A stretch of 64,000 nt of DNA from Desulfobacterales bacterium (GCA_050122475.1 JASFIV010000001.1:30637-94636), one strand, 5' to 3'; numbered from the stretch's first letter, positions 1 through 64,000 are shown. Program-made: numbers and translations. The notes: generated from the sequence alone by a model not told the origin.

Positions 1-444
1 AACACCGAGAGTAACTTGAATAATAATGTGGGTGTGACCAACTACCAGGAGCTGGGTGAAAATATCATCCTCGGAACCGACGGAATGCACAGCGATATGC
101 TGCGAAGCGCCAAAGCCGCCTTTTTGAACGGTCAGGCAACAGAAGGTCTGGGTATGGACACGGTTTACAGCCGTTTCCGCAAGGTGCACGAATATATCCG
201 GAAAAATGGATTTAACGGCGACGGTGAAAATAATCTGGTCATTTTAGATTATGATTCCCCGACGGATATCAATGCCGGTAATTTTTTAGGGCACTTTGTC
301 TATGGAATCGATGCCCGCCATGTGGATTGCGTTATCGCCGGCGGCAGGCTGATCGTTGAAAATAGAAGGCTGCTGACAGCTGATGAAGGCGAGATCTTGG
401 CATTCTCACGCGAAATGGGCCGAAAGCTGTGGGAAAAATTGTAG
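1..444 (+). CDS. Amidohydrolase-superfamily protein, C-terminal fragment (SsnA-like putative aminohydrolase); 5' end outside window
   Basis: Frame 1 is open from base 1 to TAG at 442-444. It contains the GTDGMHSD motif typical of metal-dependent amidohydrolases. It lies directly upstream of ygeW/ygfK homologues, which recalls the E. coli ssnA neighbourhood. Confidence 0.7.
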   Translation, partial: NTESNLNNNVGVTNYQELGENIILGTDGMHSDMLRSAKAAFLNGQATEGLGMDTVYSRFRKVHEYIRKNGFNGDGENNLVILDYDSPTDINAGNFLGHFVYGIDARHVDCVIAGGRLIVENRRLLTADEGEILAFSREMGRKLWEKL

Positions 445-556
445 ATTGAATATTGAAAATTGAATATTTGTCGCTGTCGCTTCGCTCCGTCTAATTTATA
501 ATGGATGCGCCGGAGACGCACCTTAAATATTCAATATTCAATTTACAATATTCAAT
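445..556. repeat. Word-repeat palindromic element, ATTGAATATT family, copy 1
   Basis: Left arm is attgaatattgaaaattgaatattt. Right arm is aaatattcaatattcaatttacaatattcaat, its approximate reverse complement. The GC-rich core is gtcgct..gcgccggagacgc. The element ends 8 nt before the GGAGG Shine-Dalgarno of the next gene. Confidence 0.85.
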
Positions 557-578
557 AGCATGTGGAGGATTAAAACGA

Positions 579-1775
579 ATGGATAAAGCCGAATTATCAA
601 AGCACATCAAATCCCTGGCGAAGTTGAGTACCGTTGCGATGGTTGACAATGATTTTCTGCTGACCTGGGATAAATCTGAAGATGAAATAGCCGCCACGCT
701 GCAGACAGCGGAAATATTGCGCGCTCTGCGCCAGAACAATATATCCAGCCGTGTATTTGAAACCGGGTTGGCCATTTCCATATTCAGAGACCAATCCACC
801 CGAACCCGTTTTAGTTTTGCCAGTGCCTGCAATTTACTCGGACTGGCCATCCAGGAGCTTGATGAGGAAAAATCACAGGTTGCCCACGGAGAAACCGTAA
901 GGGAAACTGCCAATATGATTTCCTTTCTAACGGAGGTTATTGGTATCCGGGACGACATTTATATCGGAGAGGGCCACACCTATATGTTAGAAGTGGCCCG
1001 GGCGGTGAGCCAGGGACACCAGGAGGGTGTGTTGCCCCAGCGGCCCACATTGGTCAACCTGCAATGCGATATCGATCATCCTACGCAGACGATGTCCGAT
1101 GCCCTCCATCTAATCCATTATTTTGGCGGCGTTCAAGAGCTTAAGGGCAAGAAAATCGCCATGTCCTGGGCTTACTCGCCCTCCTACGGTAAGCCGCTGT
1201 CGGTTCCCCAGGGCATTATCGGGCTGATGACCCGCTTCGGAATGGACGTTGTGCTGGCTCATCCCGAAGGATACAGCCTGATGCCCGAGGTAGTGGAAGT
1301 TGCACAAAAAAACAGCAAACAATTCGGAGGGTCCTTCAGCCAGGTGACGAGCATGGCGGAGGCCTTTAAAGATGCCGACATCGTTTATCCGAAAAGCTGG
1401 GCACCTTTCAGCGTTATGGAAGAGCGCACCCGCTTTCTGCAGGATGGCGATCGTAAGGGACTCCAGGCGCTTGAAAAACGCTGTTTGGAGATCAACAAAA
1501 ACCATATCGATTGGGAATGCACCGAAAAGCTGATGAAAACCACCCGGCAAGGCCAAGCCCTTTATATGCACTGTTTACCGGCTGACATCAGCGGCGTCAG
1601 TTGCGAGAGCGGTGAAGTGGAGGCTTCGGTATTCGAGCGTTACCGGGTCCCGCAGTACAACCAGGCCGGATATAAACCGTACATTATTGCGGCCATGATT
1701 TTTTTGAGTAAGTTTGAGAATCCAGCGGATAAGTTAAGCGAACTGGTTCACCAGGCCCAACAGAGGATGTATTGA
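579..1775 (+). CDS. ygeW: YgeW-like (knotted) carbamoyltransferase of the aspartate/ornithine carbamoyltransferase family
   Basis: Carries the carbamoyl-phosphate site motifs STRTR, HPTQ and HCLP. The start ATG at 579 is preceded by GGAGG at 564-568. The 398-aa length fits YgeW-type proteins. The ORF-track extension back to 501 runs through the hairpin repeat and is unlikely to be real. Confidence 0.8.
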   Translation: MDKAELSKHIKSLAKLSTVAMVDNDFLLTWDKSEDEIAATLQTAEILRALRQNNISSRVFETGLAISIFRDQSTRTRFSFASACNLLGLAIQELDEEKSQVAHGETVRETANMISFLTEVIGIRDDIYIGEGHTYMLEVARAVSQGHQEGVLPQRPTLVNLQCDIDHPTQTMSDALHLIHYFGGVQELKGKKIAMSWAYSPSYGKPLSVPQGIIGLMTRFGMDVVLAHPEGYSLMPEVVEVAQKNSKQFGGSFSQVTSMAEAFKDADIVYPKSWAPFSVMEERTRFLQDGDRKGLQALEKRCLEINKNHIDWECTEKLMKTTRQGQALYMHCLPADISGVSCESGEVEASVFERYRVPQYNQAGYKPYIIAAMIFLSKFENPADKLSELVHQAQQRMY

Positions 1776-1900
1776 AAATTGAATATTGTATATTGAATAT
1801 TTGTGGAAGTCGCTCCGCTCCTTCATTATTATTTTTTTCTAAAACCGACGCGCCGGAGGCGGACCTCAAATATTCAATATTCAATCGACAATATTCAATC
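1771..1900. repeat. Word-repeat palindromic element, ATTGAATATT family, copy 2
   Basis: Left arm is attgaaaattgaatattgtatattgaatattt and right arm is aaatattcaatattcaatcgacaatattcaat. The core ggaagtcgctccgc..gcgccggaggcggac is related to the copy 1 core. The element ends 2 nt before GGAGGAG. Confidence 0.85.
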
Positions 1901-1913
1901 ACGGAGGAGTTTT

Positions 1914-4900
1914 ATGAGCGACAAATTTAGCTGTTGCCCGATTGACCGTTTACTGCAATGGATTCTGGAAGAAGAAAAGCAGGGTCAGATCTTCGGGATT
2001 CGCAAAGCGCTTTTCTTTGTGCCACAGCCTGACGATGTTTTCAAAATGCAGCGTTACCGTCAGACGCTGGAAACGCCCATCGGGGTGGCCGCCGGTCCGC
2101 ACACCCAGCTCTCCCAGAACATTATCAGTGCCTGGCTGACCGGTGCCCGGTATATTGAGCTCAAAACCATCCAAACGCTGGATGAGCTGGAAGTAACCAA
2201 GCCCTGTATCGACATGACCGATGAGGGCTATAATTGCGAATGGTCCCAGGAGCTCAAGCTGGAGCAGTCCTTTAATGAATATCTGAACGCCTGGATTATC
2301 GCGCACATTCTCAAAGACAAATTCGGCTGGGGCGAACCCGACTCAGCCGGATTTATTTTTAATATGAGCGTCGGCTATAATATGGAGGGCATCCTTAACT
2401 CCAATGTTCAACATTTTCTGGACAAGATGGCGGGCTGTGGCGCAGAAAAAAGCGCCAAGATCGATCGACTGGCCAGATTTTATCCCCGGGTTCGGGATTT
2501 AACCATACCTGATAAACTGACCGATAATATCACCATTTCCACCATGCACGGCTGCCCGCCAGATGAGGTCGAGAAGATCGGCCGCTATTTCATCGAAGAG
2601 CGCCGACTGCACACCACCATCAAGTTAAACCCGACGCTGTTGGGGCCCCAAAAGCTGCGACATATCTTAAACGATACATTGGGGTTTGAGGTGAAAGTGC
2701 CGGATCTGGCTTTTGAGCACGATCTGAAATATGAGGCCGGAGTAGCGTTAATCAAATCGTTGCAGGCCAGCGCCGAAAAAGTCGGCGTTGAATTTAATCT
2801 GAAACTGACCAATACGCTGGAGACAACCAACCGTCATCAAAACCTGCCGGATAACGAGCAAATGGTCTACATGAGCGGGAGGGCGCTGCATCCGATCAGC
2901 ATCCATCTGGCCGCGCGCCTGCAGAATGAAATTAACGGACAGCTGGATATCAGCTTTTCAGCCGGCACCGATTGCTTTAATGTGGCCGATATTTTGGCAT
3001 GTGGTTTGCGGCCGGTCACTGTTTGTTCAGATATACTGAAGCCAGGGGGTTACGGACGACTAAGCCAGTATCTTGAAGAAATTTCAACACGCTTTGCAGA
3101 AGCCGGTGCCGACTCCGTTGATACGTATATTACATCTCGGGCGCAAGCCGGGGATTTGAGGCAGGCGGCTTTGCAAAACCTCAAGACCTATGCGGCGACT
3201 GTGGTTACCGATACGACCTATCAAAAATCGAATTTTCCCTATGAAAATATCAAGACGCCACGGGATCTGACCGCCTTTGACTGTGTCCAAGCACCGTGCG
3301 TGGCCACCTGCCCGGCCAGCCAGGATATTCCGGGCTACATGTACTACACGGCTCTGGGGAATTATCAGAAGGCCATGGATGCCATTTTGGAAACCAACCC
3401 CTTTCCCAATATGCAGGGAATGGTCTGTGATCATCTGTGCCAATACAAATGCATCCGTATGAATTATGACCGTTCTTTGTTGATCCGGGAGATCAAGCGC
3501 TTTGTGGCCCAACAGCAGGATCGCGTCGTTCCCCGTAAACCGGCTGCGCCCAATGGGCTTAAAGTGGGCATTATCGGCGCCGGCCCATCCGGTCTGGCCT
3601 GCGCGTATTTTCTGGTTTTAGATGGTTTTGAAGTCGATATTTACGAAACCAAGGATAAGCCCGGTGGTATGGCAGCCGACGGTATACCCAGCTTTCGTCT
3701 GGATGATGCCAGCCTCAAAAAGGATATCGAGGGCATTGTTGCCCTGGGGGTCAACATTCATTACGGAGCGGCCGTTAATTTGAAACGATTTGAGCAGCTC
3801 AGAAACACCTATCAATACGTGTATATTGCGGTGGGTGCGCAAAGCGGGCTGAATCTGGGTATTCCCGGTGAAGATGCACCGGGGGTATTTGATCAGATCA
3901 GCTTCCTAAAAGCGGTCAACCGCAACCAGGCGCCTGAGCTGGGCAAAAATGTGGTCGTGATCGGTGGCGGCAATTCGGCCATGGATGCTGCGCGCACCGC
4001 CAATCGACTGGTGGGCCCGGATGGGCGGGTCAGTGTTGTTTACCGGCGCACACGGGAAGAAATGCCGGCGGACCAGGAAGAGATAGAGGCCACCGTCGCT
4101 GAAGGCGTCGAATTGATTGAGCTGACGGCGCCGGAGTGTCTTTTGGTGGAAGATGGGCGTGTGAAATCCAATGTCTGCTTCAAGATGGAGCTGGGCGAGA
4201 TCGATGCCAGCGGGCGGCCGCGACCGATAAAAATCGAGGGGACTGAATTTGAAATCCAGGTGGACAACGTGATTTCCGCTATCGGTCAGCGGGTCGAACT
4301 GGATTTTTTTCCGGAAGATGAGATACTGCCAGATCCTGTCACACTTGAAACCCAGCTGCCCAATGTCTTTGCCGGCGGTGATGCCGTGCGCGGTGCCTCC
4401 ACCCTGATCAAAGCTATCGGTGATGGCAAGCGCGTGGCTGAAACCATCAGGCGAAAGGCCGCTGTCGAATTTGCTATTCCAACCGGCTGCAGCGACCGCA
4501 AACTCGATCTGGAAAGCCTGCAAGTTGCCCAGGCCCGGCGCGTGTTCGGCCCGCATGTACCGGAGACCGCTGCCGATCAACGGCATGGTTTTGACCTGGT
4601 GATCCAAACACTGGAGGAAGCATCGGCTCAGCAGGAAGCTCGACGCTGCCTGCAATGCGATCTGCTGTGTAATATCTGCACTACGGTTTGTCCCAATCGG
4701 GCCAATATTGCTTACGCGTTAGATCCGATCGAATATAACGTAAAACAAGTCGTGCGTTCCGATAAAGATGTCCTTATCGAGAACTTAGAAGCGGTAAGCA
4801 TTAACCAGCAGTTTCAGATCATCAACATCGGCGATTTTTGTAACGAGTGCGGCAACTGCACCACCTTTTGTCCGACCAACGGTGCACCATACCGCACAAA

Positions 4901-5201
4901 ACCCAAGTTTTATTTGAGTCCGGATAGCTTTGAAACTGAAAAAAACGGTTATATGTTTGACGATGGTGTTTTAAAAGCCAGAGTTGATGGGCGAGCGGAA
5001 AGCTTAACCCGCCAGGCGGGCCATCTGATTTATGAAACCCCGGACATCAGAGCGCGGTTGAATTTAAAAACGCTCGCGGTTGAAGAAGCATCGTTGCTGA
5101 CTGATGTGGACGGCCCGATCGATCTGCGCCACGCTGCCCGGATGGCCGTTTTATATACGGCCCTGAAAGATCTACCTATATTCAAGCACTCAATTGAGTG
5201 A
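1914..5201 (+). CDS. ygfK: YgfK-like multidomain Fe-S flavoprotein (DHOD/DPD-like barrel, GltD-like FAD/NAD(P) domains, C-terminal 2x[4Fe-4S] ferredoxin)
   Basis: Shows GVAAGPH (DHOD-like), Cys clusters CVATCPASQDIP and CDHLCQYKC, Rossmann motifs GIIGAGPSGLA and VIGGGNSAMD, and C-terminal CLQCDLLCNICTTVCP plus CNECGNCTTFCP. ATG 1914 is preceded by GGAGGAG. The product is about 1095 aa. Confidence 0.8.
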   Translation: MSDKFSCCPIDRLLQWILEEEKQGQIFGIRKALFFVPQPDDVFKMQRYRQTLETPIGVAAGPHTQLSQNIISAWLTGARYIELKTIQTLDELEVTKPCIDMTDEGYNCEWSQELKLEQSFNEYLNAWIIAHILKDKFGWGEPDSAGFIFNMSVGYNMEGILNSNVQHFLDKMAGCGAEKSAKIDRLARFYPRVRDLTIPDKLTDNITISTMHGCPPDEVEKIGRYFIEERRLHTTIKLNPTLLGPQKLRHILNDTLGFEVKVPDLAFEHDLKYEAGVALIKSLQASAEKVGVEFNLKLTNTLETTNRHQNLPDNEQMVYMSGRALHPISIHLAARLQNEINGQLDISFSAGTDCFNVADILACGLRPVTVCSDILKPGGYGRLSQYLEEISTRFAEAGADSVDTYITSRAQAGDLRQAALQNLKTYAATVVTDTTYQKSNFPYENIKTPRDLTAFDCVQAPCVATCPASQDIPGYMYYTALGNYQKAMDAILETNPFPNMQGMVCDHLCQYKCIRMNYDRSLLIREIKRFVAQQQDRVVPRKPAAPNGLKVGIIGAGPSGLACAYFLVLDGFEVDIYETKDKPGGMAADGIPSFRLDDASLKKDIEGIVALGVNIHYGAAVNLKRFEQLRNTYQYVYIAVGAQSGLNLGIPGEDAPGVFDQISFLKAVNRNQAPELGKNVVVIGGGNSAMDAARTANRLVGPDGRVSVVYRRTREEMPADQEEIEATVAEGVELIELTAPECLLVEDGRVKSNVCFKMELGEIDASGRPRPIKIEGTEFEIQVDNVISAIGQRVELDFFPEDEILPDPVTLETQLPNVFAGGDAVRGASTLIKAIGDGKRVAETIRRKAAVEFAIPTGCSDRKLDLESLQVAQARRVFGPHVPETAADQRHGFDLVIQTLEEASAQQEARRCLQCDLLCNICTTVCPNRANIAYALDPIEYNVKQVVRSDKDVLIENLEAVSINQQFQIINIGDFCNECGNCTTFCPTNGAPYRTKPKFYLSPDSFETEKNGYMFDDGVLKARVDGRAESLTRQAGHLIYETPDIRARLNLKTLAVEEASLLTDVDGPIDLRHAARMAVLYTALKDLPIFKHSIE

Positions 5202-5213
5202 AACTCAATTGAG
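5189..5213. promoter_or_regulatory. Two copies of the perfect 10-bp palindrome CTCAATTGAG, 5 nt apart (candidate operator)
   Basis: Copies lie at 5189-5198 and 5204-5213, straddling the ygfK stop codon (5199-5201) and about 140 nt upstream of the next gene. Confidence 0.25.
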
Positions 5214-5216
5214 CAG

Positions 5217-5312
5217 TTATTCGTTATTTGTTATTGGTTATATGGATTCACGATAGCCTGAATTTATGAAAAGCGACGTTCGAAGCCAATAACGAATAAC
5301 AGATAACCAATA
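5217..5312. repeat. Word-repeat hairpin (TTATTCGTTAT / TTGTTATTGG words)
   Basis: Left arm ttattcgttatttgttattggttat (5217-5241) pairs with right arm ccaataacgaataacagataaccaata (5286-5312). About 18 of 21 positions pair in the best register. Confidence 0.8.
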
Positions 5313-5353
5313 CCTTCCAGTCGAACATCTTTGAACTGTGATTGGATTTACCC

Positions 5354-6709
5354 ATGGGCGCTATTTTGCTAAAAAACTGTTTTTACATATTCGTGGCTGC
5401 GGATGAGGAAGCCCGGCGCGGTGAAGATATTCTAATCCGGGATAATCGCATTGCCAAAATTAATGCTGCGATTTCAGATCCGGTTGATCGGGTTATCGAT
5501 TGTTCGACCTGTGTGGTCATACCGGGCTTTGTGAATACGCATCACCACTTTTATCAGACCCTGACGCGCAATCTGCCCGCGGTTCAAAATGCCGAGCTGT
5601 TTGACTGGCTGGTCTATCTGTATGAGATCTGGAAATATCTGGACGAGGAGGCCGTATATTATGCTTCCTTGTTGGCCATGGGGGAGTTGCTCAAGACCGG
5701 GTGCACGTGCTCGACTGATCACCATTATGTATATCCGCAAAATGTCAGCGGGGATTTGATTGGCATTCAATTTAAGGCCGCTGCAAACCTGGGTATGCGG
5801 CTGTCACCGACCCGGGGCTCCATGTCCTTGAGTAAAAAGGACGGGGGACTACCGCCCGACAGTGTCGTGCAGACCGAAGATCAGATTCTTGAAGACAGTG
5901 AACGCGTCATTCAGCAGTATCACGACAAAAGTGAGCTGGCCATGCGCAAAATCATCCTGGCGCCTTGCAGTCCGTTTTCGGTGACCGAAGCGCTGATGAA
6001 GGAGACGGTCAAACTGGGACGCCGCTACAGCGTGTATTTGCATACGCATCTGGCGGAAACCCGCGACGAAAACGAATTCTGCCTTGAAAACTACGGACGC
6101 AAGCCTTTGCAGCTGATGGAGGAATGCGAGTTTATTGGTCGAGACGTATCCTATGCTCATGGCATCCATTTTAACGATCAGGAGCTGCAACGACTGGCGG
6201 ACACCGGCACCCACATCGCGCATTGTCCAACATCCAACATGCGATTGGGATCTGGAATCTGCCGTGTCAAAGAGATGCTGTCACTCGGGATCAACGTAGG
6301 GCTGGCGGTGGATGGCAGCGCTTCCAATGATTCATCCGATATGCTCGGAGAGCTGCGCAATGCCCTGCTGCTGCAGCGGGTTCATTACGGGGCCGCAGCC
6401 CTGTCTACCCTGGATGTGATGAAGATGGGTACGGAAAATGGTGCCCGCCTGCTGGGTTTTGAAAAGGTCGGTAAAATAAAGGAAGGCTGGGCTGCGGATC
6501 TGGCCGTATTTAACGTCGGTAAGCTGGAATACAGCGGGTCGCTGGCCGATCCTCTGGCTGCCATTATTTTCTCCGGTTACAATCATGGCGCCGAATATAC
6601 CATCGTGAATGGCCGAATTACTGTGGAGCAGGGCAGGCTGATCGGATTTGATGAAACGGAGATCATGAACAAGTGCAACGCCATATCAGAGAGAATGCTT
6701 AATGCTTAA
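5354..6709 (+). CDS. Amidohydrolase, 8-oxoguanine/guanine-deaminase-like (chlorohydrolase/cytosine deaminase family)
   Basis: Has the metal-binding NTHHHFYQTLTR motif, HLAET and the VDGSASND motif. It sits in a purine context between ygfK and a nucleobase permease. The start is taken as ATG 5354; the ORF track starts at an alternative codon at 5342. Confidence 0.7.
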   Translation: MGAILLKNCFYIFVAADEEARRGEDILIRDNRIAKINAAISDPVDRVIDCSTCVVIPGFVNTHHHFYQTLTRNLPAVQNAELFDWLVYLYEIWKYLDEEAVYYASLLAMGELLKTGCTCSTDHHYVYPQNVSGDLIGIQFKAAANLGMRLSPTRGSMSLSKKDGGLPPDSVVQTEDQILEDSERVIQQYHDKSELAMRKIILAPCSPFSVTEALMKETVKLGRRYSVYLHTHLAETRDENEFCLENYGRKPLQLMEECEFIGRDVSYAHGIHFNDQELQRLADTGTHIAHCPTSNMRLGSGICRVKEMLSLGINVGLAVDGSASNDSSDMLGELRNALLLQRVHYGAAALSTLDVMKMGTENGARLLGFEKVGKIKEGWAADLAVFNVGKLEYSGSLADPLAAIIFSGYNHGAEYTIVNGRITVEQGRLIGFDETEIMNKCNAISERMLNA

Positions 6710-6726
6710 CGGATGAAATGTTTTTT

Positions 6727-6808
6727 GCCACTAAGACACAAAGTCACAAGGAGAGTTTATATTCATCTGATTATTTATGTTCTTTGTGTTCTTCGTGCTC
6801 TTGGTGCC
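6727..6808. repeat. Word-repeat hairpin (CACAAAG-type words), first of three tandem hairpins
   Basis: gccactaagacacaaagtcacaaggagag pairs with tgttctttgtgttcttcgtgctcttggtgc. Confidence 0.75.
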
Positions 6809-6843
6809 TTTTTGGCTTAAACAAGTGTTTAACAGATTTTTAT

Positions 6844-6929
6844 TTGCCACAAAGACCCAAAGCCACCAAGACTGAATTATATTACTTTATGTTTTGTGCC
6901 CTTCGTGATCTTTGTGTCTTCGTGGTGAA
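6844..6929. repeat. Word-repeat hairpin (CACAAAG/CACGAAG family), second of three
   Basis: ttgccacaaagacccaaagccaccaagac pairs with gttttgtgcccttcgtgatctttgtgtcttcgtggtgaa. The right arm closely resembles the elements at 28.7 kb and 58.5 kb. Confidence 0.75.
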
Positions 6930-6938
6930 TCTTTATTC

Positions 6939-7013
6939 TCTCGCAAAGACGCTAAGGCGCAAAGATTTTCTATTTTTAATATCCCTTTGCGAGCTTGGCG
7001 GCTTAGCGTGAGG
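6939..7013. repeat. Word-repeat hairpin (CGCAAAGA/CGCTAAGG words), third of three
   Basis: ctctcgcaaagacgctaaggcgcaaagat pairs with atccctttgcgagcttggcggcttagcgtgagg. Confidence 0.75.
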
Positions 7014-7048
7014 CTTTGTTTTCCGGTTTAGCCGGGTCAGGAGATGCC

Positions 7049-8464
7049 ATGCAAAATTCAAAGAACGCCGTCGATCCCGCCCTGGAGATTGTTTACGGGC
7101 TGAATGACAGACCCCCTCTGGGCGAAACCCTGTTTGCGGCCCTGCAGCATCTGTTGGCCATCATTGTCGGCATTATGACGCCACCGCTGATCATTGCCAA
7201 TGTGCTGGGATTCTCCCCGGAAATGAAGGCCTATCTGATCAGCATGGCGCTTTTCGTATCCGGCCTGGCCACTTTTATTCAGGTTAAAAGAATCGGACCG
7301 GTTGGATCAGGACTCCTGAGCATTCAGGGGACCAGCTTTGCCTTTTTGGGCGCCATTATTTCCATCGGGCTTGCGGCCAAAAAGTCCGGCGCCTCCCAGG
7401 AGGAGATCCTGTGTATGATTTTAGGTGTATGTTTTGTGGGGTCTTCTATTGAAATGATCTTCAGCCGCTTTATTCCCTTGCTGCGTAAGATCATCACCCC
7501 CTTGGTCAGCGGCATTGTCGTTACCCTGATCGGCCTATCATTGCTTAAGGTCGGTATTACCGATTTTGGCGGCGGCAAATGGCTACTGGACAATAAGCCT
7601 GAATTATTTGCCAGCGGGACCAACATTTTCCTGGGCGCGCTGGTACTGTGTACCATCATTTTTTTAAACCGTAGCCAGAACAAATTTGTTCGCATGAGCG
7701 CCATTGTTATCGGTCTGGTGCTGGGTTATGCTGTGGCCGCCATGCTGGGTAAGGTCAATTTTGCGAGGCTGGGCGACATGAGCTGGCTGGCTGTTCCCCA
7801 TCCGTTTAAATATGGATTTTTTAGTTTTTCGTGGACCGCATTTATTCCAATTGCGCTGCTTTACCTGATTACAACAGTTGAATCCATCGGTGATCTAACC
7901 GCTACTTCGATGGTTTCTAAACAGCCCATTAGCGGGGACCGATATTTTAAAACCATATCCGGCGGGATCCTGGGTGATGGGGTCAACTCGGCCCTGGCAG
8001 CTCTTTTTAATTCTTTTCCAAACACCACCTTCAGTCAGAATAATGGTGTTATTCAGCTTACCGGAGTTGCCAGCCGCAAGGTCGGTTATTTTATTGCTCT
8101 GTTTCTGGTTATCGTCGGCATGTTTCCGGTAGTAGGCGGTATATTCAGCATTATCCCCAATTCCGTGCTGGGCGGAGCCACCATTATTATGTTTGGGACG
8201 GTTGCAGCAGCCGGTATTAAAATCATCGCTTCCAGCGTTATCAATCGCCGCGGTATGCTGATCATGGCCATATCCCTGGGCATGGGTCTGGGCGTTGTTT
8301 TCGTTCCCCAGATACTGGGCAAGTTCCCGGATATCATTCAAAAAATATTTGGTTCGGCCATTACCACCGGCGGCCTGACAGCTATTTTTTTAAATATCGT
8401 ACTGCCGCGCGGGGGCGTGATGGAGGAGCGGGTGAAAGATGAACCCGAACCCACGAGTGTGTAA
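7049..8464 (+). CDS. NCS2-family nucleobase (xanthine/uracil/urate-type) permease
   Basis: A polytopic membrane protein with the NCS2 signature region FSQNNGVIQLTGVASRKVG. ATG 7049 is preceded by AGGAG at 7038-7042. Confidence 0.85.
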   Translation: MQNSKNAVDPALEIVYGLNDRPPLGETLFAALQHLLAIIVGIMTPPLIIANVLGFSPEMKAYLISMALFVSGLATFIQVKRIGPVGSGLLSIQGTSFAFLGAIISIGLAAKKSGASQEEILCMILGVCFVGSSIEMIFSRFIPLLRKIITPLVSGIVVTLIGLSLLKVGITDFGGGKWLLDNKPELFASGTNIFLGALVLCTIIFLNRSQNKFVRMSAIVIGLVLGYAVAAMLGKVNFARLGDMSWLAVPHPFKYGFFSFSWTAFIPIALLYLITTVESIGDLTATSMVSKQPISGDRYFKTISGGILGDGVNSALAALFNSFPNTTFSQNNGVIQLTGVASRKVGYFIALFLVIVGMFPVVGGIFSIIPNSVLGGATIIMFGTVAAAGIKIIASSVINRRGMLIMAISLGMGLGVVFVPQILGKFPDIIQKIFGSAITTGGLTAIFLNIVLPRGGVMEERVKDEPEPTSV

Positions 8465-8470
8465 GAAAAG

Positions 8471-8653
8471 AAATTGAATATTGAAAATTGAATAATGAAT
8501 ATTTTAGGAATGCTATCTTGTATAAAGATGCTTGTCATAAAAATGAAGGGGCGTAGCGACTTCCATAAATGTTCAATTTACAATATTCAATCTTCAATAT
8601 TTTTTTAACGTAGCGTAGCGAATTCAGTAAATAATCAATATTCACTATTCAAT
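8471..8653. repeat. Word-repeat palindromic element, ATTGAATATT family, copy 3
   Basis: Left arm is aaattgaatattgaaaattgaataatgaatattt and right arm is aaatgttcaatttacaatattcaatcttcaatattt, with an extra aataatcaatattcactattcaat. The core agcgacttcc is the inverted version of the copy 2 core ggaagtcgct. The element ends immediately before the AAGGAG Shine-Dalgarno. Confidence 0.85.
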
Positions 8654-8668
8654 AAGGAGTCATTTCCA

Positions 8669-10957
8669 ATGGCAATCGGCAAATCCGTCAAACGCGTTGA
8701 CGCGGTGGCCAAAGTTACCGGTCGAGCGCGTTATACCGATGACTTTTACATGCCCGGAATGCTCGTGGCCAAATATCTGCGCAGCACCATCGCCCATGGC
8801 CGCGTGAGAAAGATTGATACCCGTAAAGCCAGGCAATACCCCGGCGTTGAAGCGGTCTTCACCTATAAAGATGTTCCCAAAACCAAATTTGCCACCGCCG
8901 GTCATCCCTACTCACTGGATGCGGCCCATAAGGATGTGGCGGACCGCCTGCTGCTTACCCAGCATGTCCGCTACTGGGGTGATGAAATTGCCATCGTGGT
9001 GGCTGAAAACAACATCATTTTACAGGAAGCCCTGAGGCTGATCGAGGTGGAATATGAAAATTACGAGCCTCTGGTAAGCCCGCAGGCCTCTTTGGCAAAA
9101 GGCGCACGTGAAATTCATGCCGGCTCGAAAAATGTCATCGGTGAATCTCAATATACGGTCGGCGGAAAGATCGATGATGCCCTGACCAAGGCCGACATTA
9201 CGCTTGAAAACGAATATCACACCCAGATGTGTCAGCACTGTCATATCGAAAACCATATTGCCTATGCCTATATGGATGATCTGGAGCATATCGTCGTGGT
9301 GTCATCGACGCAGATTCCGCACATTGCCAGAAGAATTGTCGGCGAAGCATTGGACATACCGTGGGGCCGGATCCGAATTGTCAAACCGTATATCGGTGGC
9401 GGGTTCGGTGCCAAACAGGATGTTATCCTCGAACCCATGGTGGCTTTTTTAACTCTACAATTGGGCGGGCGTCCGATCAAAATCGATCTGTCCCGGGAAG
9501 AATGTATGATCGGAACCCGGACCCGTCACCCATTTGACGTTAAGATGCGTGCCGGGGTCGATAAAGACGGGACCCTGGTGGCGCTGGATATGGAGGCTGT
9601 GGCCAATACCGGTGCCTATGCTTCTCACGGGCATTCGGTGGCCGGCGCCGCCGGCGCAAAATCGCGCTCGCTTTATCCCCGGTCGACCATGCATTATCAC
9701 GCCAGGACCGTTTATACGAACACTCCAACCGCCGGTGCAATGCGGGCTTACGGGGCACCCCAGGTGATATTCGCAGTTGAGTGCATCATTGAAGAGGCAG
9801 CGCGTAAAATCGGCATGGACCCGGTAGCGTTCCGAATCAAAAATGTGGCCCGCCAGGGCGATGCCGATCCGCTCAGCGGTGAGCGCTTTGAAAGCTGCGG
9901 TCTGATTGAATGTATGCAACAGGGTAAGGAGTTGATTGGCTGGGATAAAAAGCGGGCAGCCTGGCCGAAGAAACAGTCCGGCCCGCTGCGTCGCGGACTG
10001 GGTGTGGCCTGTTTTAGCTATGCCTCCGGGACTTATCCGGCCTGCATGGAAATTGCCGGTGCGCGCATTATTCTCAACCAGGATGCCTCCTTGCACATTC
10101 AGGTGGGCGCCACCGAAATCGGCCAGGGTCTGGATACGATTGTGGCACAGATGGCGGCCGAAACCGTTGGGGTCCCCTATGCGGATGTGCATGTGGTTTC
10201 TACCCAGGATACGGACGTGGCACCTTTTGATACCGGTGCTTATGCCTCGCGCCAGGCCTATGTAGCCAGTAATGCCGTATTTCGGGCGGCCCGGGAGTTG
10301 AAAGCCAAGATCCTCGAACACGCCGGCCGGGTAACCGGAAAACTGGGCGGAGAGCTCGACATTCTAAACGGCGATATCGTCGATCGCAAAAATCCAGAGC
10401 GTAAAGTGATTACCCTCAAAGAAGTGGCTCTGGACGCCTATTATGATAAGCAACGCGGCGGACAGTTAACCGCAGATGTCTCGCATAAAACCTGCACCAA
10501 TGCGCCCACCTTCGGCTGCACCTTTGTTGAAATCGAAGTGGACATACCCCTGTGCAAGGTGGATATAAAAGAAATATACAACATACATGACTCCGGTGTA
10601 ATTTTGCATCCGGTGATGGCCAAAGGCCAGGTGCACGGGGGCGTGGCCATGGGAATTGCGGCCGGGCTCTATGAGGAGATGAAGATCGATTCCAAAACCG
10701 GCAAGATATACAACAATAACTTTCTGGATTATAAAATACCGACGGTTGTGGATGTGCCGGATATCGGCTGTGAGTTTGTCGAAACATATGAGCCGTCTTC
10801 GGGTTACGGCAACAAGGCCCTGGGTGAGCCGCCGATTATTTCACCCCCTCCGGCGATTCGCAACGCCATTTATGATGCCACCGGCGTCCCGATTTACGAG
10901 TTGCCCATGACGCCGCATACGCTTTTTCGGTATTTTAAAAAAGCCGGGTTGATCTGA
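8669..10957 (+). CDS. Xanthine dehydrogenase-family molybdopterin-binding large subunit
   Basis: 762 aa with YIGGGFGAKQD and ATEIGQGLDT motifs typical of Mo-hydroxylase large subunits. It is followed by cognate FAD and 2Fe-2S subunits. AAGGAG lies 9 nt upstream of the ATG. Confidence 0.85.
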   Translation: MAIGKSVKRVDAVAKVTGRARYTDDFYMPGMLVAKYLRSTIAHGRVRKIDTRKARQYPGVEAVFTYKDVPKTKFATAGHPYSLDAAHKDVADRLLLTQHVRYWGDEIAIVVAENNIILQEALRLIEVEYENYEPLVSPQASLAKGAREIHAGSKNVIGESQYTVGGKIDDALTKADITLENEYHTQMCQHCHIENHIAYAYMDDLEHIVVVSSTQIPHIARRIVGEALDIPWGRIRIVKPYIGGGFGAKQDVILEPMVAFLTLQLGGRPIKIDLSREECMIGTRTRHPFDVKMRAGVDKDGTLVALDMEAVANTGAYASHGHSVAGAAGAKSRSLYPRSTMHYHARTVYTNTPTAGAMRAYGAPQVIFAVECIIEEAARKIGMDPVAFRIKNVARQGDADPLSGERFESCGLIECMQQGKELIGWDKKRAAWPKKQSGPLRRGLGVACFSYASGTYPACMEIAGARIILNQDASLHIQVGATEIGQGLDTIVAQMAAETVGVPYADVHVVSTQDTDVAPFDTGAYASRQAYVASNAVFRAARELKAKILEHAGRVTGKLGGELDILNGDIVDRKNPERKVITLKEVALDAYYDKQRGGQLTADVSHKTCTNAPTFGCTFVEIEVDIPLCKVDIKEIYNIHDSGVILHPVMAKGQVHGGVAMGIAAGLYEEMKIDSKTGKIYNNNFLDYKIPTVVDVPDIGCEFVETYEPSSGYGNKALGEPPIISPPPAIRNAIYDATGVPIYELPMTPHTLFRYFKKAGLI

Positions 10958-10960
10958 GTT

Positions 10961-11077
10961 AAAAGGACACAGATGAATACAGATATGACACAGATAGGTC
11001 AATCTCTACAAAAATGTTCAGAACTATTTAAAATTATTTCTTAAAAATCTGTGATTATCTGCGATAATCTGCGTTTT
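10961..11077. repeat. Word-repeat hairpin (ACAGAT words)
   Basis: aaaaggacacagatgaatacagatatgacacagatagg pairs with aaaaatctgtgattatctgcgataatctgcgtttt, around an AT-rich loop. Confidence 0.8.
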
Positions 11078-11118
11078 ATATTAAAACATTTCAGCTTGTT
11101 GAAATTTGGAGAGAATGA

Positions 11119-11997
11119 ATGTTCAATTTTAAAAGCTATACCAAGGCCGGTAGTGTTCAGGAAGCGATACAATTGTTAGCGCAAAATCCCGAGGCGCATC
11201 TGATTGCCGGCGGTACCGATATGCTGGTCAAACTGCACAAGGGCAAAGCGCAGTTTGATCATCTGGTGGATATTCATGACATCGCCGAACTCAATTATAT
11301 TACCCAAAACGATGCGGGTGATATCATCATTGGACCTCTGGCGTGCTTTACAGATGTGGCCGAATCCGAGCTCATTCGTAAGCACATCCCGGTCCTCTCG
11401 CAAGCCGTTCTCACCATCGGCGGGCCCCAGGTGCGCAATATGGCAACCATTGGGGGCAATCTATGCAACGGCGTGCCCAGTGCTGATAGCGCCACTCCCC
11501 TTATCGCTTTTAATGCAGCTGTGACGATCGAAGGGCGGGACGGATCCCGAAAAATGCCCCTTGAATCGTTTTTTCTGGGTCCCAGCCAGGTGGCGCTCGA
11601 GCAACATGAAATATTGACTGCCATTACCATCGCCCATGACAATTATGCTGATTATTTCGGGCATTTCCATAAGTATGCCATGCGGGAAGCAATGGATATT
11701 TCAACTATCGGTTGTTCGGCAGTCTGCAAGATTAAGAACGGAACCCTGCAGGACCTGCGGCTGGCCTTTGGCGTGGCTGCACCGGTCCCCATCCGCTGCA
11801 AAGGAACGGAGGACAAAGTCCGAGACCGTAAAATTACACCGAAATTGCTCACTGATATTGCCAAGTCCGTATCGGCTGACGTGCGCCCGCGCACGTCCTG
11901 GCGGGCGGCCAAGGATTTTCGATTGCAAATCATTACTACCCTGGCTCATCGGGTTGTCGAGCAGGCCATATTAAACGCAGGAGGAGTCATTCAGTGA
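11119..11997 (+). CDS. Xanthine dehydrogenase-family FAD-binding subunit (CO dehydrogenase flavoprotein-like)
   Basis: 292 aa with the LIAGGTDMLV FAD-binding PCMH-type motif. It lies between the Mo and 2Fe-2S subunits. Confidence 0.85.
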   Translation: MFNFKSYTKAGSVQEAIQLLAQNPEAHLIAGGTDMLVKLHKGKAQFDHLVDIHDIAELNYITQNDAGDIIIGPLACFTDVAESELIRKHIPVLSQAVLTIGGPQVRNMATIGGNLCNGVPSADSATPLIAFNAAVTIEGRDGSRKMPLESFFLGPSQVALEQHEILTAITIAHDNYADYFGHFHKYAMREAMDISTIGCSAVCKIKNGTLQDLRLAFGVAAPVPIRCKGTEDKVRDRKITPKLLTDIAKSVSADVRPRTSWRAAKDFRLQIITTLAHRVVEQAILNAGGVIQ

Positions 11998-12467
11998 ACC
12001 GACAAATTAGCTTTAGCGTAAATGGCAAGAAAAAAGAAATCCGAGTTGATGTGCGGCAATCTCTGCTGGAAGTCCTGCGCGAACAACTGGGACTGCTCAG
12101 TGTCAAACAGGGATGCGCTGTGGGTGAGTGTGGTGCCTGCACGGTTTTAATCGATGATGTGCCGATTGATTCCTGTCTGTATCTGGCGGTCTGGGCCGAC
12201 GGCAAATCCATTCGAACGGTGGAAGGCGAAAGCGGCGGCGATAAGCTTTCCAGGGTACAGCAAGCATTTGTGGATGAAGGTGCGGTGCAGTGCGGCATCT
12301 GTACGCCTGGCTTTGTAATGGCCGCCACATCTTTTGTCGAAAAGCACAAGCAGCAGAGCGCCAGCCGCGATGACATACGGCGCGGTCTGGCCGGCAACCT
12401 ATGCCGCTGCACGGGTTATGATACCATTGTGACCGCCGTGCAAAAGTGTCTGGATGACGACGATTAA
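11994..12467 (+). CDS. Xanthine dehydrogenase-family [2Fe-2S] small subunit
   Basis: Carries GCAVGECGACTV, QCGICTPGF and NLCRCTGY cluster motifs. The GTG start overlaps the upstream stop (GTGA at 11994-11997), with GGAGGAG upstream. Confidence 0.85.
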   Translation: MNRQISFSVNGKKKEIRVDVRQSLLEVLREQLGLLSVKQGCAVGECGACTVLIDDVPIDSCLYLAVWADGKSIRTVEGESGGDKLSRVQQAFVDEGAVQCGICTPGFVMAATSFVEKHKQQSASRDDIRRGLAGNLCRCTGYDTIVTAVQKCLDDDD

Positions 12468-12533
12468 CCGTCATGCCCCGCAGGTGGCTTGCAGCGCCGA
12501 AACCCGTGCTTCCACTCAAATTTGGGCGCATCA

Positions 12534-12555
12534 ATCGTCAACCTATGTTGACAAT
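12534..12555. promoter_or_regulatory. Inverted repeat ATCGTCAAC-N4-GTTGACAAT (candidate operator)
   Basis: GTCAAC (12537-12542) and GTTGAC (12547-12552) are perfect reverse complements. The repeat lies in the gap between the xdh-type operon and bfr. Confidence 0.2.
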
Positions 12556-12826
12556 TCATTGGGCCATATTATGTTTGTTCAGTCTGTTTTTGTTTATGTA
12601 TCCCCGCCTAATATTGGATGCGCTTGAGCCCATATAAACGGTAATTTATCACCCGGGCGGCTCTCAAAACGGGGTTGCTTTTTTCCGATGCTCAGCAGCT
12701 GTCTTTATGACCATAAGGGCGGCAAAACGTGCCTGTTAAGGGCGCTTTATTGAAATTCGGTATACATACCAAAACCACTAGTTGGCAAAGTTAACTGTTA
12801 AACAGGGTAATTATGGGAGGATAAAC

Positions 12827-13366
12827 ATGGGAAAAACACCTAGAGAAAAAAGAACGCAAAAAGTCATTGAGGTACTGAATAAGGCCCGCGCCATGGAGCT
12901 GCAAGCGATACATCAGTACATGAATCAACATTATAACCTGGACGATCTCGACTACGGGGAGTTGGCGGCAAAGTTAAAGCTCATTGCCATCGATGAGATG
13001 CGACACGCCGAGACGTTTGCCGAACGGATTAAGGAGCTTGGCGGTGAGCCCGTAACAGGGCATGACGGCACTGTTAAGAAAGGGCAGGCGGTCGAAGGTG
13101 TTTTCCCTTTCGATGCGAATCTGGAGGATCATACCATTGAGGTTTATAATGAATTCCTTCTGGTTTGCCGGGAAAATGGGGACAGCATCAGCATGAAAAT
13201 TTTTGAAGAGATCATTGACGAAGAGCAGCTGCATTACAATTACTTTGATAATGTTGACAATCACATTAAAAAGCTGGGGGATACTTATCTCGCCAAAATT
13301 GCCGGGACATCATCCTCAACCGGTTTGGGACCCAGCGGTTTTGCTGTATCCGGAGAAGGCGAATAG
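12827..13366 (+). CDS. bfr: Bacterioferritin
   Basis: The ferroxidase ligand pattern is present (MELQAIHQY, IDEMRHAE, LEDHTIEVYNE, DEEQLHYNY), including the heme-ligand Met in IDEM. GGGAGG lies 6 nt upstream of ATG 12827. Confidence 0.85.
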   Translation: MGKTPREKRTQKVIEVLNKARAMELQAIHQYMNQHYNLDDLDYGELAAKLKLIAIDEMRHAETFAERIKELGGEPVTGHDGTVKKGQAVEGVFPFDANLEDHTIEVYNEFLLVCRENGDSISMKIFEEIIDEEQLHYNYFDNVDNHIKKLGDTYLAKIAGTSSSTGLGPSGFAVSGEGE

Positions 13367-13401
13367 CGCCGGTAAAATCAAAATTTTCATAAAGATAGCA
13401 G

Positions 13402-13443
13402 AAAGATCGAGTAATTCTTCGAGGATTACTCGATCTTTTTTTA
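13402..13443 (+). terminator. Rho-independent terminator downstream of bfr
   Basis: Perfect stem aaagatcgagtaat / attactcgatcttt followed by a T-run. Confidence 0.8.
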
Positions 13444-13692
13444 CCGTTCGACCCAGTTGAGGCGTCACTTAGGATGAGGCCAGCAGCCAGAAGCGTGAAA
13501 ACGGAATTAAAAATGAATATCGAGTACGATTAAGATATATAATATAGATATCAGAAATCGAGAAGTCCAAAATTCCCGACCCCCACTACCTGCATTATTT
13601 TATACAGTCTACTAAAGTTTTCTCCTCTATGACCGATATTTTCTTTATACCATTGCGCATTGATTTCATGCCATCAATGGGGAGGGAATCGA

Positions 13693-14538
13693 GTGACAAA
13701 CAGGAAGATATACCGCATTGCGCTGCAAATCGAAGCATTCCCAGGCATGCCGACCACAGCCGCCAAGCTGCTTCCGCTTCTTGAAAATTACGATTCGACC
13801 GCATCTGAAATTGAAAGCATTTTAAAATACGATCCGGGCCTGACCGCCAATATCTTAAAACTGACCAATTCGGCCTATTTTGGCATTCCGACCCGGATCA
13901 GTTCGGTTCGACAGGCCATTGTATTGTTGGGCTGGAAGCGTCTGCTTCAGGTGGTGATGACCATTTGCATGAGTCCGCTCATGAATAAAACGATTCCCGG
14001 ATATGATATGCCCAGAGGGGCGCTCTGGCAGCATTCGATTGCCGTTTCGGTAGCAGCCGAAATCCTGGTCAAAGCCCTGAAAATACCTGATGCCGATGAA
14101 GTTTTTACTGCGGCGCTGTTGCATGATGTCGGCAAATTGATTCTGGGCGGATTTGTCAAAGAAGATTTACAGCAAATAGAAGATATGGTGAGCAAAGGCA
14201 TTACATTTGATGTGGCCGAATCCATGGTACTGGGAACCAACCATGCTGAAATCGGAGGCCAGATTCTGGACAAATGGTCTTTCCCAGCAGAACTGGTGAG
14301 CGCCGTTCAATGGCACCATGATCCTGAATCCTGTGAAGAAAGCTGTAACCTAAGTGACATAGTACACGTGGCGAACACTATGGGAATCATGACCGGTTAT
14401 GGAAAGATTGACCAGGAGCTGGCCCTGGAACACTTCGGCCCGGTGGCGGATCGTCTCGGGCTGGCACCCGAAAATCTGGAAGAGATGGCAAAGCAGACAG
14501 CCGCGCGGGTTAAGAAACTGATGACATCATGGGCCTAG
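13693..14538 (+). CDS. HDOD domain signalling protein
   Basis: Layout is typical of HDOD: LPGMP..AAKLL..L, DPGLTANILKLTNSAYFG and LLHDVGKL. GTG 13693 with an upstream GGGGAGGG is the preferred start; the ORF maximum begins at 13660. Confidence 0.7.
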   Translation: MTNRKIYRIALQIEAFPGMPTTAAKLLPLLENYDSTASEIESILKYDPGLTANILKLTNSAYFGIPTRISSVRQAIVLLGWKRLLQVVMTICMSPLMNKTIPGYDMPRGALWQHSIAVSVAAEILVKALKIPDADEVFTAALLHDVGKLILGGFVKEDLQQIEDMVSKGITFDVAESMVLGTNHAEIGGQILDKWSFPAELVSAVQWHHDPESCEESCNLSDIVHVANTMGIMTGYGKIDQELALEHFGPVADRLGLAPENLEEMAKQTAARVKKLMTSWA

Positions 14539-14569
14539 TTCCGGTAAGGACCGGTTTTATAAGGTTTGA

Positions 14570-16159
14570 TCAAAGGTAATCCTCCCATTGCCATTTCACC
14601 CCATCTGCCTTACTCTGACAATTCAGGTGTCCGTTAGCGGCTGCGTGATCAAGGGCAGATTCGAGTATTTTGCAATCGACTTTTTGATTCGAGATGATCC
14701 GGTCGATCAGCAACTTTAAGTTCTTTTCGGTGTTCACTTGCGGTCCTTGGTGCGGCCACGTACCGTTTTCCTCGATTATATTTTTCATCATCAGCTCATA
14801 TACCATGACCGCGCGTTCGAGATTTTCTAATTGGCTGACCTCATCGGCAGATGCCGTCCCTGCCTGGATGTTATTTTGAATATGCCCCAGATACTGATTA
14901 TATTTTTTTTCCCAGTCGCAGACCACCGCATTCAGCTGCAGCCGACTGGCATCGATAGTCTCCACCACCGCCCGATTGGCGTGGTATTTGGACCAATCAT
15001 CGGTTAAGATGCGGATTCCCAACCGATCCGCATGCGCACGCACCTCGGTGCCAGGAAAGGGAGCCAAAATGTGAAATCCATAGGCCAGCCCTTGCTGTTG
15101 CAATCCGGCGGCAAAGGATACGGTTTCTTCAATCGTATCGCGCGTTTCACCCGGCAAACCCAGAATAAAAGAAGCATTTGGGCTGATGCCGACTCGTAGG
15201 CACATCCGCACCGCTTCCTGAATCTGATCAAGGCGGATCCCTTTTTTGATGGTTTTTAAAATAACCGGATTGGCCGACTCGATCCCGAAACTGACGGCTG
15301 TGCACCCGGCGGCCTTCATCTTTAACAGCAGTTTTTCGGAAACCGTATCGACACGCGCGAACGCGGTCCAGTTAATATCTAAATTATGCCGTTGGATGGC
15401 ATCACAAACTGCCCGGCAATGATCCGCGTTGGCGGTAAAAAGATCGTCCGCGATGTTGATGCGCTCAAACTGTCGTTTGGCCAGATAGGCCAGCTCGCTG
15501 ACAATCCGATCGACACTGTGGTAACGCACCTTGGCGCCGCCCATCTTGCGCCCCACGCAGAAAATGCACTGATAGGGGCATCCCCGGCTGGTGGTCAGGG
15601 TTGCCGGCAAGCCCAGAGCTCGGTATCGGCCCATAGACAGCAGGTGCCGGGCCGGTAATGGCAGGGTGTCCAGGTTGGCGATAAATTGACGCCTGGGTGT
15701 GGTGTTAATTTGAGAGCCCTGTCGAAAGGCAATGCCGTTGACACTGCTTAAATCCCCGCCACTTTTGAGCGTCTGCATGAGCTCAACTATCGTTTGCTCG
15801 CCCTCACCCCGAACGACCACATCCAGTTCCGGGTTCTCTTCCAGGGTTTCAGGCGCACGGAACGATACATGCGGTCCGCCCATAACGCACAAAATTTGAG
15901 GGTTTATCGTTTTAAGATCTATCAGTACCTGGCGGGCATGATCGAACGTCATGGTTACTGCGGTTGCGCCGGCAATATGTGGTTTGAAGCTTTTTACCGC
16001 GGTTTCCAGCCCGGCTGGCGAGTAAGGATAAACGACAAAATCCAGAATTTTTACCCGGGCACCGGCCTGCTCCAGGGCCGCCGCCAGATAGGCCAGCCCA
16101 AGCGGTGGAGAAGGGGTCTCAGAAATAGGGTAAAAGGGATTGATCAGCAGGATGCGCAT
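14570..16159 (-). CDS. B12-binding-domain radical SAM protein (class B)
   Basis: Has an N-terminal Rossmann-like B12-type domain (MRILLINP..PLGLAYLAA) and the canonical TSRGCPYQCIFC (CX3CX2C) motif. Confidence 0.8.
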   Translation of the reverse strand: MRILLINPFYPISETPSPPLGLAYLAAALEQAGARVKILDFVVYPYSPAGLETAVKSFKPHIAGATAVTMTFDHARQVLIDLKTINPQILCVMGGPHVSFRAPETLEENPELDVVVRGEGEQTIVELMQTLKSGGDLSSVNGIAFRQGSQINTTPRRQFIANLDTLPLPARHLLSMGRYRALGLPATLTTSRGCPYQCIFCVGRKMGGAKVRYHSVDRIVSELAYLAKRQFERINIADDLFTANADHCRAVCDAIQRHNLDINWTAFARVDTVSEKLLLKMKAAGCTAVSFGIESANPVILKTIKKGIRLDQIQEAVRMCLRVGISPNASFILGLPGETRDTIEETVSFAAGLQQQGLAYGFHILAPFPGTEVRAHADRLGIRILTDDWSKYHANRAVVETIDASRLQLNAVVCDWEKKYNQYLGHIQNNIQAGTASADEVSQLENLERAVMVYELMMKNIIEENGTWPHQGPQVNTEKNLKLLIDRIISNQKVDCKILESALDHAAANGHLNCQSKADGVKWQWEDYL

Positions 16160-16169
16160 TATTCAATAT

Positions 16170-16403
16170 CAGGTTTCAGTGTTCAGGTGTCAGTAACCAA
16201 GGCTTAAAGGTTTAGGGTTCTGGATTCACGGTTTGCGCACCAGATGACAGACAACAGATAACAGAGGACAGAATGTGTTGTTGAAAATCAAAAAATCGTC
16301 ATCTGCCTTCTGTTATCTAACCGCTGAACCTTGCCTGCCGTGCCGTAGCATTCGCGAAGGCGGCTGAGCGGTGGACCTTTGAATCCTGAACCTCTGAACC
16401 GAT
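16170..16403. repeat. Nested word-repeat hairpins (TTCAGG/GAACC outer arms; ACAGA-word inner hairpin; GC-rich second inner hairpin)
   Basis: Outer arms aaaggtttagggttctggattcacggtt and acctttgaatcctgaacctctgaaccgat pair. The inner hairpin pairs cagatgacagacaacagataacagaggacaga with tcgtcatctgccttctgttatct. Confidence 0.75.
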
Positions 16404-16407
16404 GAAC

Positions 16408-16440
16408 AAAAATGGGGCCCGGAAAGTGAATCCAGGCCCC
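16408..16440 (-). terminator. Rho-independent terminator downstream of fhs
   Basis: On the minus strand, stem GGGGCC..GGCCCC is followed by ATTTTTG, about 30 nt after the fhs stop. Confidence 0.65.
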
Positions 16441-16468
16441 ATCGCTTATATGGTTCATATTTGCCTAA

Positions 16469-18232
16469 TTAGAACAATCCTGACACCTGTCCGGTTTTGA
16501 CGTCGACATCCACCCGTCTGAAAGCCGGGTTGGAGCCGGTTCCGGGCATCAGGCTGATGGTACCGGCACAGGGGCACAGAAACTTCGCACCGGAATAAAT
16601 CAGCACGTCCCGCACGGGCAGCGTCCAGCCTTTAGGCGCACCCTTGAGCGTCGGATCATGGCTCAGACTGAGATGGGTTTTAACCATCATGGTGGCAAAG
16701 TCAGCGTACATGGGATCGTTCTCGAGCATTTTGGCCTTGGCTTCGGCTTCCGGGGTCCAGGCCACGCCATCAGCACCGTAGACTTCCTTGGCGATGAGGT
16801 CGACGCGGTCGCGCAGTTTCATCTCCAGCGGATAGAGGAATTTGAAGTCGTTTTCATCTTCGCAGGCCTCGACCACGGCATCGGCAAATTCCAGGGCACC
16901 ATCGCCGCCCATCTCCCAGTGTTTGGACTCGGCGCAGCGGGCGCCGGCTGCCTCTGCTGCTGCGCGGACAACCTTACATTCATCATCGGTATCGGTGTAA
17001 AACCGGTTGATGCACACCACCGGGTTGATACCGGCCTTGCGAATGGTGTTGATGTGATGCACCATGTTCACACAGCCTTTTTCAACCATCCCGACGTTTT
17101 CTTTGGTATACTCATCCGGCATGGCGATGCCCGGCGTCACCTTAGGTCCGCCGCCGTGGCTCTTGAGCGCGCGGATGGTGGTGGTCAGAACCGATACATG
17201 CGGTTTCAATCCACTGAAGCGGGATTTGACATTCCAGAATTTTTCAAAGCCGATATCGGCGCCAAAACCCGATTCGGTGACATGGTAGTCGAACAGTTTC
17301 AAACCAACCCGGTCGGCGATAATAGAGGACTGGCCGACAGCGATGTTGGCAAACGGGCCCGCATGAACCATGCAGGGGTTGTATTCGGCGGTGCACATCA
17401 TGGTGGGATTGATGGTGTTGCGCATAAAAGCGGTCATGGCGTTACCGCATTCCAGGTCACCGGTGGTCACCGGCTTGCCGCTCTTATCGAATGCCACCGT
17501 GATGTTGTTGAGCCTTTCTTTCAGATCAGCTAGATCACGGATAACCGACAGGATGGCCATACACTCAGAGCCCACGGCAATCCCGAATTTGGACTGCATG
17601 GTAAAGCCGTCCATGCGGCCTCCGATGCCGATGATAATGTTTCGTAAAGCCTGGGCACAAAAATCCATGATCCAACCCAGCTCAACACGGGTAGGATCAA
17701 TGTTCAGCCGCGGCATGCCGGTCAGCCGATCCAGCTGCTCATCGTTGTAGTTGCGCTCATGCTGCATGCGCGCTGTTAAAGCCACCATAGCCAGGTTGTG
17801 GGCATTCATGATGTCGTTGATGTCGCCGGTCAAACCCAGGGAAAATTCGGTCATCGGAATCAGCAACGAGTTGCCGCCGCCGGCAGCGGTTCCTTTGACG
17901 TTCATGGTGGGCCCACCGGAGGGTTGGCGCAGCGCGCCACCCACGTTTTTCCCGCGTTTGCCGAGACCTTCCATCAAACCGCAGGAAGTGGTGCTTTTGC
18001 CTTCACCCAGTGGTGTGGGCGTGATGGCGGTCACCTCGATGTATTTCCCGTCCGGTTTGTCCTTGAGCCGGTCGATAATTTTAAGAAAATCGAGTTTTGC
18101 CAACCGGCCCATCGGAAGAATTTCATCCTTTTCGAGGCCAAGTTTGTCACGCCATTCTTCCGGCGTTGGCATGTTCTTTTCTGCCTCTTCAGAAATCTGC
18201 CAGTCTGCCATCTTTACTGCATCGTAAGCCAT
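16469..18232 (-). CDS. fhs: Formate-tetrahydrofolate ligase
   Basis: 587 aa with the [13 protein letters not shown]-loop and overall Fhs-like sequence. AAGGAGGG lies 9 nt upstream of the ATG. Confidence 0.92.
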
Positions 18233-18447
18233 CTACTTAACCCTCCTTTCCAGTTTTTGATAGAGCTGTTGCGAAATCGTATCAAGGAACCCTTTGTGAC
18301 CCACTTTATTATAAAGCACTCCAAGCTGCATTAAAAACACCATGCGTTTACCATCTGACCGGGCGTTTGGCAAGTAATTTGTTATCAAAGGTGTCAGGTA
18401 TCCCACCTTCGCCTGAAAAGCTATGGCGCGGCAAGCAGTTGACAGTT

Positions 18448-18536
18448 CTCAGAGGACAGAGGTCAGACGACAGATGAGATAGGCCGGAAAATGATGCAGC
18501 CTTTCTGACCTCTGTCTTCTGTCTTCTGTTTTCTGA
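18448..18536. repeat. Word-repeat hairpin (CAGAGGACAGAGG words)
   Basis: tctcagaggacagaggtcagacgacagatgag pairs with ctttctgacctctgtcttctgtcttctgttttctga. Confidence 0.8.
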
Positions 18537-18541
18537 CACAT

Positions 18542-20518
18542 TTAATTATGAAGCTGATTGAGCTGATAATAGAAGCCTTGGCGCGCCATCAATTCCGCAT
18601 GGGTGCCGGTTTCAACAATACGGCCCCTGTTCATAACGATGATTCGATCCGCATGGCGTACGGTCGACAGCCGGTGGGCAACCACCAGAGCCGTTCTGTT
18701 TTTCATCAGTTTCTCAAGGGCATGCTGAATCCATAATTCAGTTTGCGAATCTATATAGGAGGTGGCTTCGTCAAACAATATCAACTCTGGATTGCGGGCA
18801 AATGCCCGTGCAATTGAGATCAGCTGTCGCTCGCCGCTCGAGAGGGATGTCCCTCCCCCGGAGAGGACGGTGTCAAGCCCCTCGGGCAAGCGTTCAATTA
18901 AACTGCTGCAGTTGGCGGCTTCAACGATGCGCTGCATTTGTTCCTCGGTCAATAGCCGGCCATTGTCAAATATATTTTCGCGGATCGTGCCGGAAAACAG
19001 AAACGGTTCCTGCATCACCAGTGCCATCTTATGCCGAAATTCAGCAGCATCAAATTCTCTGAGGTCCACATTGTTAATCAGGATGCGACCCGCCGTTGGG
19101 TCATAAAATCGGGGAATCAGATTTACCAGTGAGGTCTTACCGGCGCCGGTTGGGCCGACCACAGCCACCGTGTCGCCGGCTTTTATGCGCAATGATATGT
19201 TTTTGAGCACCTTCTCGTCGCCAATATAGCTGAAGCAAACATCTTCCAGTCGGATTTCATAGATACGGTCCAAACCCGGCAAGTCAGGTCGAAGCCGGTC
19301 TTTTGGCAGGCGGTGCTGTGTATCCAGAATCAACAATATCCGCTCAGCCGAGGACATTGCATTTTGTAGAATATTATATTTTTCAGCCAGATCTCTAATC
19401 GGCCTGAAAAACATCTTGATATATGAGATAAATGCCACCAGGGTTCCCAGACTGAGCGCTTCCCCGAGCACGCGACTGCCGCCATAGAAAATGATAACCG
19501 CAATGGCAACCACTCCCATCAGCTCAATGATGGGCATAAAGATGGCCAGTACATGAATCTGGCGCATCCCGGCCTTGTAATTTTCATGGTTCAGCCGCCT
19601 GAACTTTTTGTAATTTTGCGATTCCTGCACGAGAAGCTGAATGACACCGATGCCCTCGATGGTTTCAGCAAAGCGGGTGTTGATTTCGGCCAGTTTAATT
19701 CTCAGCGTGCGAAAAACGTCCCGGGCTTTAACGGAAAATATGGCCGAAGCATAAAAAACGATAGGCAAAACCGTAAACGATGCCAGGGCAAGCTTCCAGT
19801 TGAGAACCAACATGATGGCGGCGATCCCGATCAATAGAAAGATATCTTTAAAAACCAATGAAATGACCGAGGTAAATAATTCATGCATGTTCTGGACATC
19901 ATTGGTCAGCCGGGTGACCAGACGGCCTACCGGATTGCGCGTAAAAAATTCGATGGCCAAATTCTGGACGTGCCTAAATAACTTCATCCGCAAATCATGC
20001 ATAATCATGTGACCACAGTATTCCATAATCATTTTCTGGCTAAAATTGAGGATGAAATTAACAAAGATGATGGCCAAAAAGACGAGTGCCATTTTACCCA
20101 GTCCAACAACATCAGCGTGACGTAACATTTTCAGATCGGATTTCTCAATCTTGCTCAGGGCATCAAATGAGATGCGCGCCGTGCGGCCCTCCAATTGGAA
20201 TAAAGCGCTATATTTTTCAACCACCGCGCGCTGCCGGGGATCGTCCAGATCCGCCTTCAGATATCGTTTTGGATGCCTGTCACTTTGTGAATCAGCCGTT
20301 TTCTCTAATGAGGTTTGCGGGACGATGTAGCGGTCAATGGCAATCTTGGTTACGAATGGCAGCGCAAGATCCAAGGCGGTTATGCCCAAAACCAACAGGA
20401 TTGAATAGAAAATCAGGCTGCGATAGGCGCTCACAAACGGCAGCAATCTTTTCAACAGCTTGAGGTCATAGGGCTTGCCCAGCTGCGCTTCTTCAAAATA
20501 TCCATAATCAGGATGCAT
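18542..20518 (-). CDS. ABC exporter, fused permease/ATPase (MdlB/MsbA-like half transporter)
   Basis: Has six predicted TM helices, then Walker A GPTGAGKTS, signature LSSGERQ and Walker B LILFDEATS. It overlaps the upstream partner by 11 nt. Confidence 0.85.
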   Translation of the reverse strand: MHPDYGYFEEAQLGKPYDLKLLKRLLPFVSAYRSLIFYSILLVLGITALDLALPFVTKIAIDRYIVPQTSLEKTADSQSDRHPKRYLKADLDDPRQRAVVEKYSALFQLEGRTARISFDALSKIEKSDLKMLRHADVVGLGKMALVFLAIIFVNFILNFSQKMIMEYCGHMIMHDLRMKLFRHVQNLAIEFFTRNPVGRLVTRLTNDVQNMHELFTSVISLVFKDIFLLIGIAAIMLVLNWKLALASFTVLPIVFYASAIFSVKARDVFRTLRIKLAEINTRFAETIEGIGVIQLLVQESQNYKKFRRLNHENYKAGMRQIHVLAIFMPIIELMGVVAIAVIIFYGGSRVLGEALSLGTLVAFISYIKMFFRPIRDLAEKYNILQNAMSSAERILLILDTQHRLPKDRLRPDLPGLDRIYEIRLEDVCFSYIGDEKVLKNISLRIKAGDTVAVVGPTGAGKTSLVNLIPRFYDPTAGRILINNVDLREFDAAEFRHKMALVMQEPFLFSGTIRENIFDNGRLLTEEQMQRIVEAANCSSLIERLPEGLDTVLSGGGTSLSSGERQLISIARAFARNPELILFDEATSYIDSQTELWIQHALEKLMKNRTALVVAHRLSTVRHADRIIVMNRGRIVETGTHAELMARQGFYYQLNQLHN

Positions 20519-22262
20519 TCAAATCCTCTTCCAATTCTTGCAGACGAAAGGCTCTGGCATAATATCCATCGGTTGCGATCAAATCATCGTGAGCGCCCTG
20601 TTCCGCAATACGGCCCTGCTCAAGTGTGATAATTTGATCTGCAAAGCGCACGGCCGAGATCCGATGGGATACGATGATGATCGTTTTCTGGCCGATCATC
20701 TTTTTAAGTGTTTGGACGATGGCATTGCCGGTTGCCAGATCCACTTGGCTGATGGGATCATCCAGAATGAGTATCCCGGCATCCTGGTTTAATGCCCGCG
20801 CCAGTGCAATGCGCTGTTTTTGGCCGCCGGATAAGATTACCCCTTTTTCACCGACAATGGTTTCATACGCTTTCGGAAACGCCTGGATCGTATCATAAAG
20901 CTCGGCTTTTTGGGTAACCTGCTGCAGGCGGGATTCTGCAATCAGCGGATCGTCAAAAGTGATATTTTCCCTGATGGTTCCGGCAAACAGGAAAGGCTCT
21001 TGAGGCATGAAGGCAATATGCGACCTTAAGCTGTCGATTGTTAACGCTCGAACATCCTGGCCATCAACGCAAATGTTGCCCCGGGCTACCTCATATTGTC
21101 TGGGTATCAGGCTCACCAGCGTGGTTTTGCCACTGCCTGGAGGGCCGACGATACCCAGAACGCTGCCCGGCTCAACCGTCAGCGTTATCCCGGAAAGAGC
21201 CGGCGGGTTGCCATTACCGTTGGATTTATAACTGAAACCAACATTTTCAAAGACGATGCGGCCCTCAAACCGTCTCAGCGGCACTGCGTGCCTGTCATCT
21301 TCTATTTCCGGACGGGTTTCCAGAATTCGATTCAGGCGATCCAGGGACGCCCGACCGCGTTGAATCAAGTTGGTCACCCAACCCAATGCCATCATGGGCC
21401 AGGTCAATAAAGCCAAATAGCTGATGAAAGCCACAAAGTCTCCGGGAGTTATCGTTTGGGCGATGGTCTGGCGACCGCCTAGATACAACACGATTGCCAG
21501 ACTTAAATTGGTAAATAGCAACATCAGCGGGAAAAAGGATCCCACAATTTTGACCAGGTCCAAATTTTCTTTGACATATGCTTTTGAAACGGCGCCAACC
21601 CGGTTTGCTGCTTTTTCTTTATGGTTATGGGCCTTGATGATGCGAATTCCTGAGAAGCGTTCTCGAATGACCTCGGTCAGGTCCGAAAAAGCGGCCTGAA
21701 CGCTTTGATAGCGTTGGTGCATTTGTTTGCTGAAAAATTTTGTACTAAGGGTAATCAACGGCATCGGGATCAATACAAAAAGCGTCAGCGTGATGTTGAT
21801 ATAGAGCATGAAACCGATGGCGGCGGCACCCAGGACGATAGCATCATTCATGGCGACCAGACCCATTCCGGTTGCCATGCGAACCTGCTGAATATCATTG
21901 GTGGCATGCGCCATTAGATCACCGGTCTGAGTGCGATCAAAAAAAGACGCCGAAAGTGTCTGGACATGGGCAAACAGGCGGTTGCGCAAACCTTCCTCAA
22001 CGCGCCGCGATGCGCCCAGCAGACAGCGACGCCAGACATATCGAAAACCGCCAATCAATATGGCAATGACGGCCATGTAGATTGCGTACAGCAATAATTG
22101 GTCCGTTTCGATTTGTAAAGCGGTCAGGCCATCAACCGACCATTTGATGATGCGTGGTATGAAAAGCTGCAGCATGTCAACCACAATTAAACTGAACAGG
22201 CCAATTGCGATTTTCAAGCGATTTTCTCTGAGGTAGGGTTTGATTAGGGCTAAAGATTTCAT
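20508..22262 (-). CDS. ABC exporter, fused permease/ATPase (MdlA-like half transporter)
   Basis: Has Walker A GPPGSGKTT, signature LSGGQKQ and Walker B ILILDDPIS. The first ATG is at 22262; the ORF maximum with a TTG start reaches 22277. Confidence 0.85.
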   Translation of the reverse strand: MKSLALIKPYLRENRLKIAIGLFSLIVVDMLQLFIPRIIKWSVDGLTALQIETDQLLLYAIYMAVIAILIGGFRYVWRRCLLGASRRVEEGLRNRLFAHVQTLSASFFDRTQTGDLMAHATNDIQQVRMATGMGLVAMNDAIVLGAAAIGFMLYINITLTLFVLIPMPLITLSTKFFSKQMHQRYQSVQAAFSDLTEVIRERFSGIRIIKAHNHKEKAANRVGAVSKAYVKENLDLVKIVGSFFPLMLLFTNLSLAIVLYLGGRQTIAQTITPGDFVAFISYLALLTWPMMALGWVTNLIQRGRASLDRLNRILETRPEIEDDRHAVPLRRFEGRIVFENVGFSYKSNGNGNPPALSGITLTVEPGSVLGIVGPPGSGKTTLVSLIPRQYEVARGNICVDGQDVRALTIDSLRSHIAFMPQEPFLFAGTIRENITFDDPLIAESRLQQVTQKAELYDTIQAFPKAYETIVGEKGVILSGGQKQRIALARALNQDAGILILDDPISQVDLATGNAIVQTLKKMIGQKTIIIVSHRISAVRFADQIITLEQGRIAEQGAHDDLIATDGYYARAFRLQELEEDLNAS

Positions 22263-22363
22263 GAGGTGGTGCTTCAACTCGTTGATTTTTTATAACAGAC
22301 TGAAAATAAATAGGATTTTTTCTTGCGTTGACTTCATCTCAGTCGGTTGTTATTGTAATTTTT

Positions 22364-24358
22364 ATGGAATCAGGATGTATCGTCGAATATATAGACCGCC
22401 AGAAAATAATGTGTGCGGTTGTCCTTGAAGTCAAGAACCAGCGGCTACGGTTGTTAACGGAAAACAATCGAGAGGTCAACCTTTCGCGTAAACGACTGCT
22501 GCACAGAGACAAAATACGCCTTGATCTTGCCCTGGGACGAGATCGGACGGTCGAGGCTTTAAAAGAAGTTGTTCGCAAACGGGAAGAACTCATTAATAAT
22601 ATTGATATCCGCGATTTATGGGAATTACTGAATACTGAACAAGATTGGATCGACCTGGCGACCATGACCGAGTTTTGCTTTCCGGAAAGTGCATCTGGCG
22701 ATCACGAAGCAGCCGTTATGCGGGCGTTATTTAATGACCGGCTCTATTTCAAATTTAATCCAGACGGGTTTCGCCCCAATTCAGAAAGACAGGTAGAATT
22801 GCTTGCGGCCCAGCGAAAAGAGGCGCAACGGAAGCAGGAGCTGATTGAAGCCGGTGGTAGCTGGCTCAAAAGCATGCTGAATTCAACCGGACCCATTGAT
22901 CTTGCTTCGGTTGCAACGAATGTTCAGGAGTTTGTTGAAATCCTGAAGTCGTACTATCTTTTTGGTAAAGAAAGTAATGACTATAAAATTGCCAAGAGCT
23001 TGACGGCCAGAGCTGGTGTTGAAAGTCTGCAGAATATATTCCGGGTCCTCGTGCGATTGGGTGTGTTCGATGAAAATGAAAACCTTGAGCTGCTGCGCCA
23101 CCAGATATCAGCTGATTTTAATGAAACGGTTTTGAACCGTGCGGCACAGATTGTCAGCTCAAGCCCGATGGTGACTGCTGCTGAGCGACGTGATCTGACC
23201 CACCTGTCCCTGATGACTATCGATGGCCAGGGAACGCTTGATTTTGATGACGCCATCAGCATAGAAGAAACAAATGATGCATTTCGACTGGGCGTTCACA
23301 TCGCGGATGTTGGTCACTTCATTAAAAAATATGATGTTGTTGATCAAGAGGCGAGCGTGCGCGGCAGCTCCACTTACATGCCGGATCAGAAAATTTCTAT
23401 GCTGCCATCGGTTCTGGCAGAAGGCCTCTGCAGCCTAAAGGCCGGCGAGCTGCGTCCGGCCATCAGCATTATGATTGATCTGAGCCCGCAGGCTGAAGTT
23501 GTAAGCACCGAGATCTTGCAAAGCCTGATTAAAGTCAAGCATCAGTTGACCTATTACGATGTCAATAATGCCGTGGATGAAATTCCACAGATGCATATTT
23601 TACAGGATATCGCCAAAAAATATCGCCAGAAAAGGTTGGATGAGGGGGCCATACAGATTACGGTGCCGGAGATCAGCATCTGGGTCAATGAAAACCAGGA
23701 TGTTTCTGTTAATCAGGTAAACCGGGAAAGTCCGGGCAGGATGCTGGTTTCAGAGCTAATGATCATGGCCAACTGGTTAATGGCAAATCATTTAAAAGAG
23801 CGCCAGTTACCGGCCATTTTCAGATCGCAACGCGAGCCCCGGGAACGGCTATATAAAAACAATGCCGGTACGCTTTATCAGAACTGGATGCAACGCCGGC
23901 TTCTCAGCCGCTTCATATTGAACACCAAGCCCAATCGGCATTCAGGGTTGGGATTAGATGCATACATCACCGCAACTTCTCCGATTCGAAAATATTCGGA
24001 TCTAATCAATCAGCGCCAGATCAGGGCATCACTCGGATTGGAAACGGCGTATAGCTCCGATCAAATTTCGGATATCATAAATTCCCTCGAGATACCGATG
24101 AGTCTTGTGGGGCGCCTTCAATACACACGCCATCGGTATTGGCTATTAAAATATCTTGAAAATCAAATCGGGCAAAAAGAAGAGGCCATTGTCCTGCATA
24201 AGGCCCGCAGAAAATATCAGATTCTTTTAACTCAGTATATGTTGGAGTGCGATTTACCGATATCCGGCGGTATTGAATTAAAGCCGGAAGATTTGATCCA
24301 GGTGACCATTCAGCGCGTTAGTGCAAGGCAGGATATTATCCAAGTCGCCATCGGCTAG
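22364..24358 (+). CDS. RNase II/R-family 3'-5' exoribonuclease (RNB domain)
   Basis: The RNB catalytic region MTIDGQGTLDFDDAISIE is present and there is a C-terminal S1-like segment. The start is uncertain (ATG 22364 versus TTG 22328). Confidence 0.75.
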   Translation: MESGCIVEYIDRQKIMCAVVLEVKNQRLRLLTENNREVNLSRKRLLHRDKIRLDLALGRDRTVEALKEVVRKREELINNIDIRDLWELLNTEQDWIDLATMTEFCFPESASGDHEAAVMRALFNDRLYFKFNPDGFRPNSERQVELLAAQRKEAQRKQELIEAGGSWLKSMLNSTGPIDLASVATNVQEFVEILKSYYLFGKESNDYKIAKSLTARAGVESLQNIFRVLVRLGVFDENENLELLRHQISADFNETVLNRAAQIVSSSPMVTAAERRDLTHLSLMTIDGQGTLDFDDAISIEETNDAFRLGVHIADVGHFIKKYDVVDQEASVRGSSTYMPDQKISMLPSVLAEGLCSLKAGELRPAISIMIDLSPQAEVVSTEILQSLIKVKHQLTYYDVNNAVDEIPQMHILQDIAKKYRQKRLDEGAIQITVPEISIWVNENQDVSVNQVNRESPGRMLVSELMIMANWLMANHLKERQLPAIFRSQREPRERLYKNNAGTLYQNWMQRRLLSRFILNTKPNRHSGLGLDAYITATSPIRKYSDLINQRQIRASLGLETAYSSDQISDIINSLEIPMSLVGRLQYTRHRYWLLKYLENQIGQKEEAIVLHKARRKYQILLTQYMLECDLPISGGIELKPEDLIQVTIQRVSARQDIIQVAIG

Positions 24359-24374
24359 TACCTGAATTTTGCAT

Positions 24375-24492
24375 GAAAATTAATGAGAAGTTAAGCTAAC
24401 ACTAAATGTCACCAAGCTAAGCAAATTATAGAAGTAATATAAAATACCGATCAGGTATGAAGGATTAACATCATTTTATCTCATTAATTTTC
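24375..24492. repeat. Perfect 14-bp inverted repeat GAAAATTAATGAGA / TCTCATTAATTTTC flanking about 90 nt
   Basis: Arms lie at 24375-24388 and 24479-24492. The left arm is part of a ~27-nt motif that recurs at 30728-30745. Confidence 0.8.
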
Positions 24493-24508
24493 ACCCGGCG
24501 GGCGAGCC

Positions 24509-24592
24509 GGAGGCTTCCATCTGCTGCGTTATTCAGGGCGAAGCATAGTTCACTATCGCTTAACCCTGAAGTGCCTTGCATATGAAAGCCTC
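24509..24592. repeat. Long imperfect hairpin
   Basis: ggaggcttccatctgctgcgttattcagggcgaagc pairs with gcttaaccctgaagtgccttgcatatgaaagcctc. Confidence 0.7.
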
Positions 24593-24894
24593 TGACTCGT
24601 GCAAAGGTCAGGTATCTCTTCCCTTTCTAAATGGCCTTTTTTCCGCTGGCCTGCGTTCTCCGCCGTTTTCTGTCTGCGACGTACTTCAAGTACGCCGCAA
24701 ACAAAAAACCTTGTGCGGATTGTTGAACACCTTAACTATCATAAGGTGAGATGTGAAATCCCGCCGTAAGGCGGGGCCCACCAAAAAAATGCTCATCTAT
24801 AAAGGGAAATGATATCATATTAAATTAAATTCCACGTTTTATGAGATAAGGCAGAGATTACCGGTAACGCCGTAATATATTGTTATGGGCTATC

Positions 24895-25026
24895 GGAATA
24901 TTGGAATGCTGGAATATTGGATTTGAAGGGATGAGATCTGCTAAGATTCAGATACCCTTAATTCAAAATTAAAATCAGGATATCATCCTCCTTCCATACC
25001 CAATCTTCCATTATTCCATTATTCCA
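24895..25026. repeat. Word-repeat hairpin, GGAATATTGGAAT family, copy 1
   Basis: ggaatattggaatgctggaatattgga pairs with ttccatacccaatcttccattattccattattcca. The same family occurs at 56538-56664. Confidence 0.8.
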
Positions 25027-25095
25027 GGTGGCAACTGAAGGGCAGGAACACCCCTTGACATCAGGGTAATTTTTGACGCTCAATGTCTGATCGCA

Positions 25096-25575
25096 TTATC
25101 TGAAGGAAATGACGGTTCCGCTGGTGATCGTTTTGAGATCGTCGGGGGTCAATTTGAAAACAGCGTGAGGTGTGCCGGCAGCAGCCCAGATTTCATCATA
25201 CTGCAGCAGATCTTCGTCAATAAAAACTTTAAGCGGGTTGTCATGTCCGACCGGTGGTACCCCGCCGATGGCAAAACCGGTCATCTGGCGAACATAATCG
25301 GGTTTTGCCATTTTAATGGCTTCAGACACAGATTGCTCAATGGCGCGCTCATTTACCCGGTTGGCTCCGCTGGCGGCTACCAAAATAGGTTGATGAGACT
25401 GCTGGCCTTCAAAGATAAGCGATTTGACAATCTGTCCCACCTGGCATCCGACAGCCCGTGCTGCATCAGACGCACTGCGTGTTGTATCCGTCATCTGAAC
25501 AACTTCGCAGTTCAGATTATGGGCTTTTAAGGCTTCCTGCACTTTCCGGGCACTGGGTTTTAATTTTTCCTTCAT
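25096..25575 (-). CDS. YbaK/EbsC-type aminoacyl-tRNA editing (deacylase) domain protein
   Basis: About 159 aa counted from ATG 25575, with GGAGG 4 nt upstream. GQIVKSLIF and GGVPPVGH segments are typical of the YbaK fold. The ORF-track N-terminal extension to 25701 is unlikely. Confidence 0.65.
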   Translation of the reverse strand: MKEKLKPSARKVQEALKAHNLNCEVVQMTDTTRSASDAARAVGCQVGQIVKSLIFEGQQSHQPILVAASGANRVNERAIEQSVSEAIKMAKPDYVRQMTGFAIGGVPPVGHDNPLKVFIDEDLLQYDEIWAAAGTPHAVFKLTPDDLKTITSGTVISFR

Positions 25576-25939
25576 CGTTCCTCCATTTCCGGTTGCTAAA
25601 CACATTGGCATTAATACGCTCCTGTGGCAAGTGTTTATTCCAGCATTATAGTGGTTGTCAAAAAAACTTCCCGATTGCGGAGCGCTTTTTTGCAACAACA
25701 CTTATGCCGCCATCTTTTCCTCGGAACCTTATTATGACAAGCGGTACAAATACCCTATCCAGAGTGTATCTGGCATATACCCCGCTTTACGGATGACAGA
25801 GACTAGAGGCGTTGTCATCCCCCAATACTTTATCCACTATGGTTAGTCCCCGAAGGCCAGTCAAGATGAACTAAGTTATCATCAATTTTATGAATGCCTT
25901 TCAATTTTCAATTATTTGTTGATTTGATCACGTTTTGTA

Positions 25940-25963
25940 ATAATCAGTAATTATAATGATTAT
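25940..25963. promoter_or_regulatory. Inverted repeat ATAATCA-N10-TGATTAT in the divergent ybaK-like/tetR promoter region (candidate TetR operator)
   Basis: The 7-bp arms are perfect, at 25940-25946 and 25957-25963. The surrounding region is AT-rich and has a TTGACT..TATAAT-like promoter downstream. Confidence 0.25.
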
Positions 25964-26089
25964 AGAGTGATAGAGAAGTATTTGCCCTTATTGCGCATCC
26001 GTAGGTGTAAATATTTTACTTGACTAAATAATAAATAATAATTACATAGTCATATTATAAATAAATATTATTCAGGAAGGATCTGAGCT

Positions 26090-26719
26090 ATGGGAATCCA
26101 GGAAAGGAAAGAAAGGGAAAAAGAAAGGCGACGGCAACAGATTATGGTTGCTGCCAAACGCGTTTTCTCCGAAAAAGGTTTCAACAAAGCCACCATGGAA
26201 GACATCGCTCAGGAAGCTGAACTTAGCCCGGGTACATTATATTTGTACTTTAAGAACAAAGAAGAGCTTTATGCGTCGTTGTCACTTCGGATTCTTCAAT
26301 ACCTTTTAATCCGAGTCGAACATGTCAATGAAGAAAAGGATTCCGGGCCCGAGCAAAAGTTAAAGTCTCTTGTCGATGCAATGTACGATGTTTATGAATT
26401 TGATCCGTTAATTATTATCAACATGTTTCACCTTCAGTCCAGTGAAACCCTGAAAAATTTGTCGCCGCAGCTCATGGAAGAAATAAAAACGCTGTCGCGC
26501 AAATCGCTGGGTTCCATTGCCCAGATATTCAAGGAAGGCGTAGAAAAGGGTATTTTTATCGACAAACATCCGGTGGCTCTGGCGGACACATTTTGGGCCT
26601 TATTCTCCGGAGTGGTTTTATGGTTGACCAGCAAAAAAATTATTGATGAACGCAAAGATTATCTAAAACAGACCCTTGACGTTGGTTTTGACATTTTCTG
26701 TCGCGGACTCAAGAAATGA
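26090..26719 (+). CDS. TetR/AcrR-family transcriptional regulator
   Basis: Has the N-terminal HTH ATMEDIAQEAELSPGTLYLYFKNKEELY. AGGAAGGA lies upstream of the ATG. Confidence 0.85.
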   Translation: MGIQERKEREKERRRQQIMVAAKRVFSEKGFNKATMEDIAQEAELSPGTLYLYFKNKEELYASLSLRILQYLLIRVEHVNEEKDSGPEQKLKSLVDAMYDVYEFDPLIIINMFHLQSSETLKNLSPQLMEEIKTLSRKSLGSIAQIFKEGVEKGIFIDKHPVALADTFWALFSGVVLWLTSKKIIDERKDYLKQTLDVGFDIFCRGLKK

Positions 26720-26881
26720 TTTCTTCTCCGAAGTAACAAATTCTTCCTGATCGTTTGCCTGGTGCTGTCCAATACGCAAGTGCTCATACCATCAGGTTTA
26801 CCGGTTGCCAGTTGAGCCAGTTAGGCCCGTCAAAAAAAGGAATAATAGCGGATTTTTTTACCGGCTCAACGTGCGCAACCC

Positions 26882-28510
26882 CTAAAACAGCTTCGTAATT
26901 TCATCCACTTCAAAACTGGGCCAGGGCACCGGCTTTTTGCCCTTATAGGCCTGGATTTCCTGGCCCTTGTCCGATACCTCTCCGATACAGGTGATCTCAA
27001 CGCCGGCGGCATCAATTCGTTGCATCAATTCCTCGCTATCCGCATTGCGGCAGCATATTAAGAGACTGCCGGAACCAATCAATCCCAGCGGATCAATATC
27101 CAACAAGTCACATATTTTTCGCGTTTCGGGATAAACGGGTATTTGATTCATGTTTACTTTGATCTTATGTCCCCCTGCAATGCTCAATTCCGCCAAAGCC
27201 GCTGCCAGCCCACCTTCGGTTACATCATGCATGGCACTGGTTCCCGGGTTTTCGGCGGCAATTTTCGCTTCAGTTATGATGCTGATTTGATCTAAAAATT
27301 GACGGCAGTGAGCAATCTTGTTTTTCGAAATACCCATTTGCGCGAGACGATCGCTAAATTCCCTGGCAATGATGGCGGTTCCTTCGATGGCCACTTTCTT
27401 GGTGAATAGCACCCGGTCACCTTTTTCCATCCGGCGTTTGTCGATCAGATCGTTGCGGGAAACCGTCCCGGCCATCATGCCGGCAACAATGGGTCTGACG
27501 ACAGCCTCGGTAATTTCTGTGTGCCCGCCGCATAATGTAATCCCCCAGTGTCGGCAATATTGTTTAAGTTCTTCAAACACACTTTTAATTTGTGACGGCG
27601 TTGTGCCGCAGGGAAAAAAAAGCGTGGTCAGGAACCATCTGGGGATCGCTCCGGAGGTGGCAATGTCATTGGCATTGATCAAAACGGCATATTGTCCGAT
27701 GGAATCGGTGGCAAACGTGATTGGATCGGATTTTAGTACCAACACATCCTCAGATTCAATATCAACCGCCGCAATATCTTCGCCTACACCTGGATTGATC
27801 AATACGCTCGGATCTTCAAAAACAAATTGATTCAGAAATTCGCGTAAAAAATGATTCGGCAATTTACCCGTCGGCAGCGAAATGCCCATACGAACGGTAT
27901 CGATAATATCCCGAATGTGACCAATCACAAAATCGGCTTTGACGGTCTGAGGTTCAGATTGAAGTCGCTCGTTCAGAAAGATCGTCAGGGCACCTTGTTT
28001 TCGGGCATTTTCAATTACAGATGGATTCGCCGATGCAACCACCATATTTTCGATAGTAACCTTTAGCCGTTCAGCCGCCAGTCCAATCAATTCTGTCGTC
28101 GGTCTTTGATATGCAATATCGTCCCGGCTGAAGATAAAGTCGAAATCTTTCTCACCGATCGTCTCGAACGCCTGCAAACTGCGCCGGATGGTGTTTAACT
28201 CTGAGTGGCTGATAATGCCGATCCGCAGGTCCTTTGCAAGCAAATAGTCAAGGATTTCCATCGCGGAAGGATGCGGTTCAGGGCTCAGCGCTGCAATTTT
28301 TTCCTGAGCGTTGAGCTTCGCCAGAGTATCATTTTTATCTGGCACATCCGGAAGACTTAATATAAATTCCAGCACGGTTTTTTGCATCGGGCAGCCGATG
28401 GCTGCCTTCAGCGTCTCTATTGACTGTTGATCCTGCCGGATAACAGTACCCTCCCAGTAAAATAAAACTGCCTTGATATGGTAGGGCCGATCGTTCATAG
28501 CGGATTTCAA
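26882..28510 (-). CDS. Fusion protein: degenerate HAD-like N-terminal domain plus AIR-synthase-related (PurM/ThiL/HypE superfamily) C-terminal domains
   Basis: The C-terminal part has GVGEDIAAVDI and a PurM-like layout (NDIATSGA.., LCGGHTEIT). The N-terminal part has HAD-like spacing but reads LFYWEGTVI where canonical motif I is FDxDGTL. The start is either TTG 28510 or ATG 28498. Confidence 0.65.
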   Translation of the reverse strand: MKSAMNDRPYHIKAVLFYWEGTVIRQDQQSIETLKAAIGCPMQKTVLEFILSLPDVPDKNDTLAKLNAQEKIAALSPEPHPSAMEILDYLLAKDLRIGIISHSELNTIRRSLQAFETIGEKDFDFIFSRDDIAYQRPTTELIGLAAERLKVTIENMVVASANPSVIENARKQGALTIFLNERLQSEPQTVKADFVIGHIRDIIDTVRMGISLPTGKLPNHFLREFLNQFVFEDPSVLINPGVGEDIAAVDIESEDVLVLKSDPITFATDSIGQYAVLINANDIATSGAIPRWFLTTLFFPCGTTPSQIKSVFEELKQYCRHWGITLCGGHTEITEAVVRPIVAGMMAGTVSRNDLIDKRRMEKGDRVLFTKKVAIEGTAIIAREFSDRLAQMGISKNKIAHCRQFLDQISIITEAKIAAENPGTSAMHDVTEGGLAAALAELSIAGGHKIKVNMNQIPVYPETRKICDLLDIDPLGLIGSGSLLICCRNADSEELMQRIDAAGVEITCIGEVSDKGQEIQAYKGKKPVPWPSFEVDEITKLF

Positions 28511-28644
28511 GATAAATCAGATTTGTTTATGCCTATAAATTTTCTTTCCATGACAGAATGCAATTGAAAAGTCAAACCGCCCGGATTCCAGTTGCTTTGC
28601 GGGCTCATACAGATTTTGACAATTGTGGATTTCAGGTTTAAAAA

Positions 28645-28822
28645 TAATATACGGTTATTCAGAAAGCTCAAGTAGGGCAATCATAACCACGAAAGGCACG
28701 AAGGGCACGAAGGACACGAAAGGACAAAATTAAAATGATGTGTTTTCCCTTTGTGATCTTCGTGTTCTTTGTGGTGAGATATATATCAGCCGTATTCAAC
28801 TGGAGTTTCCCAGATAACAGCG
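28645..28822. repeat. ~170-bp element with internal CACGAAG-word hairpin, copy A (inverted partner at 58441-58605)
   Basis: The reverse complement of 58441-58605 aligns along the whole length with only scattered mismatches and one extra cacgaaagg word in copy A. The internal hairpin is at about 28685-28790. Confidence 0.85.
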
Positions 28823-28968
28823 AAATAATATTATCGAGGACGAGCACGAGTATTATGCTGTGCAAAGTTCTTTCGTGCCAGCCGCGTCCTTGTTTTCGAG
28901 CACCATCTTACAAAGAATATTTCCATCAATCTGAATATTGCAAGTTACTGTTAGGTAACGATATCGGG

Positions 28969-30705
28969 ATGAAAATATTATTGATATATCCTTATTTTCT
29001 GGAGAAACGGCTGCACCTTGAAGATGTTAGTGTTGTGCCCCAGGGGGTCTTTTATATTGCCGCCTTGCTCAAAAAACATTCTTATGATGTGGAGATTTTA
29101 AACTGGCACAACATCAATACAAACCCGCAGAACATCAGATCCGAGCTCGCAGAAAAAAATCCGGATGTTATCGGTTTGTCCATCCTGCATGCCAACCGCT
29201 GGGGCGGAATCGATATTGCACAGATTGCCAAACAGGTTATTCCGAAAGTGAAAGTTGTTTTCGGAGGTATTGGCGCCACCTTTTTATGGTCCCATTTTTT
29301 GGCCCATTTTCCCCAGGTGGATTATGTGATTATCGGTGAAGGGGAATATTCTTTTTTGAATTTGATCCAATGCCTCGAGGCCGGCGAGATGCAAAAAACC
29401 GAACGAATTGAGGGTCTGGCCTATCGGAGAAGCGGCCAGGTGATTCGTAATCAAAATACCGAGCTCATATGTGACCTTGACCAACTTCCCATACCATCTC
29501 AATATTTCCGCTATCAGCACGTTTCGTTGACGCGCGGCTGTGCCGCCAGATGCGATTTTTGCGGCTCGCCCCAATTTTGGGGCCGGCAGGTTCGATTCCA
29601 CTCAGCAGACTACTTTGTCGAGCAGCTTTCTCTGCTGACCAGACAGGGAACCCGATTTTTTTATGTTTCCGACGACACATTTACCATCAATGCCAAGCGC
29701 GTCATCAACATATGCCAAAAGATTATTGAAGCAAAACTGGATATTCAATGGGCGGCCATATCCCGGGTTGACATGATCAATGCCGATATCCTTTATTGGA
29801 TGAGAAAAGCCGGCTGTATTCAGATCAGTTACGGTGTGGAGAGTGGTTCTGAAAAAATACGCAAATTACTGGGGAAACATATCAGCCAGCAGCAGATCTG
29901 TCAGGCATTTAAGCTGACGCAGCAGTACGGTATCATGGCACGCGCGTATTTTATCTATGGCTGCCCTCAGGAAAGCTGGCAAACCATTGAGCAAACAATT
30001 GAGCTGATGAACGCCATCAAACCGCTAAGTGCCATTTTTTATATCCTGGATTTGTTTCCCGGAACCGCACTTTATGATGACTACAAAAAACGGGAGAAAG
30101 TCAGCGATGATATCTGGTTAAACCGAATCGAAGATATCATGTATTTTGAAACCGACCCATCGCTTACTAAAGATCTCATTCTGTCCTTCGGTCAGAAACT
30201 GAGAGGCGCTTTTTATCAAAAGCTTCCTGAATATGTCGAGGCCCTGGATCTAATCGACAAAAAGGATCTATACCCGCAGCACGCCGATTTTTATTCACGC
30301 CTGGCACTCACGTTTCAAATGGGAGATTATGCGGGTATTGACGCTATTGCACATAAAGACCGGATTGCTGAAAAACTGTATCAGCGGTCGTTGGAATTCG
30401 GCACCAATGCCCGGGCATACTGGGGTCTGGGTATGCTCTACCAGCAACGCAAGGAATTCAATGAATCGGTTCAAATTTTGACGGCAGGCATCAAGGCTTT
30501 TCCAAAGGACGAACAACTGAATCTGTGTATGGCCGTCAGTTACATGAACATGGGAAACTATCAGAAGGCGCTGCCTTACCTCTCAGAATTGCAGCACCTC
30601 AAAGAAGGCATCTACTATACGGCCAAATGTTATCAGGCACTAGATGATCTGCAAAAGGCCGAGCGGTATCTCCAAAAGTACAAATCAATGAATAAAACAA
30701 TATGA
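28969..30705 (+). CDS. B12-binding-domain radical SAM protein with C-terminal TPR-like repeats
   Basis: Starts MKILLIYPYF with a B12-type domain and carries SLTRGCAARCDFC (CX3CX2C). The C-terminal ~150 aa are TPR-like (AYWGLGMLYQQRKEFNESVQIL.., MNMGNYQKALPYL). The ORF-track extension back to 28735 lies in the repeat. Confidence 0.8.
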   Translation: MKILLIYPYFLEKRLHLEDVSVVPQGVFYIAALLKKHSYDVEILNWHNINTNPQNIRSELAEKNPDVIGLSILHANRWGGIDIAQIAKQVIPKVKVVFGGIGATFLWSHFLAHFPQVDYVIIGEGEYSFLNLIQCLEAGEMQKTERIEGLAYRRSGQVIRNQNTELICDLDQLPIPSQYFRYQHVSLTRGCAARCDFCGSPQFWGRQVRFHSADYFVEQLSLLTRQGTRFFYVSDDTFTINAKRVINICQKIIEAKLDIQWAAISRVDMINADILYWMRKAGCIQISYGVESGSEKIRKLLGKHISQQQICQAFKLTQQYGIMARAYFIYGCPQESWQTIEQTIELMNAIKPLSAIFYILDLFPGTALYDDYKKREKVSDDIWLNRIEDIMYFETDPSLTKDLILSFGQKLRGAFYQKLPEYVEALDLIDKKDLYPQHADFYSRLALTFQMGDYAGIDAIAHKDRIAEKLYQRSLEFGTNARAYWGLGMLYQQRKEFNESVQILTAGIKAFPKDEQLNLCMAVSYMNMGNYQKALPYLSELQHLKEGIYYTAKCYQALDDLQKAERYLQKYKSMNKTI

Positions 30706-30757
30706 CGTTTTAACTGAACCACCTTAATTTGCATGAAAATTAATGCGAACTCGGGTG

Positions 30758-32398
30758 CTAGCTGTCAATCTTGAATTTAATCGGTTTTTCCAGGATCGGC
30801 CGAATTTTGAATTGACCGATAATTTCGGTTTGTTCGGGATCCTCGACGCCCCACCAATTATGCCTGGCTTTAACTTTGCTGGCCGTATCAGCAACCTTAA
30901 TCGCCCAGTTCCCGTTATTGACAATATTGTTTTGTTCAATACTGGCTTTTGATTTTTCCAGAATGAATCCGCCAGCTCCATTTTCGGTTATCACCGAATT
31001 TTTGACAAGCAATTGCGCTTGGCGGGCTGCAATGCCAATTTTACCGGAGGCGCGCACCAACGTGTGATGGATTTCAGCTTTGCTTTGCTCGATAACGATT
31101 CCCCAGACATTGTTTTGAAACAGGCAATTTTGCAGATTGACCGTCGCTTCTGTCACTCTGAGGCCATATTCGGCATTGGAAATTTGACAGTGGTTGATGT
31201 GAGTGCCGTTTTTGGTTTTATCTAAAAATATACCTTTCCAGCCGTCGGAGCCCAAACTGGCCAGGCGTACCGGTTCGGTTTCTGTCCCGTTGATCTGGAG
31301 TTCGCCTTTTACGATCAATCCCAGATTCAAAAACCAGATGACCGTTCCGGGTTGCACGGTGAGTTTTGCCCCGGGTAAAACCACAAGTGCGTCCTCCACC
31401 AGATAAGGACTTTTAGCGGCGGTCAGCACTGTATTTTTAGTGATTTTAGGCGGTAGCACTGTGGGCGTGCCTATTCTTATAGGACCCAGGGTGTCCACCC
31501 ACTGACTGCCGGTGCCGGTCTTCGATTGCAGATATCCGATGATCCGCCCGTGGGGCAGGCGATCTTTGCTGCGAATGCGATAGGCCCCGATGTAGATGCC
31601 CGGTTCCTTTTCTTTTAACGGTAGGTTTGTCACCAGCGGAGGAATACTCCAGCTGGCCTTCTGGCCTTTTTCGCCGATCATGGCGACCTTGAGCAGATCT
31701 CCCGGACGCAGCAGTTTGCCCCCTGCGTTGTGAACCAGCACAATAATTTTCGGTGGGGGTTCGGTTATACCTTCGCGGTCCGGGATGGTCGCCACCATTT
31801 GCATGCACAACTCGGCGGCCGCCTGAAGGTGCGAGGCCTTTTGATGCGTGATGGCTGTTTTGACGATCGTTGCTGCCAGTCCGGTCAGGCTAAGCGGCAC
31901 GTCACCATCCTGAATATGGATGCTGTGTTCGAGCTCCCAGATGATGCGATTCGAGTCACACCGCACCATTTTGGCTTTGAGACCTGCGGCGTTATCCGAA
32001 TAAACCAGCGCGTAGGTTTTGCCCAGACTGGTAACCTCACCGAAAATAATCGCATCGACCCCCAGCAATTGTCCCAGCCGTGCTGCCGAAACGGCCTCGC
32101 CTGAAACGATCGCCTGATAAAGTTCGTTTCTTTTCAGATTATCGTCAATGACGAAGGGCTCCAGATCCAGGTAATTGAGGGAACTAAAGAAATTGTAAAA
32201 CATTTTACGGACGATGCTGCCGGCTTCAGGATTGGATGTCTGATTGACAAACGGCACAATCGCTACTTTGTATGGGAGCTGATCCTTTTCCAGAACTTCC
32301 GGTTCGAGGTCGGGCATCAGCATACTTTTGAGGGCACAGGCATTTATGCCTGCTGCCAGACAAATGATCGCCAAAAAGGTAATAGCTGTATTTTTCAT
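30758..32398 (-). CDS. Probable lipoprotein: DUF799/GNA1162-like N-terminal domain plus right-handed parallel beta-helix (PbH1/NosD-like) C-terminal domain
   Basis: Has a signal peptide ending AGINAC. The N-terminal VAIVPFVNQTSNP..LGVDAIIFGEVTS region is paralogous to the 34638-35456 product. The C-terminal part has repeated beta-helix turns (NNVWGIVIEQSKAEI, NSVITENGAGGFILEKSKASI, NNIVNNGNWAIKV). The start is 8 nt after the FHA gene stop. Confidence 0.65.
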   Translation of the reverse strand: MKNTAITFLAIICLAAGINACALKSMLMPDLEPEVLEKDQLPYKVAIVPFVNQTSNPEAGSIVRKMFYNFFSSLNYLDLEPFVIDDNLKRNELYQAIVSGEAVSAARLGQLLGVDAIIFGEVTSLGKTYALVYSDNAAGLKAKMVRCDSNRIIWELEHSIHIQDGDVPLSLTGLAATIVKTAITHQKASHLQAAAELCMQMVATIPDREGITEPPPKIIVLVHNAGGKLLRPGDLLKVAMIGEKGQKASWSIPPLVTNLPLKEKEPGIYIGAYRIRSKDRLPHGRIIGYLQSKTGTGSQWVDTLGPIRIGTPTVLPPKITKNTVLTAAKSPYLVEDALVVLPGAKLTVQPGTVIWFLNLGLIVKGELQINGTETEPVRLASLGSDGWKGIFLDKTKNGTHINHCQISNAEYGLRVTEATVNLQNCLFQNNVWGIVIEQSKAEIHHTLVRASGKIGIAARQAQLLVKNSVITENGAGGFILEKSKASIEQNNIVNNGNWAIKVADTASKVKARHNWWGVEDPEQTEIIGQFKIRPILEKPIKFKIDS

Positions 32399-32406
32399 AT
32401 TTAGGA

Positions 32407-34134
32407 TTACCAGGGGGTCTCGGTATCTTTTTCACCTTCTGTTTCTTCAAATAGATATTTCATGATCCTGGAACTTTCGGTTCCGGATTCTTCCAAAAGG
32501 CGCTGGATTTCTTCGCGTTTTTTCTCTTCTTCCTTCTTTGTCAGCTTGCCGCCAGGGCTATCGGAGGCGCTTCCGCCTTTTTGGGCTGACACCAATTTTT
32601 GGCGGCAGGCCGTAATTTTGGCTTTGATTTTTTTGGATTCGGGATCAATGATACTGTAGCGCTCAAAATAAAATAGGGCTTTCGACCAGTTGCGTTTTTT
32701 GTAATAGCCTTCACCATGCTCGCGGTAAAAGGCCTTCATCTGGTCAATGCGCTGCAATGCCAATTCATGCTTGGGGTTGAGCGCAAGCACTGCCTGGTAT
32801 ATGGAAAAGGCATTTTTATTAACCGGTGTGAAATAGCGCTTGGCCAGAAAATGCGTTTCGGCTTCTTTAAGCAGCTGGGAGACGTTTTGTTTTTCTCGAT
32901 TTTTCTGCTGGTAAGCCAACCAGATTCGTCGTATGGCTTTCTGGGCTTCTTCGAAATACAAACTATCTTCCCGGATGGAGGAATATTCCCTCAGGGCAGA
33001 TTGATGTTGATTGTTGGATTCCAGCTGTTCACCGAGGGTTAAACGGTAATAATCCAAACGGTCCCAGAGCTTTTCAGCTTCCTGACCATGGCCGTATTTC
33101 GCGAGGTAATTTTTCAAGAATACCTTGGCGTCCTTCAGATTTCCCTTTTCGGCTTTTTGTTGGGTGATGGCCAGGGTTATCTGTGCCAGCATGTCTTTGG
33201 CTGTCTGGGCGTTTTCCTCAGACAGATCGGTATGCAACAAATCCTTGAGGGATGCCCTGGCCGGCATATACTCACCCGCTTCGATCTGCCCGGCAATCTC
33301 GGCAAGTTTTTGCTGGGCTTGCCAGGGCATGTAGGCGTGCATATAGAGCAAGTATCCTGAAAAGGCGAGGATTAACAGCGCTGTCAGCCATAGACTCCGG
33401 TTTGATCGCTTTGCAGAAGTTACAATTTTTTGGGTTGTTTGACGGGCATCGGTCGGTTGATCGGAGATAAAAGTGATTGAAAACGTACCCATTCGGAGCT
33501 GATCTCCCGAATACAGGCGTTTTTCGGATATCACCCGATCATTTAAGAAAAGGGGATTGGTGGTGCTGATATTTCGGGCGATATACCCCTTGTCCTGCTT
33601 TTCAATAACGCAATGCTTGCGGGAGATCGACGGGTGCATCAATTTCAGCGTGGCCTCGTTTGATCTTCCGATGATCAGTTTTTCCAGCTTCAGCGGAATG
33701 ATTTTGCTTTTTCCGGTGGCAGTGGTGCACACCAATCGCGGTCCCAGCGTTTCGTCGCTGATGGTGTCCAGCACCATTGTTTTATCTTCCACCGATGTCA
33801 GTTTGGATCCCGGTCGCTCTTTTTCTGCCACCTCAACGACAAATTTTGATTTGCCGAGCGCCAACTCGTCTCCATTTTTTATAAACTGACCTTCTGTCGG
33901 TTGGCCATTCACAGAAATTTTGTTGGAACCCAGGTTTTTGATGAAATAGCGGTTGTCTTTTGTGCCCACCTTCGCCTGTACGTCTGAAATTTTAGGGTCA
34001 CTGATGATAATGTCACACTCTTTTGACCGTCCGAGCAAAAAACTGGCTTTCCGCGTTTCGTGATATTTTTTGGGATTCGATTTTTGAATTAATTTAAACA
34101 TGGACCACTCAGTCTTTTGCGACCACGGCAGCAT
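32407..34134 (-). CDS. Membrane protein with two N-terminal FHA domains, one TM helix and a C-terminal TPR-rich region
   Basis: FHA1 is LLGRSKECDIII..FIKNLGSNKISVNG and FHA2 is IIGRSNEATLKL..ISRKHCVIE..NPLFLND. The TM helix is LWLTALLILAFSGYLLY, followed by TPR-like repeats. An alternative start is ATG 34101. Confidence 0.75.
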   Translation of the reverse strand: MLPWSQKTEWSMFKLIQKSNPKKYHETRKASFLLGRSKECDIIISDPKISDVQAKVGTKDNRYFIKNLGSNKISVNGQPTEGQFIKNGDELALGKSKFVVEVAEKERPGSKLTSVEDKTMVLDTISDETLGPRLVCTTATGKSKIIPLKLEKLIIGRSNEATLKLMHPSISRKHCVIEKQDKGYIARNISTTNPLFLNDRVISEKRLYSGDQLRMGTFSITFISDQPTDARQTTQKIVTSAKRSNRSLWLTALLILAFSGYLLYMHAYMPWQAQQKLAEIAGQIEAGEYMPARASLKDLLHTDLSEENAQTAKDMLAQITLAITQQKAEKGNLKDAKVFLKNYLAKYGHGQEAEKLWDRLDYYRLTLGEQLESNNQHQSALREYSSIREDSLYFEEAQKAIRRIWLAYQQKNREKQNVSQLLKEAETHFLAKRYFTPVNKNAFSIYQAVLALNPKHELALQRIDQMKAFYREHGEGYYKKRNWSKALFYFERYSIIDPESKKIKAKITACRQKLVSAQKGGSASDSPGGKLTKKEEEKKREEIQRLLEESGTESSRIMKYLFEETEGEKDTETPW

Positions 34135-34305
34135 GGACCGCCAGAAGCAGGGATTATGATGAAATTGTACGCTTTAGGTATATGTTTTTTATCGGCATTT
34201 TCCAGAAAGGCTTTAACCGAATAACCGCTTTTTTTGTGCATTTGACCTTAATTTTCGGTTTAGCGTCGGACGTCCGTGACCACAACGGCTGGTTGAGCGT
34301 TTTTT

Positions 34306-34332
34306 TGTCATAAATTCTGACAATATTTGTCA
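34306..34332. promoter_or_regulatory. TGTCA-N7-TGACA-N5-TGTCA half-site array (candidate enhancer-binding-protein site)
   Basis: Half-sites lie at 34306-34310, 34318-34322 and 34328-34332, about 76 nt upstream of the sigma54-like element. Confidence 0.2.
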
Positions 34333-34405
34333 TTTGAAGGTCACAGTGAAGATGATGAATTTAAATAACATATTGAATCAACTGTTATTTTGAATTAACC
34401 TGCCT

Positions 34406-34423
34406 TAGGCTTGTTTTTTGCAT
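34406..34423 (+). promoter_or_regulatory. Candidate sigma54 (-24/-12) promoter
   Basis: aGGCttGttttTTGCAt has exact GG-N10-GC spacing (GG 34408-34409, GC 34420-34421) compared with the consensus TGGCACG-N4-TTGCW. It lies about 215 nt upstream of the lipoprotein gene start. Confidence 0.3.
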
Positions 34424-34637
34424 GCTTTTTATACCGCAATCACCATCAAAGATTGTTCATCAAAATTTGTGCGCGAAAAAGCCAAAACCCGAGTAATCGG
34501 GTGACGGAAAGCCACGGGTCCGCTGGAGGCGGATCGCCGGGTTGCCAAAGCGAGTTCGCAAAGCTGGTTACCGGATAAAGGTGGCACAGCTTTTTTTTTG
34601 GCAAAAGCCCGGAAATGGACAAAAAGGAGGCTTTGCT

Positions 34638-35456
34638 GTGTTCAAATTGGCTGGTGGGACACACATCGGCAGGAGGCTGACGGTCTGGGGTGTTATTGTC
34701 ATTTGTTTGAGCATTCTGAGCGGCTGCGGGTCGCATCTGGGGCTCGTCAAAGACAACGATGATGATGCCCAGCGAATCATTGTCAGAAATCCTCCTAAAT
34801 CTATTGCTATTCTGCCTTTTGGCAACCAGACGGAATCCGAAGACATCCACAAATTTGTGCGGACCACCTTTTACAGCCATTTATGTGCGCAACCTTACAA
34901 AGATATTGAGCTGCATGAAGTCGATCGAAAGCTCAGGTACCATAACCTGACACACTATGTCGACTTATCCCAAAAATCGGCCCGGCGGCTGGGTCAAATT
35001 CTGGGTTGTGATGCTGTTGTGGTCGGCAAAGTGACTGAATATCAGCGATTATACGCAGGCCTTTATTCCCAGATGGCCGTGGGGGCTTCCATAGCGGTAT
35101 GGGACACCCGTTCCGGGAAAAGGATCTGGACCGATGAGCATGTTACCCGGCAGCATGAGGGCGGGATTCCGCTGGCATTAACGGATATCGCCATGATCGG
35201 TATTCGGTCCGGAATGAATTTAACCGAATCGGAAAAGGTCAAAACGGTTGATGAACTGTCACGCTATTTGACAAGCCGGGTGCCCATTCCGGACATAAAC
35301 GGCCGAAAACATGGCTCCAAATTTGTCAGCCTCAAACGGCTGACCAAAACGAAAAATCAATACGCCACTGAACCGAAACCCGAACGTATGAATATACACC
35401 TGAAGAAACTCAGCCTCAAAAAGCTAACCAAAGTCAACCATCCGCAGTATCGGTAA
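34638..35456 (+). CDS. DUF799/GNA1162-like lipoprotein
   Basis: The GTG start is preceded by AAAAAGGAGG. The lipobox is LSILSGC. IAILPFGNQTESE..LGCDAVVVGKVTE is paralogous to the N-terminal domain of the 30758-32398 product. Confidence 0.7.
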   Translation: MFKLAGGTHIGRRLTVWGVIVICLSILSGCGSHLGLVKDNDDDAQRIIVRNPPKSIAILPFGNQTESEDIHKFVRTTFYSHLCAQPYKDIELHEVDRKLRYHNLTHYVDLSQKSARRLGQILGCDAVVVGKVTEYQRLYAGLYSQMAVGASIAVWDTRSGKRIWTDEHVTRQHEGGIPLALTDIAMIGIRSGMNLTESEKVKTVDELSRYLTSRVPIPDINGRKHGSKFVSLKRLTKTKNQYATEPKPERMNIHLKKLSLKKLTKVNHPQYR

Positions 35457-35668
35457 GCAACCTGCTGCTGCCATCTGCATCGATTTAAATCTGACGCAAA
35501 AATTTGCCGCACTGCTTCCATTGCCAACCGTAAAAATAGGCATTGATCGGTCCGACGGCCACATTCCTGATTTCTGTTATTTAAAGGAATTTGCTTGAAT
35601 TTCGAAAATGGTTCTGGAACTATTAGCCGAGTTGAATGTGCTGTTCTTACACTATTGATGTTAACAAA

Positions 35669-36475
35669 ATGAAGATTTTTCCAACCGTAGAGATCTATAT
35701 CCGCCGAACGCTTGACCAGTTTTATGCCCGCTGGCCTCAGCCCTTCCCCACCAAAGATCGACTGGAGCAATGCAAGCTTATATCCCATCGGGGGGACTAC
35801 GATAATCAACACGTATTTGAAAATACAGTGGCTGCATTTGACCGGGCCAGCGCCGGCGGTATATGGGGAATCGAGTTTGATCTGCGTTGGACCCGGGATC
35901 TGCACCCGGTGGTTTTGCATGATACCGATCTGCGGCGGGTTTTTGGCAACGATTGCGCCATCCATCAGACCACCCTGGCTGAACTTAAATCCGAATGCCC
36001 GTTGGTCCCCACGTTGGCCGAAATAATCCCCAGATATGGTAAAAAGATACATCTGATGATCGAGATCAAATCAGAGGTGTATCCGGACCCGGCGCGCCAG
36101 AACCGGATTTTAACAGAATTGTTTGCCGCTTTACGGCCGGTGGAAGATTATCATCTTCTGACCATGACGCCGCAGATGTTTAACGTAATCGATTGTGTGC
36201 CCCGAAACGCATTTTTACCGGTTGCCCATTTTAATTTTTTCCGGCTCAGCAAACTGGCCATACGACAAAATTACAGCGGGATTGCCGGCCATTATGTGCT
36301 GCTGACCCGAGCGCGCCTCAAAAAACACAAAGCGTTCATGCAGAATCTGGCCACCGGTTATGTGAATTCCAAAAATTGCTTGTTCCGTGAGTTGAATCGC
36401 AATGTGGAGTGGATTTTTTCTGATAACGCCGTGGCACTTCAGAAGATCGTTAATCAGTTGCTGCAAAATGGTTAG
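35669..36475 (+). CDS. Glycerophosphodiester phosphodiesterase (GDPD) family protein
   Basis: Carries ISHRGD..ENT and IEFDLRWTRDLHPVVLHD motifs. The start is uncertain (35636 or 35669). Confidence 0.7.
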   Translation: MKIFPTVEIYIRRTLDQFYARWPQPFPTKDRLEQCKLISHRGDYDNQHVFENTVAAFDRASAGGIWGIEFDLRWTRDLHPVVLHDTDLRRVFGNDCAIHQTTLAELKSECPLVPTLAEIIPRYGKKIHLMIEIKSEVYPDPARQNRILTELFAALRPVEDYHLLTMTPQMFNVIDCVPRNAFLPVAHFNFFRLSKLAIRQNYSGIAGHYVLLTRARLKKHKAFMQNLATGYVNSKNCLFRELNRNVEWIFSDNAVALQKIVNQLLQNG

Positions 36476-36889
36476 GTTTCCCTCCTTCGCTTTAATGGCT
36501 TTGGGGGAAAAGCAGGTTTCGGGCCTTCGCCACGCCGTGGCGGCTGCGTCCCCGCAGGTGGTTGTCAGGTGTCAGGAAACGATACGTGTCAGTTGCCTGT
36601 TCACGGGTTTTTGTGCTTCTATCTTCATCTTTGATTACAGTGAGTCGCGGGTTTTTCGTAATCCGCAATTTTTTTTATTGATTTTATACATTGCAATGCG
36701 GTAAAAGTTTAGAAAAAGAAATGAAGTAATAGCTTACATATAGAATGCTGATTTCCTCTCGAATTATTTACAGCACCTAACTCTCTTTTCTTGAGCTCAT
36801 TTTGTTTTCCACTGGCTGGCTGACCCCGTTTGCTGATCGCTGCTTATTCTGCTGAACAATACATTATCTTTTATCAAAAGAGGTGCAGA

Positions 36890-37393
36890 ATGATCGGTAA
36901 GGGATTGTTCCCAAATAGCTTGAGGTTATTTTTTATCGCCCTATTGATTGTCTTCTCACAGCCCATATTATTAGCGGAAGATAAAACACAGCGATGTGAT
37001 TGCCTGGATCAGGCTGTTAAACGAATAAGAGAAATACGTTCCCTTCCTGAAAAGAAGTATCTACTTACGCTGGACGGCCAGCGTATCCTGTTGAAGGAAT
37101 TTTATAACAAGAGCCATTATCTATTCCCTCAGTGTTGTCTATTTAAAAAATTCTATTATTGGCGCAGCGAGATCATAGAGGTCATTTCGAAAACCCAAAG
37201 TGGCAAGATAAAGCATAAAATCAGGTGTTACCATAATTGTCTTGCGACATATTGCCCACATAGCTGCAATCCCCGCAAAACCCATGGAGATGTAGCCGAG
37301 TTTTATGATCATAACGGCAATTTTATGGGTTTGGCGGTATATATTGGAGAAGGAAAATATTGTGCGCTGCCATACGGCGGTTATAAAAGATAA
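36890..37393 (+). CDS. Hypothetical secreted Cys-rich protein
   Basis: Has a signal-like N-terminus (LRLFFIALLIVFSQPILLAEDK) and 10 Cys in the mature part. AGAGGTG lies upstream of the ATG. I did not recognise any family. Confidence 0.5.
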   Translation: MIGKGLFPNSLRLFFIALLIVFSQPILLAEDKTQRCDCLDQAVKRIREIRSLPEKKYLLTLDGQRILLKEFYNKSHYLFPQCCLFKKFYYWRSEIIEVISKTQSGKIKHKIRCYHNCLATYCPHSCNPRKTHGDVAEFYDHNGNFMGLAVYIGEGKYCALPYGGYKR

Positions 37394-37408
37394 AGCCCTA
37401 AAACTTTT

Positions 37409-38746
37409 TTAGTCGGCTTCGAGTAAGGCCGCCTGCTCCCGCCCCTTTTCCTCATCTACAAAATAAAACAGAACAGCCCCGACGACAAACAGGATCAAGA
37501 TGGAGGCAATACCCCAGCGGGAAGCCATTTGGCCAACGGCGATAACCTGCTCGGGTGTTGGTGAGGGCGGCATCAGGAGTCGTCTGGCAGTCAGCCCCAC
37601 AATGCCCATCAATACCGGGCCTAAAATGACCGCAAATTTACCCAGCATGTTGTAAAAGCCGTAATATTCGGCGGCTTTGTTTTTGGGGATCAGGCGTGAA
37701 TAATAAGAGCGGCTAAGCGCCTGGATGCCGCCCTGAACCAGACCAATGGCCATGGCCAGGATGTAAAATTCCGTTTTCTGCGTCATCATGGCACCCCAGA
37801 CGGTGACTGCCATGTAAATGGCAATCGCCAGATAGATGGATTTGCGAACGCTCCAGCGCTCTCCCAATTTGCCGAATACCAGAGCCGCCGGGAATCCGAT
37901 AAACTGCACGATTAGCAGCGCAATGATTAAATCGTTGGAATCAAATCCAAGAGAGAGGCCATAATCGACGGCCATGCGGATAATGGTATCGACGCCGTCG
38001 ATGTAAAACCAATAGGCCAGCAGAAAGATAAAAACGACTTTGAGGTGACGAATTTTTTTAAATGTTCCGGCAAATTGGCGGAACCCGGCAATCACAATAC
38101 TGTCAGTGTTCTTTTCGGTCGAGACGCCTTTTTCTTCCGGAACCCAGAATATCGTAAAAAAGGTGAACAGTCCCCACCATAAAGCCACAGACAAAAACGA
38201 AAACCGCACGGCGGCGGCGGCATCAGGCAATCCGAATTTTTGCGGCATCAACGTCATGAGCACATTGATGAGAAACAAAAGCCCACCGCCCAGATACCCC
38301 ATGGAAAAGCCCAGGCCGGAGACATAATCGATTTTATCCTCGCCTACGATCCCGGGCAGTAATGAATCATAAAAAACATTGGCACCCGAAAATCCGATGA
38401 TGCCCATTGCATAAATGAAGATGGCCCATCCCCACTGCCCCCTCTGGACCAGAAAAAGAGCGGCTGTCATGAGCACACCCACGTAGGCAAAAAAAACCAG
38501 CAACTTTTTTTTTGCAGAGCCTTTATCGGCGATGGCTCCCAGTATGGGAGCCATTATGGCCACAATCAAACTGGCAATTGAATTACCAAAGCCCAGCTGA
38601 GCGGTGCTAACGTTTACATCGGCTCCGTAACTCCAATATTGCTTAAAAAAAATTGGAAAAAATCCGGCCATCACGGTGGTGGCAAATGCAGAATTTGCCC
38701 AGTCATACAAGGCCCAGCCCCAGATTGTTTTCTTATCAGATTTCAA
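37409..38746 (-). CDS. MFS transporter, UMF1/Atg22-like family
   Basis: The N-terminal WGWALYDWANSAFATT signature is present and there are about 12 TM segments. Confidence 0.75.
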   Translation of the reverse strand: MKSDKKTIWGWALYDWANSAFATTVMAGFFPIFFKQYWSYGADVNVSTAQLGFGNSIASLIVAIMAPILGAIADKGSAKKKLLVFFAYVGVLMTAALFLVQRGQWGWAIFIYAMGIIGFSGANVFYDSLLPGIVGEDKIDYVSGLGFSMGYLGGGLLFLINVLMTLMPQKFGLPDAAAAVRFSFLSVALWWGLFTFFTIFWVPEEKGVSTEKNTDSIVIAGFRQFAGTFKKIRHLKVVFIFLLAYWFYIDGVDTIIRMAVDYGLSLGFDSNDLIIALLIVQFIGFPAALVFGKLGERWSVRKSIYLAIAIYMAVTVWGAMMTQKTEFYILAMAIGLVQGGIQALSRSYYSRLIPKNKAAEYYGFYNMLGKFAVILGPVLMGIVGLTARRLLMPPSPTPEQVIAVGQMASRWGIASILILFVVGAVLFYFVDEEKGREQAALLEAD

Positions 38747-38797
38747 ACCGACATCTCCGCTTTCGATATAATCAATTTTCAGTTATCGTTTTTCAGG

Positions 38798-38872
38798 TCT
38801 CTGGCTTCTAGCTGCTAGCAACTGATTCCCCGCTTCCCGCCAGAAGCAAGAAGCGAGAAGCCAGCGGCCAGA
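38798..38872. repeat. Word-repeat hairpin (CTGGCTTCT/AGAAGC words)
   Basis: tctctggcttctagctgctagc pairs with gccagaagcaagaagcgagaagccagcggccaga. Confidence 0.75.
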
Positions 38873-38950
38873 AATATTGAATCTGAATTAAGACTTAGTA
38901 CGAAAACATAAAAGTATCAAGGGACTGCTGATTGAATATTCGGGTTTAGG

Positions 38951-39652
38951 CTATCGACCTACCGGAACGAAGTACAACGGCTGCTCATTGGCAGGCAGGT
39001 GAGCGATCTCTTTGACGGCTTCATCGCGAAAAGCACCAATCACCGCCGTATGGAGCCCTATAGCGATCGCCTGTAAACATACATTTTGAGCTGCGTGGCC
39101 CACCTCCATGTGCACATAACGAATACCACGGTGGCCATATTTTCCGGTGGTACGCTCATATACCGCGCAAAACAACAAGACCGCGGGTGCCTTTCGGATG
39201 GCTCCCTGACGCAGGGCGGCACGGCTGAGTTCTGTGCGTTTGTCTCCGGAGACGATTTTAATCAATGCATGCTGGTGGGGGCTGTATTTGTAAATAGCGG
39301 AAGGAAGGTTTTCGATCCGGCCGGCGATGACATAGAGTTCCAGCGGGTAAAGGGCTCCGGCAGATGGTGCTGTTCGGAATCCGCGCGCTGTAGTGATCCC
39401 CTGGGCTGACCACACCAGTTGAGAAATCTCAACCAGATCCAGGGGATCGTTTTTATAGGAGCGCACCGATCGCCTTGCCTGTAGAGCCTTTTCGACCGAA
39501 ATGTCTCCGTCGGTCCGCGGATCGGGTAATTGAATCGTCTGAGTCGGGCTTGCCGGCGACATGGATTCACATCTCCCGGGTGCGGCAGGGGTTAACGTCA
39601 GCAGCATGGCGACTGTCAGCTGGGCTGCCACCCCAATATAAGCCGGGCGCAT
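38951..39652 (-). CDS. Nitroreductase-family (SagB-type) protein with N-terminal signal-like segment
   Basis: Has the ARRSVRSY motif and nitroreductase-like length. The N-terminus is hydrophobic (AAQLTVAMLLTLTPAAPG). It lies 72 nt downstream of the 1465-aa gene on the same strand. Confidence 0.65.
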   Translation of the reverse strand: MRPAYIGVAAQLTVAMLLTLTPAAPGRCESMSPASPTQTIQLPDPRTDGDISVEKALQARRSVRSYKNDPLDLVEISQLVWSAQGITTARGFRTAPSAGALYPLELYVIAGRIENLPSAIYKYSPHQHALIKIVSGDKRTELSRAALRQGAIRKAPAVLLFCAVYERTTGKYGHRGIRYVHMEVGHAAQNVCLQAIAIGLHTAVIGAFRDEAVKEIAHLPANEQPLYFVPVGR

Positions 39653-39723
39653 GGGTTTTTATCCTTAATTTAACGATTGCCGATAAAATGCTAAAATCGC
39701 TCCGGTATCGCCTTACTGGATTT

Positions 39724-42700
39724 TTAAAGCGGACCGGACTTCTTAGGGTATTTCATAATATGCTCATGCAATCGTTCAGCCCGTAAACAGAACGTTTCCA
39801 GCTTTGCATCAATGAGTTGCGGAAAAGGAGAACCATCGCTTTCAATGGCCAGAAACGGAAGCTGCTCGACATCGGTCAAAACGGCTCTCAGCTGATGACT
39901 CGCAGGATCTGTTGCCAGTTTTTCTTCCCGGGTCATGGTTTCATTCAAAATGGCTTCCGACAACCGGTTGGGCATGCAACCAAACGGGCCGATGGCAATG
40001 ACACCGCAGGACTGAGAAACCACTTCGGTCAGGGAACCACCGACGGTCAGCACCGCTTCACCCGGAAGATTTCTGGAGATGTGAGGCGAGGCATTTTTGA
40101 TGAAGGTGTCGATGTCGACGGGCTCAGCGTGCACCAGGCCCGATTGGTTTAAAATCGATTTGATGCGCTTTTCATAACGGGCCTGAAATTTATTGCGGAT
40201 CTTGAATTTTATTTTTTCCATTATGTTCAAGGAGTCTGGATTCAGTCCCTGATCCACCATGTAGTTGCAATATAATATCCACTCGGCAACCGGCGAACAA
40301 ATGGTGGCAAATCCTTTTTCTGCCAGACGCTCGGTGATGTATTGGCGCGAGAGAGCATCCCGGCGCACAAAAATCTCGCCGGAGAGGGTGATTTTCGGAA
40401 CGGTTTCAAATGGTTTTTTCATGGGTAGCTGCTGCAGGTGCTGCGCCGTATGTATAAGCTGTTCCTCGAGAACAGGAAATTCACCTTTTTCCAGTGCGGC
40501 CAGCAGCGCCTGCCATTCCAATTCAAAGATCTCCATGGCTTTGTGGGGCTCAACCGCATTGGCCAGTATCATCGAGCGAATGTCTTCCATGACGTCGGCA
40601 ACGACCACCGACCACCATCCCCGGGTTTCGAAATCTTTGTCCATTCCCATGTAGCCGTCCTCGGACGTCAGGGTAAACAAGGCCACATCCGGTATTTCAA
40701 GCCGCTTGATGAGATCTTCCATAAAGATAGAATATTGCCCGAAACGACACGGCCCGGAGCCGGTGGCAAAGAAATAAACCAGTACCTCACCGTCACGTTT
40801 GCCGTTATTGACGTAACTGAGCAGTGTTCCGGTGGTCAGAATCAACGGCAGGCATTCTTTGCAGGAAGTGTTGGCGCGACCCAGTTTTAATACGGCTTCA
40901 TCTGAAGGGCGATGCGCTTTGGCGTGAAAGCCGGAGCCCTTCAAAATGGCCGAAAATGCTTCAGAAGATAGCCTCCCCATAGAGGCCAGCAAAACCGTAA
41001 CCCGCGGATCAGTCATGGGTATAGCGTCACCCGAAGAGGTCAGTATTTTGGTTGTGCCGTTATCATGCACGATCCGGGCCGGTTGAAATGTTCGCCGGGG
41101 CTGGATGATTTTTTTCTGGGCAATCAGCTGACGGTAGGCCTGCACGATATCCAAAAATGCTTCGACGCGGGTTTCCAATCCGGCATCCGCTGTATGGCTG
41201 TCGAGTTCCAGGGTAAGGGAAGGTTTGCGGCCCATGATTTCGCGGAAATATCCAACCACAAATGAATCCGGGCCGCAGGAAAAATTGGTGATATAGGTGC
41301 CGAACAGCTGGGGATGGCGCTTGACCAGTCGGCCGGCTTTCATCATCAGTTTTCCCATGCCCCAGTACATATGCCGCTTGGATCGCTCTTCACCGAATTT
41401 GAGAAAATCAAGCGGAATTACCGGAATACCTCTTGAAGCAAATTTGTGCGGGATGCCCATGTGGGCTTCATCCGCATAACCATTATACGGACGGGAAAAA
41501 ATCACCACAGCAAACTTATTCGGATCCGCTTCCAGTTCGGCCATGGCGCTTTGACCGATGGCCTGCATTTCAGCCATACAATCCAATTGTCTGCGCAAAG
41601 CTGTCTCAAAGGCAGCTTCAGCCGCTTTGCGTCTGATGCCCATCTTTTTAGCAGCCGCGAGCAACGGTTGGCGCGCATCTGTTAGTCCTCTGGAAAGATC
41701 GATCAGGGGAGTTAACAGCTGTGTCCCTGATTTGGCTAGCAGTTCCAATTTTTTGCGAAAGGTGGTTTGCAGATAAAACGTTTCACCCTGAACCAGCGGG
41801 CACACCTGGGAATGATGATTGCCGTCGGTTTCACTTTCGCTGGGCACGGCTTTAAAATGCGGCAGAAAAATAAAATCGGGTGCTGGCCGGGTTTCAATCA
41901 AGGAATAGAAAAAGCCATGGGCCAGCTCAACCGGGTAGCAAAAAGGCGCATTGCGCTGGTCAATGCCTTCTTGGGAGGGTTCCGGCGGCAAAAGGACCGC
42001 ATAGCCCAGCTCGGCAAAAAAATTGGAATACAACGGATAGTATGTGTTAGTTAAAAAGCTGCGATTAAAACCGATGGTTCCCCGCTGGGGGCGGCCTGAA
42101 TCCGCCGCCGGCCGCGCGCCGTATTTTTCAAATATGAGCTGCTGGCGGATTCGCACCAGATCCAGTTTGGCGACATCATATTTTACATTGTGCCGCAGGT
42201 TGTAATAGCGATTGCAGGCACCGCCAAAAGGATATTTTTTACCCTCGACCTGAATCATGGCAATATCACAACGGCGATCGCATTTTTCGTTTCCGCCTTT
42301 GCAGACGAATGATTTTTTATACGTGACACTGCGGTTTGCCAGCGTTGCCAGATCAAATTGGTCTGCGGACATCAGTCCGGTATCAATTCGATTTTTAACG
42401 GCCAGCGCAACACCATATGCACCCATCAGTCCGGGTTCCGGCGGAACCACGATGGGTTTGCCAATCAGGGAGGCCATGGCCAATGGAACAGCTGTGTTGT
42501 AACAAACCCCTCCCTGCATAAATACTTTTTCACCCACCGGCCGATTGCCCTTGACGCGATTTGAATAATTCATACAGATGGAATATACCAGCCCGGCGAC
42601 AATGTCTTCATGACGCGCACCTTCGTGAATCGCGTTTTTAATGTCGGAGGCAATGAACGCGGCGCATTGATCATTAAAATTCGGCGGCTGTTGCCCTTTC

Positions 42701-44121
42701 AGGGCTACACCGGCAATTTTCTCCATTTCGACCCCGAGGGTTTCATAAGCCGATTCTTCTAAAAATGAGCCGGTGCCAGCTGAACAGGCCTCGTTCATGG
42801 CATAATCAGACGGCACCCCGTTGGTGATATAGGTGTATTTGGCATCCTGGCCGCCGATTTCAAAAATGGTGTCGACTTTGGGGTCAAAATAGACGGCAGC
42901 GGTGGCATGCGCGATGATTTCGTTGATAACGCCATCGGTAAGGGCATGCAAACCAGCAATCTGCCGGCCCGATCCGCACACACCGAGGCCGATAATCGAC
43001 AGTTGCGCCGGGCCCACCCGCCTCTGGATTTGTTCCAGAATGGATTGGTAACAGCGTCGGGAAGCGCCGACCGGGTCACCATTGGTGCGCAGGTAAACCG
43101 AGGCCAGCATGGCATCATCTGATTTACGCATCAACACCGCTTTGGTTGTGGTCGAGCCAACATCCAGGCCTAAAATGCAGGTATCGCCGGGCTTAACATC
43201 CCCTTTTTCAATGGTTTTGAAATCAACCTCCGCGGCAAAATCATTCAGCGGCGGTAAGGTATCGAATGAGGTGATTTCCGAGCGGAACAAATTGGCCTCA
43301 CCTTCAACCGCAGCGGTTTCATGTTCCAGCGCCCATAATGCGGCTCCCAGGGCTTCAAAATAAGGGGCTTCATCCGGTACCACCAATCCCGGGATGTCCT
43401 GTTTAAGGTAATCGACCATCATATGGTTACGGGCAGTGCCGCCGGCGAGCAATAAATTGCGCCGTTCCACCTTTTTGAGGAGTTCCAGAATTTTATTGGC
43501 CATCATTTTACATAATCCGGCGGTAACCTGGGATTTTGGAACACCTTTGTTGGTGGCGTGGGTGCAATCCGATTTACAAAAAACCGAACAACGCCCCGAT
43601 ACGTGGTGGGGTGACTCTACTGACGCCCATTGCGCGGCTTCATCCAGAGTAACATTCATGCGCCGCAGTTGCTGTAGAAAAAATTCACCGGTACCCGAAG
43701 CGCATTTATTTCCCGTGATAACGTTGGATATGCGCCCGGACCGATCCAAAACGTAGACCATGAAGGTCTCGCCGCCGGCCGAAATAATGGCTGGACAATC
43801 AACCCCCGGCGGCTTGACATACTGATAAGCATATTCGACGGCTTCGGGTTCGGAAATGGACGTCAGGTTTACAAATTTGCGAAATTTACGGCCGGTGGCA
43901 GCAATGCGATCAAAGGAGCTCAAATCCAGCTGTTCAAAGGCTTTTAGCAGCGTGCGCTTCGGATCGCCCTCATGGGGATAAAGGGCGGATTCAATCAACA
44001 AAGGTTTGGATTGCAGGGCTGGATCATCGGCTTCTGGATGAGGTGGTGCCAGTGTTAGCTGGGCGATCGAAACAGTTGATGCCCCCAAACAGATTCCCAA
44101 AGATTTTATCGCTTCAGCCAT
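39724..44121 (-). CDS. Giant BCR/HAD-family protein: two BadF/BadG/BcrA/BcrD-type activase ATPase modules fused to DUF2229-type dehydratase-related domains (PlsA/Ger-like candidate)
   Basis: Module 1 has LGICLGASTVS, NKCASGTGEFF and CSVFCKSDCTHATNKG. Module 2 has ILGLDVGSTTTKAV, NEACSAGTGSFLEE and QCAAFIASDIKNAIHEG. The ~850-aa C-terminal region resembles the uncharacterised domain of CoA-enzyme activases. Confidence 0.75.
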   Translation of the reverse strand: MAEAIKSLGICLGASTVSIAQLTLAPPHPEADDPALQSKPLLIESALYPHEGDPKRTLLKAFEQLDLSSFDRIAATGRKFRKFVNLTSISEPEAVEYAYQYVKPPGVDCPAIISAGGETFMVYVLDRSGRISNVITGNKCASGTGEFFLQQLRRMNVTLDEAAQWASVESPHHVSGRCSVFCKSDCTHATNKGVPKSQVTAGLCKMMANKILELLKKVERRNLLLAGGTARNHMMVDYLKQDIPGLVVPDEAPYFEALGAALWALEHETAAVEGEANLFRSEITSFDTLPPLNDFAAEVDFKTIEKGDVKPGDTCILGLDVGSTTTKAVLMRKSDDAMLASVYLRTNGDPVGASRRCYQSILEQIQRRVGPAQLSIIGLGVCGSGRQIAGLHALTDGVINEIIAHATAAVYFDPKVDTIFEIGGQDAKYTYITNGVPSDYAMNEACSAGTGSFLEESAYETLGVEMEKIAGVALKGQQPPNFNDQCAAFIASDIKNAIHEGARHEDIVAGLVYSICMNYSNRVKGNRPVGEKVFMQGGVCYNTAVPLAMASLIGKPIVVPPEPGLMGAYGVALAVKNRIDTGLMSADQFDLATLANRSVTYKKSFVCKGGNEKCDRRCDIAMIQVEGKKYPFGGACNRYYNLRHNVKYDVAKLDLVRIRQQLIFEKYGARPAADSGRPQRGTIGFNRSFLTNTYYPLYSNFFAELGYAVLLPPEPSQEGIDQRNAPFCYPVELAHGFFYSLIETRPAPDFIFLPHFKAVPSESETDGNHHSQVCPLVQGETFYLQTTFRKKLELLAKSGTQLLTPLIDLSRGLTDARQPLLAAAKKMGIRRKAAEAAFETALRRQLDCMAEMQAIGQSAMAELEADPNKFAVVIFSRPYNGYADEAHMGIPHKFASRGIPVIPLDFLKFGEERSKRHMYWGMGKLMMKAGRLVKRHPQLFGTYITNFSCGPDSFVVGYFREIMGRKPSLTLELDSHTADAGLETRVEAFLDIVQAYRQLIAQKKIIQPRRTFQPARIVHDNGTTKILTSSGDAIPMTDPRVTVLLASMGRLSSEAFSAILKGSGFHAKAHRPSDEAVLKLGRANTSCKECLPLILTTGTLLSYVNNGKRDGEVLVYFFATGSGPCRFGQYSIFMEDLIKRLEIPDVALFTLTSEDGYMGMDKDFETRGWWSVVVADVMEDIRSMILANAVEPHKAMEIFELEWQALLAALEKGEFPVLEEQLIHTAQHLQQLPMKKPFETVPKITLSGEIFVRRDALSRQYITERLAEKGFATICSPVAEWILYCNYMVDQGLNPDSLNIMEKIKFKIRNKFQARYEKRIKSILNQSGLVHAEPVDIDTFIKNASPHISRNLPGEAVLTVGGSLTEVVSQSCGVIAIGPFGCMPNRLSEAILNETMTREEKLATDPASHQLRAVLTDVEQLPFLAIESDGSPFPQLIDAKLETFCLRAERLHEHIMKYPKKSGPL

Positions 44122-44710
44122 CGAATCAGTTTCAACTTTCAGTCGCTTTAGGTTAGTGCTTTACTGATGAGCCTGTATCCTATCAGTTTTCCATGGGAAG
44201 GATTGTCGTGGCCCAATATTCGGTTCATGCCATAGCAGGCCTGTAACCTGATGATGGAAATCATCCTCCAAATATCCGGTCACCCGAAGGTTGGCAAAAA
44301 GACAATGCCCGGTCTCATTGCGTCATCGCACGAATCAAAAGGCCGGGATTTCCAGAAGGGTGTTCCAGGGCGGCTACCCGCGTTTTCGAGGCCTTAAACA
44401 TGGTCCCCCCGGGCAGAGCAATTTGTGTTGTCTTACTTTAATTTGAATCGACTTGCAAGGTTTAAGTGATTTGAAAATCAATTTAATGCATCGGTCGGGT
44501 CGATGCCGTCGGCTGACCATCGCACAGTCAGAAATTTGTTGATATTATTTTATTTCAATAAGATAAAAGGCAAACTGATCATAATAACCAATTTTCCGGG
44601 CGTCAAGCGCGATACGACGCTTGACATTAAATTAGCGGTTTTATACAACCGTATAGTATTTAATAATTAAATAATATCAATGGATTAATCCAGCTAAAGG
44701 AGATAGAGCC

Positions 44711-46186
44711 ATGATGCGTCGCTATCTTCTGATCAGCGCAGTAGGTTTTTTGCTTGGCGGGCTGATCGGATGCATTAACTTGGGCCCTCATTATCAACAC
44801 CCTGATGTAAATATCGAAATCCCGAAATATTATCAGAGCGATTCAATCAAATCCAGCACCGATGCTATGATTACCGATCGCTGGTGGCAGGATTTCAATG
44901 ACCCCGAGCTCAACCGGCTGGTTGAGGCTGTGTTGCAGCATAACTGGGATTTGAAACAGGCCGCGGCCCGGATTCTGGAGGCCCGGGCCCAGTATGTTCA
45001 GGTTGGTGCCGACCGTTGGCCCCAGGTAAATTTCGATTATGACTGGAATAAACGTCGCTTCGGCGGCGTCAATGTCGGACGCGGAGAGACGATTACCACC
45101 CACCAGGTGGCTTTTAGGGCGCTTTTTGAAATCGATCTGTGGAGCCGCCTGGCCAAAGCCTCCCGGGCGGCCTGGAATGAAATTCTGGTGGATGAAGAAA
45201 ACCGCCGTACGATTGCTCAAACTCTGGTCGCTGAAACCATCAACCTGTATTTGCAGATCGAAGCCTTTGAACGCAGACTCCAAATTGCCGCCGATAGTAT
45301 TGCGGCCTTTGAACGCAGTCTGCAGTTTGTCGAAACCCGGTACCGCCGGGGCCTGACCTCTGTCCTGGATGTTCGGCAGGCGCGCAGAATCCTGTCCGGA
45401 GCCCAAATTCGCGTTCCCGAATTGCAGCAGCAACTGGGAATTACCCAGCAGCAACTTTCGATATTACTGGGCCGTTATCCGGAAACCCGGCCGGCACGGC
45501 CCCAGCCGGAGGACTATTACCGGCAGCCGGAACCGGTGCCGACCGGCCTTCCCTCCACCCTGTTGCGCCAACGACCTGATATTCGCGCTGCGGAGGTGCG
45601 GCTGCAGGCCCTAAACGAGCAAATTGGTGCCGCTAAAGCAGACCGGTTTCCGAAAATCACCCTGACCGGCAGTTACGGTTGGAATGCGGACGGTAAAGAC
45701 CGGCTGTTTAAAAGCGAAAGCGTCATCTGGAATTTTGCCCGCGGTGTGATGCAACCCCTTGTGGATGCCGATCTTTTAAAAGCCCGTCAGCGAGGCGTTG
45801 AAGCCCAGTACCAGCAGGCTGTTTCAGATTATGCCAACACCGTCTTAAATGCCTTTGCCGAAGTGGAAGGGGCGTTGTTGACCCGCCAAAAACAGCTTGA
45901 ACGCCGGCAGCGCGAGGTGGTTTTTTTAGAGGAAGCCCGTGCGACCCAGCGTGTGGCGCAAAACCGTTACATAAAGGGGCTTGTACAATATTTGGATGTA
46001 CTGGACGCCCAGCAGACGCGGTTTACGGCTGAAGATAGACTGGCCGAGGTGGATTTGAGCATTTTGTCTAACCGTGTTAATTTACACCGTGCTTTAGGCG
46101 GCAGCTGGGCTGTGCCAGAACCGATTAAATTGCAGAGGGATGGATATTTCTTTGACTTTGAAACCCAAGATACCATTTTTCCATAA
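44711..46186 (+). CDS. Outer-membrane efflux lipoprotein, NodT/OprM family
   Basis: The lipobox is LIGC. RWWQDFNDPELNRLVE and a two-repeat OMF layout are present. AAGGAG lies 8 nt upstream of the ATG. Confidence 0.8.
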   Translation: MMRRYLLISAVGFLLGGLIGCINLGPHYQHPDVNIEIPKYYQSDSIKSSTDAMITDRWWQDFNDPELNRLVEAVLQHNWDLKQAAARILEARAQYVQVGADRWPQVNFDYDWNKRRFGGVNVGRGETITTHQVAFRALFEIDLWSRLAKASRAAWNEILVDEENRRTIAQTLVAETINLYLQIEAFERRLQIAADSIAAFERSLQFVETRYRRGLTSVLDVRQARRILSGAQIRVPELQQQLGITQQQLSILLGRYPETRPARPQPEDYYRQPEPVPTGLPSTLLRQRPDIRAAEVRLQALNEQIGAAKADRFPKITLTGSYGWNADGKDRLFKSESVIWNFARGVMQPLVDADLLKARQRGVEAQYQQAVSDYANTVLNAFAEVEGALLTRQKQLERRQREVVFLEEARATQRVAQNRYIKGLVQYLDVLDAQQTRFTAEDRLAEVDLSILSNRVNLHRALGGSWAVPEPIKLQRDGYFFDFETQDTIFP

Positions 46187-46206
46187 GCATCAATCCGTAC
46201 CTAAAT

Positions 46207-46312
46207 CGGTTGAGCCCGTTGAGCCCGTTTAGCCGGTTGAACCGGTTAAAATCGGAAATATGTCTGATTCTATGTTTATGGACTAACGGGCAACGGGCTA
46301 AACCGGCCAACC
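46207..46312. repeat. Word-repeat hairpin (GAGCCCGTT words)
   Basis: cggttgagcccgttgagcccgtttagccggttgaaccggtt pairs with taacgggcaacgggctaaaccggccaacc. Confidence 0.8.
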
Positions 46313-46345
46313 TAAAACCGTGATCGCCTATTTTTGCGAAAGCCT

Positions 46346-47842
46346 TTATGGCATGGCGGGTTTGGTGCGGGTTTCCTGGGCAGCAATGTCTGGATCAATG
46401 CGCCAGGTGACAAGAGGTGAAAGGGTATACAACAGCATGTAAATCAAAGCGGCCTGACCATAATAGGGTGTAAATACCGAACAGATCACAATCAGTGTTC
46501 CACGCCCAAACCAGGGGTGTCGGCTCATAAAACGACCCAGGTGCAGGTAGCGGATCGGATAGGCGTTCATCAGGACGGCGGCGACAATGACCAGTCCAAA
46601 GCAAAAAACACCCCAGAATGGGATCCAATCGGAGCCGTCATTGATGGCCTGGCCGAATATGATCAATCCAGACATCACCAGCAAAGCGGCTGCCGGCGTT
46701 GGCATACCTTTAAAAAATCCAGGGATGGGAGATTTATCCAATGTGAAATAAACCAGGCGGCCAATCCCCAGCAGCGCGTATATCCAGGCAACCCAGCCCA
46801 GCGGTAGCTTTTGAATGACCGGGTTCGGATGGCTGGATAAAACGATATAAAATATCCAGGCCGGCGCAATACAAAAGCTGACTGCATCTGAGATGTCATC
46901 CAGCAGACTTCCAAAAGTAATGGATTTTTGGGGTATTTCTTCATCCATCGGCTCGGTCAGACCCAGTTTGCGTGCCACTGCGCCGTCGAGTTTGTCAAAC
47001 AGGGCCGCACCGATCAGAAAAAGAGATGCTTCCCGGATGCGGGCCTGATACGCAAAAAATACCGCCAGCAAACCCATCATGGCATTCATCAGGGTCAATG
47101 CATTGGGAAAAAAGGCCAGAATGCGGCGCCGCATCTTCTCATCTCCCAGACACAGCTCATCCAGGCACAATCGGCCATATTTGCGAACATAGCCGGCAAT
47201 TGAACCGAAGTTAATGATCAAGAAGATGATTTCAATAAAAAACAGTCCCCGCAGCGGCAGGTTTCCCAGCCACGATATCCAGAAATAAATTTTAGAAGGC
47301 GGACCTTCGGGCACATAAAACGCATAGGCATACAGCAAAGCACCCACCGGAGCGGCAACAATCGTGCGCAAACGGGTAAACTCTTTATATTCGAGTTCCT
47401 GGTCATAGCGTACGGCAAAACCGCGCATAAAGTGTGCAAAATTATCCCGCACCAGAACGGTTACAGCCAGTAGCAGCACCAAAATGGCGTGCAGCATTTC
47501 GCCCCGGGTGGGGTCCGGCGAGCTGAAATGAACCCGCCACATGACACCAACCGCCAGCAACGGAAAGATAATCGAGTATACCAGTTTGTCCATCAGGCGA
47601 TCGGCCAGTTGCGCCAGGGGTGGATGGAGCTCAAACCGCGCGGCAAACCAACCATCAACCAGATCAAAGCTCATGGAAATAAACAAAAACAGCACACCGA
47701 TCGTATACATGACCGGGTTTTGCGTCCACATGACGGCAATGGCGCATATCATTCCGGCAAACACCAGCGGGGGCCGACCGTAAACGAAAAGTGCTGTTAA
47801 TTTTTGTGATATGATTTCCCTCTTGGTCATGGCGTGTTTCAT
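46346..47842 (-). CDS. Membrane protein with two tandem CDP-alcohol phosphatidyltransferase-like domains
   Basis: Domain 1 is FDLVDGWFAAR..LADRLMDKL and domain 2 is FDKLDGAVARKLG..FGSLLDDISD. The protein is polytopic. Confidence 0.7.
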   Translation of the reverse strand: MKHAMTKREIISQKLTALFVYGRPPLVFAGMICAIAVMWTQNPVMYTIGVLFLFISMSFDLVDGWFAARFELHPPLAQLADRLMDKLVYSIIFPLLAVGVMWRVHFSSPDPTRGEMLHAILVLLLAVTVLVRDNFAHFMRGFAVRYDQELEYKEFTRLRTIVAAPVGALLYAYAFYVPEGPPSKIYFWISWLGNLPLRGLFFIEIIFLIINFGSIAGYVRKYGRLCLDELCLGDEKMRRRILAFFPNALTLMNAMMGLLAVFFAYQARIREASLFLIGAALFDKLDGAVARKLGLTEPMDEEIPQKSITFGSLLDDISDAVSFCIAPAWIFYIVLSSHPNPVIQKLPLGWVAWIYALLGIGRLVYFTLDKSPIPGFFKGMPTPAAALLVMSGLIIFGQAINDGSDWIPFWGVFCFGLVIVAAVLMNAYPIRYLHLGRFMSRHPWFGRGTLIVICSVFTPYYGQAALIYMLLYTLSPLVTWRIDPDIAAQETRTKPAMP

Positions 47843-48187
47843 ATATTAAAAGATCTGCAAAATCATGTCAAGAAAGGGTCTTTTCGGCAGTCTTCAAACG
47901 GTGCACTTGGTTTGGAGACTCCTCTTGGCCCCGCTAAAAATATGAGGCCGAACGCCCAAAAAGCAAGGCTCGCTAGTGCAATCCGCGCTGTTTAAGCCCT
48001 TGTTGGAAACGGGTCGATTGATAACGAGTTGCCGTGTGTCCGACAGCTTAGGGATGCATCGAGCCTTCTCGATGCAAATGCAACAAGCTTGAGCATAAGG
48101 CTTTGCCATCCGGTAGGCTTTCTGATAAGGCAATTGCAGCATCTGCGACTGAATTAAAATTAAATGCCGATCAAACAGGCCACCCGT

Positions 48188-49765
48188 ATGTCCCGTTCAA
48201 TCTACAAAAAAGTTGGAATTGCTTCGGTCATAATGATGGCATCGGTTTTACTGAGCAACCTAATTGGATTGGTCAGGGAAATGGTGATTGCCTATTTTAG
48301 GGGCGCTGGGCGAGATGTTGATGCCTACCAGCTTTCCTTTTTAATTCCTGAAATATTGAATCATATTCTTGCCAGTGGTTTTCTTACCATTACGTTTATT
48401 CCGATTTTCTCGCGCTACCTTTCAAAGAATAATGAGAGTGAAGGATGGCATGTATTTTCTCTCATCTTAACGAACTTCGGAATGCTGCTCATTCTGTTCA
48501 TCTGTATCGCTGAAGTCTATACCGCTGAAATAATTATGGTGCTGGCGCCGGGAATTGATGACGCGGCGCTCAAAATAACGGTGATTCGAATGACCCGAAT
48601 CATACTTCCGGCTCAATTTTTCTTTTTTGTATCAGGGCTGTTAATGGCCGTGCAGTATGCCAAAGAAAGATTTACCACACCGGCCCTATCCCCTATTGTC
48701 TATAATCTGTGCATCATCCTGGGAGGGATTCTGCTGGGAAGCCGGTTCGGAATGCTCGGTTTTTCCTGGGGCGTTTTAGGCGGAGCTGTAGGCAATTTTA
48801 TGATCCAGTATGCCGGCGCTAAACGCGTCGGTATGAAGTTTAGGCTTTCATTTGAGTTAAGACATCCGGATCTTAAAAAATACATTCTACTAACACTCCC
48901 ACTTATGCTTGGCTTGACCATGACGTTTTCACGGGAATTCTTTTTCAGAATTTTTGGATCATATCTTCCGGCGGGCGGAATTTCAGGCATCAATTATGCC
49001 CTGAAGATTATGCTCATACCGGTCGCTCTATTCGGGCAGGCCATTGGAACAGCAGTGTATCCATTTCTGGCACGACTGGTGGCTGAAAACAATTTAGAGG
49101 AAATGAACCGTTTGCTGAACAACACCCTGCGTTATCTAGCATTGGTCATACCGGTTTCGGTTTTGTTAATGGTGCTTAGAAATGAAGTGGTGTCGATTAT
49201 ATATCAGCGCGGCCAATTTGATGCAGCTGCAACCGCTCTTACCGCTGATATTCTCATTTATCTGCTCGTTGGCGCGTTTGCCCTTGCGGCCTACACGATT
49301 GTGCCCAGAGCGTTTTATGCGACGCAAAACACCCTATTTCCTGCCGTTTATGGCAGTATCGCGGTACTACTAAGCCTTCCTTTTTATTTTTTAGGGATGC
49401 GATTCTTAGGCGCCAAGGGAATCGCCATTGCGATCTCGCTGTCGGAGATCTTACAGGTGGTTGTGCTTTACATGTTGTGGAACAAAAGAAGCGCAAATAC
49501 CGCAAGTCGACAGGTTTATGCGTTTTATGCGAAGATGATTGTTCTCAGCGCAATTCTGGGCCCTTTACTTTTTTGGTTTAAGGCCGATATGTTGAAAGGG
49601 ATTGATACGGCTACCTTTGTTGGAAGCCTGTTGGTCATTGCCCTGACCGGTGTTGCTTTTCTGGCCGTCATGGCGGCTGTGGCCTACGGACTGAAAGTCA
49701 ACGAAATCACCTATGTGGCCGGGCGAATTGTGAACCAAGTGAAAAAAACCATCGGATATCAATAG
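48188..49765 (+). CDS. murJ: Lipid II flippase MurJ (MviN family)
   Basis: The N-terminal region is typical (LSNLIGLVREMVIAYFRGAGRDVDAYQLSFLIPEIL) and there are about 14 TM segments. Confidence 0.8.
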   Translation: MSRSIYKKVGIASVIMMASVLLSNLIGLVREMVIAYFRGAGRDVDAYQLSFLIPEILNHILASGFLTITFIPIFSRYLSKNNESEGWHVFSLILTNFGMLLILFICIAEVYTAEIIMVLAPGIDDAALKITVIRMTRIILPAQFFFFVSGLLMAVQYAKERFTTPALSPIVYNLCIILGGILLGSRFGMLGFSWGVLGGAVGNFMIQYAGAKRVGMKFRLSFELRHPDLKKYILLTLPLMLGLTMTFSREFFFRIFGSYLPAGGISGINYALKIMLIPVALFGQAIGTAVYPFLARLVAENNLEEMNRLLNNTLRYLALVIPVSVLLMVLRNEVVSIIYQRGQFDAAATALTADILIYLLVGAFALAAYTIVPRAFYATQNTLFPAVYGSIAVLLSLPFYFLGMRFLGAKGIAIAISLSEILQVVVLYMLWNKRSANTASRQVYAFYAKMIVLSAILGPLLFWFKADMLKGIDTATFVGSLLVIALTGVAFLAVMAAVAYGLKVNEITYVAGRIVNQVKKTIGYQ

Positions 49766-49872
49766 AATCGTCTTGCCCTCGAAGATACCGACGCCATTGA
49801 TGATGCCGTTTGGCCCAACGCATACAAAAATCGGAATGAGCCAACCTCAGCAGTTTTATCGATGCCGGAGAC

Positions 49873-50862
49873 CTACCATCGAATCAGCGCACTACCCCAG
49901 GTCAACCCACCACCGAAGACGGGCAAACAGATTAAATCGTCGGCCTTGATGCTGCCGTCGCGCGCGGCTTCATCCAGAGAAATTGCGCACGAGGCTGAAG
50001 AAATATTGCCATATTTTTGCAGCGTCAGATAAAAACGCTCAAAGGGGATCTTTAACGATCGGGCAATATTTTGAAACATGCGGATATTGGCTTGATGGGG
50101 AATAAACCAGTCAACGTCAGCCACATTTAAATCGTTGAATTCAAGGGCTTCATTTATGGCGCCGATAAAATGCCGCACGGCCACACGAAAACTCAAACTC
50201 GCTTCGATTAATTTCAGAGTGTGCCGCTTATCGTCGACACTTTCGTGTGAAATCGGCGTGGTTTTCGAACCGCCCCCGGGCAGCAGCAAATCCTGTCCGT
50301 TGGCACCATCGGTGTGAATGTGACTGGACAGCAGCTCATGACCGTCCGTTTCGATGGTCAGTACGGCGGCACCGGAACCATCGCCCCACAGAATGCAGGT
50401 TGATCGATCCGTCCAATCAAGGGTTCGGGTCATGATTTCAGAAGCCACCACCAGGACGCTTTGGCAGCTTTTGTTTTTGAGGTACTGTTCGGCCACGTTT
50501 AAACCGAAAATAAAGCCGGAACATGCTGCAGTGATATCAAAGGTCACCGCCTGAGGGGCGTCCAGTTTGGCCTGCAGCCAGTTCGCAGCCGAGGGACAGC
50601 AGGTATCCGGTGTTATGGTGGCCATGATAATTAAGTCAATGTCTTTGGCCGTCAGACCGGCGGCCTCCAGAGCCTTCAGTGAGGCCGCACACCCCAGGTC
50701 GGCTGTGGTGACCTCCGGATCTGCTATTCTTCGTTCCACCACACCGGTGCGCTTGCGGATCCATTCATCGGTGGTGTCCAGCCCCATATCTGCCAGATCA
50801 TCGTTGGTCAGCCGTTTTGTCGGGACATGCGAGCCGGTTCCCAGAATGCGAATTGATTCCAC
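49873..50862 (-). CDS. fabH: 3-oxoacyl-ACP synthase III
   Basis: The catalytic triad contexts are present: AACSGF (Cys), PHQAN (His) and GNISSAS (Asn). The start is GTG with GGAG upstream. Confidence 0.88.
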   Translation of the reverse strand: MESIRILGTGSHVPTKRLTNDDLADMGLDTTDEWIRKRTGVVERRIADPEVTTADLGCAASLKALEAAGLTAKDIDLIIMATITPDTCCPSAANWLQAKLDAPQAVTFDITAACSGFIFGLNVAEQYLKNKSCQSVLVVASEIMTRTLDWTDRSTCILWGDGSGAAVLTIETDGHELLSSHIHTDGANGQDLLLPGGGSKTTPISHESVDDKRHTLKLIEASLSFRVAVRHFIGAINEALEFNDLNVADVDWFIPHQANIRMFQNIARSLKIPFERFYLTLQKYGNISSASCAISLDEAARDGSIKADDLICLPVFGGGLTWGSALIRW

Positions 50863-50943
50863 GTTTCATTACTCCGGAAATTCGAATTAGAAGTCGGTTG
50901 GACGTTTAATATTGTTGACCTTGTAAAAAGTCGAAATCATCAA

Positions 50944-51038
50944 GTGTTTAGTATTTAGTGTTTGGTGTTTGGTAGGAACCATTTGACTTTATATCGAAAT
51001 TTTAGAATGCTAACCACTAAACACCAAATAGGAAACAC
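50944..51038. repeat. Word-repeat hairpin (GTGTTTAGT/GTGTTTGGT words)
   Basis: gtgtttagtatttagtgtttggtgtttggtagg pairs with ctaaccactaaacaccaaataggaaacac. Confidence 0.8.
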
Positions 51039-51078
51039 ACTCAATAAAAGGTTGCCGTCCTGACCTGTCAGGAGATTA

Positions 51079-52236
51079 TCAGATATAACGGTCTACCATT
51101 TCAGAGATCATTCTTTCGATCCCCTGCGGGCCTTCCTCTTGCTCCACCGTTAGAATCAGGTTTTTAATTTTTTGATAGGTCGCCGGATCTCGTTTTAAAT
51201 CATCGGTCGAGTGATAGGCGCCCCCACGACGACCGGCTCGATAAATCAGGCGGTCGCTATCCGAAAGATTCTGGTAGGCTTGAACGACAGACAGCATTTT
51301 TTCTTTATCATCCGGCAGCTTGCCGCTGACCTCCTCGAGCAGATTCATGATATGATCACTGGTTACCGTGCTGGTAATGCCATCAAGAGTTTGAATGAAA
51401 AGTCCGATTTCTTCGGCCAGCATATCGTCGGTTTGCATCGTAAAGCTGCCATCTTCCAGCCGGCTGTGAAGTGGTACGTGGTCCGGTACCCGCAGACTGC
51501 GCAGCCGGATAAAATGGGGATTGATTTGATTGAGAACCCTGGCAGTTTCGATGGCATGCTCACGCCACATTTCCTGGCCGCCGAGACCGGGCATAACATA
51601 TTCGGACACCTCCATACCAGCTGCCAGTAGCCGTTTTCCGGCTTCTATATGCTGGGCACCGGAAACACCCTTTTTCATCAGCTTTAACAATGGATCATAT
51701 CCACTTTCCAATCCGATATGAACACGGTCCAGACCGGCTTTGCGGATTTGTTTTAATGCCTCGATGGACTTACGGATAACGGTTCTGGATCGGGAATAAG
51801 TCGTCACCCGTTTAATTTGCGGAAACTGTTGTTTTAGAAACTGCAAAACCGCCACCAGATCCGCTGTTTTCATGATCAGGTTATCGGCATCCTGCAAAAA
51901 ACAGGCATCCGTCTGATAATACAGCCAGGCCGCAATGCTGCGATATTGGCTGGAGGTGGGCTGATTGAAGATGGTGCTGATCACCGCATCATTGACAGCG
52001 CCCTTGTGCCCCAGTTTTGCTGAAAGCGCTTCGATCTCATCGGCCATTTGTTTTGCTGCTAAAATATCCTGTTTGATTTCATCGACTGTGCGCAGGGAGA
52101 ATTTATCGCGCTTGTAGACCGGACAAAACAGGCACTGGTTCCAGGGACAGTTGCGCGTCAAACGCAGCAACAGGCTGCGCGCTTCATTGGGCGGTCGGAT
52201 GGGGCCCTGTTCAAATGTAAGGGGCTTTTCGTTCAT
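51079..52236 (-). CDS. Radical SAM-type protein with non-canonical CX4CX2C cluster motif
   Basis: Near the N-terminus, LTRNCPWNQCLFCPVY has four rather than three residues between the first two Cys. No Cys-rich SPASM-like C-terminus is visible. Confidence 0.65.
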   Translation of the reverse strand: MNEKPLTFEQGPIRPPNEARSLLLRLTRNCPWNQCLFCPVYKRDKFSLRTVDEIKQDILAAKQMADEIEALSAKLGHKGAVNDAVISTIFNQPTSSQYRSIAAWLYYQTDACFLQDADNLIMKTADLVAVLQFLKQQFPQIKRVTTYSRSRTVIRKSIEALKQIRKAGLDRVHIGLESGYDPLLKLMKKGVSGAQHIEAGKRLLAAGMEVSEYVMPGLGGQEMWREHAIETARVLNQINPHFIRLRSLRVPDHVPLHSRLEDGSFTMQTDDMLAEEIGLFIQTLDGITSTVTSDHIMNLLEEVSGKLPDDKEKMLSVVQAYQNLSDSDRLIYRAGRRGGAYHSTDDLKRDPATYQKIKNLILTVEQEEGPQGIERMISEMVDRYI

Positions 52237-52292
52237 GGATCTTGTGCCATTTCGTTGATGGACTTATTTATGGGTCAGATTCTTCAATTTTT

Positions 52293-52328
52293 CAACAAAA
52301 AAAGGACGGCCTGTTACAGCCGCCCTTT
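52293..52328 (-). terminator. Rho-independent terminator downstream of the Cys-rich mini-protein gene
   Basis: On the minus strand, stem aaagggcggc / gccgtccttt (one mismatch) is followed by a T-run, 15 nt after the stop codon. Confidence 0.75.
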
Positions 52329-52342
52329 GGTTGTTTGGGGAT

Positions 52343-52564
52343 CTATGCAATGGGTGCCGGCTTACAAAGATGTTCCTGCTCCATTGCCACGCGCCCGCAG
52401 CCGCCACATACAAATTTCATAGCTGCCAGTTTGTCTTTGCACTGATGGGTGTGATCCGTTTCGGTGGCACCGCAGAAACTGCAATTGGCCTTATCGCCGC
52501 ACGGATTGCAAAGATGCCCGGGTGCATTGGCGACCGCACCGCAGTTTTTACATGTATAAGCCAT
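52343..52564 (-). CDS. 73-aa Cys-rich protein with three CxxCG-x8-H-x-C repeats (probable metal-binding mini-protein)
   Basis: The repeats are CKNCGAVANAPGHLCNPC, CSFCGATETDHTHQC and CGGCGRVAMEQEHLC. AAGGAG lies 8 nt upstream of the ATG and the gene has its own terminator. Confidence 0.7.
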   Translation of the reverse strand: MAYTCKNCGAVANAPGHLCNPCGDKANCSFCGATETDHTHQCKDKLAAMKFVCGGCGRVAMEQEHLCKPAPIA

Positions 52565-52660
52565 GATCTATCTCCTTAATTTGAATTCATGATAATTCAT
52601 CAATGTTCTGGAAAATATGAGTACGGTTGTCAAAAAAGTCAAGAAGAGTAGACACTGATT

Positions 52661-55600
52661 TTAGGGTGATGGACGGGGCGACCTCTTTTCCTCTGCCGCT
52701 GGTTTGTCTTTTGAACCGGGAAGAACCGGCTGGATGATAGTTATCGGCAGTTTGAGGGTTCTTTCCAGAATGCCAAGCAACCCGGATCCCACTGCAGTCG
52801 GTGATAGCGGGATGACATCCGGATCACCCAGATCCCCAACTGCCCTGAATGGAATCGAGATCAGATTACCGCCCAAAATGTTGCCGACCAGAGGGATGAT
52901 TTTAACGATCCGGTCGACGGTTTTAAACGGTGCGACCAGCACAATCAGATCAACCTTATTTTCGGTTAGATCGATATCACCTTCAATGGCGATACCCATG
53001 GACGGGCTGTCGATAGAGGTATCGGAGATAATCAGCTTGCCGTCTTCAAATACGCCATTGGCTATCATCGAATTATACGCAAAGCCCTTGCCTTTCAGAT
53101 CCGGAACTTCGCCTCGGTAGATTTCGGTGACATTCAGCAATGCAAATATTTTCGCCAGCATGCCGAAACGATATATCCGGCCGTCATTGGAGTTGAATGT
53201 CAGGTCTCCGGTCAGAGATTTGGGAAATGCGCTGGGCCTGGCCTTGGCCAAAAGCTCCCCACTGAGATTAAAGCTGCCCGCCATCAAATGCTGTTTTTCA
53301 AACAGGCAGGCAAGGCTGCTGTCCAGGTCCCCCTCTTTGGCGTCCGGATTAAAATAAAGCTCAAACGTATCGCCTGAAACCTTGAAAATGCCAGGAAATT
53401 GGATGCCGCAAAGGTCTGCTTTGCGTACGACAATTCGGGTAATATCTTTTTCAAAGGTGATGTCAGCGTGAACTGGACGCCAGGTAAAAGATTCATATGT
53501 AAAATTTTCCAGCTCGACAAGTAATCCCCCCTGCAGCTTCATCTTTTCTTCGGTTGCGGTCGCCTTTTCGGTGCTGGCTATCTGGTCAATTTGTTCCCAT
53601 TTTAAACGATCGGCTTTCAACTGCATTTCAAGCGATAATGCATCTTCAGAAAAACTCGCGCCGCCCTGAATATTAATCTGGCTATCTTCCCATCCGATGT
53701 GCACATCGCTTAAATCAATACGACCGCTCACCCCTGCAGCCGCGGGGGCATCCTTGGCAATAAAATGGGCTGTTTTAATCAGAAAGGGTTCTTTGAATGA
53801 ATCTGATACCAGATCCATTGCTTTTATGTCGCCGTCGATCCGAAATTGCCAGGCCTTGGAAGCACCAACCGGCCCTTTAAACGCCAAATCGGTGAGCATC
53901 AATTGGCCCTGGGTAGCTTTGTAACCCTTGAACATTTTAGCGAGCGTTTCAAAGGATACCAGCCAGGGGTAGAGCTCTGCAATTTGAATGCCTGCAGAAT
54001 CGGCCTTGATTTCGAATAAGGGTATTTTACCCCACTGCTTGCCCAGGGTCAGCCCGCCAATCGTTGATGTGCCGAATCTGGCATCGGTTTCTTGCAGGTC
54101 AATGCGCATATGGCGCCACAATACGTCCCCGCCGTTTAGTTCTATGTCGGTCGGAAACGTTGCCGAGCGGATATGCCATTTTTTAATGGCCCCGCTGAGA
54201 TTCATTTTATGCTTCGATTTTGAGCCGATCGGGCCCTCAAATTTCAAATTCGTAAATGCCAGGGTTCCTTTTAATACGGGGACGTCTTTGACGGTTTGCT
54301 TCAAGCTATTATGGGATTTCAACCAGGTATAGACTTCGTCCAGATTGATTACGCTTTCACCGGTGCTGGCAGTCACCGAAGCCGCCTTGCCCCATTTGAT
54401 TTTGGCAGACAGGCCTGCAAATAATGATTGCCCCACCTGGGTGTTCATCTTGATGACCTTCAACTGGTTCTTGTCACAACTAAATCGGCCCTGGGCGATC
54501 GTCAACCGGCCCGGCAGCTGCGGTGAACTCAGGCTGACATTTTGTATCGCACCAGTGGATATTACCTGCCAACGGGTGGGTTCTAAAAGCGGTCCTGCAA
54601 GGTTGACGTTTTGTAAAGAGACACCACCGTCGATGGTCTCGATCTGCCGCAGGTGACGTTCAAGTGCTTGATATTGCACCAGCCATGCTTGCATTTGGGC
54701 TAAATCGATATGGCTGGACGTTAAGGATACTTCTAAAAATGAGGATTTTTCCCACCCAAAGCGAGTCGACAGCCCGGATAAGCTTGATTTTCCAATGCGC
54801 GCATCACTGTTTGTCAATTCGATCTGGTCGCCGTCTAAAACGAAACTGCCGCCTTTAACCATGACCGGATAAGGAATTCGCTGATAAACAGCATTCACAG
54901 AAAAATCAGAAGCCATAACTTTCACATTAACGTCTTGCAAATCCTCGCCGATAATCAACATGCCCAGGGCATTGCCTTCAAATTTCTTAAAGCGCTTTAA
55001 TTCTTTCTGGAATTGTTTGTCCTTGACCAGATTAGCTAAAACAGAGGGAAGCTGGGCCAGATCCGCCTGGACGAGCGCTTCAACATGGAACGGAGCCGTA
55101 TCCTTTGTCAGCGGGATGGACAGTTTCCCTTTTTTCGCAAATGTATTGCCCATTTGTGCTTCGGCATTTTCACCGGTTAAAATGCCGTTTGCAATCATTG
55201 CGTCACCCTGTACATTTTCCAATTCCAGCGAGCCCACCGGGACAGAGATTTTTCCGCCCACCAGTTTTCCCTGTATCACGATTTGTTTTTCGTCAATCAG
55301 TTGGGCCCAATCCGATGCCTGGGTTTTTAGCGTGATCCGTTGAAAATCACCGTCCCGAAGAATGTTGAATATATCCGATACGGTTTCTGAGTCTTCGGTC
55401 AGCGCCAGCGCGATTTTTTGAGCTGTTGCCACCTTGATCCGCTGGCCTTCCACCTCCATATCAATAGAGGACTGCCGGGGATCGATATTCAACTTGCCTG
55501 CCAGGCTTATCGCTGGATCGGTCAAATCAAGCTGAGATAGATTCAACGACAGGCTGTTTCCATCAAAGCGCAAATTCGCCTGCAGGCGGGTATCATTTAT

Positions 55601-56455
55601 TTTCAGCTCTTTATTTGCGCGCCGCCAATACATATACGGTATTGCGGCTTCAACATCCGCCTGAAGGTTATCAGGACCATCTGTATTCAGGTTCAATATC
55701 ATGTTTGCCCGGGCATTGGTCATTTTCAGGCTGGATTCCGGAAATAGGTATTCAACCACGGCATGCGGCCGCAACTGATTCAATGTAATCTGGCTGTTAA
55801 GCTTTAAGCCCGGTTCTGTGTATTGGCCCTTGATGCTAATATTCTCCCAGAAGTTCGACTGGCACTGGGCGGAAAACTCAATGGCTGCACCTTTATGTCT
55901 TATCTGGCTGGTGACGCCCTGAAGCGCTAAAACACGTTGCGCGCCTTGGTAGAAATGGATTCGGCCGTTACGAATATTTATCGCAATACGGGGAATTTTG
56001 AATTGCGGTATAGATTGAAGGGTCGATTTTAGCCAGTCGCCTGGGGTGTCTAAGGTAAATGGCTTGCGAGGAATTGATTCGGTTTTAGATGCTTCCCGAA
56101 CTTGAACCTTGATTTTCGGAGATCGTGCACGGGCAACTCGAATTTCAAGATCACCGGCAAATAGCGGCAGGATTTTCGGATAGATTCTAAGTGAATCCAC
56201 CGTGCCTTGAATATTGTCGGGTAAGGTGAAGCTGACATCGGATATAACAACGTGCGGGCGGGGGAAAAACGCCATATCGAGTCGTTGGTATTCGATTTTG
56301 CCCCCCAGATCCTCTGCATATATGCGTTTGATTTCCGTTTTGACGGTTTCAAGGTTAATCAACTTGGGGGTAGCGATTAGCAGAATGATCAGCAAGCACA
56401 ATAAAATTGTCCCAATGCTGATGAGCGTAAACCATATTTTGCGGTGTTTGGGCAT
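52661..56455 (-). CDS. AsmA-like/YhdP-like giant envelope protein
   Basis: 1264 aa with a single N-terminal TM helix (IWFTLISIGTILLCLLIILLIA). The rest is long, beta-rich and low in Cys. The call rests on architecture only. Confidence 0.6.
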   Translation of the reverse strand: MPKHRKIWFTLISIGTILLCLLIILLIATPKLINLETVKTEIKRIYAEDLGGKIEYQRLDMAFFPRPHVVISDVSFTLPDNIQGTVDSLRIYPKILPLFAGDLEIRVARARSPKIKVQVREASKTESIPRKPFTLDTPGDWLKSTLQSIPQFKIPRIAINIRNGRIHFYQGAQRVLALQGVTSQIRHKGAAIEFSAQCQSNFWENISIKGQYTEPGLKLNSQITLNQLRPHAVVEYLFPESSLKMTNARANMILNLNTDGPDNLQADVEAAIPYMYWRRANKELKINDTRLQANLRFDGNSLSLNLSQLDLTDPAISLAGKLNIDPRQSSIDMEVEGQRIKVATAQKIALALTEDSETVSDIFNILRDGDFQRITLKTQASDWAQLIDEKQIVIQGKLVGGKISVPVGSLELENVQGDAMIANGILTGENAEAQMGNTFAKKGKLSIPLTKDTAPFHVEALVQADLAQLPSVLANLVKDKQFQKELKRFKKFEGNALGMLIIGEDLQDVNVKVMASDFSVNAVYQRIPYPVMVKGGSFVLDGDQIELTNSDARIGKSSLSGLSTRFGWEKSSFLEVSLTSSHIDLAQMQAWLVQYQALERHLRQIETIDGGVSLQNVNLAGPLLEPTRWQVISTGAIQNVSLSSPQLPGRLTIAQGRFSCDKNQLKVIKMNTQVGQSLFAGLSAKIKWGKAASVTASTGESVINLDEVYTWLKSHNSLKQTVKDVPVLKGTLAFTNLKFEGPIGSKSKHKMNLSGAIKKWHIRSATFPTDIELNGGDVLWRHMRIDLQETDARFGTSTIGGLTLGKQWGKIPLFEIKADSAGIQIAELYPWLVSFETLAKMFKGYKATQGQLMLTDLAFKGPVGASKAWQFRIDGDIKAMDLVSDSFKEPFLIKTAHFIAKDAPAAAGVSGRIDLSDVHIGWEDSQINIQGGASFSEDALSLEMQLKADRLKWEQIDQIASTEKATATEEKMKLQGGLLVELENFTYESFTWRPVHADITFEKDITRIVVRKADLCGIQFPGIFKVSGDTFELYFNPDAKEGDLDSSLACLFEKQHLMAGSFNLSGELLAKARPSAFPKSLTGDLTFNSNDGRIYRFGMLAKIFALLNVTEIYRGEVPDLKGKGFAYNSMIANGVFEDGKLIISDTSIDSPSMGIAIEGDIDLTENKVDLIVLVAPFKTVDRIVKIIPLVGNILGGNLISIPFRAVGDLGDPDVIPLSPTAVGSGLLGILERTLKLPITIIQPVLPGSKDKPAAEEKRSPRPSP

Positions 56456-56537
56456 TATGGTCTTTCCAAATTTGATTACTTTGCAACCCGAGTATTATCG
56501 TTGAGGTCTGTAATTGCCTGTACACCTAAGACCCAGT

Positions 56538-56664
56538 GAATTGGAATACTGGAATGTTGGAATATTGGAACCGGTGTAATGATCAATGCGCGTTTATAGC
56601 GGGCCTGATCAGGTTTAAACTCATGGGATCATCAGTTCAGCTTACCCATTATTCCATTATTCCA
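56538..56664. repeat. Word-repeat hairpin, GGAATATTGGAAT family, copy 2
   Basis: gaattggaatactggaatgttggaatattggaa pairs with cccattattccattattcca. Confidence 0.8.
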
Positions 56665-56907
56665 TATGGCGTATTGCATTAGTTTACCATATTTTGACGC
56701 GACTGCGGCCTTTAATGTCGACGGGGACATGCAATGCAGGGCTGCATATCATGTTTTAAAATAGAAGGCAAAATATCATAACGGCCATTGAATTCTGATT
56801 GCTGTTGAGAAATAAAAATTAAATGAATATTATCAAATATTTATTGGCCTTGACAACGGTTGTTGCCATCACTAACTTCATTTTTATTGCCACATGGAGG
56901 TGGTACC

Positions 56908-58440
56908 ATGTCTAAAGCGAAACAAAAATTTGATGCCGCCATGGTGCAGTTTGTCGGTCAAAATTACCATAAAAGCATTGATCTTTTCAGCGAAGCCATC
57001 GCCTCTGATCCGGAATTTCAACTGGCATTTAAGAGCAGAGGAGCGGCCCATCTTCGACTGGGCCGTATCCAGGACGCGCTTGCTGATTTTAATCGCGTGC
57101 TTGAATTGGACCCCAACAGCACCCGGGCTCTTCATCTGCGCGGCTTAGCTCACGAAAAAGCCGGTGATTATGCCAAAGCGATCGCCGATTTGAGCAAAGC
57201 CATTGAAATTAACCCTCAATACGGCGCGGCCTACTACAGCCGGGCCAACCTGTATTCAAAGACCGGCAAGACAGCTCAAGCAGCTGAAGATATAGAAATG
57301 GTAACACATAGGTATTGCAGAAATAGCCCAAAAATTATACAAACCGGTTTGATCGTAAACAAGAAGAAAAAGGTATGGGTTTTAAGCGCCAATTCAGGGA
57401 GCCATAAATTCGTGAAAGCAATGGTGTTAAACCGGCTGACCACTATCGCTGAAAATAAAGAACCCCTTGCGCTTGTGGATATGCCGGAGCCGGTTCCTGA
57501 AGATAACGAAATTTTGATAAAGGTGTCCACCTGCGGCGTGTGCCACACCGAGCTGGACGAAATCGAAGGTCGCACACCCCCATTGAAATTGCCGGTGGTG
57601 CCGGGTCATCAAATTGTCGGCCGGGTGGCGGCTGGTGGAGACGGCGTTAAAAAGTTCGGTGTGGGTGACCGCGTTGGTGTTGCCTGGATCCATCATGCCT
57701 GCGGTCGGTGTTATTTATGCACGAGGGGCGCTGAAAACTTATGTGCGTCATTTAAGGCCACCGGCAGAGATGTCCATGGTGGTTACGCTGAATATATGAC
57801 CGTAGATGAAAATTTCGCCTATCCCATCCCTGAGGTGTTTACCGATCTACAAGCGGCACCCCTTTTATGTGCCGGTGCCATCGGCTATCGGTCCATGCAG
57901 CTCAGTGGGATCAAGGAAGAGCAGAACCTGGGGTTGACCGGATTCGGCGCATCGGCTCATCTGGTGTTGAAAATGGTGCATCACAAATGGCCGAATACGA
58001 AGATATTCGTTTTTGCCAGAAGCAAACAAGAACGAGAGTTTGCACGCCAGTTAGGCGCAGTTTGGGCAGGCGATACAGCTGTCCAACCTCCCGAAATGCT
58101 CGATGCAATCATTGATACCACGCCGGCCTGGAAACCGATCGTCAAAGCCTTGAAATGTCTGAAGCCGGGTGGACGGTTGATCATCAATGCCATTCGAAAA
58201 GAAGAAAGCGATAAAAAAGCATTGTTAAAACTGGATTATGCCGAGCATCTCTGGCAGGAAAAGGAAATCAAAAGTGTGGCCAACGTGGCCCGCGCCGATG
58301 TCAGTGAGTTTCTGTCGCTGGCCGCTGACATTCCGATTAAACCGGAGGTACAGGAATTTAAGCTGCAGGATGCCAATCGCGCTCTGGTCGAATTGAAACA
58401 ACGCAACATCAGGGGAGCCAAGGTACTCAAAATAAATTAA
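56908..58440 (+). CDS. Single ORF encoding an N-terminal TPR module (~130 aa) and a zinc-dependent alcohol dehydrogenase-family domain
   Basis: GGAGG lies 7 nt upstream of ATG 56908. TPR repeats are present (AFKSRGAAHLRLGRIQDALADF, ALHLRGLAHEKAGDYAKAIADL, AYYSRANLYSKTG). The ADH part has CGVCHTELDEIEG and CGRCYLCTRGAENLC. No stop codon separates the two parts. A possible internal start (GTG/ATG at about 57412-57421) follows AGGGAG. Confidence 0.7.
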   Translation: MSKAKQKFDAAMVQFVGQNYHKSIDLFSEAIASDPEFQLAFKSRGAAHLRLGRIQDALADFNRVLELDPNSTRALHLRGLAHEKAGDYAKAIADLSKAIEINPQYGAAYYSRANLYSKTGKTAQAAEDIEMVTHRYCRNSPKIIQTGLIVNKKKKVWVLSANSGSHKFVKAMVLNRLTTIAENKEPLALVDMPEPVPEDNEILIKVSTCGVCHTELDEIEGRTPPLKLPVVPGHQIVGRVAAGGDGVKKFGVGDRVGVAWIHHACGRCYLCTRGAENLCASFKATGRDVHGGYAEYMTVDENFAYPIPEVFTDLQAAPLLCAGAIGYRSMQLSGIKEEQNLGLTGFGASAHLVLKMVHHKWPNTKIFVFARSKQEREFARQLGAVWAGDTAVQPPEMLDAIIDTTPAWKPIVKALKCLKPGGRLIINAIRKEESDKKALLKLDYAEHLWQEKEIKSVANVARADVSEFLSLAADIPIKPEVQEFKLQDANRALVELKQRNIRGAKVLKIN

Positions 58441-58605
58441 CGCGGTTATCTGAGATACTCCAGTTGAATACGGCTGATATATATCTCACCACGAAGAACA
58501 CGAAGATCACAAAGGGAACACACATCATTTTAATTTTGTCCTTTCGTGTCCTTCGTGCCCTTCGTGGCTATGTTTGCCTTATTTGAGCTTTATGAATGAC
58601 CGTAT
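58441..58605. repeat. ~170-bp element with internal CACGAAG-word hairpin, copy B (inverted partner of 28645-28822)
   Basis: See copy A. It begins immediately after the ADH stop codon. Confidence 0.85.
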
Positions 58606-58741
58606 AAATTAAATCCTGTTTTGGGTCTGCATATCGAGCACTGAAGTTCAAATGCCGCACAAAAGATAATTTAACAAATAAATCTCGGGCCACCCAATAA
58701 ACAGGCCGTTATGGATAATCTTGGAAAAGGAGGAAGCCAGT

Positions 58742-59254
58742 ATGTACAATAAAACGGTTATGGACCACTTCCGCAATCCACGCAATGTCGGTGTCATTGA
58801 TGACGCCGACGGAGTCGGTGAAGTCGGCAATCCGCTTTGCGGTGATATGATGACCATTTATTTAAAGATCAGGGATGATCAAATTGCTGACATAAAATTT
58901 CAAACTTTTGGCTGCGGTTCTGCCATTGCGGTATCCAGCATGATCACCGAAATCGCCAAGGGCAAAAGCCTGGCGGAAGCCAAGAAACTGACCAATAAGG
59001 ATGTTGCAGCGGCGTTGGAGGGCCTGCCGAAAAACAAGCTGCACTGCTCAAACCTGGGGGCTGATGCGTTGCAGCTGGCCATCCAGGATTATGAGGATAG
59101 ACTGGCCGGTGTGAAGCGGCCGCAACCGATCCGCAAAGAAAAACATGAACATTCGCATGGGAAAAAATGTTATTGCCCCTACTGTGATATCGAAATTCTA
59201 CCAGACACCACATTTTGTGATGCCTGTCAATCCAGTTTGGAAGAAGAACATTAA
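58742..59254 (+). CDS. iscU: IscU/NifU-type Fe-S scaffold with C-terminal zinc-ribbon-like extension
   Basis: Scaffold ligands are present: NPLCGDMM, FGCGSAIA and LHCSNLG. The extra ~45-aa tail carries CYCPYC..CDAC. Confidence 0.85.
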   Translation: MYNKTVMDHFRNPRNVGVIDDADGVGEVGNPLCGDMMTIYLKIRDDQIADIKFQTFGCGSAIAVSSMITEIAKGKSLAEAKKLTNKDVAAALEGLPKNKLHCSNLGADALQLAIQDYEDRLAGVKRPQPIRKEKHEHSHGKKCYCPYCDIEILPDTTFCDACQSSLEEEH

Positions 59255-59283
59255 ATCTGAAGGCATCAGTAAGGTAGGCGATT

Positions 59284-60459
59284 ATGAACGTTATCAATCT
59301 GGACCACATATCGGCAAAGCCCTTATTACCCGAAGTCAAAAAAGTGATGATCGAAGCCATCGAAAAAGATTATCACAACCCGGCCAGCCAGCATAAATCC
59401 GGTGAAGAAGCCGCGGCTGTGCTGCAGAATGCGCGCGAAGCTGTGGCCCGGTTACTGAATTGCAAGGCCCCCAAGGAAATTGTGTTTACATCCGGTGGAA
59501 CCGAGTCGGTCAACCATGCCATCAAAGGCGTGGCCATGGCAAACGAAGACAGGGGCAAGCACATCATTACATCCAATATCGAACACAATGCCGTCATCCG
59601 GAGTTTGCGCCGTCTCAAGTCCGCCGGGTTTAACGTCACCTCGCTTCCGGTTGATTCCAGCGGGCGCGTCAAGCCCCAGGATGTGGCCGATGCCATTACC
59701 AAAGAAACGATTCTGGTGTCCGTCATGCACAGCAATAACGAAACCGGTACCCTGCAACCGATTGAAGAAATCGGAAAGATAACGCGTGAAAAAAGGGTGA
59801 TCTTTCATTCCGATGCGGTGGATTCGGTGGGTGTGCTTCCGATGGATGTTCAAAAGTTAGGGGTGGATTTGCTCAGTTTTGCCGCCAATACTTTTTACGG
59901 CCCTACTGGTGTCGGCGGTCTTTACATTCGCCGTGGCACGCGTATATTTCCGCTCCTGGATGGCGGTGTTCAGGAGAATAATAAGCGCGCCGGTGCAGAG
60001 AATCTTGTGGGTATCATCGGGACCGGCAAAGCAGCAGAGCTTGCTCTGCGGGACATGGATAAGCGCTTAGCGCATCTACAAACGCTAAAGACCAGGCTCA
60101 TAACGGATTTACCCAATTACATCGATGAATACATCGTCAATACCCATCCGGAATACAGTTTGCCCAATTTGGTGTCGATTTCAGTTCAATATATTGAAGG
60201 GGAAAGTGTGATGCTGATGCTCGATGATGAAAATATTGCTGTATCGACGCGTTCAGCCTGTGCAACCGGCTCCTTGCGTGCCTCGCATGTCCTGCTGTCC
60301 TTGGGCCTCAGTCATGCCGATGCCCAGGGAACGCTGGTAATTTCCTTTGGGATCGATAACACAGAAGCGGATATGGATAGGTTTTTAAAGGCACTCAAAG
60401 AAGTGGTCACGACCCTGCGCGAAATTTCTCCGCTGTATCAAAAGGCGTCCAAATCCTAA
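59284..60459 (+). CDS. IscS/NifS-family (class V aminotransferase fold) protein lacking the PLP-binding lysine
   Basis: TSGGTESVN, HSNNETG, FHSDAVDSVG and the persulfide loop RSACATGS are conserved. The expected S-x-[HQR]-K segment reads SFAANTFYGPTG, so Thr replaces Lys. Confidence 0.8.
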   Translation: MNVINLDHISAKPLLPEVKKVMIEAIEKDYHNPASQHKSGEEAAAVLQNAREAVARLLNCKAPKEIVFTSGGTESVNHAIKGVAMANEDRGKHIITSNIEHNAVIRSLRRLKSAGFNVTSLPVDSSGRVKPQDVADAITKETILVSVMHSNNETGTLQPIEEIGKITREKRVIFHSDAVDSVGVLPMDVQKLGVDLLSFAANTFYGPTGVGGLYIRRGTRIFPLLDGGVQENNKRAGAENLVGIIGTGKAAELALRDMDKRLAHLQTLKTRLITDLPNYIDEYIVNTHPEYSLPNLVSISVQYIEGESVMLMLDDENIAVSTRSACATGSLRASHVLLSLGLSHADAQGTLVISFGIDNTEADMDRFLKALKEVVTTLREISPLYQKASKS

Positions 60460-60566
60460 ACAAAAGCTATCTCAAAAATGCATCTTACGCCCATGGGCTG
60501 CGTTTCCCCGATAAATCGGGATCACACATCTATTCGTATAGGTCATAAATAGTGAAGACCTAAGAA

Positions 60567-61025
60567 TTACGCCGCGCCTATCATCAGGCTTTCAAAATAG
60601 GTATCGATAATCTGCTGATAACTGCTAAATTTGCTTTTGAGGAGCGCCTTAAACTGCCGGTAACCGGGCTCAGCTAGCAAATGATCGATTTCATGCGCCT
60701 TTTTGCCAAGCTGCCGGCAGTACTTATCGGTTACGGTCTGGGGTGCGGTGCCTCTGTTTTCTGCCACCCGGTTGGTTGCTTCAGTCCGTGAATAACCATT
60801 GATTTCTATTTCATAGATAACTTCCAGGATCTGCGATAGGGATTTGGGGGTACCCTCGACGGTTATTGAGGGTATAGCGGGCGCGCCATCTTTTTCAGCG
60901 GGTTGGGTGCTAGTGCCGAGCAACAAGCGGCGTAGGACTGAATTGGGTGTATCAATAAAGGGCTCGGCATGTTTTTGTAAATAATACCAGATGTTTTTAT
61001 CAATTTCAATCTGAAACATTTTCAT
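60567..61025 (-). CDS. Small hypothetical protein with SeqA-N-terminal-like (ribbon-helix-helix-type) start
   Basis: The N-terminus MKMFQIEIDKNIWYYLQKHAEPFIDTPNSVLRRLLLG parallels E. coli SeqA [35 protein letters not shown] (from memory). GAGGT lies 7 nt upstream of the ATG. Confidence 0.55.
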   Translation of the reverse strand: MKMFQIEIDKNIWYYLQKHAEPFIDTPNSVLRRLLLGTSTQPAEKDGAPAIPSITVEGTPKSLSQILEVIYEIEINGYSRTEATNRVAENRGTAPQTVTDKYCRQLGKKAHEIDHLLAEPGYRQFKALLKSKFSSYQQIIDTYFESLMIGAA

Positions 61026-61040
61026 CGTCCTACCTCTTTA

Positions 61041-61205
61041 TCTAGTGTTATTATTTAATTACACGCAATATTCAGCCGCATGTCAAGTGGAATCTATTGT
61101 TAGGTGCTGCAAACACTAGTATCCAAAGCCGGCCTGATGTGAACTTCATGGGCTCCTCATATTTATTCAACGAAAACAAGAAAATATGCTAGATAATCTA
61201 GTGTT
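61041..61205. promoter_or_regulatory. Repeated CTAGTGTT / AACACTAG motifs plus palindrome CTAGAT-A-ATCTAG upstream of the 152-aa gene (candidate operator set)
   Basis: tctagtgtt occurs at 61041-61049 and again at 61197-61205. aacactag is at 61112-61119. ctagataatctag is at 61188-61200. Confidence 0.25.
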
Positions 61206-61299
61206 TGGCAAGATCGATGCTGGGATAGTGTGCTTATAAAGCAAATATCACGATGGGTATATTATTTGGAGGTGGCCACTTGTACGGTCTTGTCCGTTT

Positions 61300-63882
61300 C
61301 TAGGTGTTTTTTAATTCCTGCCGGCAGAGATGGATTTGTTTGATAAGCTGGTCGGCGGTTTGATAGCGCTTGCTGACCCCTTTACACAACAATTTATCAA
61401 TCAGCTTTACACAACATATCGGCGTTCGGGGCGCTACTTGCGATAGCGGGGCATAGTTACTATTGGTGATGGCATACATCAGGGCCGTAATATTTTCACC
61501 TGTGAAGGGTTTTTCGGCGCTGAGCATTTCGTATAAAACAACCCCGAGTGAAAACAGATCCGAGCGGCCGTCTACCTTTTTACCGGCCACCTGTTCGGGC
61601 GACATGTAGTTCGGCGTGCCGAAAATAATACCGGTTTCAGTTTTGGTTGACGAGCTCATGACCCGGGCGATGCCAAAATCAGCTACTTTGGTTTGATCAT
61701 TATCCAGCAGAATGATGTTGGCCGGTTTGATGTCCCGATGGATAACACCCTGCTGATGAGCATAAGCCAGTGCCTCTGCCGCCGAAAGCCCTATACTGAG
61801 AACCCGATCGACTGCCAGCAAATTGTCTTTTTTGCAAAAATGGGTTAGTTCCCTGCCTTTCAACAACTCCATGGCAATATAGGCCATATCGTGATCTTCG
61901 CCGACATCGTAAATGGTCACGATGTTCGGATGTGATAGTTTCCCGGCGGCCTCGGCCTCCCGGAAAAATTGATCTTTCACCGCAGTAAGCTGCTGGGCTT
62001 CGACTTCAGCATAATTGAGTGTTTTGATCGCCACTTCACGATTGATGCTCGGATCTTTGCCCAGGTAAACCGTTCCCATGGCGCCACGACCCAGCTCTTT
62101 GATAATTTCATACCGCCCTAGGATAGGCTTGGTGGTGGAATCGGCCCACAGAAGGCCGGCATCCTTTTTATTCTGACCGACAGGCATGGCCAGTGTCTGT
62201 TCAAATTGTTTCAAATGCTTTATCCTGCGCTTGATGTCTTTAAACGTGCCGGCCTTTAAAATATGGTTGTAGACCGCCAACGCTTTATTGAACATTCTTT
62301 TGCGCTCGAAATCCAATCCAAGGTTGTAAAGCAATGCTTTTATCGATTTGTCGGTAATGGGACATTTCAAAAATTTTTCGAAGGCCATATCCAGCATACC
62401 CTGACCCTGCAAAGATAACCCCAGTGACTTGTTCAATTCGACGCTTTCATCTTTTTTGGCATCGGATATGCGCAGTCGACCGGTGATCATAAAACCTGCG
62501 GCGGCAAACAGCGCTGGTGTAATGCTGCGCAGCCATTGCCCCTGGGTCACCAGCAACAATACGGCAACGCCCAGCCAGGTGGCCAGAAAAATTGCAAAGA
62601 TGAGCATCCCGATTCGCGGCGGCACTTTGGGGATGACAACCAGCAAAAAGAAGCCAAAATATAAAAGGACCGAGATCTCCAGAGCCGCAAACCATGAAGG
62701 CCTTGAAATATGTCTGCGATTGATGATGTTTTCAACCGCACAGGCGGATATTTCTAAACTCGAGGTTTCACCCTGACGCGGTATTTGATAGTGGGGGATA
62801 AAAGCATCTGCGGTTAGCCCAAGCATTACTGCTTTGTTGCGAAGTCGTTCAGGCTCAATCCTGCCTTCCATTAAATCAATTGCTGAAATCCTGTGAATAT
62901 TGGTTTTCCGGCTGCTGAAATCGATCAGCATCCGATGCGGCCCGGTGGTCGGCACGGACAGTTGTCTGATTTGCAGACCGGAAGAATGACTACGAACGTT
63001 TCGGATGGTTGCGCCGTAATATTTTATGGCGACCTGCAAGGCCAGAGATGCAAAATCTCTGTCTTGAAAGCGGATGAACAATGGAACACTACGGATCTTG
63101 CCATCTGGATCGACAATCAGGTTGATGTGGCCTAAAGCGCCTGATTTGCGTGACAGCTCCTGATAGGGCTGTTGAACCTGTGAGACCCGTATGGCCTCGG
63201 CGGGGCGCAGATTGAATAAGATTGCAGCTGTTTTGACCGGCAGATTCTGCCCAGCGATCTCTTCAGGGAATTGGCGCGAATTCAATTTCAACCAGTCCGA
63301 CAAAGCGGGTGCGGCCGTATTATCCGATTCGGTCAGAATAAAGCGAAGGGGCAAGATGGCATTACGCGCCGTTCGGACAGCAGAGATTAGACGGGCATCA
63401 TGATCCAAACGGTTTTGCGTTTGTACGAGCAGGCGGTCGATTTTTTTGATGATTTGTTTTTTAACGGGTGGCAGATTTTCGGGAAAGTTTTCTCTTAGAT
63501 TTTGAATTTCTTTCCCGCCGGCATTCAGCTCCCGGTTGCGGTATAAAATGGAGATGCCCAGAGTGTGGGCACCGTTTTTTGAAAGGGTGTTGATGATCTC
63601 TGCTATGTAAGAACGCGGCCAGGGCCAATCACCCACCTTATTAAGGCTGATATCATCAATGCTGACAATAATGACCGGCATGCCTTCTTTTGGGCGCCTC
63701 AGACTCGACATCAAGTCATATGCCTTGTATTCAAGCAAGAGCAATGGCTTGAAGCCAAAAAGCATGCTCGCCAGGACAGCTATCAGCAGCATAAGGCAAA
63801 CGGAACGGCTGGAACTGAATACATGTTTAATACCCATAGGCATACACATTGATAAATTGCGCCTTGGAAAACCGACATCCAT
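61300..63882 (-). CDS. CHASE2 sensor domain - TM - TPR-like linker - Ser/Thr protein kinase
   Basis: The N-terminal TM helix and CHASE2-like region (IVSIDDISLNKVGDWPWPR) are followed by three TM helices. The C-terminal Hanks kinase motifs are intact: LGRGAMGTVYLG, VAIKTL, HRDIKPANIIL, DFGIARV and MSPEQ. The start is uncertain (alternative ATGs at 63849, 63843 and 63837). Confidence 0.8.
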   Translation of the reverse strand: MDVGFPRRNLSMCMPMGIKHVFSSSRSVCLMLLIAVLASMLFGFKPLLLLEYKAYDLMSSLRRPKEGMPVIIVSIDDISLNKVGDWPWPRSYIAEIINTLSKNGAHTLGISILYRNRELNAGGKEIQNLRENFPENLPPVKKQIIKKIDRLLVQTQNRLDHDARLISAVRTARNAILPLRFILTESDNTAAPALSDWLKLNSRQFPEEIAGQNLPVKTAAILFNLRPAEAIRVSQVQQPYQELSRKSGALGHINLIVDPDGKIRSVPLFIRFQDRDFASLALQVAIKYYGATIRNVRSHSSGLQIRQLSVPTTGPHRMLIDFSSRKTNIHRISAIDLMEGRIEPERLRNKAVMLGLTADAFIPHYQIPRQGETSSLEISACAVENIINRRHISRPSWFAALEISVLLYFGFFLLVVIPKVPPRIGMLIFAIFLATWLGVAVLLLVTQGQWLRSITPALFAAAGFMITGRLRISDAKKDESVELNKSLGLSLQGQGMLDMAFEKFLKCPITDKSIKALLYNLGLDFERKRMFNKALAVYNHILKAGTFKDIKRRIKHLKQFEQTLAMPVGQNKKDAGLLWADSTTKPILGRYEIIKELGRGAMGTVYLGKDPSINREVAIKTLNYAEVEAQQLTAVKDQFFREAEAAGKLSHPNIVTIYDVGEDHDMAYIAMELLKGRELTHFCKKDNLLAVDRVLSIGLSAAEALAYAHQQGVIHRDIKPANIILLDNDQTKVADFGIARVMSSSTKTETGIIFGTPNYMSPEQVAGKKVDGRSDLFSLGVVLYEMLSAEKPFTGENITALMYAITNSNYAPLSQVAPRTPICCVKLIDKLLCKGVSKRYQTADQLIKQIHLCRQELKNT

Positions 63883-63910
63883 CGAAGAAAATGGAGGGTT
63901 CCACAGTTGC

Positions 63911-64000
63911 TTATCTTAATCCGAACTCAAGCTGCCAGGATCGGGCACCATCATTTACAACGACGTCTTCCTGACGGATTTGATTGATGGAATAGCCTTC
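63911..64000 (-). CDS. Possible 3' end of an upstream gene continuing beyond the window
   Basis: On the minus strand, a frame is open from the window edge to TAA at 63911-63913 (..EGYSINQIRQEDVVVNDGARSWQLEFGLR*). Only 29 codons are visible, so support is weak. Confidence 0.25.
   Translation of the reverse strand, partial: EGYSINQIRQEDVVVNDGARSWQLEFGLR

Follow-up and report, generated by a model that had tools for sequence, protein, structure and literature searches.

REP, BIME and REPIN sequences are pervasive intergenic palindromes that often lie in operons directly past stop codons, occur as singlets or as inverted doublets forming long hairpins, combine into mosaics and are targets of IS insertion. 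REPs have no internal tandem words, and REPIN/RAYT movement produces no target-site duplication. In pneumococcal BOX an internal module with a 45-nt unit is repeated in tandem, and the number of copies varies. The BrickBuilt element of Porphyromonas gingivalis likewise has a tandem internal module whose copy number varies, with a 23-nt unit (PMC4596501). A REP is a single palindrome of 20-40 nt, one end of which bears a conserved GTAG or CGTC tag (PMC3733652). Arrays of the heptamer TAACTGA occur in Beggiatoaceae, Cyanobacteria and Bacteroidetes (MacGregor 2015, PMC4679880), and the BOGUAY genome contains 169 direct sets and 1 inverted set (PMC4679880). The closest precedent for the elements described below comes from Geobacter metallireducens, in the form of its paired tandem-repeat sites (Aklujkar et al. 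2009, PMC2700814). In each pair, two arrays lie in intergenic DNA on opposite strands, separated by a variable distance, and each array repeats a word of 7-9 nt in 3-5 tandem copies (GTTGCTYN, TCTCCGTS[Y] and MTYCTGA in classes 1-3); the sites number tens of copies per genome, have IS insertions adjacent to them and include hybrid pairs. They are described in supplementary alignments only and were read as sites for IHF/HU or global regulators, with no report of mobility, target-site duplication, slippage polymorphism or a hairpin interpretation.

We analysed a stretch of 64,000 nt from an uncultured Desulfobacterales bacterium, a relative of sulfate reducers (the window), for which 38 proteins are predicted, 30 of them scanned against Pfam. 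The window contains 19 elements, here called word hairpins, at 18 loci (E10 is nested inside E9), each with arms built from short words. An initial sequence-only reading had matched them to no described element class, but the class is not entirely undescribed: the G. metallireducens sites (PMC2700814) have the same architecture and come from a related lineage (formerly Deltaproteobacteria), whereas the words differ and only the TCAG/CTGA words of E9 loosely resemble class 3 (MTYCTGA). We suggest, with a probability of roughly 0.6, that several families of selfish, MITE/REP-like elements have colonised the intergenic DNA, each element being a short (80-240 nt), non-coding and imperfect palindrome. 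At least one family, CACGAAG, is a mobile mini-transposon, and the elements are neither one REP/MITE family nor purely local products.

The word hairpins cover 2289 of the 8360 intergenic nucleotides (27%), or 3.6% of the window, and are present in 16 of the 28 gaps that measure 100 nt or more, in agreement with the initial impression that most of the larger gaps are filled. A TRF search at period 6-12 returned 37 non-redundant arrays in the window, 27 of which were intergenic. In 200 dinucleotide-preserving shuffles, with coding and non-coding segments shuffled separately, intergenic arrays of this period numbered 1.4 ± 1.2 (maximum 4), giving an enrichment of ~20-fold, and arrays with at least three copies numbered 19, every one intergenic, against 0.38 expected from the shuffles. 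The initial observation was confirmed: every word listed at the outset was present at or near its assigned place. E1, E2 and E19 fall beyond the stretch to which they had been thought to extend. Assembly contigs end at word arrays, and one relative (L363) has an N gap at E15. Convergent-gene gaps, divergent-gene gaps and post-terminator positions are among the neighbourhoods in which elements lie.

Most intergenic arrays had a reverse-complement partner no more than 220 nt away, with local alignment scores of 19-43; reverse-only and complement-only controls scored mostly 10-18, with five values of 19-29, and coding arrays scored 10-17. Arm-to-arm alignments extend over 15-32 nt with 74-95% (mean 83%) Watson-Crick pairing. 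When 18 stretches were folded as DNA (E9 left out, and E14 and E19 represented by their central 120-130 nt only), 11 outperformed 198 or more of the 200 shuffles (z -2.8 to -6.0), and folding was weaker for E4, E5, E8, E10, E13 and E18. Loops measure from about 19 to about 175 nt rather than 20-70 nt as first supposed, and the arms of some elements, for example E13, are scarcely periodic. Strand was assigned to E14 (minus) and E19 (plus).

Eight of the elements lie in the first part of the window. E1 (435-557; arms ~438-470 and 524-557; DNA fold z -4.1) is an ATTGAAT-word hairpin that spans the gap from a stop codon at 444 to a ribosome-binding site at 565, and its inner stem is GC-rich, with GCGAAGC on the minus strand at 479. 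E2 (1768-1901; arms ~1770-1802 and 1867-1900; z -5.8), also built from ATTGAAT, belongs to the same family in the same orientation, has the core GCGGAGC at 1812 and shares 83-85% loop identity with E1. The third ATTGAAT-word hairpin, E7 (8466-8656; arms ~8472-8504 and 8567-8602; z -5.0), has loop sequence in common with E1 and E2 in the opposite orientation, GCGTAGC at 8551 and 8613, and a third array, a solo ATTCAAT array at 8628-8654 adjoining the xdh ribosome-binding site. Between them lie E3 (5214-5316; GTTATTC words; arms ~5215-5243 and 5288-5316; z -4.4), E4 (6722-6812; CACAAAG words; arms ~6727-6752 and 6777-6808; weak fold, z -1.5), E5 (6842-6930; CACAAAG/CCCAAAG words; arms ~6846-6872 and 6893-6927) and E6 (6936-7016; CGCAAAGA words; arms ~6938-6966 and 6985-7013; z -4.3), and E8 follows (10963-11078; ACAGAT/ATCTG words; arms ~10968-10997 and 11046-11075; weak fold, z -1.9).

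E1, E2, E3, E4-6, E7 and E8 lie between co-directional genes of one cluster, and E1-E8 begin 0-14 nt past a stop codon and end ahead of the next ribosome-binding site. This placement would suit hairpins that act as RNA, that is, as intercistronic or 3′-UTR stem-loops under selection for structure rather than sequence, which like E. coli REP/BIME would block 3′ exonucleases, offer RNase III/E processing sites or attenuate read-through; the predicted RNA stems are also long, and one fold is common to different sequences. We nevertheless find such a role quite doubtful. RNAalifold applied to the CACGAAG-family alignment returned a covariation term of +1.4 with compensatory changes in 2 of 44 pairs, no excess of G·U pairs was found on the sense strand (9 sense vs 16 antisense, p = 0.23), and 51 of the 84 mispairs in the arms (61%) are non-wobble. 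With covariation and a sense-strand G·U excess absent and most mispairs non-wobble, there is no sign of selection on RNA pairing, and the earlier suggestion that structure is selected finds no support. Both strands fold with equal energy (summed RNA minimum free energy -504 sense vs -500 antisense kcal/mol), divergent gene pairs and the region past a canonical terminator contain hairpins too, and hairpins are dispensable in close strains.

The terminator case concerns E9 (16165-16406), an outer TTCAGG/CTGAAC-word hairpin (arms ~16167-16197 and 16373-16404) that encloses the CAGATAA/GACAGA-word hairpin E10 (16238-16322; arms ~16241-16272 and 16296-16320); E9 comes immediately after the canonical FTHFS terminator (16411-16443). 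E11 (18440-18540; CAGAGGA/TTCTGTC words; arms ~18449-18476 and 18503-18536; z -3.3) leaves 2 nt between its end and the stop codon of an ABC-transporter gene. Intrinsic terminators have a GC-rich stem, a 3-8 nt loop and a U tract. Not one word hairpin was called as a terminator in the first 20,000 bases, which hold E1-E11, and we rejected this identity; the canonical terminators, at 16411-16443 and 13419-13433, are separate features. No word hairpin matched Rfam 15 at gathering score, where the only match in the window was a c-di-GMP-I riboswitch away from the elements; weak matches on elements were limited to sub-threshold mir-787 on E14 and E19.

The remaining elements other than E14 and E19 are E12 (24885-25036; GGAATATT words; arms ~24889-24922 and 25000-25033; z -3.4), E13 (26795-26876; weak GTTGAGCC-type hairpin; arms ~26803-26822 and 26860-26876; z -0.5), which is the least convincing of the 19, E15 (38788-38876; CTGGCTTCT/AGAAGC words; arms ~38796-38816 and 38839-38873; z -2.8), E16 (46203-46314; CGGTTGAGC words; arms ~46207-46247 and 46284-46310; z -6.0), E17 (50938-51042; AGTGTTT/AAACAC words; arms ~50943-50975 and 51004-51038; z -3.1) and E18 (56530-56672; ATTGGAAT words; arms ~56536-56571 and 56643-56668). 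The words do differ between loci, as had been proposed, and the window holds at least eight word families rather than copies of one or two known REP/MITE families. The families are nonetheless fewer than the words first listed, since ATTGAAT recurs three times, GGAATATT twice, CAGANNN three times and CRCRAAG words (CACGAAG, CACAAAG, CGCAAAG) five times. E12 and E18, at unlinked loci, have arms that are 90-92% identical around unrelated loops. Conversely, homologous elements with a common GAGCG(N)AGCGA core bear different, mutually complementary words, and this indicates that arms are renewed locally. Across the GAGCGNAGCGA-core superfamily it is the core that is conserved, with divergent arms, the reverse of a classical MITE, in which the termini are conserved, and this counts against a MITE-like reading.

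Presence and word identity were compared at orthologous gaps in relatives, and strains that are 97-99% identical differ by single-word indels, by partial deletions or by a wholly different word hairpin in the same gap. L365, whose adjacent OEP protein is 99% identical, differs from the window at E16 in two indels only, -9 nt (left arm) and +8 nt (right arm). In L083, an 88%-identical relative, the E3 gap holds a different, ACAGGATTT-word hairpin, the E5 right arm and E6 left arm are deleted to leave a hybrid hairpin, and the site of the 190-nt E7 carries merely a short loop-less palindrome. The E10 ortholog in L014 has fewer, reshuffled words, and downstream of FTHFS L014, L003 and L001 differ from the window. 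E15 has an ortholog in L368, with a TTCAGGTGTCAG-word hairpin in its place in L366. At the E17 site an ortholog is present in L366, L364 is empty and L363 has undergone a partial deletion that left the distal right arm alone; at the E18 site L167 retains the right arm alone and L170 nothing. In L363 (97-98% nucleotide identity) the E16 gap is taken by a hairpin of ~240 nt that is built from CCAAAT words and unrelated to E16, an allele replacement that could reflect recombination rather than transposition.

These comparisons bear on the proposal, made in the sequence-only reading, of a local origin and upkeep of the hairpins: slippage would enlarge a seed palindrome or a solo array, and template switching would copy one arm onto the other, so that mobility would be the exception and the architecture a mutational attractor. 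The word-unit polymorphism in both arms of E16, the words reshuffled in L014, the L083 palindrome that corresponds to E7, and the different complementary words around homologous cores are all consistent with such a process, as are similar hairpins with unrelated words in Nitrospirota, in Desulfosarcina alkanivorans PL12 (complete genome) and in an Olavius symbiont. The distribution of target-site duplications points the same way: no direct repeat of at least 8 nt was found at the boundaries of the 17 elements other than E14 and E19. There, a lone 8-mer near E4 matches the neighbouring E5 and not the far flank of E4 itself, the L364 empty site for E17 has at most a 3-nt AAG on either side, and the 7-mer ACCTAAA around E16 is absent from E16 orthologs. 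Against local origin stand the clean insertion of E19 described below, the presence of the CACGAAG family in five genomes and the 90-92% identical arms of E12 and E18; solo arms can be remnants of full hairpins (E17, L363 vs L364), and gradual growth would not produce a change as abrupt as the exchange of a whole element between strains 97-98% identical. We regard a wholly local origin as unlikely. Word-unit slippage can be seen directly in the indels of E14/E19 and of E16, and words change around a homologous core, but the elements are not purely local products.

The CACGAAG family (E14 and E19) is a textbook MITE. E14 (28651-28822, minus strand) is 172 nt long with word arms at ~28686-28724 and 28750-28786, E19 (58441-58603, plus strand) is 163 nt long with word arms at ~58487-58516 and 58537-58567, and neither contains an ORF. 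The two are 95% identical over 129 nt, their homology extends over ~170 nt to include 45-nt flanks outside the words, and their length difference (163-172 nt) is one 9-nt word. The terminal inverted repeats are imperfect, with CGCGGTTATCTGGGAAACTCCAG pairing with the reverse complement ACGGTTATGCAGAAAGCTCAAG at about 15/21 positions, and columns 2-20 of the family alignment pair with columns 154-172 in 10 of 10 copies. E19 is bounded by a 9-bp target-site duplication, ATAAATTAA (9/9 match), at 58432-58440, which includes the stop codon, and at 58604-58612, and the corresponding site in L163 (97% identity to the window) is cleanly empty, with a single copy of ATAAATTAA; in other relatives L167 is empty and L164 contains the element. 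E14 is likewise bounded by a 9-bp direct repeat, AAATAATAT (9/9), at 28642-28650 and 28823-28831. Ten further matches were found in four other Desulfobacterales MAGs, eight of them full length, and the flanking 9-mers of these eight matched at 8/9, 7/9, 7/9, 7/9 and 6/9 in five copies, had no match in two and were ambiguous in one. The claim that simple copying does not account for the elements is thus right in that more than one or two REP/MITE sequences are present, but copying itself is evident from E14, the E19 insertion and the ten matches elsewhere. No parent transposase or autonomous IS was found in the window, in the flanks of truncated CACGAAG copies or on plasmids.

The Correia/NEMIS, ERIC, BOX and BrickBuilt MITEs resemble the window elements in being short, non-coding and intergenic, in occurring in many copies, and in having terminal inverted repeats and folding as palindromes. 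E14 and E19 show the MITE hallmarks, including target-site duplication and an empty site, whereas most window families have no detectable target-site duplication and their parent IS is not known; that duplications are demonstrable in the CACGAAG family only counts against a mobile-element reading. The 7-9 nt unit also differs from the 23 nt of BrickBuilt and 45 nt of BOX, and the window arrays are two, inverted and stem-forming. The elements resemble REP/BIME/REPIN as pervasive intergenic palindromes frequently at stop codons, but we rejected REP/REPIN identity, as there is no conserved end tetranucleotide and the arms are tandem words; the 9-bp duplication sets E19 apart from REPIN/RAYT, and no Y1-transposase domain of a RAYT was found in the Pfam scan of 30 of the 38 window proteins. 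Heptamer arrays (cyanobacterial STRR, the long simple sequence repeats of Mrazek 2007, TAACTGA) are likewise intergenic-only, with ~7-nt words often just upstream of start codons, unit-increment indels between strains, assembly breaks, a patchy spread across phyla and slippage as proposed cause. They are, however, almost always direct with one dominant word per genome, whereas the window has inverted, hairpin-forming pairs and many words.

All three ATTGAAT elements of the window sit in the purine-catabolism cluster, and in the window, L083, L115, L121 and L125 the xdh ribosome-binding site is immediately preceded by ATTGAAT-type words; in L123, a sixth Desulfobacterales genome, such words come within 70 nt of the xdh start. 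Such positions raise the idea that the arrays are bound by proteins, the hairpin being a by-product of sites that face both ways. Binding to tandem sites is known for the omega repressor (heptad arrays) and for MetJ (arrays of the 8-bp metbox). Candidate binders would be cooperative repressors reading tandem 7-8 bp words, the nucleoid proteins IHF/HU or a so far unidentified global regulator, along the lines suggested for G. metallireducens, or RNA-binding factors such as S1, Csp or CsrA next to start codons, and arrays adjoin ribosome-binding sites yet leave them uncovered. PMC2700814 and PMC4679880 provide published precedents. Nevertheless, at least eight unrelated words would call for an equal number of binding proteins, strains that are 97-99% identical vary in which elements they have, lack or have replaced, elements also lie between convergent genes and after terminators, word periods of 7, 8, 9 and 10 nt have no common helical phasing, and no candidate binding protein was found encoded nearby in the window. 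Taken as a general explanation, binding sites seem rather improbable to us. Individual arrays may have been co-opted, for example the ATTGAAT words upstream of xdh, and function could explain both their persistence and that of E17, which is kept at 84% identity in an 88%-identical relative.

Under our preferred reading of several selfish families, whole hairpins would be copied into AT-rich intergenic sites, often directly at a stop codon. The CACGAAG family would move by cut-or-copy transposition with a 9-bp target duplication, probably served in trans by a DDE-type transposase. Once settled, the arms would behave as hypermutable micro-arrays of 2-5 tandem copies of a 7-9 nt word, winning or dropping whole words via replication slippage. 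Their complementarity would be kept by propagation of the elements as whole palindromes and probably by arm-by-arm correction through hairpin-templated template switching. Because long palindromes are unstable, elements would suffer partial deletion, leaving solo arms, or be replaced by another family in the same hot-spot gap. The elements would serve no required host function. We conclude that the word hairpins of this Desulfobacterales bacterium look unusual, yet are essentially a selfish-DNA phenomenon.

Tandem arrays with a period of 6–12 were identified in the window with TRF, yielding 37 non-redundant arrays, 27 of which are intergenic, compared with 1.4 ± 1.2 intergenic arrays (maximum 4) expected from 200 dinucleotide-preserving shuffles. 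All 19 arrays with at least three copies were intergenic (0.38 expected). Most intergenic arrays had a reverse-complement partner within 220 nt, with partner scores of 19–43, compared with 10–18 for most controls (five control values were 19–29) and 10–17 for coding arrays. The paired arms show 74–95% Watson-Crick complementarity, and 11 of 18 stretches gave stronger folds than at least 198 of 200 shuffles. A palindrome finder that demands strict Watson-Crick pairing returned 16 palindromes, nine of them overlapping the 19 word hairpins, and missed the others because the arms are only ~83% complementary; it was replaced for final detection by TRF with the reverse-complement partner test. The resulting catalogue holds 19 hairpins (E1–E19), three of which lie beyond the range covered by the sequence-only reading, and of the 28 gaps that measure 100 nt or more they fill 16, accounting for 27% of intergenic bases. 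Array enrichment, partner pairing and folding thus bear out the claim of pervasive word-repeat hairpins in the gaps, and we conclude that the feature is real and pervasive. The accompanying claim, that different loci carry different words, was correct in that every listed word was found, but words recur between loci: ATTGAAT three times, GGAATATT twice, CRCRAAG words five times and CAGANNN three times. GGAATAAT is a further array word beside ATTGAAT and CACGAAG.

The gene content of the window is housekeeping and catabolic (a purine/xanthine-dehydrogenase cluster, FTHFS, RNase II, MurJ, FabH, NifU and others), and no transposase was found among the 30 window proteins scanned against Pfam. Relatives of FTHFS and of the permease place the genome among uncultured Desulfobacterales. 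Near-identical contigs from JGI sediment metagenomes and one NCBI MAG are 99.9% identical and represent the same population, and are therefore uninformative for comparison. The sole Rfam match in the window at the gathering score is a c-di-GMP-I (GGC-type) riboswitch (34472–34550, + strand; 66 bits) upstream of a GNA1162-like lipoprotein gene. Downstream of RNase II lies a strongly structured non-coding stretch of ~260 nt (24356–24614) with no Rfam match; it is 83% (BLAST) to 87% (alignment) identical to positions 5856–6114 of locus L168, where it has other gene neighbours and follows a cysteine desulfurase, and it may represent a candidate small RNA or some other type of mobile non-coding module. 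Just ahead of E3, a small and almost perfect palindrome, CTCAATTGAGTGAAACTCAATTGAG (5189–5213), overlaps the stop codon of a 1132-aa oxidoreductase gene. The gene at 56860–58440, encoding a TPR-alcohol-dehydrogenase fusion, is variable in its N-terminal TPR region (56896–57306), which is missing in relatives L165–L168, and L163, a strain of 97% identity, carries 218 extra nt at window position 57309 (L163 2917–3136).

Selection for structure had been offered as one explanation for the hairpins, and the G·U asymmetry check did not support it: in co-directional gaps, the counts were 9 in the sense and 16 in the antisense direction (p = 0.23). Non-wobble mispairs made up 51 of 84 in hairpins between co-directional genes, and summed RNA folding energies were equal for the two strands. 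Among E1–E11 (20 kb scanned) no terminator-like hairpins were found, and canonical terminators sit alongside the elements. None of the elements matched Rfam at the gathering score; an E-value threshold gave two sub-threshold mir-787 matches, to E14 and E19. The lack of strand bias, the equal energies and the missing terminator and Rfam matches, together with the dispensability of hairpins in close strains, argue against a required RNA structure. On anatomical grounds, the elements are not read as CRISPRs, terminators or riboswitches.

At least one family of word hairpins is mobile. E14 (28651–28822, − strand) and E19 (58441–58603, + strand) are oppositely oriented copies of one ~170-nt element, with 95% identity over 129 nt, and their common sequence extends ~45 nt on either side of the word hairpin. 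An autonomous IS partner of this CACGAAG-family element would have ends that begin CGCGGTTATCTG and would make 9-bp duplications. Over 54393–60638 the window has a 97%-identical counterpart in a metagenome contig, L163, which lacks E19 exactly: in the window AAAATAAATTAA is followed by the 163-nt element, ATAAATTAA and ATCC, and in L163 AAAATAAATTAA runs directly into ATCA. E19 is therefore an insertion that duplicated a 9-bp target site, and the duplicated stretch includes the upstream gene's stop codon. E14 has a perfect 9-mer of its own, AAATAATAT, on both sides. A scan for the end of the element gave ten further matches in four Desulfobacterales MAGs, eight of them full length (155–163 nt); the flanking 9-mers of these eight match at 6–8 of 9 positions in five cases, show no match in two and are ambiguous in one.

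The terminal inverted repeats of the family are imperfect, and the word hairpin forms the middle of the MITE, with copies differing by whole 9-nt words. Ten aligned copies gave a covariation term of +1.4 and two compensatory pairs of 44; the copies simply decay. No match to E19 was found in plasmids, and no transposase-like ORF was seen beside the truncated copies in L233 and L237 when ORF translations were read by eye. Two loci bounded by inverted GGAAT arrays (L250 and L351) were considered as autonomous ISs and rejected, since they encode ordinary genes. Around the other 17 elements no target-site duplications were found; an ACCTAAA 7-mer at E16 was rejected as a duplication because orthologs lack a conserved copy.

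Turnover at the other hairpin sites is as rapid as in the CACGAAG family. At E16 (46203–46314), a locus with a 99% identical adjacent OEP protein (L365) differs from the window in two respects only: its left arm lacks 9 nt and its right arm has 8 nt inserted. Diverged orthologs of E16 are kept in relatives at 87–88%, and in L363 (97–98% nucleotide identity) and L364 (88%) the site holds an unrelated CCAAAT-word hairpin of ~240 nt. For E17 (50938–51042), an ortholog is kept in L366 and the site is empty in L364; in L363 one arm and the loop have been deleted to leave a solo array, so solo arms can be remnants. E15 (38788–38876) has an ortholog in L368 and is replaced by a TTCAGG-word hairpin in L366. 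E18 is reduced to its right arm in L167 and is absent from L170. The 88%-identical L083 has another word hairpin in the E3 gap, rearranged E4–E6 and, at E7, a short palindrome without a loop. Downstream (3′) of FTHFS, the closest relative carries a reshuffled ortholog of E9 and the nested E10, another relative a different-word hairpin, and others none. The L363 scaffold also has a run of Ns (4157–4257) exactly at the position of E15, which fits with such elements breaking short-read assemblies.

These comparisons bear on the proposal of the sequence-only reading that the hairpins arise by a local generative process of slippage plus template switching. That idea is supported by word-unit indels, which are the most frequent kind of difference among copies and among strains, and by replacement of words in both arms around a kept core, but at least one family is copied by insertion. 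When eight elements from five genomes were aligned, a homologous core emerged: words, T(A/T)AGG, a variable stretch, GRGCGNAGCGA, TTCCACA and words again. The arms around it consist of ATTGAAT, GACGAAT, CTAAAGT or CGATGTT words that are mutually complementary in any one element, and therefore the words of both arms have been replaced within one element lineage while the core stayed. Slippage within arms with arm-to-arm conversion would be a plausible route. The GGAATATT family shows the reverse, as the arms of E12 and E18 are 90–92% identical and their loops unrelated. GAGCG(A/G)AGCGA, which contains GCGNAGC, occurs 19 times in 2.5 Mb (window plus loci) against ~2.4 expected, mostly within ~15 nt of a word array. 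Sites include window positions 479, 1812, 8551 and 8613 and loci L123, L250, L259, L262, L270, L290, L302, L304, L347 and L351. GCGNAGC corresponds to the DNA mini-hairpin of high stability described by Hirao and colleagues. In the GGAAT family, GAGCG(A/G)AGCGA lies at the outer end of a high-copy repeat where contigs break.

Tandem ATTGAAT/TTGTAAT words lie directly upstream of the RBS of the xanthine dehydrogenase (xdh) large-subunit gene in five Desulfobacterales genomes (window 8628–8654; L083 ~5926–5975; L115 ~326–350; L121 ~494–520; L125 ~690–720). A loose regular expression for these arrays gave mostly spurious coding matches, and only those checked by eye were used. Where compared, the permeases of array-bearing genomes are only ~64% identical to that of the window, the close relative L083 being at 94%. 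All three ATTGAAT hairpins of the window (E1, E2 and E7) fall within the purine cluster. The xdh-upstream words may be a conserved cis-regulatory element or just a persistent hot spot.

Tandem-word hairpins were found here in Desulfobacterota and Nitrospirota, with related solo arrays in Bacteroidota, KSB1 and Chlamydiota. Other words form paired arrays in an Olavius symbiont, the cultivated Desulfosarcina alkanivorans PL12 (L058) and two Nitrospirota MAGs; paired-array density in the relatives' loci (557 kb) is about nine-fold below that of the window. The 19-mer CCATTATTCCATTATTCCA occurs in at least 120 stretches from many phyla. Among the matches listed, it forms long solo arrays in Bacteroidota, has an inverted partner within 260 nt in 38 of 114 arrays, and contig ends often fall in its arrays. 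Bacteroidota MAGs (L243–L362, e.g. L249, L267, L338 and L245) carry long solo (C/T)ATTCCAT octamer arrays, some of ~20 or more units, that often adjoin arrays of other words, so that whole intergenic regions there are successive word arrays.

Supplementary figures for G. metallireducens depict the same architecture as "putative global regulator binding sites" (PMC2700814), intergenic heptamer arrays have been described in Beggiatoaceae, cyanobacteria and Bacteroidetes (PMC4679880), and P. gingivalis has a MITE with an internal minisatellite (PMC4596501). We found no published description of word-hairpin MITEs in Desulfobacterales. The explanation we favour is that the hairpins belong to several families of palindromic repeats, mobile or dispersed, with arms of slippage-prone tandem words. 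A bolder joint reading, which we consider unlikely (perhaps one chance in seven), is that they form a distinct cross-phylum class whose arms are rewritten in concert by a structure-templated process, with some elements co-opted. Rewriting would proceed by slippage and hairpin-templated conversion, possibly nucleated by the GCGNAGC mini-hairpin core; words could then change freely, with architecture and core retained, and some arrays (for example the ATTGAAT words ahead of xdh) would now be regulon-specific control elements. If true, bacterial non-coding DNA would here be evolving in concert in a new way, distinct from ordinary MITE decay.

The hairpins also affect annotation. The longest-ORF starts of four genes lie inside or upstream of hairpins (501, 1803, 28735 and 58721), and the elements can therefore mislead gene callers. 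Likely true starts with an RBS lie past the element at 579 and 1915 for two of these genes; the start of the gene after E14 is assumed to lie beyond 28831, and for the fourth gene inspection of the sequence points to a start at 58742. Making up a quarter of intergenic DNA and changing between strains that are 97–99% identical, word hairpins are a major and so far overlooked cause of micro-diversity, broken assemblies and spurious ORF starts in Desulfobacterales MAGs, as well as ready-made strain markers. They provide a natural system for the co-evolution of long palindromes and micro-satellite-like arrays through slippage, template switching and palindrome deletion, and they let the unexplained "global regulator sites" of Geobacter be read in mechanistic terms. 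Should some arrays have been co-opted, as is possible for ATTGAAT before xdh, they would show mobile hairpins seeding regulatory sequence.
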